Shown here: one piece after another, positions 1-64,000 of the stretch
How the letters are laid out: each line of letters starts with the position of its first letter
How positions within the stretch are numbered: the first letter of the stretch is position 1
DNA from: Torpedo marmorata
Lineage: Eukaryota
NCBI GenBank assembly: GCA_977017645.1
Contig: OZ360230.1
Location: 65,782,001 to 65,846,000, forward strand
Direction of reading: 5' to 3'
DNA: 64,000 nucleotides
Translations under genes and position numbers: made by a program
Notes under the pieces: generated by a model
Databases searched by the model: none
What the model was told of the DNA's origin: nothing
What the model saw: only the letters and a program-made list of their open reading frames with translations

Positions 1-1134
1 TACCAAACTTCGTCGGCTTGGTATCAGCTCATCCCTCTGTAATTGGATTTTGGACTTTCTAACGAACAGACCCCAATCTGTTAAGTTAGGCAATCTTTTC
101 TCTTCCATTCTCACCTTGAATACCGGCGTACCTCAGGGCTGTGTGTTGAGCCCTCTTTTGTATTCCCTTTTTACCTCTGACTGCGTTCCTGTACATAGTA
201 CGAACTCTATAATCAAGTTCGCAGATGACACCACGGTGGTTGGCCTGATCAGTGGGGGCGATGAAACGGCCTATAGGGATGAGGTTCAGCACCTGGCCTT
301 GTGTTGTGCCGATATAACCTGTCACTTAATACTCAGAAGACCAAGGAGATCGTTGTGGACTTCAGGCGTGCTGGAAGCCACACTCACGTCCCTATTTACA
401 TCCATGGAGTTGTGGTGGAACGTGTGTCAAGCTTTAAATTTCTTGGCGTCCATATTTCCGAAGATCTTACTTGGTCCTTGAATTCTTCAATGCTGCTTAA
501 AAAGGCACAACAGCGTCTTTACTTTCTGCGAAGCATGAGGAAGGTACACCTCTGTCCCAGGATATTGCTGGATTTCTATAGATGCACCATTGAGAGTGTA
601 CTAACATCTGGCATCTCGGCGTGGTATGGTAACTGCCTAGTACATGACCGCAAGGTACTCCAGAGGGTGGTGAAAACTACCCAGCGGATTATTGGCATGC
701 AGTTGCCTACCATCGAGAACATCTATAGAGAACGGTGTCTGGGCAGGGCGAGGAACATAATTCAGGATGCATCACACACAAATCACGGACTTTTTACTCT
801 TTTCCCATCGGGCAGACGCTACAGGAGCCTTCGCTCGCGTACCAGCAGGCTGAAGAAGAGTTTCTTTCATGAGGCTGTGAGCCTGATGAACATTGAATCA
901 CAGCGCTGAGTGGTACTGCACTCACAGTGTAATATCAGTACTTTTATAATAGTTTGTTTGTTGAAGAGGTTGTTGTTTTGTTGAATAGGTTGTTGTTGGT
1001 TTTAATTGCACATGTTTTACTGTGATGTCTATAGCACTATTTTTTAACTTCTGGTTGGATGCTAGTTGTATCTCATTGGCTTGTTTTGAACTGGTACAAT
1101 GACAATAAAGTGTATCTAATCTAATCTAATCTAA
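1..1134 (+). mobile_element. Rex1/Babar-type LINE, 3' part (RT C-terminus, DUF1891-like region, 3' UTR)
   Basis: ORF 50-481 has RT motifs [12 protein letters not shown] and KFADD; it frameshifts into ORF 301-909 (KAQQRLYFLR...FYRCTIES...LFPSGRRYRS); ends in TGACAATAAA plus an (ATCTA)n tail at ~1100-1134. Confidence 0.9.
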
Positions 1135-1420
1135 ACCAGAGGACATGGGTTAAGGGTGAAAGGGGAAAAGTTTAAAGGGATCATTAGGGAAAACTTCTTC
1201 ATGCAGAGAATAGTGGGAGTGTGGAATGAGCTGCCAGCTGAATTGGTGAATGCAAATACAATTTTGACCTTTATGACAAATTGGGCAGGTGCATGGATGG
1301 GAAGGGTAGGGAGGGATATGGTCTGGCTGTAGGTCAGTGGGACAGGCATAATAATAGTTTGGCATGGACTGGAAGGGCCAAAGGGCCAGTTTCTGTGCTG
1401 TAGTGATCTATGGTTCTATG
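1135..1420 (+). mobile_element. CR1 LINE 3' fragment
   Basis: TRGHGLRVKGEKF-type C-terminus and CTATGGTTCTATGG tail; matches 52862-53166. Confidence 0.85.
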
Positions 1421-1552
1421 GATGAGAACCTTTAAGAATATGGCCAAGCATGGCATGAGGACAAAACCATAACTCAAATGAGTGCAGACTGCATAGAATA
1501 CAGGCTACAAATCCAATAAAATAGAACACACCACCCTGACTTGGACACATAT

Positions 1553-1890
1553 TTTTTCTTTTGAGTGACAAAGGATGAGAGGTGACTTATAGAGGTACAT
1601 AAGATTATGAGGGGCCTGGACAGCGACGTACAGACCGCTGGCAAAGCAAACTAGCCAAGTTCACAGGGAGATCAGGATGTGGCCAAGATGTCAGGAATGC
1701 ATTGCCATGGGTGGTGTTGGAGCTGGTACAATAGGGACATTCAAATGATTCTTGGATAGGTACATGGATGCAAAAAAATGGAGGGTTATGGGTGTGAGCT
1801 AGGGAAAATTTAGATTGTTGTGGAGGAGGTTTACATAGGTTGGCCCAACATCGTGGGCTGGAGCCTGTACTGTGCTGTAATGTTCTTTAT
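1553..1890 (+). mobile_element. CR1 LINE 3' fragment
   Basis: GATGAGAGGTGACTTATAGAGG (MRGDLIEV) motif and GCCTGTACTGTGCTGTAATGTTCT end. Confidence 0.8.
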
Positions 1891-3417
1891 TGTACTTATT
1901 GTACTAGCATTCACCATCACTCCCAGCAATGCATTCCAGGGACCCACCACTCGCTGTGTAAAAAACATATCTCTGGCGTATCCCCTGAACCTTCCTTCAC
2001 TCACCATAAACCGATGTTCTCTGTTATTTGCTATTGTTGCCCCAGGAAAATGGTGATGGTTGTACACCCTATTTAAGCCCCTCATAATCTTATACACCTC
2101 TATTAAGTCATCTTTCATCCTTCTTCACTCCAAAGAAAAAAGCCCAAGCTCTTTCAACCTTGCTTCATAAGACACGTTCTCCAATCCAGGCAACATCCTG
2201 GTGGATCTCCTCTGTGTCAACTCTAAAGCATCTACATCCTTCCAATAATGAGGTGACCAGAACTGAACACAATACTCCAAATATGGTCTAACCAGAGTTT
2301 TATAGATCTGCAACATTATCTTGATGCTCTTGAACTCAATCCCTTGACTAATGAAGGCCAACACACCACGCACCTTCTTAACCATCCTATCAACCTGGAG
2401 TACTGTCTTCAACCTTGAGGGGTGAATGGACTTGGACCCCATGATCTCCCTGTTAAGAATCCCACCATTAGTCACATACTCAGCCTTCAGGTTTGACCTT
2501 CCAAAGTGCATCACTTCACACTTGTCTGGATTGAACTCCATCTGCCACTTCTCTGCCCCAATTCTGCATCCTATCTATATCCTGTTGTAAATTATAACAA
2601 CCTTCTGCACTATCCACAGCACCGCCAACCTTTGTATCATCTGCAAACTAATTGACCCATCCTCCACTCTTCATCCAAGTCAATCATAAAAATCCAAGAG
2701 CAGGAGTCCCAGAACAGATCCTTGCAGAATGCCACTAGTCACTGACCTCCAGGCAGAATACATTCCATCTACTACTATCCTCTTCTTTCTGTAGGCAAGC
2801 TAATTCCAAATTCAAGCAGCCAAGATACCTTGGATCCCATGCCTCATGACTTTCTGAATAAGCCTACCATGGGGTACCTTGTAAAACACCTTACTAAAAT
2901 TCACATACACTGGCTTGCTTTCATCAATTTCATTTATCGCCTCCTTGAAAAACTCAATTTGGCTTGTGAGGCATGACCTGCCTCTTACAAGACATGCCGA
3001 CGATCCTTGAGAAGACAATGCTTCTCTAAATGCTTGTAAATTCTGCCTCTAAGGATCCTCTCCAATAGTTAGACTCACTGGTCTATAATTCCCAGGATTC
3101 TCCCTCTTACCTTTCTTAAACAAGGGGGCTACAATTTTAATTTTCCAATCCGGCATCATCTTTCCTGTGGCCAGGGAGGACACAAAGATCATCGCCAATG
3201 CTCCAGCAATCTCTTCCCTTGCTTCCTGCAATAACCTGGGGTATATCCCATTCAGTTCCAGGGACTTATCTATCCTAATATTTTTAAGAAGATCCAGCAT
3301 TTCCTCATTCTTAACCTTAACATGCTCCAGCACATTAGCCTGTTCTACGCTGACCTCACCCTAGTGAACACTAAAGCAGAATATTCATTTAAACTTCCCG
3401 TGCCTCCAAACACATAT

Positions 3418-4210
3418 CAAGATTCAATTCAATTTATTGTCATAGTAATAAGACAGTGTCATATTCCATGAAATTCCTTTTTGCCTGCTGCAAGGCAGAC
3501 AGATTCGCCACCGGCAGAAATTGCCTAAGCGCCTCTAACATTCCTTACAGTCAGAGAAAGAGAAGCAAAAGAAAGTCCCCCCAGAATCACCAAGTGTCCA
3601 TAGATTCGCCTCCAGCGATTCCGCAGCCTCCGCAGCCACACAGAGTCCAGTCCAAACCATCGGCATCCCGAGCTCCAGATCCGAACCTCCAACACGGTCA
3701 GGTCGCCATCGGCACCTCCTCGCATCCCGGTTCCGATACCTGGTACTCCTCCAGCCAGTTCGAGCCAGCCTCCAGCAGTCCGCAGCCTGGTGTGAGTCCC
3801 CCGACAGCAGTCTCCAGCAGCCCACAGCCTCCGCGGGTTCCTCGCCTCGAGTCGCCAGCAGCCCGCCGCTTGCACTGGTCCTTCAGCCTCAGATCCCCTC
3901 ACCGGTCCGCCGCCCTGGTCACCGTCCCGTGGGTCATCTCCTCCGCTTCTCCTTCTCAGACGGGGGTGATCTTCCCGTCCTCTGGTGCCCTGCTCCAGTC
4001 CCCCGCTTCCCTGGAATCTGCAGCCCCTCGTGGCTGCTGCCGGTTAAAAGGCGCTGCCATCTTGGGCGCAGACCCCGCGGTCGCGGGATCTTAAATAAAA
4101 CCACCGTCGGCTCCTTTAACGGGCCGTTCAAAGCCTGTGCGGAACCGATGGTAGTTGACTGGGCGGCTGGAATCCGCGGGAGCGCTGTATCTCCGCTCCC
4201 TCGCTCCCCG
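3418..4210 (-). mobile_element. CpG-rich non-autonomous retroelement, copy 1 (~790 bp)
   Basis: Reverse complement of 41729-42521; AATAAA + TTGAAT(C) repeat tail; splits the host CR1 and is flanked by CATAT (3413-3417 / 4211-4215). Confidence 0.85.
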
Positions 4211-5185
4211 CATATTCCCCCTTTAACCCTAATTGGTCCTTCTCTCACTCTAGTTATCCTTATGTTCTTTACGTACATGTAGAACCCCTTTGGATTTTCC
4301 GTAATCCTACTTTCCAAGGCCTTCCCATGGCCTCTTCTAGATCTCCCAAGACCTTTTTTAAGTTCCTTCCTGGCTACCATACAATTCACAAGAGCTCTTC
4401 CTGACTTTTGCTTCCTTATCCTTATGTATGCTTCCTTCTTCCTCTTGACTAGCTGCCCCACCTCTCTTGTCAAACACGACTCCTTTCCACTGCTACCCTT
4501 TCCCTGTCTCAGTGGGACAAACCTACCCTGAACCCCACGCACCTGATACCTAAACATCCTCCACATTTCTGCTATGCATTTCCCAGGGAACATCTGTACT
4601 GAATTTACTCCCCCAAGTTCATGCCTAATCCCATCATTATTAGCCTTTCCCAATAAACACTTTCCCATTTTGTCTACTCCTATCCTTGTCCACAGTTATG
4701 CTAAAGGTCAGAGAGTGGTGGTCACGGTCTCAGAAATGCTCACCCACCAAGAGGTCTGTCAATTGACCAGGTCCATTACCCAGTACTAGATCCAGTATGG
4801 CCTCTCCTCTAGTTGGCTGGTCCACATACTGTGTGAGGAATCCTTCTTGAACACACTTGACAAATTCTGTCCCATCTGAACCTTTTGCGCTAAGGAGGTG
4901 CCAGTCAATTTTTGGGAAGTTGAACGCTCCCACAGCAACAACCCTGTTATTTTTGTTCCTCTCCAAAAATCCATCTACTTATTTGATCCTCTGTGCCCCG
5001 GTGGCAACTTGGTGACCGTTCCCTTCGTTTTTCTTACTTTCACCCACACTGACTCAGTATACGATCCCTCCGCTGCGTCCTGTCTTTCTGTAGCTGTGAT
5101 ACTCTTCCTGATTAGCAATGTCACTCCTTTACCTCCCCCCTTATCCCTTTTGAACCATCTCAGAAATGCTCACCCACCAAGAGGT

Positions 5186-5649
5186 GGGTGAGCTGGGACT
5201 TTTCTCTTTGGAGTGTAGAAGGATGAGAGACTTGATAGAGGTCTACAAGATTATGAGAGGCATAGATAGGGTGGACAGCCAGCACCTGTTTCCCAGGGCA
5301 GGATCAGCAAACACCAGAGGACATATGTACAAAGTTAAGGGAGGGAAGTTTATGGGAGACATCAGGGGTAAGCTTTTTTTTTTGTTTTTAAAAATTTTTT
5401 TTAAATGTTTTAAAATTTTTACACAGAGAGTTGTGGGTGCCTGGAATGCCGTGCTGGGGATGGTGGTGGAGACTGAAACATTGGGGGCATTTAAGAGACT
5501 CTTAGACAGACACATGGATGAAAGAAAAATGGAGGGTTATGGGGTAGGGAGGTTTTAGTACTTTTTTTTTTAAGGAAGGAATATATAGGTTGGCACAACA
5601 TCGAGGGCCGAAGGGCCTGTACTGTGCTGTATTGTTCTATGTTCTATGT
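5186..5649 (+). mobile_element. CR1 LINE 3' fragment inserted in the older minus-strand CR1
   Basis: ELGLFSLECRRMRDLIEVYKIMRG...FTQRVVGAWN; (GTTCTAT)n tail. Confidence 0.9.
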
Positions 5650-6376
5650 AAAGCCTTGAACATGCATCAGCTAATCCTGTCCTGGCATCAATCAAGTCTC
5701 TGTAATGGCCGCAACATCATAATTCCATGCATTGATCCATGCTCTGTTCAATGTCCTTATTCTTAATACCTCTTGCATTAAAGTGCATAGATTTCACCGC
5801 ATCCAACTGACTGTATTGATGCTTCATCCACTGCCTGTCCTTCCTCATAGTATAGTACATGGTACCTATTGCATCTTCAGCTTGTTCCCAAGTTTAAAAG
5901 CCAATGAAATGCAACCATTGAGTAATGTAGGAGCACATTAATCCTATTGTCTATAACAAACTACAAAAAGCAATGTGATAATCTGTCAGCGTGCACCAAG
6001 CAAATTGAAAGCAGGGCCTCCACGGCAGTCTGTTGGATGGGATGCCCGAGAGATTTAGTACAAATTTCCCATATACAGTGAGCACATTTCAAGTATATTC
6101 TTATGTCTACATTTCCAGAATACTTCATTAAATACAAAATGCTTTGGCATATCCTTAAAGGAAAGTGAAAAGTGCTGCAGAAACACATCCATTTTTTCCT
6201 CAAGAGCAGTGAAAAAGTTGTGATGACTGAAGGTTCAATGGAACTCGCAGATAGAGGAGCAACAAAGTCAAAGAGTGATTTAACGCAGTGACAGGAGTTT
6301 ACATGAAGAATTGACTGGTAACCAATGTAAGTAAAGAGGGGAGTGTGTAGGACACAATGCAGGATATTCTCTAGGC

Positions 6377-6998
6377 CAGGGGTTCCCAAACTTTTTAAAC
6401 TCACGGAACCCTTTTGAGGAGCACTTGGAAATCGCGGAACCCCAATGGTCATTTACAGTTTAAAAGACCTGGTATATACACAAGCATATAAATAAATAAA
6501 TATAAAGCATATAAAAAAGTAAATAAACTCACCAGTAGCGGATTAACTTCCACCCGGGCCCTAGGCTGAGCTTCAGTAAGGCCCCCCCCCCCTGACCTTG
6601 CCCTGCCATGGGCCCGGGCTACCACCGCCGCCCCTCGCTCCCCGCCACAGGCCTGGCTGCCCCCGTCGCCCCTCGCTCCCCGTTTAGGGAGCGAGCGAGT
6701 GAGCGAGAAGAGGGGGAGGCAGTTTAAATTTTAAAAATGAGGCCAGCCTCGCGCCAAAAGAAATCCGAGTCTTATTGGTTGAAAATGGCGTCTTGAGGCC
6801 TGACGTCTGCGCTGCCGACATCAGGCCTCAAGACGCCATTTTGTTTTGTTAGCGTCAAGCAACTGTTTAGAAACAGGTAAAAAGTAATTTAAATTTAAAT
6901 TAAATAAAAACAGTTTTTTTACAAGTTTTAGTTATTAGTACCCATTTCTTCCGCGGAACCTCTGAGCCTTTCCGCAGAACCCAGTTTGGGAAATGCTG
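6377..6998. mobile_element. hAT (Charlie-like) MITE
   Basis: Termini CAGGGGTTCCCAAACT / AGTTTGGGAAATGCTG; 8-bp flanks CTCTAGGC / CTCTGGGG resemble the Charlie NTCTAGAN target; subterminal CGGAACC motifs. Confidence 0.85.
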
Positions 6999-6999
6999 C

Positions 7000-7275
7000 T
7001 CTGGGGATTTGTTCACTTTAATTGGCTCCAATGCCTCCTCCTTGTTAGTTATTACATGGTCCATGACATTGCAATTCATTTGCTTCAATTCCTTGGCTTC
7101 CACAATCTTCTCTATGGTGAAGGCTGATGAAAACAATTACCGGTAATTTAAAATCTCATCCAGCTCCTGCAGCTCCATGTAAAAGATGGCCAAATTGATC
7201 TTTAATGGGATCAATTCTCTCGAGCCATCCTTTCACTCTTACTATACCTATCGAATCTCTTAGGATTTTCCTTCT
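7000..7275 (-). mobile_element. Old CR1 fragment
   Basis: FSSAFTIE...IKVNKSP similarity to the CR1 pre-RT region; ENPK-type motif. Confidence 0.65.
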
Positions 7276-8085
7276 TATTCAATATTTTTATTGGTTTCAT
7301 CAGATAAATGTTATATAGGTACATGACAATAAAATAAAATATTAACACATCTAATATAGTAGTAAAAATGGTATTGAAACCTACGTTACATTGAAAAGAA
7401 GTTAAAAAAAAAACACTATACTAATTATCTAGTTATCAATCCCCTCCATTTGGAGGCTACTGGCTTAACACAAACAGTCCACTACTAATAATAAAAAAAA
7501 GACAGTAAACAATGGGGTCAAAAACCAGAAACTAATTAATCTTACAAATTTTGAAAATAATTAAGATAGGAAACCCATAAAGAAACAAAGTTAAGATTTC
7601 ATTTCAGTAGTGGAACATCTCATTTTTTCCAAAGTCAGACATGCCATCATATCGGACAACCATTGATTATGAGTGGGAGGGACAACATCTTTCCATCTCA
7701 TTAATATGGCCCTTCTAGCGATAAGGGAGGCGAGGGCAACTACATGGGACTGTGAAGCAGTCAATATCAACCCAGTTGGCCCACTTATTCCAAAGAGAGC
7801 AAGAAAAGGGTTTGGAGTCAAAGTAATATTAAGAACTAAAGACAAGGTACGAAATATCCCTTCCCAAAAATTGGAAAGAGAAGGACATAACCAGAACATA
7901 TGATACAGTGTACCTTCTTCAGTTATACATTTAGATGAGAGATTAGAATAGAATTTAGCAAATTGGACTTTGGAATAGTGGGCTCGGTGCACTACCTTAA
8001 ATTGTAATAATGAATGTCTAGCACAAAGAGAGGATGAATGCACTGGCTTTAAAATAGAGTTCCATGTAGTTTCAGAAAATAGCTG
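7276..8085 (-). mobile_element. L1/Tx1-like LINE 3' end
   Basis: ORF 7591-8139 has SLCARHSLLQFKVVHR...HMFWLCP...WKD (L1 C-terminal Cys/His domain); AT-rich 3' UTR with AATAAA at ~7290. Confidence 0.85.
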
Positions 8086-8139
8086 TTGAAAATCCTGTCC
8101 CCGGGATTTTCCTTCATCCTGCCTGACAGACCATCTCAT

Positions 8140-8645
8140 GTGCTCTTTTTGGATGGTTAGATTATTATATAAATGGTGAAAGATTGCAGCACACTGTTGT
8201 GCAGAGGGATCTGAGAGTGCTTATATATAAATTACAAGAAGTTGGTTTGCAGGTGCAACAGGTAGTCAATAAGGCCTTCATTACTAGAGCAATTGAATTT
8301 AAGAGCAGGGAGGTTCTGCTGCAACTGCACAGAGGACTGGTGAGGCCGCACCTGGAATACTCTGAGAAGTTCTGGTCTTCTTACAAGATATACTAACTTT
8401 GGAGGCGGTGCAGAGGAGGTTCACCAGGTTGATCGAGAGATGAAGGGTTAGCATATGAGGAGAGATTGAGTCGTCTGGAATTATATTCGCTGGAATACAG
8501 AAGAATGAGAGGTGATCTTATAGAAACATAAAATTATGAAAAGGATAGATAAGATAGAAGGAGGGAGATTGTTTCCACTGATAGGTGAGACTGGAACTAG
8601 GGGACATAGCCTCATGATTCAGGGGAGTAGACATAGGGACAGAGA
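8140..8645 (+). mobile_element. CR1 fragment (RT C-terminus)
   Basis: QRDLRVL, LVRPHLEYSEKFWS, TRGHSL motifs. Confidence 0.8.
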
Positions 8646-8654
8646 TAAAACCAC

Positions 8655-11600
8655 GGTACAGGAGGGAAGGTTTCAGGTTTCTGGATCATTGGGCTCTCTT
8701 CCAGGGAAGGTGGGACCTGTTCCGACGGGACGGTTTGCATCTGAACTGAAGAGGGACTAATATCCTTGCAGGAAGGTTTGCTAGTGCTGCTCCGGTGGGT
8801 TTAAACTAGATTTGCAGGGGGATGGGAACCAGAGTGCCAGAGCAGATAGAGGAGTGGAGAAGGGAAAAGATGACGTGAAAATTACATGCACCATTAGAAG
8901 TCAACGGGTTGTACGTGTTGGAAATTTTCTAAGGTGTATCTATTTCAATGCAAGGAGTATTGCAGGAAAGGCAGACAATCTTAGAGCGTGGATCGGCACG
9001 TGGAATTATGACATTGTGGCCATTAGTGAAACTTGGTTGCAGGAGGGGCAGGACAGGCAGCTCAATGTTCCGGGCTTCCGTTGTTTTAGACGCGATAGAA
9101 TGGGGGGGGGGTGGAATGAAAGGGGGAGGAGTGGCATTGCTCGTCAGGGAAAAATATCACAGCTGTGCTCAGGCAGGATAGACCAGAGGGCTCATCTACT
9201 GAGGCTATTTGGGTGGAGCTGAGGAATGGGAAAGGTATGACCACACTCATGCGGTTGTATTATAGACCGCCCAATAGTCAGCGAGAATTGGAGGAGCAAA
9301 TCTGTAGAGAGATAGCAGACAGTTGCAGGAAACAAAGTTGTGATAGTAGGAGATTTTAACTTTCCACATATTGACTGGGACTCCCATACTGTAAAAGGGC
9401 TGGATGGCTTGGAGTTTGTCATATGTGTTCAGGAAGAATTTCTAAATCAATATATAGAGGTACCAACTGGAGAGAAGGCAATTAGGGAACGAGACAGGAC
9501 AGGTGACAAAAGTATGTGTAGGGGAACATTTTAGGTCCAGTGATTTTGAGGAAATAAGAAAGGATCTAGAAGGCGTGGATTAGGATAAGTTGTTTTCCGA
9601 CAAGGATGTGCGAGGTAAGTGGAGGACCTTCAAAGGTAAAATATTGAGAGTACAGAGTTTATGTTCCTGTCAGGATCAAAGGCAAGGTTCGCAGGCATAG
9701 GCAACCTTAGTTTTTGAGGGATATTGGGGATCTGGTTCGGAAGGTGTATAGCAGGTATCGGCAACATGGAGCAAATGAGGTACTTGAGGTGTATATAAAA
9801 TGCAAGAAAAACCTCAAGATAAAAACCAGGAAGGCTAAAAGAAGACATGAGGTTGCTTTGGCAGACAATGTGATGGAAAATCCTAAGGGTTTCTACAGGT
9901 ATATTAAGAGCAAAAGGATAGTAAGGAACAAAATTGGTCCCCTTGAATATCAGAGTGGTCAGCTTTGTATGGAGCCAAAAGAGATGGGGAGATCTTAAAT
10001 GTTTTTTTTTTTCAACAGTATTCACTCAGGAAACAGGCACAGAGTCATGGGAAGTAAGGAAAACAAGCAGTGAGGTCACGGAACCTATACAGATTAAAGA
10101 GGAGGAAGTGCTTGCTGTCTTAAAGCAAATAAGGGTGGGTAAATCCCCAGGGCCTGACAAGATATTCCCTCAGACCTTGAGGGAGGCTAGTGTAGAAATT
10201 GCAGGGGCTCTGGCAGAAATATTTAAAATGTCCTTAGCCATGGGTGTGGTGCCGGAGGATTGGAGGGTAGCTCACGTTGTTTGTTGTTTAAAAAAGGCTC
10301 CAAAAGTAACCCTGGAAATTATAGGGCAGTGAACCTGATGTCAGTAGTAGGTAAATTATTGGAAGCTGTTCAAAGAGATCAGATATACAATTATTTGGAT
10401 AGCCAGAAACTGATTAGGGATAGTCAACATGGTAGGTCATGTTTAACCAATCTTATAGAATTTTTCGAAGAGGTTACCAGGAAAGTTGACGAAGGAAAGG
10501 CTGTGGATGTTGTCTACATGGACTTTATTAAGGCCTTTGACAAGGTCCCACATGGAAGGTTAGTCAGGAAGGTTCAGACGCTAGGTATTCATGGTGAAGT
10601 TGTGAACTGTATTCGCAATGGCTGGAAGGGAGAAGCCAGAGAGTAGTGGTGGATGATTGCTTCTCAGACTGGACGCCTGTGACGAGTGGTGTGCCTCAGG
10701 GATTGGTGCTGGGATCATTGTTATTTTTAATCTATATCAATGATCTGGATGATAATGTGGTAAATTGGATCAGCAGGTTTGCAGATGACACTAAGATTGG
10801 AGGTGTTGTAGACAGCAAAGAAGGTTTTCAAAGCTTGCAGAAGGATCTGGACCAGCTGGAAAATGGGCTGAAAAATGGCAGATGAAATTTAATGCAGACA
10901 AGTGTGAGATGTTACATTTTGGAAGGACAAACCAAGGAAGGACATACACGGTAAATGGTAGGGCACTGAGGAGTGCTGTAGAACAGAGGGATCTGGGAAT
11001 ACAGATACATAATTCCCTGAAAGTGGCATCACAGGTGGATAGGGTTGTAAAGAGAGCTTTTGGAATATTGACCTTCATAAATCAAAATATTGAGTACAGG
11101 AGTTGGGATGTTATGTTAAAGTTGTATAAGACATTGGTGAGGCCAAATTTGGAGTATTTTGTGCAGTTTTGGTCACCTAACTACAGGAAAGATATCAATA
11201 AGATAGAAAGAGTGCAGAGAAGATTTATTTGGATGTTGCCAGGACTTCAGGAACTGAGTTACAGGGAAAGGTTAAACAGGTTAGGACTTTATTCCCTGGA
11301 GTGTAGAAGAATGAGGGGAGATTTGATAGAGGTATTTAAAATTATGAGGGGGATAGACAGAGTAAATGGAGATAGGCATTTTCCACTGAGGGTAGGTGAG
11401 ATACGAACCAGAGGACATGGGTTCAGGGTGAAAGGGGAAAAGCTTAGGGGGAACTTCTTCACACAGAGAGTGGTGGGGGTGTGGAACGAGCTTCCAGCTG
11501 AGGTGGTGAATGTGGGCTCAATTTTAACATTCAAGAGGAATTTGGGCAGGTACATGAATGCGCGAGGTATGGACTGGGTGCAGGTCGGTGCGACTAGGAA

Positions 11601-11671
11601 AAAAAATAGTTCGGCACGGACTGGAAGGGCCAAAGGGGGTCTGTTTCTGTCCTGTAATGTTCTATGGTTCT
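8655..11671 (+). mobile_element. Near-complete CR1 ORF2 (end of ORF1, APE, RT, 3' tail), frameshifted
   Basis: CIYFNARSI, AISETWL, YYRPPN, VGDFNFP, NYRAVNL, KAFDKVPH, GVPQG, FADDTK; tail GTTCTATGGTTCT; same subfamily as 49312-53166. Confidence 0.95.
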
Positions 11672-11915
11672 GTAAGGAGGAACTGTTGCTCCAAAAGAGT
11701 AGTGAATCTATGGAATTCTCTGCCCAAGGAAGCAGCAGAGGCTGCCTCATTAACTGTATTTAAAACAAGAGTTCAATATATTTTTGCATAGTTTGGGAAT
11801 TAAGGGTTTTGGGGAATGGTGGCTGAGTCCACAGCCAGTTCAGCCATGAACATTGAATGGTGGAACAGGCTCAACAGTCCAGATGGCTGTGTCCTCCCAT
11901 TCCTCATGTTATTAC
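11672..11915 (+). mobile_element. CR1 3' fragment of a different subfamily
   Basis: KRVVNLWNSLP; TTGAATGGTGGAACAGGCTC-type 3' UTR. Confidence 0.7.
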
Positions 11916-11924
11916 AATATGTGG

Positions 11925-12640
11925 AGCCAGGAGAACAGAGAGAAAATGAGTAGATGGAGCCAGGTGGATGGGGGAGGAGTGGTCAGGGGAGTTTGGCTGG
12001 TGGGTGAGAGGTAAAGACAGTGACAGTGTTAAGGCTGCAGATATGGAATCTGCAAAGCAAGGAAGGTGCTGGTGGAACCAGAACCAGGTAAGGGAGGGAT
12101 GATATGTAGATATATGGGTGAGGAAACCAGGTGGAGAGAAAAGAGTGCAGGCAGTGTGGGTTCGCTGAAGGTGGGAATTTCAATGTTCACACAACTGGGT
12201 TGTAGGCTATAGTTGTAGATAGTTCAAACAGCCTCTATCACTGCTCCCACCCTCCCTTCACCCGCTCACTCCATCCGCCCATCTCTTTTTTTCCCTCTTT
12301 CCTCATTTCTACCTGTCACCCACCAGCATCCCTCCTGACTCCCCTTCCCCACTCAGTTTCATCCGCCCAGCATCACCCTGATCTCCTGGTTCCATCTATC
12401 TCCTGCCAGCTGCTGTCTCACCCTCTCTCTCACCTCTTTATACTGGTTATCCCTTCTCTATACTCTCAGTCCTGATGCATGTTCTTGACCTGAAACATTG
12501 AGCATTCCTTTGCTTCTCAACCTGCTGAGTTCCTCCAGCAGTTTGTTTTTGTTCCACATTCCAGCATCTGCAGTCTCGTGATTGGGTTAATATTTCAGTT
12601 TGAGGACTCTTTGTCAGAACTGGGAAAGAGAGAAAACAAG
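11925..12640. mobile_element. Old Penelope-like terminal-repeat (pLTR) remnants in both orientations
   Basis: Purine-rich then pyrimidine-rich tracts; degenerate CTGATG...GAAAC motif at ~12472-12496 followed by CCTGCTGAGTTCCTCCAGCA. Confidence 0.6.
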
Positions 12641-12744
12641 TTGGTTTTCTATCGTGAACCACTGATGAAGGTGCTCCCACAATGCTATTGGGAGGGTATT
12701 CTATGAGTTAGACATATTGATAAAGAACCAATGTATTTCCAAGT

Positions 12745-13190
12745 TAAAACACAATGCTGGAGAAACTCAGCAGGTCAAAGAGTGTACATTATATAGCAAA
12801 GATAAAGATACATAACCAATGTTTCGGGCTTGAGCCCTTCATGGTATGAGAAAAATGTAGGCAGTATTGCGTCTTTCCTTCAATCACGGGTAAATCATGA
12901 AAATCTGTAGACGTCGTGGTTGAAATAAAAACACAAAATGCTGGAGAAGCTCAACAGGTCAAACAGTGTCTTTATGTAGCAAAGATAAAGATACATAACC
13001 TATGTAGCAAAGGTAAAGATACATAACCTCTGTAGCAAAGGTAAAGATACATAGGTAAAGATTAAAGGTAAAGGTTATGTATCTTTACCTTTGCTACATA
13101 AAGGACACTGTTTGACCTGCTGAGCTTCTCCAGCATTTTGTGTTTTTCCTTCAATCACGATGTCGGCAGACTTTCGTGTTTTATTCCGAA
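12745..13190. mobile_element. Composite Penelope pLTR insertion including a fold-back (12891-13184)
   Basis: Matches the pLTRs at 39777-39920 and 59107-59214; inverted arms of ~110 bp; flanked by GTATTTCCAAGT (12733-12744 / 13191-13202). Confidence 0.8.
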
Positions 13191-13275
13191 GTATTTCCAA
13201 GTCAGGCTGATGTGCCTTTTGAAAACCTGGGTTACAAGGAGCAAGATTACTGAATTGCTCTTTTTAGTGGAAGAG

Positions 13276-13453
13276 GTGAAACACGAAAGTCTGTAGACGC
13301 TGTGATTGTAGTTAAAAACACACCAAATGCTGGAGGAACCCAGCTGGTCTTTTTAGCGTCCATAGGAGACTGAAACGTCAGCAATATATCTTTGTCTCCT
13401 ATGGAAGCTGTAAAGACTGGCTGGGTTCCTCCAGCATTTCGGTGTGTTTTTAG
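13276..13453. mobile_element. Small Penelope-derived fold-back, second subfamily
   Basis: AAAAACACACCAAATGCTGGAGGAACCCAGC is inverted against GCTGGGTTCCTCCAGCATTTCGGTGTGTTTTT; TTTTTAGTGGAAGAG repeated at 13261-13275 and 13447-13461. Confidence 0.75.
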
Positions 13454-13879
13454 TGGAAGAGATGACTGGTTTAGGAGGTGGCACCAGAATAGCTGAGGTG
13501 AGTAAATGCAGTGTATTTTGTAGAATGTACATACTGCAACTATAATGCACCGGTGGTTGACGTTTAGAGTGGTTGGGAGTAGAAATTAACGTGAATCAGA
13601 CCAGGAGAGTATTTGGAATAGTCAAATCTGCTGGTGAGCAAAGACATGGCGGTGGGCTTACCAGATGAGTTGAGGTAGGGGTGATGTTAGATGCAGCGGA
13701 AAGGGGAAGAATCGAATGAATGTGTGACCACAAATTCAGCTCTGGGTCAAAGACACCAGATGGGAATTATCTGGATCACCTTCAGCTTCCAGGGAGGGGA
13801 ATGATAAATAGGGTGTCTGGTTTGCTGCAGGGCACAAAGATAAGCTTTGATCTCATCTTGTTTCACTTATTCAATTGTT

Positions 13880-15865
13880 TTTATTTGAGGAGATTGACGA
13901 AGGCAGATTCTTAGATGTTGTCTATTTGGACTTTAGTTAGTCTTTTGGCAAGGTTCTGCACAGTTGGTTGCGCTAGAAGGCTAAAGTGCATAGGATCCAT
14001 GAAGAGCTGGCTAATGGATTCAAAATTGGTTTATTGATGGGTAGTGGTGTCTGATTGCAAGTCTTTGACTCGTGGTGTACTACAGAAATTGGTGCTGAGA
14101 CGTTTGCCATTTGCAACTTTATAAAACACTGAGAGGCTGCACTACAAACAACATGTGCAGTTCTGGTTGCCATACTGCGTGGCTGCACTAGACAGAATTC
14201 AGAGGAGATTCAGCAGCAGGTTTTCTGGACTGGAGGACTTTAGTGATGGGGAGAGATTGCACAGTCTGGGCTTGTTTTCCCTGGAGGGAAAAGATGAGGG
14301 ATGACCTGATAGGAGTACAAGATTCTTACATCAGTGGTGGGCAAATTATTGCGGACAGGATTTACGAGCATTTAGAGAAGTATAGTCAGCATGGCTTTGT
14401 GAGGGGAAGGTCCCCCATGAGAAACCCATTCAGAACATTATGGGATCCATGGAACCTTGGCTGTGTGGATTCAGAATTGGCTTGCCTGCAGAAAGCTGAT
14501 GGTAGTAGTAAATGGAACATATTCTGCCTGGAGGTCAGTGCCGAGTGGAGTTCTGTAAGGATCTGTTCTGGGACCCCTGCTCTTTGTGATTTTTATAAAT
14601 GACCTGGAAAAAGCGTAAAGGATGGGTCAGTAAGTTTGCAGATGGCACGAAGGTTGGAGGAGTTGTGGATAGTGTAGAATGTTGTTGTAGGTTACAACAG
14701 GATGTAGACAGAGAGTTGGGCAGAAAAGTGGCAGATGGAATTCAATCTGTATAAATCTGGTGATGCATTTGAAAGGTCAAACTTGAAGGCAGAGTACATG
14801 GTTAATGGCAGACTTCTTAACAGTGTGGAAGAACATAGGGACCTTGGGGTCTAAATTCATAGCTCAATGTTGCTGTGCAGGCTGATAGGGTAGTTAAGAA
14901 GGTTTACAGTATCCTGGCCTTCATTAATCAGGGGATTGAGTTTAAGAGCCATGAGGTAATGTTGCAGCTCTAAAAAAACTCTGGTTAGATCACACTTGGA
15001 ATATTGTGTTCCGTTCTCATCTTCTCCTTACAGGAAGGATGTGGAAGCTATGGAGAGGGTGCAGAGGAGATTTACCAGGATGTTACCTGGATTGGAGAAT
15101 GTGCCTTATGACACAAAGTTAGCAGAGCTGGGACTTTTCTCTTTGGAGCGAAGAAGGATGAGAGGTAACTTAATAGAGACATCTACAAGATTATGAGAGG
15201 CATAGATTGGGTGGATAGCCAACACCTTTTTCCCAGGGCAAGAGCACAGAGGACATCTGTACAAAGTGAGGAGAGGAGAGTTTAGGGGAGACATCAGGGG
15301 TACGATTTTTGTTATAAACACAGAATGGTGGGTGCCTGGAATGCATTGCCAGGGTGGCGATGGAGGCTGGTACAATAGGGACATGTGAAAGACTCTTAGA
15401 CAGGCACATGGATGTAAGAAAAATAGGTTATGGGTGTGAGGTTTAGATAGTGGAGTAGGTTCATATAGGTCAGCACAACATCGTGGGCCAAAGGGCCTGT
15501 ACTGTGCTGTAATGTTCTAAAAATATGTAATGAAAGGCATAGAAGGCTGGATAGTCAAATTCTTTTTTTTTTAAACCATGACAGGAATATCAAAGACCAA
15601 AGGACACAAGGTGAAAGTAATGAACTTTAAAGGGATCCAAGAGGCAATTTAAAAAAAAACACACACAGAAAGTGGTTGATATCTAGAATCTGCTGCCAGA
15701 GATGGTGGTGGATTAGATATAATTGCTATGTTTAAGACACATTTTAACTGACACAAATATGCAAGGCACAGAATGATATGGCAAACAGGATTTCTGCAGA
15801 TGGCAAAAAGGTCAGCATGGATGTGTTGGACCAAAGGACCTTTTCTATGTTGTGCAATTCTACAA
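13880..15865 (+). mobile_element. Mosaic of decayed CR1 RT/3' fragments
   Basis: SQHGFVRGRS, FAD, MERVQRRFTRMLPGL; CR1 3' tails at ~15520 and ~15860. Confidence 0.85.
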
Positions 15866-16929
15866 TACCATTAACAAAGAATGATCTCATTCATCTCTAA
15901 AGCAGGGACGTGCAATAACTGTAGACTGCAAGGTAGAGTTTGCAATCCCAAAGTGATTGCTGTTTCCTGCTTTGGAAGTGAATGAAATCACTGAGTTGCT
16001 GAACAAATACTCCCAACACCACAGACTCTGTAGATTCTAATCAGGTTTAGGTAAACAAGATATTTTGCAATCATTAAAATAAATTGTGGGCACTTGCTGT
16101 GTGCAGGTTGGTCACTGCAATACCTATATTAAATAGTGATTATATCTGAAAACACTGAGATAAGTTTTAGATCGAAATCAGCCTGCAGTTTTGCAGATGA
16201 ATTTCAGTTTAATCATGTGTAAAGTGGTAACTTGCAGCCACCAGAACATGATCTTGAAATCAATTTGTTTATTATAAAAGGTTGATTCACTTTTTGTTGA
16301 AGGACAAGATCATTGTCTGCATAGATTTTCTTTATCATGGGGGGGTGGGGTGGGGGCAGCATGGAGTGGAGAGCAGGTGAAGGAGACGGCCACTCAGTTA
16401 TGAAGGATCAGCATTTGGGGCCCTTTCCAACACACCACAAGCAGCACTGGAAGAGGGAAATGAGAGGATGTGTCTACAAGGACAGAGAGTCACTGAGAAA
16501 CTGGTCTCCAAAAAGACAGCAAAGCTTTGTGCAAAAACATTCACACAAAAAAAGTGTATGCAATTCAATGTACAAAGCTCACTGTCCTTCAAGAGTACTT
16601 ATTAGTTCTCTTGGATACATTGAGACACAATACAAATGCAAGTATCTTCATTCATTAATCACACTATCAACTTATTTGTTTAGAACTAAATTGATAGCCC
16701 TGATTTACAGAACAATTTTACAGCTGATGCTGTACACCATATTGACACACTACATTTTAATCTGGTGCTTCAAGGTCTTCAATTTTTGACAACTCTGTGG
16801 ATATCATCATTTTAAATTCCAAGCAGCAGTAGTGTAATTTATATTCTGGAAGGAATGAGATACAGTGCCACAGTTATCAGTTATCAGATATCTTCCACAG
16901 TTACTTATTATTCAGGTGTGAGCCGAACT

Positions 16930-17110
16930 GTGTGGAGACAACTGCAACCCAGTCCCCTAGTCTGATGCTCCAGTTCATCACAAAGCAGACGTCAGGCCAG
17001 AGGCAAGCTGCCCTCTTCATACTGGTGTTCAAATCACCCAGGAGGTTTGAGCTGATAGGTAACCGAGTAGATGGGCAAAGGGGGCCTGTCTCACTGCTGT
17101 AAATTGGACA
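16930..17110 (-). mobile_element. Possible RTE-type endonuclease fragment
   Basis: LLGDLNTSMKRAACLWPDV resembles the RTE APE motif LLGDFNARVG..LW. Confidence 0.4.
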
Positions 17111-17451
17111 TTTCCTGCCCATCATATCTCACTCAGTGTGCCTAAGCTGTGACTGCAGATCAGCGTTCAACTCTATTGCTTTTGGGATTACCCATGAATC
17201 CGGACATTCCAAGTCAGAACTTCATGTTGTGCAGTGGAAGTTACCGGTGAATGTTTTCGTTCATGTTAGGCAGCTGTTGCATCACTTCCATGATATTTAC
17301 TCAATCTTTCTCACCACAACAGTGCATCTCACCTCCGATAAACTTCCCGCAGGAGTGGAGCTAATCATCAGAACAAATGAGAAGCTATTTAACCCATGGC
17401 AACAACACTCCAGAACCAAGCTTACCCAATGCTCGGTAAATGGAGATTTCT

Positions 17452-17942
17452 GATTCAGATTTCAGATTTATTGTCAGAGTACACACATGACATCACATAC
17501 AACCCTGAGATTCTTTTTCCTGCGGGCCAGGCAGAATTACCACTTATTGGTAGTGCAAAAAAAACTACACAATGTACACATGTAAACAAATAAAGAAATG
17601 TAAACAAACTGACTGTACAATACAGAAAGGAAAAAAAAAAACAATAAAGTGCAAAACTAAGTCCTTAAATGAGTCCCTGATTGAGTTTGTTGTTGAGGAG
17701 TCTGATGGTGGAGGGATAGCAGCTGTTCCAGAACCTGGTGGTGTGAGTCTTGTGGCACCTATACCTCTTTCCTGATGGCAGCGAGAACAGAGCGTGTGCT
17801 GGGTGGTGTGGATCCTTGATGATTGCTGCTGTTCTCCGATGGCAGTGTTCCCTGTAGATGTTCTCGATGGTGGGGAGGGGTTTGTGCCTGTGATTTCCTG
17901 GGCTGTGTCCACTACCTTTTGCAGGGCTTTACGCTTGGGGGT
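17452..17942 (-). mobile_element. Rex1/Babar 3' fragment
   Basis: RKALQKVVDTAQEITG; TGACAATAAATCTGAAATCTGAATC tail; same family as 36056-36407. Confidence 0.88.
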
Positions 17943-18481
17943 CGACACTTGTGTTTGAGTATGCGTAGAAGCCAAGCTCCAAGCCATTGTCCATGTATTC
18001 ACCAAAGAACCTACCCAGCATTCAACATTTACAAAACAAAGGGCCTCTGCCAATCAGCCCTGGTGCCTGACAGTGCTCATTGACATGCAAAGTTCACCAT
18101 GAGATTGGAAAAACAAGGACCATTTCCCACATCTTAAGAACCACTAACTGGTCACGTCAGACGTCAATGATGAAATTCACCTCTGCGTTCAATGCACCAT
18201 CACAGTCTTTGGCTGCATGCGAAAGGTTTCTGAACATCAAGGCCTCAGACCTGCCCTCCTATGTGCTTCTGAGACCTGGACTACCTACAGCAGGTACCTC
18301 AAGTTACTGGGAAAGTATCCCCAATACCACCTCCACAAAATTATTCACATGGATGGATAACAAACCAATGTCCGTGAGCCATCCCAGATCATCATCTCTG
18401 TCACATTTATTCGGCCACGTTGGAAGGTCATGGCATTCACGTGCCCATCACCCAACTCCTCTAACAGGTATTCTCTTCTGA

Positions 18482-18712
18482 ATGCAGGACACAAAAGTGG
18501 TGGAGAAATTCCACAGGCCATGCAGAATCCATAGAAAGTAAAAGGCAGTTGACATTTGGGCCTGAACCCTTCTCAGGAGTTCTGAAAATCAGGTCAATGG
18601 GGGAGGCAGGGGGGAAGGGGGAGGAACACAGACTAACAGGTAAGAGGTACTAAGTGTATGCAGGTGGTGGATCAGGAAGAAGCTGAGAAGAAATAGAGGG
18701 AGAGGACATTCA
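18482..18712 (-). mobile_element. Old Penelope pLTR fragment
   Basis: Reverse strand CTGAGAAGGGTTCAGGCCCAAATGTCAAC (degenerate hammerhead-like core) next to a pyrimidine-rich tract. Confidence 0.55.
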
Positions 18713-20599
18713 ATTGTTGAAAGAAATTCCCAGCTTGACAGAGGAAACCATTCAAGGGTGTGCTCAAAGCCTCCTTGAAGAAATGCAAAGATCCCACGGA
18801 CTCCTGGTTATCTCTGGCTCATGACCGCTCCATGGAGAAGGAACATTCAGGCAGGCAGTGAGAACGTCAAGGTAACATATCAGGAGCACACAGGGCCCTA
18901 CATGACAGACACAAGGAATGGTTCACCACATAATCAACCCACCTATCCATCTGTCAGCATCACTGGCCTCATCAGCCATCTCATCCACTTTCCTACTAAG
19001 CTTGTGGGAGCTGCTTCCGCTGATGGGTCAGGCCAGTTAGAGCCAACACAAACTGTATATTACAGGGTGAGAGTCATTTTGATATAAAATGGAAACCTTG
19101 AGTTCATTTAGGAATCATTGAAACTGCTATTGGGTGTTGGACATCAAACATTATGTGCAAATATGAGAATTTCACATAAATTTCAGTAAGCAAAAGATTT
19201 CATTGGGAAAAATTGAAGAACTTCAGCATTGCAACTTAAATTCTGGCACATTAAAAAATATTTTTTTAAAAGCTCGTGGGAATTATCTTCAGATCTGAAC
19301 AAGGGGATCAAGCATTTGCTGTAAGTGCATTATTATATTTCTGCTCATTCCTTTTTGTTGCAATTGCCACTGTTTATGCTGAATTCCTTCGTGTTATTTG
19401 CACTTCTCACCCCTACAAACTAGGATATTTAAGAATATCTGACAAATGCCACAGACACAGTTCAGCTCCCAGATAGGCAGGTGTTGTCAGAATTCTGTGC
19501 CTCGAGCTATTAAAAAAGGCATTTCAGATTAAACAAATGCTACAAAAGCAATCACCTCCCACATCACTAAACCCTGCCGATGCAAGCTGTATTCAAATGA
19601 GGAGTCCTGGGCTGGCACACCCACATAGGCAGACTGCGCTGTTCTCTCACACACTGAGATCTTTCAAACTTTATAAAGAACTTAGGTGGTAATTTTGCAA
19701 TTTTATTATCCTGAGCACCTGATGATTACAGAAATTAGACCACATTCTGCTTTTCTGTAAAAAAATTATTCCAAAGGCGAGGAACAAACAATTCACTTCA
19801 CTGGAAGAGAGTAAAAATCCTGTTTGTACTGAGCTACATCTTTTCTTTCTGACAAGAAAATTTTATATTATGCGGAGATCATCAGTTCCATATCATTCTC
19901 AAAAGCTTTTCTAAGTAGATCAGAGCAAATTCAATTTTGGGATTTTGACAAAATTCAGAAGGGCTCACAATTTCCTCAACTTAACTACACCATAAACTCT
20001 GGTTGTTTCTTTTAAAATGAAATAATTATTCTCTCTCAGTACAAATATGGCTTAATTATGCAAAGGTGCTGAGGCAGCTCTAAAGCGCACTTCAGTGTTC
20101 TTTTCTACCTTTGATAAAACTGCGTACAACAGCTTTAAAAAATTCTCCCCTTTTATGTTACATTATTCTGCCTTCATTATGAAATCCCCATTTCTCTGTG
20201 AATCAAAGTTCAGAAACCTAATGCCTGGGGAATGTGAGCCCTGAGGGTAGATTTCCACCTACATATTGCTGCAGACTGCTGACAATGCACATCTCCTTCA
20301 CCCATCCCATTAAGCAATCCATAGCAACACACATTTTTGGATATATATTATGAATTATTGTTCTCAGCAACGAATTGCTGACTTTTCTCAATCCTTCTAC
20401 CCAGAATATACTAATAAGCAGCAGTTAAGCATTGCAATATAAATTGACCATTTTAAGCACAAAGCTATTCTATATTTTTGATAATTGAACATTATAAATA
20501 CAGCTTAACATACTTACTTGTGACATATACAATGTCTAGACTCTGGTAGTGAATAATAGGTTCTCAAACAGACTTTGGTCCCTCAATGGCACATGGATT

Positions 20600-20915
20600 A
20601 ACCAGGGAAGAACTGGGCCATTGATCCAGGGAACTGCAGGCTGGTGAGCTAAACATTAGTGGTGGGGAAGTTACCGCAGGGGATTCTGAGACAGGACCTA
20701 GCTGCATTTGGAAAGGCAAGAACTGATTGGGGATATGCATCATGGCTTTGTGCATATAAAATTGTCTCTCACAAATTTAATAGAATTTTTTTTTTTTTTT
20801 TTTTTTTTTAAAAAAGAGGTGACCGAGAGAATTGAAGAGGGCAAGGCTGCAGACATTTTCTACGTAGACTTTAGCAAGGCCTTTGACAATGTCTCGCATT
20901 ATAGGCTGGTCCAGA
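20600..20915 (+). mobile_element. CR1 RT fragment with expanded T/A run
   Basis: HHGFV...LTNLIEFF...EVT...VDFSKAFD. Confidence 0.8.
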
Positions 20916-20940
20916 CCAAAGAACATAATACAACATGAGA

Positions 20941-23900
20941 ATACGATGCAATCGTGGTTTCTGATCATGCACCTTTAAAGCTTTCTGTTGAAATCTCCAG
21001 TGTCACTTCCGGAGTTCAACAATGGCGGTTCAATTCTACTCTGCTTCAGGGTGAGAAATTTATTAAAGATCAGATTTCTTTCTTTTTTCAGACAAATTCC
21101 TCGGAAGGAATGTCCAATCTAGTAATTTGGGATGCACTTAAAGCATTTTTACGAGGACAAATAATTTCTTATTCTGTTGGACTTAGAAAATGTACCAAAA
21201 GTGAACTGACATTACTTGCTAATAGAATTAAAGAGATTGACAGATTATATTCTATGACACCTAGTATGGACCTTTATAAGAAAAGAGTAGAATTTCAAAC
21301 TCAGAATGACTTATTATTAACTTACCCCATCGAGAATCAACTACTTAAACTTAAATCTCAATTTTATGTTCATGGAGAGAAATCAGGTAAGCTGTTGGCT
21401 GGTCAGCTGAAGGCAGCTGCAGCTAAAAGACAAATTATAAGAAGGATGGAAATTTAACTTTTGATCATGCTGAAATTAATAAAGTGTTTCAGGAATTTTA
21501 TTCAGATCTAAACAAATCTGAATTTCCTGATAATTCTATTTTAATGGATAAATTTTTACAATGGTTGAATACTCCTAAAATATCATCAGAAGATCAAAAC
21601 CTGTTGGAAGCTCCAATTTCAGAGTCGGAAGTTTCCCAAGCTATATCTTCTCTTCAATCTGGCAAGGCCCCAGGTAAAGGAAAAGGTTCCATTATAGTCA
21701 TGTAATGCTACATTTAGAATGTAACGTACATGAAATTACTTAATTTTTGTCTACCGTAAGGGCAGACAGAGGGTCGCTACTTTGTCCAGCGCCCCTCACA
21801 GAAACCTACAGTACCTGGTGTTCCTTGGCGGTCTCCCCTCCAAGTACTGACCAGTCCTGTGCCTGCTTAGCTTCCGAGATCAGACAATCCTAGTCGTATT
21901 CAGGTTATTTCTGGATGGCTTTACGGTGGAATTTTTAATATCATTTACTAACTTACTTACTCCTCAACTATGTAAAGTATTTTAAAATTCAGTTTTCTCT
22001 GGGACCCTACCGGCAACTTTTTATGAAGCATCAATTTCACTGATTCCTAAAAAAGATAAAGATCTGACTGAATGTACTTCCTATAGGCCAATTTCTTTGT
22101 TGAATGTAGATTTTAAGGTTGTTTCTAAGATTCTAGCTGGCAGGTTGGAAAATATTTTTCCTTCTGTTATATCTAAAGATCAGACTGGATTTATTAAAAA
22201 TCGATATTCACATTTCAACATCCGTAGATTAATGAACATTAGTTATTCCCCTTCGGACACAATTCCAGAATGTGTAGTTTCTCTAGATGCAGAAAAGGCT
22301 TTTGACAGAGTGGAGTGTAACTATTTATTTGAAACATTAAGAAGATTTAATTTTGGTATGGGTTTTATATCATGGATTAAATTGATCTATAGTACCCCCT
22401 TAGCTATGGTAGTTACTAATAATAACAAATCCTCCTCATTTAGGTTGTTTAGGGGAACTAGACAGGGATGTCCCTTAGCCCCTTGCTATTTGATCTAGCT
22501 TTAGAACCTCTGGCAATAGCCTTTAGAGACTCTCTTGACGTTCAAGGGATTGTCAGAGACGGAGTAACTCATAAGGTTTCTTTGTATGCAGATGACTTAT
22601 TAGTTTATATTTCAGATCCTGAAAGATCTATCCCAGTTATGTTATCTGTGTTTTCTCAATTCAGCTCTTTCTCTGGATATAAATTAAACCTTCATAAAAG
22701 TGAACTTTTTCCGATTAATATGCAGGTCCCTATCTATACTCAAGTTCCATTTAAGATTGCTAGAGATAATTTCACATACTTGGGGGTTAAAATTACTAAA
22801 AGATTTAAAGATTTATATAAACTCAATTTTTCTCCTCTATTTGAGTATGTGAGATTGTCTTTTTCTAGATGGTCTCCTTTATCGTTATCTTTAATAGGTC
22901 GTATTAATGCAGTTAAAATGATAATATTACCTAAGTTTTTATATTTATTTCAAGCAATTCCAGTTTTCATTCCGAAATCGTTTTTTAATAATATTGACTA
23001 AAAAGTTTCTTCCTTCATTTGGAAGAACAAAAACCCTAGAATTAGTTAATTTCATCTACAAAAATTGAAAAAAGATGGAGGTATGGCCTTACAAAATTTT
23101 AGATTTTATTATTGGGCTGCTAATATTCGCTATCTAACTTTTTGGATTTTTTATTCTGATAAATTGGCAGATTTAGAATTGAAATCTATACAGCAGTATT
23201 CAGTGGCCTCTTTATTAGGTGCCTCTCTTCCATTTAGCTTTTCCAAGGTCAATAGGAATATATCTAATCCAATACTCAAACATACATTATGAATCTGGTT
23301 CCAATTTAGGAAATTTTTTAATTTAAAAAACTGTCTTATCTCGTGCTATCTCTCATAACTATTTTTTTTGACCATCAATAATTGATCAATTTTTCTCTAT
23401 ATGGAAAATCAAAGGTATTGTTTCTTTTGCAAATTTATTTAAGGAAGGTTGTTTAATGTCTTTTGAACAGCTTGCAAGTAAATATGACTTACCAAATACT
23501 CATTTTTTTAGATATTTACAGATTAGAAATTTCTTAAATATCATATTACGGGATTTTCCATTTATATATCCACCAGATTTAGTTGATAATATTTTTCAAT
23601 TGAATCCTTCTCAGAAAGGATTAATTGGAATTATATATGATAGATTATTAAAATTGCATCCAGTACTTCATGATAAGATTAAAAAGGCTTTGGAACTGGA
23701 ACTTGCAAGACCCTTATCTGAGGATCTATGGGACAAGATTTTTAAATTGGTAAATACATCTTCTAAATGTGCCTGACATTCATTAATCCAATTCAAAGTG
23801 GTGCATCGTGTTCACATGTCCAAAGGTAAATTGGCTAGTATTTTTTCTAATATTAACCCTATTTGTGACAGATGCAAATCTGAAATTGCTACATTGACAC

Positions 23901-24593
23901 ATATGTTTTGGTCTTGTTCACTCTTAGAAAACTATTGGAAAGAAATTTTTAATATCTTTTCAACTATACTCCAGGCGGAGCTACGACCCAATCCAATAAC
24001 TGCTCTTTCGGGGTTATTGACCCAGACATAGGGAGTTTTTCTGTACTTGTTCAATGCGTTGTGGCCTAGAAGAGCCATCTTTTTCAAATGGAAAGACTCT
24101 CGACCTCCAACAGTGTTTCAATGGTTTTCTCTTATTATGTCTTGTTTAAGCTTAGAAAAAATTAGATATCATGTATTTGATTCATCGGTGAAATTTGAAG
24201 ATACATGGCGACCTTTTACGTCTTATTTTCATAGGATGTAAGTGTTTCTAATGTGATTAGATGTATTTAATCTTCCTTTGTTTTTTTGATTTACGGCAGG
24301 AACCAAAAATTACAAAATATATATAACCTTCAGGAGAAGCTGCTCAGCTGTGTTTTGTTAGTTTTTTTTTATTAGAGTAGGTTAGGTGGTTTTTTAAAAT
24401 ATATATAATACTTTTGATGGTTTTTTTTTTCATTGTCACCTATTGCAGTGGAGGAGGGATCGAGTTTATACTGTTTGAAGTTTTATTTTAATATATATAT
24501 ACATATGTGATATTGTATTTTCAATTTCGTTCCCTTTTCTTCATTGTATTGTGTTTCTTATAAAAATAAATAAAAAGATTGAAAAAGAAAAGA
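20941..24593 (+). mobile_element. 5'-truncated L1/Tx1-like LINE (end of APE, RT, Cys/His domain, 3' UTR)
   Basis: SDHAPL, WRFNSTLL, WDALKAFLRG, DAEKAFDRVE, GTRQGCPL, LYADD, CDRC..HMFWSC; AATAAA + A-rich tail; 108-bp flanking duplication. Confidence 0.95.
21676..21910 (-). mobile_element. 5S rRNA-derived SINE (SINE3-type), copy 1, inside L1
   Basis: Reverse strand GTCTGATCTCGGAAGCTAAGCAGG...TGGTCAGTACTTGGAGGGGAGACCGCC..GGAACACCAGGTACTGTAGG aligns to vertebrate 5S; splits the L1 KAPG/DGF motif. Confidence 0.92.
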
Positions 24594-24679
24594 TGAAGAG
24601 GGCAAGGCTGCAGACATTTTCTACGTTGACTTTAGCAAGGCCTTTGACAATGGCTCGCATTGTAGGATGGTCCAGAACA

Positions 24680-26110
24680 AAGAACATAATACAACATGAG
24701 ATCAGGCCCTTTGGCCCACATTCTCTGTGCCAAGTATGATGCCTTAATTAAGTCTCTGCTGCATCCACATCACTCTACTCCCTGGATATTGTGTCTATCC
24801 AGAACTCTCTTAAACACTAGTTTTGTATCTGCTACCACCACTACTCCTGGCAGCCCGATCCAGGCATCCATTGTGCAAAAAAAAATCTTGCCCCACACTT
24901 CTTTAAACTCCACTCCAACCCTCCCCCAATTTAACACTGCCTCGAGCACTTCAGATTTTTACCCTGGGAAGAATATTCTGAATTTCTGCTGTTATGGACC
25001 ATGACTGACAATTTGGACTGCGGACGGTCAGCAGGAAGGATGAATGAAGTCTTTTGGAGTACACACTGGGACCTGGTATTGAAAGAGTTAACTTGCCCAG
25101 GACTTCTTGTACTTACCGAGAGAGAGGCACCAGGGGGAGACAAACTGAGAAAAGAGATACTTGGTTGGACTTTTGAAAAAAGGCAGGTGAAGACCTCTGC
25201 AGGAAGGCCTTAAAGTTCAGTCGTGGAAAACTGAATCAGTGGCAGTTTTGGAGTTGCAAAGGTGGGAGAACCCAGCAAAATCCAGGCTTGTGCATCCCAG
25301 AGGAAAATGCTGGAAGAAGAGTACAGAGTCTCATGAATCAGCAAAATCCAGGCTTGTGCATCTCAGGGGAAAAGGTTGGGAGAAAAACAAGGCCTTGGTG
25401 ATTCAGCAAAATCCTGAGTTGAAGGCAACTTTTGTGAAGAACTGGCGTGTGATCAGCGAGACAGGCTGTGAGATCCAAGTACACGCCTCAATCCAAAACG
25501 GATTTGGAGTCGCAATCCTTGTGAAACTACCAGAAGGGAATGTCATCAGAGAAGAAAAGCAAGCCAAGCATTCGTAAGCATAAACAGTCATTGTCTCTCT
25601 CTCCATCGTTCATTAAGAAGTCCTTCTTGCCAGTGCACAGAGCTGAATTTGGACCCTGAACATAGAGAGTGAATTTTTGTGGACTGTATTTTTGGGACTG
25701 ACTTGTTTTTATGACTGACCTGGGGTTTTTGGGGAAGGTTTTCTATTTTTACATGAGGTTGGACACAGACTGTAATGGTCTGGGCTTTACACACACACAC
25801 ACTTTTTAGATAAGAATAGTGTTTATAGACGTTTATAGTGGGGTTCATTGTTGTGAAATTATATGTTTAATTGTCTTTAATAAATATAAATTTCAATTTT
25901 ACCCCTTTTGCATTGCGTCTTCTGTCGTTGCTGGTTTGAATTTGTAACACTGCCCTCTCAGGGCTTCGCATAATTTTATAAGCTTCTCTCAGCTTCCAGA
26001 GAAAACAAGCCAAGTGTGTCCAACCTCCCAACAGCTCCTACCCTCTAATCCAGGCAGCATCCTGGTAATCCTCTTCTGTATCCTTACCAAAGCCTCCACA
26101 ACCTTTCTGT
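24680..26110 (-). mobile_element. Decayed CR1 3' fragment hosting the solo LTR
   Basis: AGAACATA..CAGGCCCTTTGGCCCACA reverse tail; AATCCAGGCAGCATCCTGGTAA. Confidence 0.7.
24990..25949 (+). mobile_element. Solo LTR, Gypsy-like (960 bp)
   Basis: Termini TGTTA...TAACA; perfect 4-bp TSD CTGC (24986-24989 / 25950-25953); AATAAA at ~25879; interrupts a CR1. Confidence 0.85.
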
Positions 26111-26255
26111 GACACACATTACTTCAAAGAATAGGGCAGTGAATGTTTGGGATTCTCAGCATTTGATAGCTTTGGATGCTTAGTCTTTGTGTGATTGAAT
26201 ACATTCCTGAATATTCGGAGAATTGAGGGAAATGGGGAAGATGCAGGAAACTGGT

Positions 26256-29030
26256 CATAGAGTGCTATGGCACAGAAACAGGCCCTTGGGCTCTACCCGT
26301 TCATGCCGACTAAGCTGATCGCCTCCAAACCTTTCTTATCCAGGTATCTCTCTAAAGGGCTTTTAAATGTGATAATTTTCCACCCTTCTACCAATTCCTC
26401 TGGCAGCTCATTTCCATGCACTCCACCCTCGGCGTGAAGAAGGTGCCCCTTAGGTCCCTTTTAAATCTTTCTCCCCTAACCTTAAACTTACTCCTAGAAA
26501 AAAGGCCATGACTATTTACCTCATCTATGTCCCTCGTGATTTTATAAACCTCTATAAGATTCCCTCTCAGCCTCCTACGCTTCAGGGATAAAGGTTCCAA
26601 CTATCCAGCCTCTCATTACAATTCAAGCTCTCCAGTTCTGGTAACATTCTCATGAATCTTTTCTGCACTCTTTCCATCTTCATGATACCTTTTCTGAAGC
26701 TGAGTAACCAAAACTGCACACAATACTCCATGTGTGTTATTTGCAGATGATGTATTAATATATATGACGAAATCTGTTGCATCACTTCAACAATTGGCTA
26801 CTATATTGACAGAATATGGTGAGATATCAGGATATAAAATTAATTCAGTTAAAAGTGAGATTTTGGCTTTATCTCAAGGGGATTATACTAGATGTAAAGA
26901 AGTTACAGACTTTAAATGGACTACAGAGAGTATTAAATATTTGGGAGTTAAAGTTGATACAAAATTAGAAAATCTGTATAAATTAAATTATATACCTTTA
27001 CTTATGAAAATAAAAAAAGATTTAGAACTTTGGAAAGATTTACCTATAACTTTGATGGGAAGAGTAAATTGTATCAAAATGAATGTTTTTCCAAGAATTC
27101 AATATCTTTTTCAATCGATTCCTTATGGTATTCCAAATACATTTTTTAAAGATTTAAAATTTGTTGTTAGGAAATTTTTATGGAAAGGAAAGCTGGCAAG
27201 AGTAAGTATAGATAAATTAACATGGAATTATGAGATGGGAGGGTTACAACTTCCCAATTTTCAGTATTATTATAAAGTAGCTCAATTAAAGTTTATTAAT
27301 GAATTTTTTGATTTAAATAAATCTTCTGCTTGGATTAATATAGAATTGAATAATATAGGAGAAATATATAAAGAAGATATTATTTATAAATGGAATTCTA
27401 AATTACTATTACTTAAAAAGAAAAATACACCAATTATTAAACATCTGTTGGAAGTTTGGTCACAAGTAGATAAAGAGATAGGTCAAAAGGGATCAATTTC
27501 TTTAAATACACCAATATATCAAAATCCGCTTTTACCATTTTCTATTGATAATCAGTTACTTAAGTTATGGTTTCTAAAGGGAATTAAGACTTTAAAAGAT
27601 TGTTTTGAAGCTGGTAGATTTATTACTTTTCAGAGGTTAAAAGAAAAATTTAATATATTAGATAATACAATGTTAGTCTATTTTCAAGTTAAAGCTTTTT
27701 TGACCGAGAGATTAGGGAATGAATTAATAGCACCAAGACAAAATGAATTGGAATTGTTAATTACTAAAGTTAATGTTAATAAGTTTATATCACAAATGTA
27801 TAAATTGTTTCAAAGAAAGATGTCTAAAGTAGGAGCGCATAAGTCTAGATTAAAATGGGAATTAGATTTAAATGTTAATATAGATGAAAATCATTGGAGA
27901 GATTTATGTAAATTAAGTATGACTAAAGTTATTAATGTGAGATATAGATTAGTACAATATAATTTTTTTCATCAACTATATTTAACACCTAAAAAACTGA
28001 AGAAATTCAATCCAGCGTTATCAGATATGTGTTTTAGATGTAAACTGAAATAGGCTCTTTTGTACACTGTACTTGGTCATGTCCAAAAATTCAAGATTTT
28101 TGGTTGAAAGTTAAGAATTTTTTAGAAAGAATTTTTAATGTTGAAGTTATAATGGATCCTATGTTATTTTTATTTGGAGATATTAAAAAATTTAGTATCA
28201 GAAATAGATTAAATATGCATCAAGTAGAATTTTTACGTATAGTATTAGCAGTTTCGAAAAAGTGTATAGCTATTACTTGGAAATCAGATGTTGATTTAAA
28301 TCTAGAGAGATGGCATGCAGAGTTACGGTCATGTATACCATTAGAAAAAATTACTTATAATTTACGAAATAAATATCATTCTTTTTTGAAAATTTGGGGC
28401 CCATATATGAGGATTATGGGTTTAACATTGTAAATTCTCTGGATATCAGATCCGCTGGCGAAATAACCTCTAAGGTATATTAGTTTTTAAGTTTATTGAC
28501 TCCTCACTCTATTTTTCTATCTTTTCTTTTTTTTATTATTTTACTTTAAAATTTAGAATAGGGGGATATAGGGGCTAGGGAGGGGAGGGTGGGAAGGGGG
28601 GGAGAAAATGTAATCACATGTATTTTTTAAGAATTATATGCAAAATTATTTTATGTAATCTGTGATTTAAAAATTTAAATAAAATATTAAAAAAAAAAAA
28701 AACAATACTCCATGTGTGGCCTCACCAACGACTTGTACAGGTTTAACATGACATTCCTGCTCCTCTACTCAACATTCTGATCATTGAAGGTAAGTATGCC
28801 AAATGCATTCTTCACCACCTTCACTACCTCTATCTCCACTTTCATGGAATTATGCAAATCCCTTTGTTCTACAACACTTACCAGGCCTCCAGCATTCACC
28901 ATACAACACCTGCGTGATTTAACCTACCAAAGTGAAACACCTCACAATTGTCCTTATCAAGTTCCATCTGCCATTCCTTAGCCCAAGTCCAAGTTGTTAA
29001 TATGGATGACAAACAACAGTGGACCCAGCA
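26256..29030 (-). mobile_element. CR1 3' region split by an L1 insertion
   Basis: RRRLRGNLIEVYK and HMEYCVQFW; the sequence resumes after 28702. Confidence 0.8.
26737..28701 (+). mobile_element. 5'-truncated AT-rich L1-like LINE
   Basis: 439-aa ORF LFADD..IKYLG..GGLQLPN..CFRC; poly(A); 17-bp TSD ACAATACTCCATGTGTG (26720-26736 / 28702-28718). Confidence 0.95.
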
Positions 29031-29129
29031 CTGATTCCAGCAGCTTTCTTGATATTGAGAAAAAAGATCAGACATGATCTTGATGAGGGAAAGTGCAGCC
29101 TCGAAGGGCCAAATAGCTTATTCCTGGTA

Positions 29130-31160
29130 TATTCTTCTGTACCTTTCCAAAGCCTTCACATCCTTCCTGTAATGGGGCGTCCAGAATGGAAATCAATACT
29201 CCAAGTGCAGCCTTATCAACGTTTTACATATCTGCAACGTGACTTCCTTGCTTCTCTATGCAATGCCCTGCCTAAAGACATTACAGCACAGTACAGGCCC
29301 TTTGGCCCACAATGTTTACCAACCTTTACAACCTATTCCAGCATCAATCTAACTCTATTCAACCTCACAGCCCATAACCCTTTATTTTCCTTACATCCAT
29401 GTGCCTATGTAAAAAAACACTTTCAAATGTCTCCTTTGTACCTGCCTCCACCAACACCCCTGGCAATGCATTCCAGGCATCCATCACTCTGTGCAGAAAA
29501 ACGTACCTACGACGTCCTCCTTCAACTTTGCTCTCCTCACCTTAAACAGATATACTCTGGGATAAGATAAACATACCACATATGCTTCTTGACCACCCAG
29601 GGCAAAGTTGGGTGGAGAAGTGGCAAATGGAGTTCAATGCAGATAAGTTGATGTGAATTCAATGTGGATGGTTCGATGGTTAACAGTGTGGAGGAACAAA
29701 GAGATCTTGGGGACCAGGTCCATTGATCCCTCAAGATTGCCCTGCAAGTTGATAGGGTGGTTAAGAAGAGGAATGGGGTGGCACAGTTAGCGTAGCGGTT
29801 AGCGCAACGCTGTTACAGCGCCAGTGATCGGGACCGGGGTTCAAATCCCGCATTGTAAGGAGTTTCTATGTTCTCCTCGTGTTGGTGTGGGTTTTCGCCG
29901 GGTGCTCCCACCCTTCAAAACATACCGGGGGCTGTAGGTTAATTGGATGTAATTGAGCGGCACGGGCTCATGGGCTGGAAGGGCCTGTTACTGTGCTATG
30001 TGTCTACATTTAAAAAAAAAAATAGAATGGAGTGTTGGCCTTCATTAATCAAGGGATTGAGTGCAAGAGCTACAAGGTAATGTTGCAGCTCTATAAAATT
30101 GATTAGACCACACTTGGAGTATTACCTTCATTTCTGGTCACCTCATTGCAGGAAGAATGTAGATGTTTAGAGAGGGTACAAATTTATCAGGTTATTGCCT
30201 GGAAAGGAGAACATGTCAAATGAAGCAAGGTTGAAATAGCTAGAGCTTTTCTCTTTGGAGCAACAAAGTTTGTGCCTTAATAGAGGTATGTAAGATTATG
30301 AAGGGTTTACACAGAGAGTGGCGGTGGTGGAGGCTGGTAAAATAGGGGCTATCAAAAGACTTTTAGATAGGCACATGGATGCAAGGAAAATAGAGGGTTA
30401 TGGGTGTGAGGTAGGAAAAAAATTAGATTGTTGAGGAGTAGATTTACATAATGGGCCGAGGGGCCTGTAATGTGCTGTAATCTTCTATTTACTTCCGTAG
30501 CCACCTTTCAAGAGCTATGCACCTGGATACTTTGCACATCAATGTGTTGAAAAGTCCTGCCATCAACTGTATACTGTTCCTTAACATTTGACTTTCCAAA
30601 GTGCAACTCTGATGTGTCTGGATTCAACTCCATCTTCCATTTTCTGTCCATATCTGTAGTTGCTCCAAATTTTGCTGTATCCTTTGATAACCCTCTACTG
30701 TGTCCATAGTTTCTGCAACCTTTGTGTCATCTGCAAACTTACTAAACCATCCTTTTACATTTATACCTATACATCTCTCTCTCTAGAGGGAGGGAGAGAA
30801 AGTGAGCGGGAGAGAGGGAGAGACATATTTCACAGCCTTCCACCACTACCCTCCGTCTTTAATGGAGGAGACAATTCTAAGTCCAAACTATTAATTCACA
30901 GTGGATCCATATCAGCCACCCTACCATGATGGACCTTATCAAATGCCTAACTAAAGTCCATGTAGACAATATCCATTGACAAACCCTCATTAACAACCTT
31001 TCTCACCTCCTCAAAAAAGCTCATTCGTGCATCCAGCTATTCTTTTCCAAATGTGTGCAAATCCTAAATATTCGTTCAAATAGTTTCCCTTCCACTAACC
31101 TGGATTATCCCCATTTCCCTTCTTGAAAAGAGGAATAACTGGCTACTCTCTGGGACCTTG
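29130..31160. mobile_element. Mosaic of CR1 fragments on both strands
   Basis: Recurrent CR1 RT and 3' UTR motifs (KWQMEFNADK, RPHLEY, GGGCCTGT tail). Confidence 0.75.
29775..30024 (+). mobile_element. tRNA-derived V-SINE (HE1-like)
   Basis: A box TAGCGTAGCGGT, B box GGTTCAAATCC, V-domain-like TGTAAGGAGTTT..GTGGGTTTT, CR1-like tail; GAATGG on both flanks. Confidence 0.88.
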
Positions 31161-31174
31161 TCTGCTGCTGTTAG

Positions 31175-31803
31175 TGTGGATAGAACACGATCCAGTCCTC
31201 ATTGAAGGCTCAGTCGTGGAGAGGGTCAAGAACATCAAATTCCTGGGTGTCAATATCTCCAAGGATCTGACCTGAAGCCTCCATGTCAATGCAATCATGA
31301 AGAAGGCTCGCCAGCGGCTATACTTTGTGAGGAGCTTGAGGAGATTCGGTACGTCACCGAAGACTCTCAAAAACCTCTACAGGTGTACCATGGAGAGCAT
31401 TCTGGCTGGTTGCATCACTGTCTGGTACGGAGGCGCCAACTCTCAGGACAAGAAAAAGCTCCAGAGGGTTGTTAACTCAGCCTGCGACATCATGGGCACC
31501 AGTCTTCACACCATCGAGGACCCCCTCCACCCAGGCCATGCCCTCTTCACTCTGCTACCATCAGGAAAAAGGCACAGGAGTCTAAAGACGAGCACTTAGC
31601 GGCACAAGGACAGCTTCTTCCCCACTGCCATCAGATTCCTGAATGATCAATGAACCACAGACACTGCCTTACTTTGACTTTTCGTGCACTATTTTTTATT
31701 TATTTTTGAAAGATGGTTTATATGAATGTTTGCACTGTGATGCTGCCGCAAAACAATGAATTTTGTGACTTATTCACGACAATAAATTTTGATTCTGATT
31801 CAA
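31175..31803 (+). mobile_element. Rex1/Babar 3' fragment
   Basis: KKARQRLYFVRSLRRFG...LLPSGK; GACAATAAA + (GATTCT)n tail. Confidence 0.9.
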
Positions 31804-31804
31804 G

Positions 31805-33150
31805 ATCTTCGTTAAGACCCCAGAAATTTCCTCTCCTGCCTCTTTCAATAATCTGGGATAATCCCATCATATCCTGGCGGCTCATTTACTTTAATGTTCT
31901 TTATATTAAAAAAAATAGAACCATATCTTTGTTGATCTCAAAAGGCCCAACACATTAGCACTCTCCACACTGCCCTCTCTATCCTCCATGTTTTTCTACT
32001 TGGTGAATACCGATGCAAGGTACTCATTTAGTGCCTCACTCACTCCTTCTTGACTCCAAGCACAGATTTTTCTCCTTCATCCTTGAGTGCTCCTGTTTTC
32101 TCCCTGGTCATCTTCTTGTTTTAAATGCAAGAATAAAATGATTTGGGATTCTCTTTAATCCTGCTTGCCAAGGACACTTCATGGCCCCTTTTGGCCTTCC
32201 CAATATCCTGCTTCAGCTCTTTCCTGCCATCCTTGTATTCCCCAAAGACCCGGTCTGATTTTTGTTTCCTCAACCTTACATATGTTTCTTTTTCCTTTTT
32301 GACTAATTCATGATTTCTCATCATCCAAGGTTCTCTTACCTTGCCATCCCTGTCCTTCCTCCTCACTGCAACCTGCGGTCCTGGACTCTGATCAGCTGGT
32401 TCTTAAACAACTCCCACATTTGAGTTGTAAAGGTAAAGGTTCCATTATTGTCGTGTAATACTACATTTAGAATGTGACATACATGAATTTTTTGTCTACC
32501 GTAAGGCAGACGGATAGTCGCTACTTTGTCCAGCGCCCCTCACAGAAACCTACAGCACCAGGTGTCCCTTGGCAGTCTCCCCTCCAAGTACTGACCAGTC
32601 CTGTGCCTGCTTAGCTTCTGAGATCAGACAATCCCAGTCATATTCAGGCTTGCCTTATAACAACTGCTCCCAATTGACTCATGCCTTATAATGTCAGAAT
32701 TTGTCCTCGCCTAATTTAGTATTTTTCCACAAGGTCCAGGCTTATCCTTACTGATAACTATCTTGTAACTTAAGAAATTGTGATTACTATTCCCCATTGC
32801 TTCGTTATAGAATCTCAGATCACCTGGCCAAGCTCATTTTTCAGTGCAAGGTCTAGTATGACCCCATTCCCTGGTTGGACTGTCCACATGCTATTTCAAG
32901 AATCCCTCCTGGATGCATCCAACAAATTCTGTCCCATCTAAGCCTCCAGCACCAAGGTCACCCTGATCAATATTGGGGAGATTAAAGTCTCCCACTATGA
33001 CAACCCTATTGCTTTTACATATTTCTATAATATTGTCCCCATATTCGTCCCTATATCTCTCAGTGTTTATTGAGAGTCCTATGATATAACCCCATCAGAG
33101 TGAGTATACCTTTCTTAGTTTTGATCTCCACTACTGTCTCAGTTGGTGAG
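31805..33150 (-). mobile_element. Decayed CR1 (APE to pre-RT)
   Basis: LASRIKENPKSFY; VGDFNLPNID on the reverse strand. Confidence 0.8.
32427..32650 (-). mobile_element. 5S rRNA-derived SINE, copy 2
   Basis: Near-identical to 21676-21910; (ACCTTT)n tail. Confidence 0.92.
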
Positions 33151-33227
33151 CCCCAAAAGTAGGCATACATCAGGATGCTCTTTATTGAAATCTGGGACAC
33201 TGCATGCCTGTTCCCCTTAAAAACACG

Positions 33228-35275
33228 TGTACCATTTTGGATACCGTTGGGGGGCTCAGAAGGGAAAGGTGAAGAGGGGAGCGATAGTGTTTGGGGAACA
33301 CACAGGAGATTCTGTGGAGGAGATCAAGTCTATTGGATGGTACATTGCCTCTCGGGTGCCAGGGTCAGAGACATCTCTGATGGAGTCCATGGCATTCTTG
33401 AGAGGGAGGGTGAGCAGCCAGATGTCGTGGTACATGTTGGTACAAATAACATAGATAGGGAAAGGGATTATGGGGCGGCAGAGGTCCTGAAGAAAGAATG
33501 AATATAGGGAGTAAGGAAGGAAGCTACAAAGCAGGACCTCTGCTGGATTTCTCCCTGTGCCATATGCCAGTGAAGGCAAGAATAGGAAGTTATGGCATAT
33601 GATTGCACGGCTGAGGAGTTGGTGCAGGGGTTCAGATTTGTGGATCATTGGGATCTCTTCTGGTAAAGGTATGAACTTTACAATAAGGACAGGTTGCACC
33701 TGAACTTGAGAGGGACCAATATCCTTGTGGGCAGGCTTGCTAGAGCTGTTGGAGAGGGTATAAACTAGGTAGGTAGGGGGATGGGAACAAGAGTGTGCGG
33801 TCAGATGACAGAGCAGTTGGTGAAAAGGTAGATGCTATGTGTAGTGAGACTGTGAGGAAGGACAAGCAGTGGTTGGAACATAAATTCAGTCATTTGGATG
33901 GGTTGAAATGTGTTTACTTTAATGTGAGAAGTATTAAGAATAAGGGCGATGAACCTGGAGCATGGATCAGTGCACAGAGACATGGCTGAGGCAAGGTCAG
34001 GATGGCTGATCGATGTTCTGGGGTTTAAATTTTTAATTTAAATTTAGACATACAGCACGGTAACAGGCCCTTTCGGCCCACAAGCCCGTGCCGCCCGATT
34101 ACACCCAATTGACCTACAACCCCCGGTACGTTTTGAAGGGTGGGAGGAAACCAGAGCCCCCGTGGAAAACCCACGCAGACACGGGGAGAACGTAAAAACT
34201 CCTTACAGACAGCGCAGGATTCGAACCCCGGTCCTGATCACTGGCGCTGTAACAGCGTTGTGCTAACCGCTACGCCAACCGTGCCGCCCCATGATTCAAA
34301 AGGGAAAGAGATGGAGGTAAAAGTGGCGGCAGGGTGGGGGGAGTGGTATTGCTAATCAGGGATAGTATAACAGCTGCAGAAAGGCAGGATGTTGTGGACG
34401 GATTGTCCACTGAGTTATTGTGGGTGGAAGTCAGAAACAGGAAGGGAGCGATCACTCCACTGGGAGTATAGGGCCTCAAATAGCCACCGGGGCACTGAGC
34501 AGCAGATAAGTGGGCAGAATTTGAAAAGGTACAAAATTAACAGGATTGTTGCCATGGGAGACATCAACTTCCCTAATGTTTACTGGCACCTCCTCTGTGC
34601 AAAAGGTTCAGATGGAGCAGAATTTGTCAGGTGTCCAAGAAGCATTGCTGACACAATATATGGACAAGCCAACGAGAGGAGAGGCCATGCTGCTTCTAAT
34701 ACTGGGCAATGAAACTGGTCAGGTGATAGACATCGCGGTGGGTGAGCATTTCAGAGACAGTGACCACAACTCCCTATCATAGCTATGGACAAGGATAGGA
34801 GACAAAATGGGAAATATTTAATTGGGGATGGGCTAATAATGATGGGATTAGACAGGAACATAGGAGAGTAAATGGAACATAGAACATTACTGCACGATGA
34901 CCCACGATGTTGTGCCCACCTACATAAACCTACTTCACAACAATCTCCAGCCACCACCAACACACAGGTAATGCACCCCAGGCACCTACCATACTCTGAT
35001 GTCTTCCCTAAACATTCCTCCGCTCACCTTCAACAGGGGTCCTCTGGTATATGCTATAGAGAGTGGTGGGAGCCTGGAACACCTTGCCAGGGATGGTGGT
35101 GAAGGTTGGTACAATAGGGACATGTAAAAGACTCTTAAGACAGGCACTTGGATGTAAGAGAAATAGAGAGTTATGGGTGTGAGGTAGGGAAGGGTTAGTT
35201 TGTTGAGTTAGTTTATATAGGTCGGCACAACATCGTGGGCCGAAGGGCCTGTACTGTAACGTTCTACGTTATGTT
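33228..35275 (+). mobile_element. CR1 fragments: ORF1 SGNH esterase, APE, 3' end
   Basis: CLSGARVRD...VVVHVGTN; CVYFNVRSI; MGDINFP. Confidence 0.85.
34026..34291 (-). mobile_element. tRNA-derived V-SINE (HE1-like), CpG-intact copy
   Basis: Reverse strand GGGGCGGCACGGTTGGCGTAGCGGTTAGC...GGTTCGAATCC, V-domain, CR1-like tail, TAAATT repeats. Confidence 0.92.
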
Positions 35276-36055
35276 CATGTCAGTACAGAGGAACTTCACA
35301 AAGGATGATTCACAAAGGAAGAACAAGGAAGAAAATGGAAGTCATCCACAAAAGTATCCATCACTAAAACCTGAGAGAGTATGGCTGATTGAAACACTGA
35401 ATATCCACAAGAGGGCGAGAGGGTTGGAGCCTGAGAAAGTCAAATTACATTCAGCAGATATACATTTCAAATTAATGCAAGTCAAAATATTCTATTCCCA
35501 CACAAATTGCCGTCACGAAAATCTTTATTGTAACAATTAAAATTATTACAACATTAATTGAACAAGGGCTCAATGCATGGCCATTCCCAAATATGAGGAT
35601 GAGATTGGCAAATTAACCCTTTTATATATGCAGCCAAATCTTTTTCTAACCCCAGGGCAACTTAAAAACTTTATTAGAAATCTACAGTCCAGACATGCAA
35701 GTTTATCACTTAACAGTCCACAATCTAACTCAAAACGCTTGAATCTATTCAAGAGGAGCTGCTGCCAAATTAATTATCTGGATAGGCAGCCATCACATTA
35801 AGCAGAAATCATGTCAGATTTCAAGTGATTGCTCATTAACCCATTCAATCTCTTGGTGCACAATACCAACTGCACCCTCTCCCTATTGTAATCCTTCACT
35901 GTTTCTTTAATCAGCCATGTAATTGGCTTCAATCACTTCCTGGAGGTCTGTTACAGCTGTTGACCACACCACGTGTAGAAATAGTTTACTGCGGCTAACT
36001 AAAGCATGCCCTTCACACCCTGAATCTGTAACCTCTGCTCCAATCCAATACTAAA

Positions 36056-36407
36056 AGCTGCCATCAGGAAAGAGGTATAGGTGCCACAAGACTCGCACCG
36101 CCAGGTTCAGGAACAGCTGCTACCCCTCCACCATCAGACCCCTCAACGAAAAACTCAATCAGAGACTCATTTAAGGACTCTTACTTATGCACTTTATTGA
36201 TTTTCTTTTTTATTCTCTCTGTATTGCACAGTAAGTTTGTTTACATTCGTTCTGTTTACATTTCTTTATTTGTTTGCATGTATACGCTGTGTACAGTTTT
36301 TTTGCACTACCAATAAGTGGTAATTCTGCCGCACCCGCAGGAAAAAGAATCTCAGGGTTGTATGTGATGTCGTATATGTACTCTGACAATAAATCTGAAA
36401 TCTGAAA
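36056..36407 (+). mobile_element. Rex1/Babar 3' end
   Basis: LPSGKRYR motif; TGACAATAAATCTGAAATCTGAA tail. Confidence 0.88.
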
Positions 36408-36589
36408 AAAAAATCTTTCGGTTTCCTACACTCTCAGCACCTGCCCTGGTACCAAATCTAATTTTCTATCTATTTTATATTAAAATTCTCACATCTGTCT
36501 GTCCTTTCTATGAACTAACCTTGCATATTTCTGCCCACATTTCAGACAACAGATGACAATTCCAGCATGTCACCCTGTAATTACACCAT

Positions 36590-39500
36590 AGTAAAAACAC
36601 AAAGTTGGAGAAACTCAGCAGGTCAAACAGTGTCCTTTATTACTTTTTTAAATGCAATAATTACAGTTATACCAAAGAAAGATAGAGATGTATTGAAAAC
36701 TGAATCTTATAGACCTATTTCATTATTAAATGTAGATTATAAGATAATGGCAAAAATTTTAGCAAATAGAATGGCTAATTATTTACCAGATTTAATCCAT
36801 GTAGATCAAGCTGGTTTTATTAAAAAGAGATATTCAAAAGATAATATAGCTAGATTGATTAGCTTAATTAATTTACATAAAAAGAAGGAAGATTTACCAT
36901 TAGTTTTAACTTTAGACGCTGAAAAGGCTTTTGATAGATTAGAGTGGAATTTTTTATTTAAGGTATTGGAGAAATTTGGTTTTGGAAATACATTTATTAA
37001 TTGGATTAAAACTATATATAAAGAACCATCTGCTAAAGTAGTTACAAATGGACAAATTTCTTCAAAATTTCCTTTGACTCGATCTACTAGACAAGGATGT
37101 CCTTTGTCACCAGCATTATTTATTTTGGCGATAGAACCTTTGGCAGAATTAGTTAGAAAAGATCCTAAAATAGTTGGTATTAAAGTTGGAATGGAAGAAC
37201 ATAAAATTAGTTTGTTTGCAGATGATGTATTGATATATATGACAAAATCTATTACATCCTTAGTACAATTGTCTGTGTTATTGAGAGAATATGGGGAAAT
37301 ATCTGGATATAAAATTAATTCTAATAAAAGTGAAATTATGGCATTATCACAAGGGGATTATAGTAGATGTAAAGAAATTACACAATTTAAATGGGCAAAG
37401 GAAGGAATTAAATATTTGGGAATAAGGGTTGATACAAAATTGGCTAATTTATACAAATTAAATTATCTACCATTATTTGTGAAAATAAAGAAAGATTTAG
37501 AAAATTGGAAAGATTTACCAATAACTTTAATGGGAAGAGTAAATTGTATTAAAATGAATGTTTTTCCAAGAATTCAATATCTTTTTCAATCAATTCCTTA
37601 TGGAATTCCTCAAAATTGTTTTAAAGATTTAAATTCAATTATTAGAAAATTTTTATGGAGAGGAAAGTTAGCAAGAGTAGGTATGGAAAAATTAACTTGG
37701 AATTATGAAATGGGTGGTTTACAACTTCCTAATTTCAAAAATTATTATAAAGCAGCTCAACTAAAATGTGTTAATGAATTTTTTGATTCAACTAAATCTT
37801 CTGCTTGGATTAAAATAGAATTAAATAATATAGGAGAAGATTCCAAAGAAGAAATTATTTATAAATGGGATTCTAAATTAATATCAACAAGAAAGAAAAA
37901 TTCGCCTATTTTAAAACATTTGTTAGAAATATGGAATAAGACGGATAAGGAAATAAGAGGAAAAGAATTGATTTCTTCAAGGATGCCTTTATATCAAAAT
38001 TGACTTATTCCATTTACTATTAATAATCAATTATTTAAAATTTGGTTTCAAAAATGAATTAAGAAGATTAATGATTGTTTTGAAGCTGGGAAATTTATTA
38101 CTTTTCAAAGAATGAAAGATAAATTTAATATATTAGATAATACACTTTTTGCTTATTATCAAATTGGAGCTTTTCTGATTGAGAAATTAGGTTATGCTTT
38201 GATTTTATCAAGACAAAATGAATTAGAATTATTAGTTACTAATGGAGATGTTAATAAATTTATTTCTCAAATGTATAAATTGTTTCAGAGGAAAATGCCT
38301 AAAGTAGGATTGCATAAATCAAGATTAAAATGGGAATTAGATTTGAATGTAAGAATAGATGAAAATCATTGGAAAGAATTATGTAAATTAAGTATGACGA
38401 AGATTATTAATGTTAGATATAGATTAGTACAATACAATTTTTTTCATCAATTATATTTAACACCTAAAAAATTAAAGAAATTTAATCCGACACTATCAGG
38501 TTTATGTTTTAGATGTAATAAAGAGGAAGGGTCTTTTTTACATTCTACATGGATTTGTCCAAAAGTTTATGATTTTTGGTTGAAAGTTAAAATTTTCTTA
38601 GATAAAGTATTTAAGATTACATTTCCAATGGATCCTATGATATTTTTGTTTGGAGATATTAGAAAATTTAGTATTAAGATGAAATTAAATATGTATCAAA
38701 TAGAATTTTTACGAATTGCTTTAGCTGTTTCAAAGAAATGCATTGCTATTACTTGGAAATCTGATTTAGATTTAGGATTAGAAAAATGGCATGCAGAATT
38801 TCGTTCGTGTATACCACTTGTAAAAATTACTTATAATTTACGTAATAAATATCATTTCTTCTTAAAAATTTTGAGCCCATATATGAAAGCTGTTGGTTTA
38901 AGGATTTGAAGATCTCTGGATATCGGATCTACTGGCATACTTGACCTCCATAATAGAATTAGTTTATAGATTGGCATTCCCCTTACTCTATCTTTTTCTT
39001 TCTTTTTCTTCTTCTTTTTCTATTTTTATTTTATATTTTTATTTTTTATTAGATTAGTGGGGTTGGGAGGGTTGGGGAGGGGAGGGAGGGAGAGGGGTGT
39101 GAATATGTATCACAAATAATTTGATAATTTTATATTCTATTTTATGTATTTTGTGATTTAAAAATTTTAAATAAAATATTTTTTTTTAAAAACAAAAAAA
39201 ACAGTGTCCTTTATATAACAAAGGTAAAAATACATAACCGACGTTTCAGGCTTGAGCCCTTCATCAAAGTATGGAAAAATGTCGGCAGGCGTCCGAACAA
39301 AAGAGTAGGGGGAGGGGGAGGAGGAAGAGGAGAGCAGGTTAGCAGAAACCGGAAAAGTTGATGTTAATGCCATCTGGCTGGAGAGTGCCCAGACGGAAAA
39401 TCAGGTGTTGTTCCTCCAATTTGCAAGTGGTCTTGGTGGGACAGTACATAAGGCCATGGACAGACATGTGATTATGGGAGTGTGACACAGAACTGAAATG

Positions 39501-39920
39501 GTTGGCTACTGGGAGGTATCTGTTACTGGTGCGGACGGAGCGAATGTGCTCAGCGAAGCGATCTCCCAATTTGCGCCCAGTCCTGCTCTCCTCTTCCCCC
39601 TCCCCTTCCCAGTTCTCCTCCCTCCCTTCCCCCTCCCTTCCCCCTCCCTTCACCTAGCCATCCCTCCTCCCCTTGATCTCTGCTGTCCCCTCCCTCCTCC
39701 ACCTATCACCTCCTGCCTTTGCGACCCACCCTCCCCCCCCCTACTCTTTTGTCCGGACGCCTGCCGACATTTTCCCATACCTTGATGAAGGGCTCAAGCC
39801 CAAAACGTCGGTTATGAATCTTTACCTTTGCTATATAAAGGACACTGCTTGACCTGCTGAGTTTCTCCAGCTTTGTGTGTTTACTTCAACCATGGTGTCT
39901 GCAGACTTTCGTGTTTTACT
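36590..39920 (-). mobile_element. 5'-truncated Penelope-like element (GIY-YIG C-terminus + pLTR + inverted pLTR), split by a nested L1
   Basis: ORF 39339-39653 TGRKLGDRFAEH..PVANHF..EQHLIFRLGTLQPDGIN; inverted pLTRs 39199-39310 (continuing at 36590-36640) and 39740-39920; 16-bp flanks CCTGTA(A/T)TTACACCAT (36574-36589 / 39921-39936). Confidence 0.9.
36641..39198 (+). mobile_element. 5'-truncated AT-rich L1-like LINE (RT to 3' UTR)
   Basis: YRPISLLN, DAEKAFD, RQGCPLSP, FADD, CFRC..H..W.C; 16-bp TSD AAACAGTGTCCTTTAT (36625-36640 / 39199-39214). Confidence 0.95.
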
Positions 39921-41728
39921 CCTGTATTTACACCATGTTGTGTGTGGAGGCAGTGCTGGGTCACCACTGGCAGGAGTGCAACTGCATTACAAGATTATTT
40001 GTTTGACAGATTCCATTAGTAACACAAACAGGCACTTAAAATACAAATATACGAACATAGGCTCAATGCAAGACAGTTAAGCAGAGATTACGTCTAGGCA
40101 ATGTTATCTATTCTCCAAATCCACCACATAAAAACCACAAAGTACAGGATCATGGGAGTCAAGAGTTATAAAACCATAAGAGAAAGGAGCAGAAATAGGC
40201 TATTCAGCCCATCGAGTCTGCCCTGCCATTTAATCTTAAGATGATCCATTTTCACACTCAGCCTGACTACCAGACTTCTCCCCATAACCTTTGATGCCCT
40301 GGCTAATCAAGAACCTATCAATCTCTGCCTTAAATACACCCAATGTCCTGGCCTCCACAACTGGCTGTGGCAACAAATTCCACAGATTTACCACCCTCTG
40401 GCTAAAGAAATTCCTTCACATTTCTGTTCTAAGCAGGCGTCTTTCAATACTGAAGTTGTGCTCTCTTGTCCTAGACTCTCCCACCATGGGAAACAATCTT
40501 TCTACATCTACTCTGTCCACACCTTTCAACATTCAAAATGTTTCATGAGATCCCTCCTCATTCTCCTAAATTCCAATGAGTACAGGCTAGGAGCTGTCAA
40601 AAGCTCCTCAGATAATAACCCTTTCATTCCCAGAATCATCCTTGTGAACTTCCTCTGAACCCTCTCCAACGTCAGCACATCCTTTCTTAAATGAGGAGCC
40701 CAAAACTGCTCACAATACTCCAAGTGAGGTCTCACCAGTGCCTTATAAAGGCTCAACATCACATCCCTGCTCTTATATTCTATTCCTCTTGAAATGAATG
40801 CCAGCATTGCATTTGTCTTCTTCACCACTGACTCAACATGCAAGTTTACGTTCAGGCTGTCCTGCACGAGGACTCCTAGGTCCCTTTGCATCTGGGTATT
40901 TTCAATTATCTCCCCATTTAAAAAATAGTCTGCCCGTTTATTTTTTCTACCAAAGTGAATGACCGTACACTTTCTGATATTGTATTTTATTTGCCACTTT
41001 TCTGCCCATTATCCTAATCTAAGTCCTTCCACAGCCTCCGTGTTTCCTCGACACTACCTGCTCCTCCATCTACCTTCGTATCAACCACAAAGCTATTCAT
41101 TCCATAATCCAAATCATTAATATACAACATACAACTAGCAACTGGCAGCTAACCAGAATATGATCCCTGTATTCCAACACTCTGGCTTCCTGCCAATCAG
41201 CCAATGCTCTACCCACACGAGTATGTTTCCTGTTATACCACAGGCTCTTATCTTGTTAAGTAGCCTCACGTGTGGCACCTTGTCAAAGGCCTTCTGAAAA
41301 TCCAAATACACATCATTCACTGCATCTCCTTTATCTAGCCTGCTTATAACTTTTTCGAAGATTTCCAATAGATTTGTCGACCGAGATTTTCCCTCAAGGA
41401 AACCACGCTGGCTTTGGCCTATCTTGTCATGTGCCTCCAAGTTCTCCGTAACCTCATCCTTGACAAACGACTCCCACAGCTTTCCAATCACTGATGTCAG
41501 GCTAACCATTTTATAATTTCCTCCCTCCCTTCTTGAAATGTGGTGTGACTTTTGTGATTTTCCAATCCTCCGGGACCATAGCAGAATCTATTGATTCCTG
41601 AAAGATCATTACATGGTTAAATCTATATTTTGGTCGGGTGCAAGCAGCGTTAGAAATGCAAATGTTCCGTACGCACCAACCTAATTTACATTTCGAAAAT
41701 AGAAAGGAAAATTGGATGTAATGGACCC

Positions 41729-42521
41729 ACGGGGAGCGGAGATACAGCGCTCCCGTGGGGTCCAGCCGCCCAGTCGACTGCCGTCGGTTCCGCGCGGGCT
41801 TTGAATGGCCCGTTAAAGGAGCCGACGGTGGTTTTATTTAAGATCCCGCGGCCACGGGGTCTGCGCCCAAGATGGCAGAGCCTTTAAACCAGCAGCAGCC
41901 ACGAGGGGCTGCAGACTCCGGGGGAAGCGGAGGACTGGAGCAGGGCACCAGAGGACGGGAAGATCACCCCCCGTCTGAGAAGGAGAAGCGGAGGAGACTA
42001 CCCACGGGACGGTGACCACGGCGGCGGACCAGTGAGGGGCTCTGAGGCTGAAGGACCAGAGCATGCGGTGAGCTGCTGGCGACTCGAGGCGAGAAACCCG
42101 CAGAGGCTGTGGGCTGCTGGAGACTGCTGTCGGGGGACTCACGCCGGGCTGCGGACTGCTGGAGGCTGGCTCGAACTGGCTGGAGGAGTACCAGGTATCG
42201 GAACCGGGATGCGAGGGGGTGCCGAGGGCGCCCTGACCGTGTCGGAGGTTTGGATCTGGAGCTCGGGATGCCGATGGTTTGGACTGGACTCTGTCTGGCT
42301 GCGGAGGCTGCGGAAGCGCTGGAGGCGAATCTATGGACACTCGGTGACTCTGGGGGGATTCTCTTTTGCTTCTCTTTCTCTGACTGTAAGGAATGTTAGA
42401 GGCGCTTAGGCAATTTCTGCCGGTGGCGAATCTGTCTGCCTTGCAGCAGGCAAAAAGAAATTTCATGGAATATGACACTGTCTTATTACTAACACAATAA
42501 ATTGAATCTTGAATCTTGAAT
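41729..42521 (+). mobile_element. CpG-rich non-autonomous retroelement, copy 2
   Basis: Colinear with the reverse complement of 3418-4210; tail AATAAATTGAATCTTGAATCTTGAATC; interrupts CR1. Confidence 0.88.
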
Positions 42522-43574
42522 CAATACCTCCACAATCCCTACCACTTCCTCTTTCAGAACCCAAGGGTGCAGATTCTTCGTCATCTGGTACACTGCTAGG
42601 GTCTTCCACAGTGAAGAATGATGCAAAATACTCGTTTAGTTCCTCTGCCATCTCCTTGTCTCCCATTATTATTTCCCCAGTGTTATTTTCTAGTGGTCCT
42701 ATATCTACTCTCACCTCTCTTTTACTCTTTATATACTTGAAGAAACATTTTGTATCCTCTTTGATATTATTTGCTAGCCTAATTTCATACCATCTTTTCC
42801 CTCCTTATGAGTGTTTTTAGTTACCTTCTGCAAGTTTTTAAAAACGTCCCAATCCTCTATCTTCCCACTAATTTTTGCTTCCTTGTGTGCCCTCTCTTTT
42901 GTTTTCACGTTGTCTTTGACTTCCCTTGTCAGCCACAGTTGTGACATTTTACCATTTGAATATTTCTTCTTTTTTGGTCTGTATTTACCCTGCACCTTCC
43001 TCATTTCTTGCAGAAACTCCATCCATTGCTGCTCTGCCGTCTCCCCTACTAGTGCCCCCTTCCAATCTACTTTGGCCAGTTCCTCTCTCATGCCACTGTA
43101 ATTCCCTTTACTCCACTGAAATACCGGCACATCTGACGTTAGTTTCTCCTTGTTAAATCTCAAATTCAACTCAATCATATTGTGATCACTGCCCCTTTAT
43201 GGTTCCTTTACTCTAAGCTTCCTAATCACTTCTGGTGCATTACACAACACCCAATCCAGTACAACCTATCCCCTCATGGGCTCATCAACAAACTGCTCCA
43301 AAAAGCCATCTATTAGGCTTTGTACAAATTCTCTCTCTTGAGATCCAGTCCCAACCTGGTTTTCCCAATCTACTTGCATGTTAAAATTCCCCATGACTAC
43401 CATAACGTTGTCCTCCTGACACACATTTTCTATCTGCTGTTGTATTTGTTGACAACATCCCAGCTATTGTCTGGAGGTCTGTACATAACAGCCAACGGTG
43501 TCTTTTTACCCTTGCCTTTTCTTAACTCAACCCACAATGATTCCATATCTTCTGATCCCATGTCATCTCTTTCT

Positions 43575-44214
43575 TTTCTTTTCTTTTTAAAATATTTTTA
43601 TTGAGTTTCAACAATAAACATGTATACAGAGTAACAGAATTAAGAAAAACATGCAAAAAATCAGCTGGTATTCATACATGTATATATAAAAAAAAAACTA
43701 AGTAAATTGTCGTAACTAAATTTTGAATATAGGTTAAAACTCTAGTTCCGTATAATTATCTTAAAAAAAACAATGAAAATAAAATAAAAAGAAAGAAAAA
43801 AAAAGGACAAAAAACACTAATAACTAATCTATTCTAACCCCTCCCTCTAAGCAAGGTTACCTTGATGTTGGAAAAAGGAAGGAAAAGAACAAAAAAAGGT
43901 ATGGATCCTGTAGCGATAGTCAGTTTTGTTAATTCTTCCAATCATGATAGTATTCAATGAATGGCCCCCAGATCTTTTAAAATTTAAACTTTCTATCTTT
44001 AATATTATATCTAATTTTCTCCAAACTCAGAAAGGACATTACATCTAGTAACCACTGTCTATGTGTCGGAGACAACTCATCTTTCCATTTCAATAAAATT
44101 GCTCGTCTGGCAATCAACATGGAAAAAGCTAAAACTTTTTCCTGTGATGCAGACAAAGGTATGTTAAGTTCACGTGAAAAACCAAACAGAGCAATTATAG
44201 GACATGGTTCTATA
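43575..44214 (-). mobile_element. Short L1-like 3' end
   Basis: Reverse strand ARRAILLKWKD..LSLEKIRY; AATAAA; TSD ATCTCTTTCT (43565-43574 / 44215-44224). Confidence 0.85.
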
Positions 44215-45038
44215 ATCTCTTTCTAATGATTTAATGCTGTTCCTTACCAACACAGCCACACCGCCCCCTCTGCTTACCTGCCTATCCTTTCAATACACTG
44301 TGTATTCTTGGACATTCAGCTCCCAACGACATCCATCCTTTAGCCACGATTCTGTGATAGCCACAACATCATATCTGCCAATTTGTAGCTGTACTACAAG
44401 GTCATCCACTTTATTTCTTATGCTGCTTGCATTTAAATACAAATCTTTAGCCCTTTATTTGCTACATTTGACGCTGTGTCCCTGTTGTATTGCAACTCAT
44501 CCCACTGGCTGCAATTTTGCCCTATCTGCCTGTCCTTCCACACAAACTCTCTACCAGCTGCTTGTGCACCAACCGTCTCTTCCTCTGCCTCTTCATCTTG
44601 GTTCCCACCCCCCTCTGCAAATCTAGTTTAACTCCCCCTCCCTCCCTAAACCCCTATCAGCATTAGCAAACCTCCCTGCCAGGATATTGGTTCCCCTCCA
44701 GTTCAGGTGCAACCCGTCCCACATGTACAGGTCACCCCTTCCCCAGAAAAGGTTCCAATGATCCAAGAACTTGAAACACTGCCCCCTGCTCCATCTCCTC
44801 AGCCACACATTTGTCTGCACTATCTTCCAGTTCTGACCTTCCCTAGCTCAATGCATCGGGAGTAATCCAGAGATTACCACCTTGAAGGTCCTGCTCTTCA
44901 GCCTCCTTCGTAACGTCCTTAACCTACTTTGCAGGACCTCTACCCCACTCCTGCCTGTGTCATTGGTACCATGACCTCTGGCTGCTCATCCTCCCCATTA
45001 AGAATATTCTGCACAGAATTATACAGCACAGAAACAAG

Positions 45039-46818
45039 AAATTACACGATTTAAATGGTCAAATAATGGAATTAAATATTTGGGAATAAAAATAGATACA
45101 AAATTAGGTAATTTATATAAATTAAATTATTTACCATTATTTACTAATATTAAAAATGATTTAGAGAGTTGGAAAGATTTACCTATAACTTTAATAGGAA
45201 GGGTAAATTGTATCAAAATGAATGTTTTTCCAAGAATTCAATATCTTTTTCAATCAATTCCTTATGAAATTCCTCAAAAATTCTTTAAGGATTTAAATTT
45301 AATTATTAGGAAATTTTTGTGGAAGGGAATGTTGGCTAGAGTAGGTATGGAGAAATTAACTTGGAATTATGAATTAGGAGGTTTACAACTTCCCGATTTT
45401 CAAAATTACTATAAGGCAGCTCAATTAAAATTTATTAATGAAATGTTTGATTTAGAAAAATCTTCTGCTTGGATTAGAATAGAATTAAATAATATAGGAG
45501 AGGATTCGAAAGAGAAGTTATTTATAAATGGAATTCTAAATTATTATTAAGGGGAGGTAAAAATTCTCCTATTTTAAAACATTTGTTAGAAATATGGAAT
45601 AAAGTGGATAGGGAGATAGGAAGGAAAGGGTTAATTTCTCGTAAAATGCCTTTATATCAAAATAAACTTATCCCATTTACTATTGATAATAAATTGTTTA
45701 AAATTTGGTTTCAAAAAGGAATTAAAAATGTGAATGATTGTTTTGAAGCTAGTAAATGTATTACTTTTCAAAGAATGAAAGAGAAGTTTAATGTATTAAA
45801 TAATACACTTTTTTCTTATTATCAAATAAGAACATTTTTAGTTGAAAAGTTAGGTCATAGTTTAATTTTACCAAGACAAAGTGAATTGGAACTATTAGTT
45901 ACTAATGGGGGTATAAATAAATTTATTTCTCAAATGTATAGATTGTTACAGAAAAAAATGCCTAAACCAGGCATTCATAAATCAAGATTAAAATGGGAAT
46001 CAGATTTGAATGTAACAATAGATGAAGAACATTGGAAAGAAATATGTAAACAAAGTATGACGAAAATTATTAATGTTAGATATAAGTTAGTGCAATATAA
46101 TGTTTTGCATCAATTATATTTAACACCTAAGAAATTAAAGAAATTTAATTCGAGACTATCAGATTTATGTTTTAGATGTAATAGAGAGGAAGGCTCTTTT
46201 GTACATTCTACGTGGCTTTGTCCAAGGATACATGCTTTTTGGCTGAAAGTTAAAAAGTTTTTAGACAAAGTATTAAGAATTACACTCCCAATGAATCCTA
46301 TGATATTTTTGTTTGGAGATATTAAAAGAATTAGTATTAAAATGAGATTAAATATGTATCAAATAGAATTTTTGCAAATTGCTTTAGCTGTTTCAAAGAA
46401 ATGCATTGCTATTACATGGAAGTCTGATGTAGATTTAGGGTTAGAAAGATGGCATGCAGAACTTCGTTCATGTATACCACTTGAAAAAACTACTTAGAAT
46501 TCACGTAACAAATATCATTTCTTTTTGAAAATATGGAGCCCATATATAAAAACTGTGGGCTTAAGGATTTGAGGATCTCTCGATATCAGGTCTGACTGGT
46601 GAACCTGTGTTCCACAATTAAATTAATGTATAGTTGTTCTTTTTTAGATTGACATTCTCCAAATTCTATCCTTTTTTTTCTTTCTTTCTATATTATTAGA
46701 ATAGTAGGGGTTGGTGGGTAGGGTGAAAATATATCACATGTATTCTGATAATTTTGTATTTTATAAACATGTATTATCGTGTGATTTAAAATTTTAAATA
46801 ACATATTTTTTTTTAAAA
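45039..46818 (+). mobile_element. 5'-truncated AT-rich L1-like LINE
   Basis: Same family as 36641-39198; TSD AGAAACAAG (45030-45038 / 46819-46827). Confidence 0.93.
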
Positions 46819-47058
46819 AGAAACAAGCCCTTCAGCCCAACTCATCCATTCTGACCAAGGTGCCTTCCTGAGCTTGTTTCATTTGCTTGTGTTCAAACCA
46901 TATCTTGCTGTACCTTTCCTATCCCTGCAGCTGCACAAATGTATTTTATATGATGCAGTTGTATCCTGCTCCACATACTCACATTAATACAAAATCATTG
47001 TCTAAAAAAGGCGAGCATTTGAGCTGACACAAATACCCCACATCTCCAAGATACAGGG

Positions 47059-47207
47059 GCAACCTGTCCCACTTGTACAGGTCACCCCTTCCCCAGAAAA
47101 GGTTCCAATGATCCAAGAATTTGAACCCTGCCCCATCTCCTCCACCACACGTTTGTCTGCACTATCTTCTTGTTTTGACCTTCCCTAGCTCGCCGCACCA
47201 GGAGATA
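47059..47207 (-). mobile_element. CR1 ORF1 (esterase) fragment
   Basis: Similar to 44710-44875. Confidence 0.75.
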
Positions 47208-47523
47208 TTGCAGTAAGCAATTTGAAGGCTTTGTTATGAGGCACTTCTTCTCAAATAAATCAGACAAGTGCAGCTCAAGTAAAACTGTGCACTATATGGA
47301 AGATGTCAAAATATAAATTAAAAAAACAAGAAAGGCTATAAATCCTGAGATGAGCAAGCTTCTGTGCAGAACGAAACATATGTTTCAATCTCTGACCCTG
47401 AACCAGTCAATGAAAATGAACAAACAGCAGGCGCAGGAAATCTGCATGAAAAACAGGAAATAGTCAGTCAGCCGGCCAGCCAGCCGCTGAAAGGGAAACA
47501 GTTCATGCTTCAGTTCAATTTCT

Positions 47524-48109
47524 TTTTTTAAAATATTTTATTTGTATTTTTTAAAGCCAAACATATTTATCAATAACAAAAATAATACATCATCAAATAT
47601 AATATTCGTCTGTTGACTATTATACTAAAAAACAACAACAAAATTACAAACAAAGGAAAACCCACCCACCCAATTCCCCCCTAAAAGAAAAAAAAGAGAG
47701 GAATAGAATAAGAAAAGGTTGAAATAGAAAAGGAAAGAAGACGTTGGAGACTCGTCGTCCACCCCGCAGGCTTAAATTACTTGGCATACTCGGATTTCTG
47801 AAGAGGAAATGGACATAGGTCCTGGAGGCGAGGGGGGGCCTGGTTATAGATTTACAGCCATGTGTTGTAAATATGGAGTCCAAATCTTTAAAAATATATC
47901 ATATCTATTTCTAAGATTATAGGTAATCTTCTCAAGGGGAACACAGCTGTACATTTCCTCATTCCATCTTGTCATACCGAGATGGGAATCAGACTTCCAT
48001 GTGACCGCTATACATTTCCTGGCCACCGCCAATGCGATCTCCACAAATTTTATTTGAAATTTTGACAGCCTCATCTTAGGTCTTACGCCGGAGATATTGC
48101 CCAATAGCA
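47524..48109 (-). mobile_element. Short L1-like 3' end, related subfamily
   Basis: IALAVARKCIAVTWKSD...PLEKITYNLR; 15-bp TSD TTCAGTTCAATTTCT (47509-47523 / 48110-48124). Confidence 0.9.
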
Positions 48110-48787
48110 TTCAGTTCAATTTCTGAATCATTTTCCTTCATCTCTGATCCTTCTATAAATTACGGTAAATCTCTGGTTTCTGCCACCTGACCAGATATCC
48201 TGATGGTTTGGCATCTAGCCCTTGGGTGATGTTTCACACCCTCCATGAAACTCATTGGGAGCCAGAGTGCCCATGCTCCCCACAAAGGTATCAAGTTCAC
48301 TGGACCATTTATAATAATACTAAACATCTAAAAAAAGGTGAATAAAAAGTGTAGCTGGGATCATCGAAATAACACCCAATAGTCTAGAAAATCTGACTCA
48401 AATCCTGAGCATGCCAGATGTCAGAGTGTGCTCCTTGGTGTTCGACTCCTCTGTTAAGAGAAATAGATCCTTCCTACTTCATCCAGCCCCTCAGAATTTC
48501 ACAAAGCCTAATTATAGTCTACTCTGTTCCAAATAAAATAACCACAGTCTTCTCAATTCTTCCTCAAAGCTACAATTTTGTAGTTCTGTCAACATTCTCA
48601 AAAATATCCCATACACCTCACAACTTAGAACACAAGAACATAAGAAATATGAGAATGAGTAGGCCTTTGAGCCATTAATAAGATCATGACTGATCTGGCT
48701 GTGGACTCAGCTCCACCTACCTGCTTTTTCCCCATAACCCTTAATTCCCCAAGTTTTCAAAAATCTATCTGCAGTTTAAATACATTT

Positions 48788-49311
48788 CAGAATCAGAATT
48801 TATTGTCATGAACATGTGTCATGAAATTCGTTGTTTTGCGACAGCATTACAGATGCAAAAATTGGTGTAGATTTCATTTTAAAAATAAATAAATAAATTA
48901 GTGCAAAAGAAGAGAAAAAGTGAGGTAGTGTCTGTGGTTCATTGTCCATTCAGGAATCTGATGGCAGAGGGGAAGAAGCTGTTTATGTAACATTGGGTGT
49001 TCGTCTTCAGGCTCCTGTACCTCCTTCCTGATGGTAGCAGTGAGAAGACGGCATGGCCTGGGTGGTGGTGCTCCTTGAGCATAGAAGCTGCTTTCTTGAG
49101 ACACCGCCTCTTGTAGATGTCCTTAATGGAGTGAAGGCTGATGCCCATGATGGCGCTGGCCGAGTTCACAACTCTCTGTAGTCTTTTCCTATCCTGTGCA
49201 TTGGTACCTCCATACCAGAGAGTGATGCAACCAGTCAGAATTATCTCCACAGTATACCTCTAGAAATTTGCAACAGCCTTTGGTGACATACCAAATTTCC
49301 TCAAACTCCTG
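48788..49311 (-). mobile_element. Rex1/Babar 3' fragment
   Basis: ILTGCITLWYG..RLQRVV..LLPSGRRYRS; TGACAATAAATTCTGATTCTG tail. Confidence 0.9.
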
Positions 49312-52300
49312 AATAACAAGTACCTGTATACCATTTTGGATACTGTTGAGGGGGATGACCTACCAGGCACAAGCCATGGCAATCAGGTCTCTGGCATGGA
49401 GTCTGGTCCTGTGGCTAAGAAGGGAAGGGAGGAGAAGAGGCAAGCTGCAGTGATAGGGGATTCCAGAGTTAGGGGGACAGATAAGAGTTTCTGTGGAGGA
49501 GATCGAGTATCCCGGATGGTATATTGCCTCCCAGGTGCCAGGGTCCGAGATATCTCAGATCGAGTTCATGGCATTCTCAGGAGGGAGGGTGAGCAGCCAG
49601 ATGTCGTGGTCCATGTAGGGACCAATGATGTGGGTAGGAAGAGTGAGGAGGTCCTGCAAGGAGAGTTCAGGAAGTTAGGTGCTAGGTTGAAGGAAAGAAC
49701 CTCCAGGGTAGTGATCTCAGGATTGCTACCCGTGCCATGTGCTAGAGAGGTTAGAAATAGGAGGATAATGCAGCTTAACACGTGGCTGAAGACGTGGAGG
49801 GAGGGCTTCAGGTTTCTGGATCATTGGGCTATCTTCCAGGGAAGGTGGGACATGTTCCGACAGGACGGTTTGCATCTGAACTGGAAGGGGACTAATATCC
49901 TTGCAGGCAGGTTTGCTAGTGCTGCTCCGGTGGGTTTAAACTAGATTTGCAGGGGGAGGGGAACCAGAGTGCCAGAGCAGATAGAGGAGTGGAGAAGGGA
50001 AAAGATTATGTTAAAATTGCATGCACCATTAGAAGTCAATGGGTTGAACGTGGTGGAAATTTTCTCAGGTGCATCTATTTCAATGCAAGGAGTATTGTAG
50101 GAAAGGCAGACGAGCTTAGGGCGTGGATTGGCACGTGGAATTACGACATTGTGGCCATTAAGGAATCTGGGTTGCAGGAGGGGAAGGACTGGCAGCTCAA
50201 CGTTCCAGGCTTCCGTTGCTTTACACGCGATAGAATGGGGGGATGAAAGCATTGCTCGTCAGGGAAAATATCACAGCTTGTGCTCAGGCAGGTCAGACAA
50301 GAGAGCTCGTCCACTGAGGCTATATGGGTGGAGCTGAGGAACGCAAGTGGTATGACCACACTCATGGAGTTGTATTATAGACCACCCAATAGTCAGCGAG
50401 AATTGGAGGAGCAAATCTGTAGAGAGTTAGCAGACAGTTGCAGGAAACATAAAGTTGTGATAGTAGGAGATTTTAACTTTGCACATATTGACTGGGACTC
50501 CCATACTGCAAAAGGGCTGGATGGCTTGGAGTTTGTCAAATGTGTTCAGGAAAGTTTTCTAAATCAATATATAGAGGTACCAACTAGAGAGAATGCAATA
50601 CTGGATCTCCTATTAGGGAACAAGACAGGACAGGTGACAGAAATATGTGTAGGGGAACATTTTGGGTCCAGTGATCATAATGCCATTAGTTTCAAGTTAA
50701 TTATGGACAAGGATAGGTCTGGGCCTCGGGTTGAGATTCTAAATTAGAGAAAGGCCAATTTTGAGGAAATGAGAAAGGATCTAGAATGCGTGGATTGGGA
50801 TAGGTTGTTTTCCGGCAAGGATGTGCGAGGTAAGTGGAGGACCTTCAAAGGAGAAATTTTGAGAGTACAGAGTTTGTATGTTCCTGTCAGGATCAAAGGC
50901 CAGGTTAGAAGGTATAGGGAATCTTGGTTTTCGAGGGATCTGGTTCGGAAGAAGAGAGAGGTGTATAACAGGTATAGGCAACATGGAGCAAATGAGGTAC
51001 TTGAGGAGTATATAAAATGCAAGAAAAACTTCAAGAAAGAAACCAGGAAGGCTAAAAAAAAGACATGAGGTTGTTTTGGCAGACAATGTGAAGGAAAATC
51101 CTAAGGGTTTCTACAAGTATATTAAGAGCAAAAGGATAGTAAGGGACAAAATTGGCCTCATTGAAAATCAGCGTGGTCGGCTTGTTATGGAGCCAAAAGA
51201 GATGGGGGAGATCTTACATTTTTTTTTTCATCAATATTCACTCAGGAAACGGGCACAGAGTCGTGGGAAGTAAGGAAAACAAGCAGTGAGGTCATGGAAC
51301 CTATACAGATTAAAGAGGAGGAAGTGCTTGCTGTCTTAAAGCAAATAAGGGTGGATAAATCCCCAGGGCCTGACAAGATATTCCCTCTGACCTTGAGGGA
51401 GGCTAGTGCAGAAATTGCAGGGGCTCTGGCAGAAATATTTAAAATGTCCTTAGCCACGGGTGTGGTGCCAGAGGATTGGAGGGTAGCTCACGTTGTTCCA
51501 TTGTTTAAAAAAGGCTCCAAAAGTAACCCTGGAAATTATAGGCCGGTGAGCCTGACGTCAGTGGTAGGTAAATTATTGGAAGGTGTTCTAAGAGATCAGA
51601 TATACAATTATTTGGATAGCCAGGGACTGATTAGGGATAATCAACATGATTTTGTGTGGTAGGTCGTGTTTAACCAATCTTAGAGTTTTTCGAGGAGGTT
51701 AACAGGAAAGTTGATGAAGGAAAGGCTGTGGATGTTGTCTTCTTGGACATTAGTAAGGCTTTTGACAAGGTTCCGCATGGGAGGTTAGTCAGGAAGGTTC
51801 AGACGCTGGGTATTCATGGTGAAGTAGTAAACTGGATTCGACGATGGTTGGACGGGAGAAGCCAGAGAGTAAAGGTTAAAGATTCCATTATTGTCACGTA
51901 ATACTACATTTAGAATGTAACATACATGAAATTCTTTAATTTTTGTCTACTGTAAGACAGGCAGAGAGTCGCTACTTTGTCCAGCGCCCCTCACAGAAAC
52001 CTACAGCACCTGGTGTTCCTAGGCGGTCTCCCCTCCAAGTACTGACCAGTCCTGTGCCTGCTTAGCTTACGAGATCAGACAATCCCAGTCATATTCAGGC
52101 TATTGGTGCTGTGATTGCTTCTCAGATTGGAGGCCTGTGGCTAGTGGTGTGCCTCAGGGATTGGTACTGGGATCATTGTTGTTTGTCATCTATATCAATG
52201 ATCTGGATGATAATGTGGTAAATTGGATCAGCAAGTTTGCAGATGACACTAAGATTGGAGGTGTTGTGGACAGCGAAGAAGGTTTTCAAAGCTTGCAGAG

Positions 52301-53166
52301 GGATCTGGACCAGCTGGTAAAATGGGCTGAAAAGTGGCAGATGGAATTTAATGCAGACAAGTGTGAGGTGTTGCATTTTGGAAGGACTAACCAAGAAAGG
52401 ACATACACGGTAAATGGTAGGGCACTGAGGAGTGCGGTAGAACAGAGGGATCTGGGAATACAGATACATAATTCCCTGAAAGTGGCATCACAGGTGGATA
52501 GGGTTGTAAAGAGAGCTTTTGGCATATTGGCCTTCATATATCAAAGTATTGAGTATAGGAGCTGGGATGTTATGGTAAAGTTGTATAAGACATTGGTGAG
52601 GCCAAATTTGGAGTACTGTGTGCAGTTTTGGTCACCTAACTACAGGAAAGATATCAATAAGATTGAAAGAGTGCAGAGAAGATTTACTGGGATGTTGCCC
52701 GGACTTCAGGAACTGAGTTACAGGGAAAGGTTAAACAGGTTCGGACTTTATTCCCTGGAGCGTAGATGAGGGGAGATTTGATAGAGATATTTAAAATTAT
52801 GAGGGGGATAGACAGAGTAAATGTAGATAGGCTTTTTCCACTGAGGGTAGGTGAGATATAAACCAGAGGACATGGGTTAAGAGTGAAAGGGGAAAAGTTT
52901 AGGGGGAACATGAGGGGGAACTTCTTCACTCAGAGAGTGGTGGGAGTGTGGAATGAGCTGCCAGCTGAAGTGGTGAATGTGGGCTCAATTTTAACATTTA
53001 AGATGAATTTGGACAGGCACATGGATGGGAGATGGATGGAGGGCTACGGGCGAGGGATGGAGGGCTATGGGCAGGGTGCAGGTCAGTGGGACTAGGAAAA
53101 AAATGGTTTGGCACAGACTAGAGGGGCCGAGGTGGCTTGTTTCTGTGCTGTAATTGTTCTATGGTT
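49312..53166 (+). mobile_element. Most complete CR1 in the window: ORF1 SGNH esterase (49336-49944) + frameshifted ORF2 + tail
   Basis: VIGDS, HVGTND and DGLH SGNH blocks; APE and RT motifs; GTTCTATGGTTC tail. Confidence 0.95.
51869..52110 (-). mobile_element. 5S rRNA-derived SINE, copy 3 (longest 5' end)
   Basis: Same sequence as copies 1 and 2; splits CR1 QRV/DCFSDW with a few target bases lost relative to 10633-10663. Confidence 0.92.
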
Positions 53167-54106
53167 CCTTCACGAAATATAGCCGCTGGCGTGCCTTCTT
53201 CATGATTGCATCGACATGGAGGCCCCAGGATAGATTTTCAGAGATGTTGACACCCAGGAATTTGAAGTTCTTTACCCTTTCCACTGCTGACCCCTCAATG
53301 AGGACTGGTTTGTGTTCTCCTGGTTTCCCCTTCTTGAAGTCCACAATCAGTTCCTTGGTTTTGCTAACATTGAGTGCAAGGTTGTTGGTGTGACACCACT
53401 CAACTAGCTTATTTATCTCCCTCCTGTCTGCTTCCTCATTGCTGTCTCTGATTCTGCCGACGACAGTGGTGACAGTGGCATTTGAATTGTGCCTAGCCAT
53501 ACAGTCATGGGTGTAGAGAGAGTAGAGCAGTGGGCTAAGCACGCTTCTTTGAGGTGCATCTGCGTTGATTGTCAGTGAGGAGGAGATGTTGTTACTGGTT
53601 TGCACTGACTGTGGTCTCCTGATGAGGAAATCAAGGATCCAGTTGCAGAGGGAGATGCAGAGGCCCAGGTTTTGAAGCTTGCTGACCAGTACTGAGGGAA
53701 TGATGGTGTTGAAACCTGAGCTGTAATCAATGAAAAGCAATCTAATGTATGTGTTGCTTTTGTCTAGGTGATCCTGGGCTGAGTGGACATCCAGTGAGAT
53801 TGCATCTGCTGTGGAGTGATGCGAATTGCAGTGGGTGCAGGTCTTTACTTAGGTACGAGTTAATTCTGGCCATGACCAACCTCTCAAAGCATTTCATCAT
53901 AGTAGATGTGAGTGCTACTGGGTGATAGTCATTGAGGCAGCTCACTCTGCTCTTCTTGGGCACCGGTATGATTAATTCCCTTTTGAAGCAGGTGGGAACA
54001 TCCGAATGTAGCAGTGAGAGATTGAAAATGACCATGAACGCTCCAGCTAGTTGGTTGGCATATATTTTCAGTATCCTGCCAGATATGCCATCAGGGCCTG
54101 ATGCCT
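53167..54106 (-). mobile_element. Rex1/Babar RT fragment
   Basis: [53 protein letters not shown]. Confidence 0.9.
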
Positions 54107-54899
54107 GTTTAATGAGGCAGTCACCACTGATTACCTGGGCAGAAAATTCCACAGATTCACTACTCTGGGAAAACCAGTTCCTCCTCATCTCCATCCTTAA
54201 CCTACTTGTTTGAATCTTGAGGCTATGTCCCTGAGTTCTAGCTTTGCCTGCCTTGTAAAGTGGTGGCCAGAACGGCAGTGCTCAAGTCATGGTCTCATTA
54301 GTTTTGCGTTTAGTTCGAACAAACTCCCAGCTCTGTCTTATACCTTACAATAATAAGGTACACTTCCTGCCTGTGATTTTAACCATCTGGCCAACCATTC
54401 CTGACACCTTTCGGGATCTGTAGATATCCATCCCAAGGACCTGCTGTTCATCCATGCCATTCAATACCTTCCAATTTATTGTATATTCCCATGCCTTTGT
54501 TGTACCTCTCGAAATGTATGAAACTCTATTTCCTACACACCAAAGACAGACCCAAAATCATCTAACCTCTCCTGATAAAACAACTTTCTCATCCCAGGAA
54601 TTAGCCTGATGAACCTCCTGTGGACTGCTTCCAGTGCTACTATATCTTTATTTAAGGTAAAGGGACAGAAATGTGCACAACTTCAACACCCTGTACAACT
54701 GTAACAAGGTGTCCCTATTCTTAAATTCCAACCCCATTGAAATTAATGCCAAAATATCGTCTGTCTACGTAACTGCTTGTTGGACCCGCTTGCTAGCTTT
54801 TCATGATTCATTCACTGGAACAACTACATCCCTCTGCATTTCACTCATTTGCAGCCTCTCTTCCTTTAAATAGTCATCTGCAATTGATTCCACTTACCG

Positions 54900-56100
54900 A
54901 AGTACATGAGGTCACACCTATCACAAGTAGGACCTGGACCCACTTCAATTCATCTACTGTCACAGTAGGTCAACGGCAGATGCCATCTCACTGGCTCTCC
55001 ACTCTGCGTTAAATCACGGAGACCACAGGAACACCTACGTCAGGCTTTTGTTTGCTGACTACAGCTCGGCACTCAACACCATCATACCAGCAAAGGATCT
55101 GGGATTCTATCCCTCTGCAACTGGATCCTAGCATAGTTCAGCTCCAATTCAATCTATACATTTGCTGATGACATTGTCATTGTTGGCCGAATAACATGAA
55201 ATGACAAGTCAGAATAGAGAATGGAAATCGAGAATCTGGTTGGGTGGTGCCAGAACAACAATCAAGCTTTCAATGTCTCCAAGACCAAGGAGTTAATTTT
55301 AGGAAGGAGAGGCTGAGGGAGCACATATCTGTCTGCATTGATGGGATAGAGGCGGAGAGGGTTAGACCCTTCAAGTTCCGGGGAGTCCACATTTCAGAGG
55401 ACCTCTCCTGGAGCCAGCACATCAAGGTAACCGTGAAGATGGCACACTAACACCTTTACTTTCTAAGGTTTTTGAAGAGATTTGGTATGTCGTTGAATAC
55501 TCTATCAAACTTCGACAAGAGCACTGTGGAAAGTATACCAACTGGTTGTATCACAGCCTGGTTTGAAATTGCACTTCCCAGGAATGCGGAAGACTGCAGA
55601 GGGTAGCAAACATAGCCAGGTCCATCACAGGCTCCGACCTCCCATCCACATAATGCATCTACATGAGGCGCTGCCTTCTCAAGAAGGCAGCCAACATCAT
55701 AAAAGACCCCCATCACCCTGGTCACAACCTCTTCTCACTGCTACATTCAGGCAGAAGGTACAGAAGCCTGAAGACCAGCACCTCTAGGTTCAAGAACAGT
55801 TTCTTTCCAACAGCTATCAGGCTCAAACCTCCCCTTGTTACATGAATCAGGGACTGCTCCAACACCACAAAAAGACCATCTGCAATATTGCTATCACCTT
55901 TTTTAAATGAGGATAACCGTGAATATTTATTATTTAGCTATTTTTGTATTTATTGTCTCTTTAATTCAATTAAGTACTATTATGGTGTTTTTTATTGTTT
56001 TTACAGTTGCGGTTTTTCTTTACAAAATACTTGTTCAGCGGTAGCAAGCAAGAATGTTGGTGCTTATGTACATTGTACCATGTGCATAATGAATAAATTC
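54900..56100 (+). mobile_element. Decayed Rex1/Babar
   Basis: [42 protein letters not shown]. Confidence 0.85.
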
Positions 56101-56544
56101 ATCAGCATACTTCTCCACCTTAAGCTTCCTTTGCCAGATTTTCGCCCAACCTGTCATTATCCCTTTGCAGAATCATGATGTCCTCATCACAACATGCCTT
56201 TCCACTGATTATTCTAATCGTAATGCTTTTGGGGCTTGGACCCCAGTTAATTAGGGTGACTGAAATCCACTACTTTAATTGGTCCAACTTTAATGCATGC
56301 CACACAGCCTCAATTCTCGCACTTAACACATTACAGTATTCATTTTCACAGTTATAACCGTTCCTTTAATTTCAAAGCAATGTTTTTTTTTTAAATCCCC
56401 TGCTCGTCTGAAAACCTGTAACGAGGAACAATTATTCAGCCTTTCCTGTTTAACCCGTGTTTCAATAATCACAAAGATACCATACTTTTGAACTTGGAAA
56501 ACAACCCATCAAATTCCTTCTGGACGGATTTAAACCCAACGCCA

Positions 56545-56842
56545 TGATCACTGACTTCTCTACTTTTAGGTAACCCTCACCTTCAGTCCTGCACTTATTT
56601 TACTCTTTCTTTCCCCAACTTTTCTTTCTTCATCCTAATGGTTTCTCCCTCTACCCGTCTCCATTTCTCACACCTCCTGTCCTATTACGACCTCTGGGCC
56701 CCTCCCCCAGCTTCCTTTCCCCTTTATACATGTAATATTACTGATTCTATATTAGTCTTGATGAAGAGTCCAGAGCTGAAACATTGACTGACCATTTCTA
56801 CCCATAAATGCTTTCTCACCTGGTGAGTTCCTTCAGCAATTA
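56545..56842 (+). mobile_element. Old Penelope 3' end / pLTR
   Basis: Pyrimidine tract then TTGATGAAGAG..GAAACATTGAC..CCTGGTGAGTTCCTTCAGCA. Confidence 0.65.
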
Positions 56843-57870
56843 GAACATAGAACTCTACAGCACAGTCCAGGCCCTTCGGCCCACAGTGTTGTGTTGCCCT
56901 AATAACCGACTCTAACAACTGCCTAGAATTTTTCAGCTACTCTATCTATGCCCCTTATAATCTTCCATTTTTCTCAGCTCCATGTACCTGTCTAATAGTC
57001 TCTTAAAAGTTCCTATTGTACCTGCCTCCACAACCGTTGCCAACAGTGCACCCACCACTCTCTGTGTGAAAAACGTACCTCTTGCATCCCCCAGTACTTA
57101 CTTCCAAGCACCTTAAAACTATGCTCCTTTGTGTTGGCCATTGCAGCCTTGGGGGGAAAAGCCTCTGACCATCCTTGATCAATGCCTGTCATCATCTTGT
57201 ACACCTCTATCATTTCACCCCTCATCCTCCGTCGCTTGAAGGAGAAAAGTCCAAATTCACTCAACCTGTCCTCATAAGCCATGCTCTTCAATCCAGGTAA
57301 CATCCTTGTAAATCTCCTCTGCACCCCCTCTATAGCATCCACATCTTTCCTGAAATGAAGTGACCAAAACTGAACGTAATATTCCAAGTGGGGCCTAACC
57401 AAGGTCTTGTACAGCTGTAACATTACCTCATGGCTCTTGAACTTGATACCATGGCTAATTAAGACCAACACACCAAGTTCGAAATGTACTGGGGATGTAG
57501 GTTAATTGGGTGTAAATTGGGCAGCTCGGACCCGTGAGCCGAAATGGCCTGTTACCGTGCTGCATGTCTAAACACCATGTCCCTTCTTCACAACACTATG
57601 AACCTGTGCAGCAGCTTTGAATGTCCTATGGATACGGACCTCAAGATCTCTCAGTTCACCCACACTGCTCAGATTCCTCCCATTAACATTGAATTCTGCC
57701 TTCAGATTTTTGAAATGAACCACTTCACACTTTTCTGGGTTAAACTCCATCCGCCACTTCTCAGCCCGGCTCTACATCCTATCAATAAACCTCTGTAACC
57801 TCTGGCAATCCTCCAGACTATCCGCAACACCACCAACATTTGTGTCATTCGCAAACTTACGAACCCACCT
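56843..57870 (-). mobile_element. CR1 3' region
   Basis: LYKTLVRPHLEYYVQFWS; MEFNPEKCEV; AGAACATAGAAC reverse tail. Confidence 0.88.
57477..57572 (+). mobile_element. 5'-truncated HE1-like SINE tail
   Basis: Matches 60225-60320. Confidence 0.8.
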
Positions 57871-58939
57871 TTGAGTTAGAAAACAAATTCTTTGTTTGCT
57901 CAACATTCCAGGATCTGCGGCTTTTGTGTTTCTCATACTTTTCTGTGTATGTCTGTGACCTCAGCTCTGCTGCCTTATGCATTATACCCTTTGCATTTGG
58001 ACATACACTATAAAGCATGCCAGTCTTCTCGATAATGTATTGTGGAGGAGGGTGCTCAAAGGACAAGCTGAGAAATGAAAGATTGATCAACAGGAGGTTT
58101 AAACGGGAGAAACAGAACGAACACCTGAAATTCCCCAAATAAAAAATGAATATCAGTTGCTTCTCCCATTGAAACTTCCTGTCCATCAATTTTCGATTGC
58201 TCAGCTTGCCCCTTGAACACATTCTTCTATACTGAAAATCCAAATAAAAATTGAAAATGCTGAAACAGTCAGCAGGCGAGCCAGCATCTATGGAGAGTGA
58301 AAACGAATTCATAAAAAAATATGGTGTGAGGAATCCATCTTATGAGATCAAAAACTAACAGGAGAAAGGAAGACTTGTCAAAAACATGGCCTGTCTCTCT
58401 GCCAGAACAGATGTGGCAACACTGGAAAAACTGGGGGAATGGAATCGAACCGTTACAGGCAGCAGCGGGAGAGGACCTCCAGACAAGTACAAGGTAATGC
58501 ACTTCCAGACGTCAAATACCAACAGGGACCTCAGAAATGATGATGTACAGAGGGATCTCGGAGTTCATAAATCCCTAAAATGGATATGGTTATGTATAAG
58601 GCATTTGGCATGTTTTCCCTCACAAGTGAAGACACTGAATGTAAGAGTTGAGACATCATGATGAATTGGAACGTCATGCCACACTTGGTGTATTGTGTAG
58701 AGTTCTCGTTCCCATGCGACAGAAAGGAATGCTACTTGGAATGGGGAGCTGTAGTTATGAGGAAAGACTTGATAGGCTGAGTTTGTTCTCACTGGAACGC
58801 AGGAGGAGGAGGGGTGACCTAACAGAGGTTTATAAAATTATAAGGGGCATAGACAGGGTAGACAGTCAGTCTCGTTCCCAGGATTAGAGGAGAAATTTAA
58901 AGGGGACCTGAGGGAAAAGTATTTCACACAGAGGGTAGG

Positions 58940-59214
58940 AGTAAAACACGAAAGTCTGCAGACCCCGTGGCTGTAGTAAAAACACAATGCTGGAGATACT
59001 CAGCAGGACAAACAGTGTACTTTATAGAGCAAAGATAAAGATATACATAACCAATGTTTCGGGCTTGAGCCCTTCATCAAGGTACGAGCAAAATGTAGGC
59101 AGGCGCATACCTTGATGAAGGGCTCAAGCCTGAAACGTCGGTTATGTATCTTTATCTTTGCTCTATAAAGTACACCGTTTGACCTGCTGAGTTTCTTCAG
59201 CACTGTGCTTTTAC
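58940..59214. mobile_element. Penelope pLTR fold-back element with two hammerhead-like motifs
   Basis: Arms ~58975-59084 and 59108-59214 are reverse complements; TTCACACAGAGG repeated at 58923-58934 / 59215-59226. Confidence 0.88.
59108..59145 (+). ncRNA. Putative minimal type I hammerhead ribozyme motif (C3U variant)
   Basis: ATACC-TTGATGA-A-GGGC TCAA GCCT-GAAAC-GTC-GGTTAT: helix I, core, helix II, palindromic ACGT helix III. Confidence 0.6.
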
Positions 59215-59836
59215 TTCACACAGAGGATGGTGGTATGTGGAATGAGCTGCGCGGGGAGGTGATCGAGGCTGATACAACTTTTAAAAGGCATTTGGGTAGG
59301 AAAGGAGCAGAGGGTCTAATGCAGGCAAACAGGATTATTACCGTAGGCAGGCATGACAGTTGGCATGGTCGAGTTGAACAAGGTGGGACGAAGGGCCTGG
59401 TTCTGTGCTGGATAGCTCTATTACTCTAAATATCATTGAAGATTGCTCCCAGCATTTTCTGGTTTTATTTTGTGACATGTTATCTCTTTTTTTATTTCCC
59501 TACATACAATTTCTGGCCTGCTCAGTAATTCCAGGGTCTACTATTGTTCATCTCAATCTCACCCTTAAAGTTAAATCTGTACAGTTCAACCATCACTCCG
59601 CCGCGGTGTCTAGGAAACTTGAGACAATTAATCCATCTTGCAGCCAAAAAATGGTTGATGGACTCATGATAAAATTTAATAGTTGAAATGATGCAAACAA
59701 GCAGAATGGACCCTCAAACAAGTTAGTGAAGTATTCATTAAGATCAGGGTGGTATTAGTGGGGCCCAGGCATTTAGGAATAACAGAGGCGCACGGGTTTT
59801 CAGGAGTAACAGCAGGGTAATGGAAGCGAATCCATT

Positions 59837-59871
59837 CAGAATCAGAATTTATTGTCATGAACAAGTCATGA
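59837..59871 (-). mobile_element. Minimal Rex1 3' tail insertion
   Basis: CAGAATCAGAATTTATTGTCATGAAC identical to 48788-48813. Confidence 0.7.
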
Positions 59872-60082
59872 ATAGCATCCAGATAATTGAGGGGTGCAGT
59901 GAGCAGGGGAGTGAGTGAAATGCTGAGGATGAGCAGTGGGACGGCAACTACGCTCCATAAAAATCAACGCGATAAGGGCAAAGACAGGAAAATGAAGGAC
60001 ATTTTCTGAAAGGGAAGAGGAACAGAATCCAAAAATTTCTGGATGCATCATCGAGTTATGTAATCTCGGACTGTGTGATATT

Positions 60083-60340
60083 GGCATAGCACTGTTGGCG
60101 TAGCGGTTAGCGCAACGCCTTTTCAGCGCCAGCAATCAGGACCGGGGTTCGAATCCCGCACTGTCTGTAAGGAGTTTGTACGTTCTGCGTGGGTTTTCCC
60201 CGAGGACTCCGGTTTCCTCCCACCGTTCGAAATGTACCGGGGGTGTAGGTTAATTGGGTGTAAATTGGGTGCCACGGACTCGTGGGCCGAAATGGCCTGT
60301 TACCGTGCTGTATGTCTAAAGTAAAAAAATTTTAAATTAT
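60083..60340 (+). mobile_element. tRNA-derived V-SINE (HE1-like)
   Basis: TGGCGTAGCGG A box, GGTTCGAATCC B box, V-domain, CR1-like tail. Confidence 0.92.
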
Positions 60341-61295
60341 AAACATTCCTAGCAGTTAATAATTTGAATCCCATGATGAGGTTGGTTTCTTCTAACTCAT
60401 TCCCAGCTGCTTGGATTACGTGGTATTACTTTCAATAAATATTCAATAAAGTCTTAATAAGTGATTCTCTCAAATCTGCATCAAAGTTTAAACTCTGGTC
60501 TGATGCAGGCAGGCTGTTTCCACTCTTGATATGATCCCTTTGACACTCGACTCTCAGGCTCTTTCTGCTTTTAGCCCTGAGTGTCTATTACTGCTGACTG
60601 GACACCAATAACACCAAGGAAACAGACATTTCAGAGGGCAGACACTGAGATTAGACTCTAGTTCTAATGGAAGGCAGTTTCATATTGGTAGCAATTTCAG
60701 ATTTCCACATCAATACTGTTTTTAGATTAGATCAGGTTTTAGATTATATCAGACTAGATCATTAAAATGGAATACAAATCTGGTGTAATGACATGAGAAC
60801 ACAAGAAATGGAAGCCAAAAGAGGTCAATAAGCCTCACGAATCTGTCCTGCCAATTAATAAGAACATGGTGATCTGCTTCTACCCACCTTTCCTCCACAT
60901 GCCCATATTTTCGATTTACTTCATGTCCAAAAATCTGTTTACATAAGTCTTGAATACCCGCATCAAATTCCAATGCTTTACAACCCTATATGTAAAGAAA
61001 TTGCTCCTTATTTCAGTCTTAATGGCAGAGAGTTTACCTTGGGACCATACACATATACTGCAGTTTTTTTTAAATTAATTTTTTTTAAAATATTTTATTT
61101 AAAATTTTAAATCACAAAATACACAAGATAAAATATAAAATTGTCAAAATACATGTGATACATTTTCACCCCCCCGATGCCTCCCTCCCCTCCCTAACCC
61201 TCTGACCCCTTCTAATCTAATAAAAATAAAAAGAAAGAAAGAAGGAAAAAGATAGTATAAGGAGAATGTCAATCTAAAAAATACATCAATAACTA

Positions 61296-62158
61296 CCGTA
61301 TATTTCGGCGTATAAGTCGACCGGCGTATAAGTCGACCCCCCTTTTTCAGCCTCATTTTAATGGTTTTATGGTATATCCGGCGTATAAGTCGACCCCAAA
61401 AATCTCGATGCCTGAGATGTTGCGCATTGACCGGCGTATAAGTCGACCCCCAATTTTCAGGCTGTCTGGGCCTCCCAGCAACAACCCAAAATTTGTTACA
61501 ACATCCCAATCGCCAAGTAACAAAGCTGTAAATTAAGCAAGTACCGGTAAGTAAAAAAAACAGTAAAATAAACCTTTGCTTCTGGCCGGGAAGATGCAGG
61601 TGCGGCGACGTCTTTCTCCCGAGCAGGAGCGGGGACTCATTCTCCCGAGCAGTAGCGGGGAGCTCGTTCTCCCAGGCAGGAACGGGGAGCTCGTTCTCCC
61701 GAGCAGTAGCGGGGAGCTCGTTCTCCCGAGCAGGAACGGGGAGCTCATTCTCCCAGGCAGGAACGGGGAGCTCGTTCTCCCAGGCAGGAACGGGGAGCTC
61801 GTTCTCCCGAGCAGTAGCGGGGAGCTCGTTCTCCCAGGCAGGAACGGGGAGCTCGTTCTCCCGGGTAGGAGCGGGGAGCTCAGGCTCTACAATTGTAGAA
61901 TGTCTGGGTGGTTTATGGCGGCGCCCGGCAGTGGGGAGGTGTCGGGGAGCGGCGGCGCCGGCGGTGGGGAGGCGCTTCCAGGGTCGACCTATACGCCGAA
62001 TCGTGTTTTCAGGGGTCGACTTATACGCCGAATCGGCGTGAACTCGATTTTGAGCTGATTTTAAGGTCTCAAAAGTATATCCGGCGTATAAGTCGACCCC
62101 CGTTTTTTGAGACATTTTTGAGGGTTTCAAGGGTCGACTTATACGCCGAAATATACGG
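61296..62158. mobile_element. Tc1/mariner superfamily (Tc2/pogo-like) non-autonomous DNA transposon
   Basis: Perfect TIR CCGTATATTTCGGCGTATAAGTCGACC; TA duplicated at 61294-61295 / 62159-62160. Confidence 0.92.
61613..61881. repeat. 27-bp minisatellite, ~10 units (GTTCTCCCRRGCAGKARCGGGGAGCTC)
   Basis: Direct reading of the units; 9-aa periodicity in the overlapping ORFs. Confidence 0.95.
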
Positions 62159-64000
62159 TAATTTTATTATGGAGGATAGGTTCGCCAGTCAGATCCAATG
62201 TCCAGAGATCTTCAAATCCTTAAACCAACAACTTTAATATAAGGGCTCCATATTTTCAAAAAGAAATGATATTTATTACATAAATTATAAGTAATTTTTT
62301 CAAGTGGTATACAAGAATGAAGTTCTGCATGCCATCTTTCTAACCCAAAATCTACATCAGATTTCCAAGTAATAGCAATACATTTCTTAGAAACAGCTAA
62401 AGCGATTCGCAAAAATTCTATTTGATACATATTTAATTTCATCTTAATACTAACTCTTTTAATATCACCAAACAAAAATATCATAGTGTCCATTGGGAAT
62501 GTAATTTTTAATACTTTATCTAAAACGTTTTTAACTTTCAACCAAAAATCATAAACTTTTGGACAAAACCATGTAGAATGTACGAAAGAACCTTCCTCTC
62601 TATTACATCTAAAACATAAACCTGATAATGTCGCATTAAATTTCTTTAACTTTTTAGGTGTTAAATATAATTGATGAAAAAAATTATATTGAACTAATCT
62701 ATATCTAACATTAATAATCTTCGTCATACTTAATTTACATAGTTCTTTCCAATGATCTTCATCTATTGTTACATTCAAATCTAATTCCCACTTTAATCTT
62801 AATTTATGAATTCCTATTTTAGGGATTTTTCTCTGAAACAATCTATACATTTGGGAAATAAATTTATTTACACTCCCGTTAGTAACTAATAATTCTAACT
62901 CACTCTGTCTTGGTAGAATCAAATTATAACCTAATTTCCAAACTAAATGCTCTAATTTGATAATAAGCAAAAAGTGTATCATCCAATATATTGAACTTAT
63001 CTTTCATTCTTTGGAAAGTATTAAATTTACCAGCTTCAAAACAGTCATTTATTTTCTTAATTCCTTTTTGAAACCAAATTTTAAATAATTATTTATCGAC
63101 AGTAAATGGAATAAGTTCATTTTGATATAGAGGCATTTTTGGAGAAATCAACCCTTTTCCTCCTATCTCCCTATCCACTCTATTCCATATTTCTAACAAA
63201 TGTTGAAAAATAGGAGAGTTCTTCCTTCTAGTTAATATTAATTTAGAACTCAATTTATAAATAACTTCTTCTTTGAAATCTTCTCCTATATTATTTAATT
63301 CTATTTTAATCCAAGCAGAAGACTTAGTTAAATCAAAGAATTCATTAACAAATTTTAGTTGAGCTGCTTTATAATAATTTTGAAAATTAGGAAGTTGTAA
63401 ACCACCCATTTCATAATTCCAAGTTAATTTCTCTATACCTACCCTAGCCAACTTTCCTTTCCACAAAAACTTCCTAATAATTAAATTTAAATCTTTTTTA
63501 AAATTTTGAGGGATTTCATAAGGAATTGATTGAAAAAGATATTGAATTCTTGGAAAAACCTTCATTTTAATACAATTTACCCTTCCCATTAAAGTTATAG
63601 GTAAATCCTTCCAACTCTCTAAATCTTTTTTAATTTTCATAAATAATGGTAAATAATTTAATTTATATAAATTAGCTAATTTTGTATCAATCTTTATTCC
63701 CAAATATTTAATTCCTTCTTTTGCCCATTTAAATTGTGTAATTTCTTTACATTTACTATAATCCCCTTGCATTAATGCCATAATTTCACTTTTATCAGAA
63801 TTAATCTTATAACCAGATATTTCCCCGTATTCTCTCAATAAAGCAGTCAATTGTATTAAAGAAGTAATAGGCTTTGTCATATAAATCAATACATTATCTG
63901 CAAATAAACTAATTTTATGCTCTTCTCTTCCGACTTTAATACCTGCAATCTTAATATCTTGTCTAATTAATTCTACCAAAGGTTCTATTGCTAAAGTAAA

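Follow-up and report, generated by a model that had tools for sequence, protein, structure and literature searches.

Introduction

Head-and-tail exchange is not a new principle among retroposons, and good documentation exists for exchanged heads on a single LINE tail. The SINEs CoeSINE4/CoeSINE5, HaSE1/HaSE3, Ped-1/Ped-2, Bov-tA and WALLSI are built on bipartite LINEs, a remnant made of a 5' and a 3' part being placed behind differing heads (5S, tRNA or of unknown origin); the 5' parts found in SINEs come from RTE and Vingi only, and the ORF-less bipartite elements from RTE, Ingi, Vingi and R2 only (Kojima 2018, PMC5786205). For CmiSINE and SacSINE1-CM of the elephant shark, capture of the tail from another non-autonomous element was inferred from a shared stretch that exceeds the LINE match in length (PMC5499810, in the part available). 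A 5S head joined to a CR1-group tail is found in SINE3 (zebrafish SINE3-1). The salmonid LINE RSg-1 is of the Rex1 type, and primate SVA is a high-copy, non-autonomous element without a small-RNA head. According to the accessible text of PMC3747384, the SINEs OS-SINE1, SlmI and HpaI combine 5S and tRNA heads with the one tail of RSg-1. SIDEs such as Persaeus/Zenon (PMC6740152) and the GC-rich-headed SINEs of birds (PMC7245038) are, in the available portions of these papers, high-copy, non-autonomous and without a small-RNA head.

We analysed a 64,000-nt stretch of Torpedo marmorata DNA (contig OZ360230.1, positions 65,782,001 to 65,846,000; hereafter the window), in which two repeat families, one with a 5S head (S) and one with a CpG-rich head (C), end in a common tail. 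Like the SINEs of PMC5786205, S and C appear to carry a 5' and 3' LINE remnant behind differing heads, but their donor would be Rex1 and the 5' piece its very terminus, ~30 nt only. S is like SINE3 in its 5S head and CR1-group tail, yet has neither the partner CR1-4_DR nor the Deu body given for SINE3-1 in the accessible text of PMC3747384; OS-SINE1 is listed there as a DeuSINE, whereas S is without a body, for which there is no room because its tail starts right after the 5S. CmiSINE and SacSINE1-CM differ from S in their tRNA heads, CORE or Deu bodies and L2 tail (PMC5499810, same part). C, which can carry a 43-nt tandem array, is comparable in the above respects with SIDEs, the bird SINEs and SVA, but its head matches none of the LINE 5' regions tested and its tail is of the Rex1 type. 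The modular reading in an earlier note on this DNA was overstated in that differing heads on one LINE tail were already known (PMC3747384, in the part available; PMC5786205), as was the capture of a tail from another SINE in a chimaera (PMC5499810). A search confined to the accessible papers returned none on the S or C families or on a bipartite Rex1.

Results

S is a separate dispersed family of ~245 nt, whose short non-coding copies are uniform and have a 3' end like that of a LINE, and all 30 loci picked by S were S elements. The full-length copy at 51869..52112 (minus strand; 41.7 bits against Rfam 5S) has ends identical to those of genomic copies L031-L060. Its head of ~115 nt (51997..52112, minus) is derived from 5S rRNA, and the shared tail follows it immediately, starting at 51996. 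The lead of this tail (51964..51996, minus) is predicted to form a hairpin with a 7-nt loop and a bulged A, and resembles the Rex1 5' terminus; the 3' part (51869..51963, minus) holds two predicted hairpins, CAATAA and 6-7-nt repeats, and matches the 3' end of R1, a Rex1 family, with z 4.9. Two further minus-strand copies lie at 21676..21911, with the 5' end short by a few bases, and at 32427..32650, which is 5' short and has a small deletion in the tail. The 5S heads of the three copies scored 41.7, 39.7 and 29.8 bits against Rfam RF00001; with a gathering score of 38, two of the three 5S heads claimed earlier stand above the threshold and the third falls below it. A run of four Ts was absent inside S in all three copies scanned.

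C is also a separate dispersed family, ~850 nt when whole, with several subfamilies and a density of roughly 15 copies per Mb, and each of the 30 loci retrieved with the C tail proved to be a C element. Its copies have a fixed 3' end, 5' truncations and terminal microsatellites, and contain tandem subunits, with a 43-nt tandem array possible. The young subfamily C1 is present in the window at 41722..42521 (plus), where the CpG-rich head runs to ~42383 and the shared tail occupies ~42384-42521, and at 3417..4215 (minus), in a copy 94% identical to the first; their 5' ends are short by ~48 and ~51 nt, respectively. The sequence strings on which the earlier note had placed C at 42400-42521 and 3418-3535 are there, but both elements extend far beyond the ~120 nt allotted to them. 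An antisense frame of 284 codons is open in the commonest letters of young C, a length matched by 4 of 1000 shuffles; it gave no Pfam family and no Atlas match, and measures 70-145 codons in the five most diverged full-length copies and 275 in one intermediate copy. Third-position bias was absent between subfamilies (26/36/36). Coding was rejected and the frame treated as compositional. The head was likewise rejected as an RNA gene, an Rfam scan of one full old C copy returning no family, and a tRNA search of the window found none.

The tail common to S and C is real. The quoted strings were all present at their positions, and the colinearity of the two tails was borne out both by in-window blastn (66-67% identity over 91-97 nt, E 3e-4 to 8e-3) and by genomic copies, whose local score was 63.5, dinucleotide shuffles giving 18.8 +/- 3.2 (z 13.9). 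The shared length is ~125 nt and not the ~110 nt first proposed. While CR1 3' ends (n=60) gave z 0.0 against the tail, a scan of 1.88 Mb, which also covered L2 tails, returned R1 tails for all of its top matches after the S/C-type sequences; the best LINE match is thus Rex1, as had been suggested, and not CR1. Two-sided covariation was weak (4 pairs, against 4.3 in shuffles) in a cross-family alignment in which the R1 rows were misaligned, and folding z-scores were -2.5 for S and -0.6 to -1.2 for C1, C3 and R1.

The nearest LINE tail found is that of R1, of which a 5'-truncated copy comprising the ORF end and 3' UTR lies at 36035..36410 (plus) and a second 3' end at 17444..17782 (minus). Identity is only 59-65%, and the 3' part of the S/C tails matches the R1 3' end with z 3.0-10.0. 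The earlier note had pointed for both families to the Rex1 end at 36318-36405; the resemblance is plain in young C (z 8.8) and limited in S (z 3.3). A LINE with the S/C tail was not found: of 165 Rex1 ends sampled, a single locus (L105) had it, and this locus looks like a chimera or an insertion. Two candidates from pattern searches were rejected, namely a LINE opening with the exact lead (two matches against one in the control, both matches by our reading in L1-like DNA) and a Rex1 ORF end followed by a C-type UTR (three matches, the one read being a truncated C3). Rex1-A has one frame from the 5'-terminal ATG, with RVT_1 and PF09004 above cut-off and an endonuclease match just below it, and Rex1 is described as lacking ORF1 in the available part of PMC13343379. 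The reverse transcriptase of Rex1-A is 67% identical to that of R1, 62% to that of Rex1-B and 30% to that of CR1, and the (F/Y)SSAFNT motif, encoded by a published Rex1 primer, is present in R1 and B and absent in CR1; the Rex1 primers match the LINE DNA poorly (6-8 mismatches in 21). The 3' UTR of the candidate partner Rex1 LINEs closes with 5-7-nt tandem repeats, a feature of Rex1/Babar (PMC4635592). Non-CpG divergence is 2-3% in S, C1, R1 and Rex1-A, which makes them similarly young, the LINE copies used being top matches and so biased young.

Tail identity was 79% between S and C3, an older C subfamily, 69% between S and C1 and 59% between S and R1, with 52-54% for shuffled sequences, the C3 copies having been chosen by a query from an S profile, which biases the comparison towards S-C3 likeness. 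S and C formed one branch against R1 (support 100/100), within which a clade of S and C1 was rejected (p 0.0006), a tree with all C together and S outside was not (p 0.47), and the grouping of S with C3 had support of 80/58 only. In two other organisms, the S letters at 51973 and 51940 were C3-like in >90% of depth. As the S tail is closer to C3 than to C1, it was most likely acquired from a member of the C lineage or from a precursor of both. Of the proposal that one Rex1-type module carries interchangeable heads, there remains one Rex1-type 3' module behind two unrelated heads. The modules are not equals that can be exchanged at will; S groups with the older C subfamily and not with the C of the window, and the module looks bipartite.

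The start of the tail resembles the Rex1 5' terminus and the rest matches the Rex1 3' end, which suggests as the probable origin of the tail a mini-Rex1 formed by internal deletion, with the first 30-35 nt of the LINE now adjoining its last 90 nt. The S lead gave z 5.3 against each of the R1 and Rex1-A 5' ends (0 of 1500 shuffles) and z 1.4 against the matching R1 3' hairpin; against the Rex1 5' ends the C3 lead gave z 3.3-3.8, and those of C1 and C2 were weak (z 0.8-2.3). Under plain scoring, the match of the lead to the R1 5' end was reached by 8 of 2000 shuffles for S and 226 of 2000 for C3. A profile of 21 Rex1 5' ends ranked the S/C leads 1, 2, 3, 4, 10 and 11 among 44 matches in 864 kb, with E 0.2-4 for single matches. 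Profiles built from the R1 3' hairpin and from the start of the R1 UTR gave 144 and 143 matches, none of them an S/C copy. The Rex1 5'-end match is short and was spotted after the fact. The S lead and the Rex1-A 5' end share the same predicted hairpin fold, and the 3' UTR of R1 itself has a predicted hairpin at the same place as the lead. One exact junction pattern for a head-less bipartite copy gave a single match, an ordinary R1 5' end, and sampled searches returned neither free head-less copies nor, beyond R1 at the identity given above, a parent LINE at high identity.

Discussion

On balance, we favour the view that a 125-nt fusion of Rex1 ends served as a portable module that founded both S, as a Pol III 5S SINE, and the 850-nt C, as a CpG-rich, VNTR-prone Pol II retroposon of SVA-like build, each at tens of thousands of copies in several related species. 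The whole 125-nt tail could instead be the ordinary 3' end of an unsampled, rare or extinct Rex1 family, with S and C as plain tail-sharers; the lead would then be the first 3' UTR hairpin, and its likeness to the Rex1 5' end either chance or an old repeat at both LINE ends. The R1 3' UTR does have three predicted hairpins, ordered as in the S/C tail, the first of which can by our own reading be taken for a CpG-decayed lead, and the sequence of C upstream of the lead is weakly like the R1 UTR start (z 2.0). However, the lead scores only z 1.2-1.9 against the R1 3' hairpin, less than S and C3 reach against the 5' ends, and no such family appeared among the 165 Rex1 ends, 88 tail-picked loci and two pattern searches, and we regard this origin as possible but rather unlikely.

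It is improbable that the whole of C arose by internal deletion from a Rex1 or another CR1-group LINE, the head being the 5' region of that LINE, which S exchanged for 5S. A fixed ATGGCG motif opens C, Rex1-A and R1 alike, and subunits repeated in tandem, as in C, occur near the 5' UTR of some CR1-group LINEs without ORF1 (PMC13343379, in the part available), but the C model found no match in the 5' regions of Rex1-A, R1 and Rex1-B, and the C 5' end gave z -0.3, 0.1 and 1.5 against them, in a comparison confined to these three. Mere chance between AT-rich ends, for which the in-window single-pair blastn E values would leave some room, is refuted by z 14-33 over many copies, the 79% identity with C3 and the one supported branch, and can be set aside almost entirely.

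Starting from the family structure, tail homology and nearest LINE observed here, we infer promoters, mobilisation and an order of events for the fused-ends module as follows. The interior of an R1-like Rex1 would first have been deleted, perhaps by way of a short direct repeat, as TTCTGC is present at both R1 ends. The remnant, together with a 700-nt CpG-rich head, would have given C, which then diverged into subfamilies, and a template switch would later have placed 5S RNA before a C3-like tail, giving S. Pol III would transcribe S from the internal 5S promoter and Pol II would transcribe C from the CpG-rich head, while the Rex1 protein would bind the 3' hairpins and prime reverse transcription at the terminal repeats. 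S and C are non-coding repeats that likely move by the borrowed enzyme of a Rex1 LINE. Target duplications of at least 7 nt were seen in 0 of 22 S copies and 0 of 33 C copies; such an absence is expected for CR1-group insertion rather than for that of L1 or RTE, and thus fits the former.

If this is correct, Rex1 would join the few LINE clades from which bipartite remnants and SINE middle parts are known. The LINE ends, the several C subfamilies and S form a clean natural series in which recognition by the Rex1 protein can be studied; hairpin layout seems to count for more in it than sequence. C, for its part, spreads CpG-rich, promoter-like DNA through the genome.

Shared tail of S and C

The DNA analysed comprised the window, 400 kb of neighbouring sequence, 400 kb of evenly picked stretches of the 6.2-Gb assembly containing the window, and loci from twelve genome searches, giving a total of 1.88 Mb. 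Its repeats point to a probable cartilaginous fish. The tail strings and coordinates quoted in the earlier note for the 5S-headed SINE (S), the CpG-rich-headed element (C) and Rex1 were correct on re-inspection, and the heads of the S SINEs were indeed 5S-derived. The proposed likeness of the S and C tails was borne out with a z of 13.9 against shuffles, and CR1 was not the match, as 60 CR1 ends scored at shuffle level against the tails. S and C are real retroposons of an already known kind, and their sharing of a tail is well supported. Heads appended to bipartite LINEs have been described, with SINE middle parts restricted to RTE and Vingi (PMC5786205), and other papers report a tail that occurs with either a 5S or a tRNA head (PMC3747384), capture of a tail by one SINE from another in a chimaera, the elephant shark (PMC5499810), GC-rich heads on SINEs (PMC7245038), a CR1-group SIDE (PMC6740152) and a high Rex1 content in rays (among PMC13343379, PMC6274825, PMC4635592 and PMC9004415). 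No description of either family was found in the literature searched; Repbase, Dfam and SINEBase lay outside this search, so catalogue entries may exist. The probable new element of the pair is a bipartite Rex1 module.

Characteristics of the two families

S (for example 51869..52112, minus strand) was ~245 nt long at 30 of 30 loci, where a 5S head beginning a few bases into the 5S gene led directly into the tail and then into short CCTTTA-type repeats. Outside the window 5S heads of S occurred at 5 per 800 kb, which on rough scaling implies tens of thousands of copies. Nine unselected copies diverged by 2.9% (non-CpG) from the commonest letters, and S was found in all three other organisms examined.

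Whole copies of C measured 825-857 nt from a fixed start, AATGGCGGCG, and one young head had 66% G+C and a CpG observed/expected ratio of 0.85, against 41% and 0.51 in a random genomic sample. C was present at all 30 loci selected with the window tail, several being 5'-truncated. Unselected DNA, counting the window, contained 14 C loci in 864 kb. Older subfamilies were 70-90% identical to young C (C1, the window copies), and the older subfamily C3 diverged by 7.3% from its commonest letters. Part of the window copy was present in 20 public runs from 10 studies, and C3 was covered over nearly its entire length in three of four runs examined. Long target duplications were found in none of 22 S and none of 33 C copies.

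Inside the head of some intermediate C copies was a tandem array with a 43-nt unit, variable in length and reaching 16.5 units (L278:417-1126, oriented; likewise L267-L271, L280 and L281), an SVA-like build; many of these copies, on contigs C81, C82 and C767, form part of repeated blocks. At L311 (oriented 3050-4801) a C element was interrupted, at model position 201-203, by the insertion of a truncated copy of the LINE family Rex1-B. At L125:1477, 305 contigs of organism F (run X11) diverged from C3 just upstream of the tail and continued differently, with an agreement of only 0.46, possibly representing a C head joined to another tail.

The C head matched neither tRNA, Rfam, Pfam nor the tested Rex1 5' regions. 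It begins with ATGGCG, a motif of YY1 type, and may contain an internal Pol II promoter. YY1 is reported to determine where L1 transcription starts (PMC11602158). An antisense frame of 220-284 codons in young C (window 41732-42520, minus strand) was open in many copies, with no sign of coding selection found on it.

Candidate partner LINE

We collected 253 Rex1-type ORF ends and obtained the tail from 165, which formed five main families and many singletons. R1 (window 36035-36410) was the only main family matching both S and C, with z of 8.8 for C1, 3.8 for C3 and 3.3 for S; the other four reached at most 3.8 for C1 and ≤1.1 for S and C3. When the 1.88 Mb was scanned with a profile built jointly from the 3' parts of the S and C tails, R1 tails ranked immediately below S/C-type sequences. 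S, C1, C3 and R1 share a predicted 3' layout in which a hairpin is followed by an A-run and then by a terminal hairpin that closes on TGA; CAATAA and short repeats come last. At 59-65% identity R1 is too distant to be the direct parent of the tails, and no closer LINE tail was found among the 165 Rex1 tails or in the 1.88 Mb.

The Rex1 label of these LINEs is probable: Rex1-A has a single ORF with RVT_1 and PF09004, and R1 and Rex1-B encode the motif specified by the published Rex1 primer, the tree containing no named Rex1 reference. Rex1-A is a young family, with open frames of >1000 codons at L132 and L155 whose initial ATG lies in the element's first ten bases. At L105:300-1620 the C3 3' part was fused directly to a Rex1-A-like ORF end, the Rex1 UTR not resuming downstream; this junction is either a template-switch chimera, which would indicate Rex1-A as mobiliser, or a later deletion.

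A probable Rex1 5' terminus in the tail

We favour, with modest confidence, a bipartite origin of the ~125-nt tail, in which a Rex1 5' terminus, seen in the lead (the first 30-35 nt), is fused to a Rex1 3' end. Full-length Rex1-A starts AAGATGGCGCC...GGCGACTCTTTG and R1 starts AAAATGGCGCC...GGCGACTTTCTG, while GGCGCTGGACAAAGTAGCGACTCTCTG, the lead of S in the window, is identical to an R1 5' end in 22 of 30 alignment columns. With plain scoring, the score of the S lead was reached by 8/2000 (R1) and 7/2000 (Rex1-A) shuffles and by 16/6000 random genomic 60-mers, that of the C3 lead by 226/2000 and 91/2000 shuffles respectively, and the Rex1-B 5' end gave no match. The four best hits of a profile from 21 Rex1 5' ends, run over 864 kb, were S/C leads (E 0.2-4 each). 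The Rex1-A terminus and the S lead share a predicted fold of one stem with a 7-nt loop and a bulged A, and TTCTGC occurs in both R1 ends, where the tail match switches from 5' to 3'.

Against this reading, the lead match is short, was noticed post hoc and is weak in C1 and C2 (another C subfamily), and the R1 3' UTR has a hairpin of its own at the lead position, from which the lead could instead derive. A transition-tolerant scoring, picked afterwards to favour this rival as far as possible, gave z of only 1.2-1.9 for the leads against the R1 3' hairpin, and against the two 5' ends 5.3 and 5.3 for S, 3.3 and 3.8 for C3, and 2.1 and 0.8 for C1. When leads were slid along LINE copies, whole copies in the case of C3, the 5' terminus was the top window for C3 in both Rex1-A and R1; for S it tied first in Rex1-A and came third in R1 (21.8 vs 22.0), and for C1 it was first only in R1.

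Direction of tail transfer

The S tail was 79% identical to C3, a value somewhat inflated because the C3 set was picked by a query that the S profile had found, 70% to an intermediate C subfamily and 69% to C1; C1 and C3 were 71% identical. Support for the placement of S next to C3 in the tail tree was weak (80/58); the split between R1 and the whole of S plus C was supported at 100/100. A clade of S with C1 was rejected, whereas an all-C clade excluding S was not. At two sites where S of the T. marmorata genome departs from C3, S in organisms D and F carries the C3 letter. From these results, S most likely took its tail from C, either a C3-like or an ancestral form, or from a precursor of both S and C.

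Other repeats

A short palindromic (MITE-like) family occurs at window positions 12741-13199, 39199-39932 and 58937-59218; microRNA matches in it were spurious. A separate, promoter-like repeat of tandem AAGATGGCGGCGCCGGAAGTG units, distinct from C, was present at L193, L218, L219, L228 and L229.

Follow-up and report, generated by a model that had tools for sequence, protein, structure and literature searches.

The stretch of Torpedo marmorata DNA analysed here (the window: 64,000 nucleotides of contig OZ360230.1, assembly GCA_977017645.1, positions 65,782,001 to 65,846,000 of the forward strand) carries at 58940-59214 an insertion of 275 bp made of two inverted Penelope 3′ ends, as the preliminary description had recognised. 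The host sequence around it is a LINE 3′ region. The arms are about 90% complementary (58972-59043 with 59147-59218 at 90%, and 59043-59089 with 59103-59149 at 89%), and the predicted minimum folding energy of the fold-back, -176 kcal/mol, corresponds to a z of -22 and was equalled by none of 200 shuffles. Counted from the predicted hammerhead cut, the left or long-end arm (58940-59105, minus strand) spans +110 to about -52 of the element's 3′ non-coding end, and the right or short-end arm (59106-59214, plus strand) spans -34 to +74. Their outer ends are unequal: a tail of about 35 nt, equivalent to the segment by which the long 3′ end of the element exceeds the short one, is present on the left (58940-58973, minus strand) and not on the right. 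The flanking duplication, earlier described as of at least 12 bp, comprises 12 exact bases (58923-58934 and 59215-59226); it extends to 16 bases with two mismatches (58923-58938 and 59215-59230, plus strand), and a single copy of the host LINE that matches both flanks gives an overlap of 17. G58939 may be a further element base beyond the left edge, and the four target bases directly beyond the short-end arm also fit the element sequence. The spacer of about 22 nt described previously does not exist: 59087-59105 belongs to the left arm and is element sequence from further upstream. The two arms meet at 59105/59106 with one base common to both, the centre (59087-59106, not assigned to a strand) being made of this upstream sequence and of the junction with its shared base, 59106.

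The parent of the fold-back is a very abundant Neptune-type Penelope-like element (PLE). The arms run on upstream into a reading frame that ends in a GIY-YIG endonuclease (Pfam E 3e-4; 21.4 bits, slightly below the cut-off of 22.6). In longer copies this domain is preceded by a C-x4-C-x2-C linker, and RT motifs, including DKG, can be read by eye; the Pfam search with the parent frame returned no RT match and the PDB sequence search no match. Such a linker suggests the Neptune clade, in which Craig et al. 2021 (PMC8557442) describe a CX2-5CxxC motif between the RT and the endonuclease; Nematis likewise has a linker of this type. Insertions of EN+ PLEs can have an inverted 5′-truncated pLTR, with an optional tail of 30-40 nt and a target-site duplication (PMC3846280, PMC8557442), and the inverted 5′-truncated copy, the tail at one end and the duplication are all found here. 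The fold-back is thus a real but ordinary PLE stub, of a layout that is already published.

A longer head-to-head copy of the family lies in the window at 39199-39921, with the endonuclease C-terminus on its left arm (39342-39584, minus strand); this copy is also internally rearranged. Searching the 6.2-Gb genome with its endonuclease C-terminus gave 214,327 first-look candidates, which may include related families. In 80 unselected 10-kb stretches we counted 34 insertions whose 3′ end is at least 82% identical, or about one per 24 kb, from which we estimate a genome load of roughly 260,000 insertions. The 32 non-edge insertions of these stretches comprise four complete head-to-head copies, six partly inverted, 20 solo and two tandem ones; in 28 loci selected for the core motif, eight of 32 non-edge insertions were complete head-to-head copies, all with one long and one short end and of 245 to 1,358 bp. 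Head-to-head copies form a size series from less than 200 bp to more than 3 kb, with the 275-bp fold-back at its short end, and the long-plus-short layout is also found at 300-1,400 bp, at about 2 kb (L151) and at about 3.5 kb (L154). A young subfamily (L225-L244), with arms 98-100% alike and clean duplications of 12-17 bp, may have been recently active; many of its copies have an A at core position 7.

Each arm of the fold-back carries a minimal type I hammerhead-like motif with a U3-G8 core, at 59106-59146 on the plus strand (U3 at 59112, predicted cut between 59139 and 59140) and at 59046-59086 on the minus strand (U3 at 59080). Both motifs had been noticed earlier, with a helix III reduced to ACGU; this holds for the plus motif only, as in the minus motif the palindrome is lost (ACAU) and H17 is a U. 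In the plus motif, helix I has 6 bp with one bulge, an extra base follows A9, and the 4-bp helix II has G10.1-U11.1 instead of G-C. The ACAU and the U at H17 on the minus arm, together with the G10.1-U11.1 on the plus arm, indicate that both motifs have decayed from the family state. The UUGAUGA core is present as described, and it is not a peculiarity of this copy. Indeed, genome-wide, U3-G8 is found in 24,574 exact 22-mers, and in 489 others position 3 is A, C or G; U3 occurs in 47 and G8 in 46 of 48 aligned family copies, and U3 stands opposite G8 in 98% of family copies, including those of the young subfamily with nearly identical arms. U3 with G8 is therefore the family's own state and not a product of decay. 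The compensated U3-A8 is rare (one of 32 family cores in random stretches). In 48 copies examined as hammerheads, helix I, helix II, the base after A9, the palindromic helix III and the UH cut site were all found, and the family lacks the C3-G8 or compensated U3-A8 core pair that a minimal type I hammerhead requires. The Rfam scan of the window gave no match to hammerhead families. An uncompensated change at position 3 is expected to lower hammerhead cleavage.

The minimal hammerheads of metazoan PLEs, as described by Cervera and de la Pena 2014 (PMC4209133), are of type I with an extra base between 9 and 10.1. They have in common with this family the G10.1-C11.1 pair, the palindromic 15.2-16.2 and the type I topology, and pairs of motifs on opposite strands, 100-700 bp apart, were already noted there. 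The core variant that the consulted part of that paper names is the compensated U3-A8 of Schistosoma, whereas that of the present family is U3-G8. A natural U3 core from a halophile is mentioned in PMC7151607 and the PLE hammerhead variants of Lunse et al. 2017 are recounted in a review (PMC6765202); U3-G8 variants may already be listed in Lunse et al. 2017 or in the supplements of PMC4209133.

As the preliminary description had proposed, the hairpin is predicted to hide both motifs: in the model, read-through RNA folds into a duplex of 111-115 bp (111 bp on the sense strand) and the pair probabilities of helices I and II fall to about 0. Such a duplex, and the small RNAs of PLEs reported in rotifers and flies (PMC3846280), would suit a hairpin co-opted by the host as a source of small RNAs or as an RNA switch. 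We hold this to be very improbable. The long reading frames of the window resemble, by eye, fragments of LINEs or other repeats with no host exon evident, decay has proceeded separately in the two arms, which differ at 8 of 84 nt, and in Rfam the fold-back obtains a generic hairpin score only, of 54 bits against a cut-off of 140.

Nor is the insertion likely to have spread as a hairpin. A MITE-like, propagating family had been suggested, and this suggestion failed: the exact 22-base junction of the fold-back occurs once in the 6.2 Gb, beside three joints with one mismatch (of which two share a contig, at a distance of 120 kb), and among the 25 best loci, this one included, the 22 centres that could be parsed all differ, three giving no parse. 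The many copies of the same structure that a MITE or another non-autonomous unit requires were not found. What could still speak for a MITE-like or SINE-like unit copied as such is that fold-backs of similar size are common, tight-centre patterns matching 586 loci (anchor -29) and 851 loci (anchor -20), and that some centres recur, one of them being common to eight of the first 50 matches listed. However, in 20 loci chosen for three recurrent joints, tail variants were mixed across the joints, and at the commonest joint (ten loci) the tail was found five times on each arm and in different variants. Since the tail can be on either arm and its variants are mixed, these centres are microhomology joints, rebuilt at complementary bases rather than inherited. 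Moreover, the sizes are continuous up to ORF-bearing copies, the ends are unequal and the duplications are of 12-17 bp. DNA-transposon MITEs differ from elements having unequal ends and such duplications. This reading is already largely refuted and we give it hardly any credence; the fold-back is a dead repeat and no mobile unit in its own right. Non-LTR retrozymes, in the portion of the preprint used here (bioRxiv 10.64898/2026.07.22.740005), are likewise non-coding and PLE-derived, with a type I hammerhead. They are, however, head-to-tail tandem repeats, while no head-to-tail unit was found at 58940-59214, which is a single head-to-head pair with a unique structure.

How, then, are two truncated ends brought together? 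Across the family, the element 3′ ends fall in two clusters, at +71 to +79 and at +108 to +110 from the predicted cut, with breakpoints placed against 49 real copies as references. Both ends could be classified in 59 of 76 short head-to-head pairs (17 being unclassifiable): 51 have one long and one short end, five have two short and three have two long ends, against 50% long-plus-short expected under independence (p 4e-9). The proportion is 32 of 36 after removal of the set picked by the whole fold-back. A duplication above the cut-off is present in 43 of the 51 long-plus-short pairs and in 10 of 200 random flank pairs, the median target-site duplication in short pairs being 14 bp. The arm with the tail reaches further upstream in 19 long-plus-short pairs, the short arm in 19, and the two are equal in 10. 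At the junction, the arms overlap in 29 of 71 pairs, and a gap of zero or more bases is found in 42 of 71. The two arms of an insertion resemble each other more than those of different insertions: in young pairs (19, excluding L233 and including two mis-anchored outliers) we found 3.3 differences per 84 nt within insertions against 6.2 between them, and in older pairs (40) 7.2 against 10.2. Gene conversion within the hairpin, or few sources being active at once, could account for this similarity.

These results bear on a mechanism published for Adineta elements (Arkhipova et al. 2013, PMC3846280), according to which a single cDNA or antisense template folds and is copied back, with the endonuclease trimming one end. 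Shared bases at the junction in 29 of 71 pairs and private variants common to both arms are in agreement with such self-priming. However, the tail-less arm reaches further in 19 of 48 long-plus-short pairs, that is, in half of the unequal ones, which is impossible for a single folded cDNA and favours priming at two sites; in addition, the same joint is found with the tail on either arm, and some centres are perfect palindromes without a loop. Taken together, the 51 long-plus-short pairs out of 59, the median duplication of 14 bp and the 19:19 reach favour separate priming over the published self-priming, which we regard as unlikely for this family, although a version of it with an antisense template may still apply.

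We consider it probable that the fold-back is a doubly 5′-truncated PLE insertion, produced in a single event, with the two nicked target strands both acting as primers for reverse transcription of element RNA. The ends, centres and duplications are observed in the copies, and from these we infer the priming and joining steps. The endonuclease would make staggered nicks about 14-16 bp apart. Of the two DNA ends, one would then prime at +110, the long start site, and its partner at about +75, the short one, on one RNA or on two RNAs of the same source element; priming at two start sites 35 nt apart would leave the tail on one arm only. Both cDNAs would pass through an uncut hammerhead and halt early, here at -52 and -34. 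As both arms cross the cut site, either the template was uncut or the RT passed over the nick. The 3′ ends of the cDNAs would be joined, often by pairing of a few complementary bases or with a little filler in between, and each would be copied against its partner. The product would be a dead stub, which does not move again as a unit. The fold-back has its arms, tail asymmetry and duplication in common with copies that retain RT and endonuclease frames. Against this explanation, it must be said that most insertions are not clean fold-backs (four of 32 non-edge insertions are complete head-to-head copies), that most solo copies have no duplication at the crude boundaries used, that eight of 59 pairs break the long-plus-short rule, and that the arms at many junctions have no base in common or are separated by filler.

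More tentatively, and with slightly less than an even chance in our estimation, an asymmetric complex could load one target end per fixed RT start site, giving exactly one tail to each inverted insertion, and the U3-G8 fold could have been kept through about a quarter of a million insertions for its value as a structural or boundary signal, and not for cleavage. Two further fold-backs may be mentioned here. At L054:1093-1804 a 51-nt unit (element positions of about +27 to +80) is repeated in tandem at the end of both arms, which suggests repeated re-priming at the short start site; in the fold-back L066:2799-2936 the tailed arm is barely more than the tail and stops near the short start site.

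Priming from two target ends is known elsewhere. In L1 twin priming, two target ends prime one insertion and leave an inversion within the duplication. The L1 cDNAs copy different parts of the RNA, whereas both Torpedo arms are copies of one part, begun at fixed start sites separated by 35 nt. An in vitro precedent is PAc, a Poseidon PLE of Anolis, for which Frangieh et al. 2024 (PMC11167929) found in vitro that both strands are cut and extended, that the RT uses two start sites flanking the tail, and that uncut RNA is the main template; the later steps of insertion were left open in the consulted part of that study. PAc belongs to another clade, and its ribozyme and start sites overlap the start of the ORF, whereas those of the Torpedo family follow the stop codon; its C3-G8 core is intact, in contrast to the U3-G8 core found here. 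The PLEs of PMC3846280 and PMC8557442 are alike in their head-to-head ends, the tail at one end, the duplication and a short overlap at the inverted junction. The duplications of the Adineta PLEs are of 8-10 bp (PMC3846280) and those of the Torpedo fold-backs of 12-17 bp. Unlike the cases given in the parts of these two papers drawn on here, both copies of the Torpedo fold-back retain nothing but the non-coding 3′ end, and 51 of the 59 classifiable pairs of the family carry the tail on one arm and not on the other. In the literature searched, outside of which lay most subscription papers and Repbase, we found no prior statement of two-site twin priming by PLEs or of shark PLE hairpins. The inverted ends of PLEs, their one-sided tails and the role of the hammerhead are open questions in the papers cited, and the family counts matter modestly in this respect; sharp predictions for the in vitro system of PMC11167929 follow from the fixed U3-G8 core, from the long-plus-short rule and from the 19:19 reach of the arms.

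We also considered a pile-up of arm ends at the cut site as a sign of cleavage in vivo, and rejected it as a general feature, ends not being enriched there. Both ends lie within 15 nt upstream of the cut in 159 fold-backs, against 586 and 851 for the patterns anchored at -29 and -20. Among 50 fold-backs listed, none has both arms ending at the cut without a gap, and about 12, by an eye count, have a single arm that stops at this point, the number expected of a uniform spread (about 23%); these one-arm ends mostly show a CC/GG overlap to helix II. Only one of 148 unselected arms ends at 0. A minority of templates may be cut at the hammerhead. In the window, the fold-back at 12890-13186 has both arms starting at the predicted cut, and its stuttered centre is made of repeated short element copies, two of which end at the predicted cut. 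It is a single hint of a cut template, the general pattern being unsupported.

Arm ends are more frequent further upstream. Ends at -32 to -35 were found in 16 of 148 arms, the neighbouring positions on both sides having about 0.6 per base, most of these arms coming from the set picked by likeness to the window arm and several being paired within one locus; no such end was seen among the anchor arms of the 28 core-picked loci. Genome-wide, 240 matches depart from the element just upstream of -33 and four at the control position, -42, although this control omits the subfamily of 58940-59214 and partner-arm overlap explains part of the 240. The listed -33 matches all come from outside the first 155 Mb of C1. 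After a rough correction for strictness, about 4-8% of arms would end at -33, against about 0.5% per base. At -33 helix I has its 5′ edge, and the right arm of 58940-59214 likewise begins there. An RNA 5′ end, a barrier to the RT and microhomology are all possible sources of this peak.

Several other repeats lie in the window. Two further fold-backs are older and more decayed, one at 13276-13452, which resembles a related Penelope family, and one at 58045-58227, the arms of which are 66-77% complementary. Three 5S rRNA-like matches (21803-21931, 32547-32665 and, on the minus strand, 51998-52116) adjoin LINE fragments and are likely heads of 5S-derived SINEs. A short GC-rich hairpin of 61 bp is found at 6782-6842. 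Finally, the repeat at 61144-62163 contains internal tandem units of about 33 bp that give a long open frame, and a similar sequence is present in L157.
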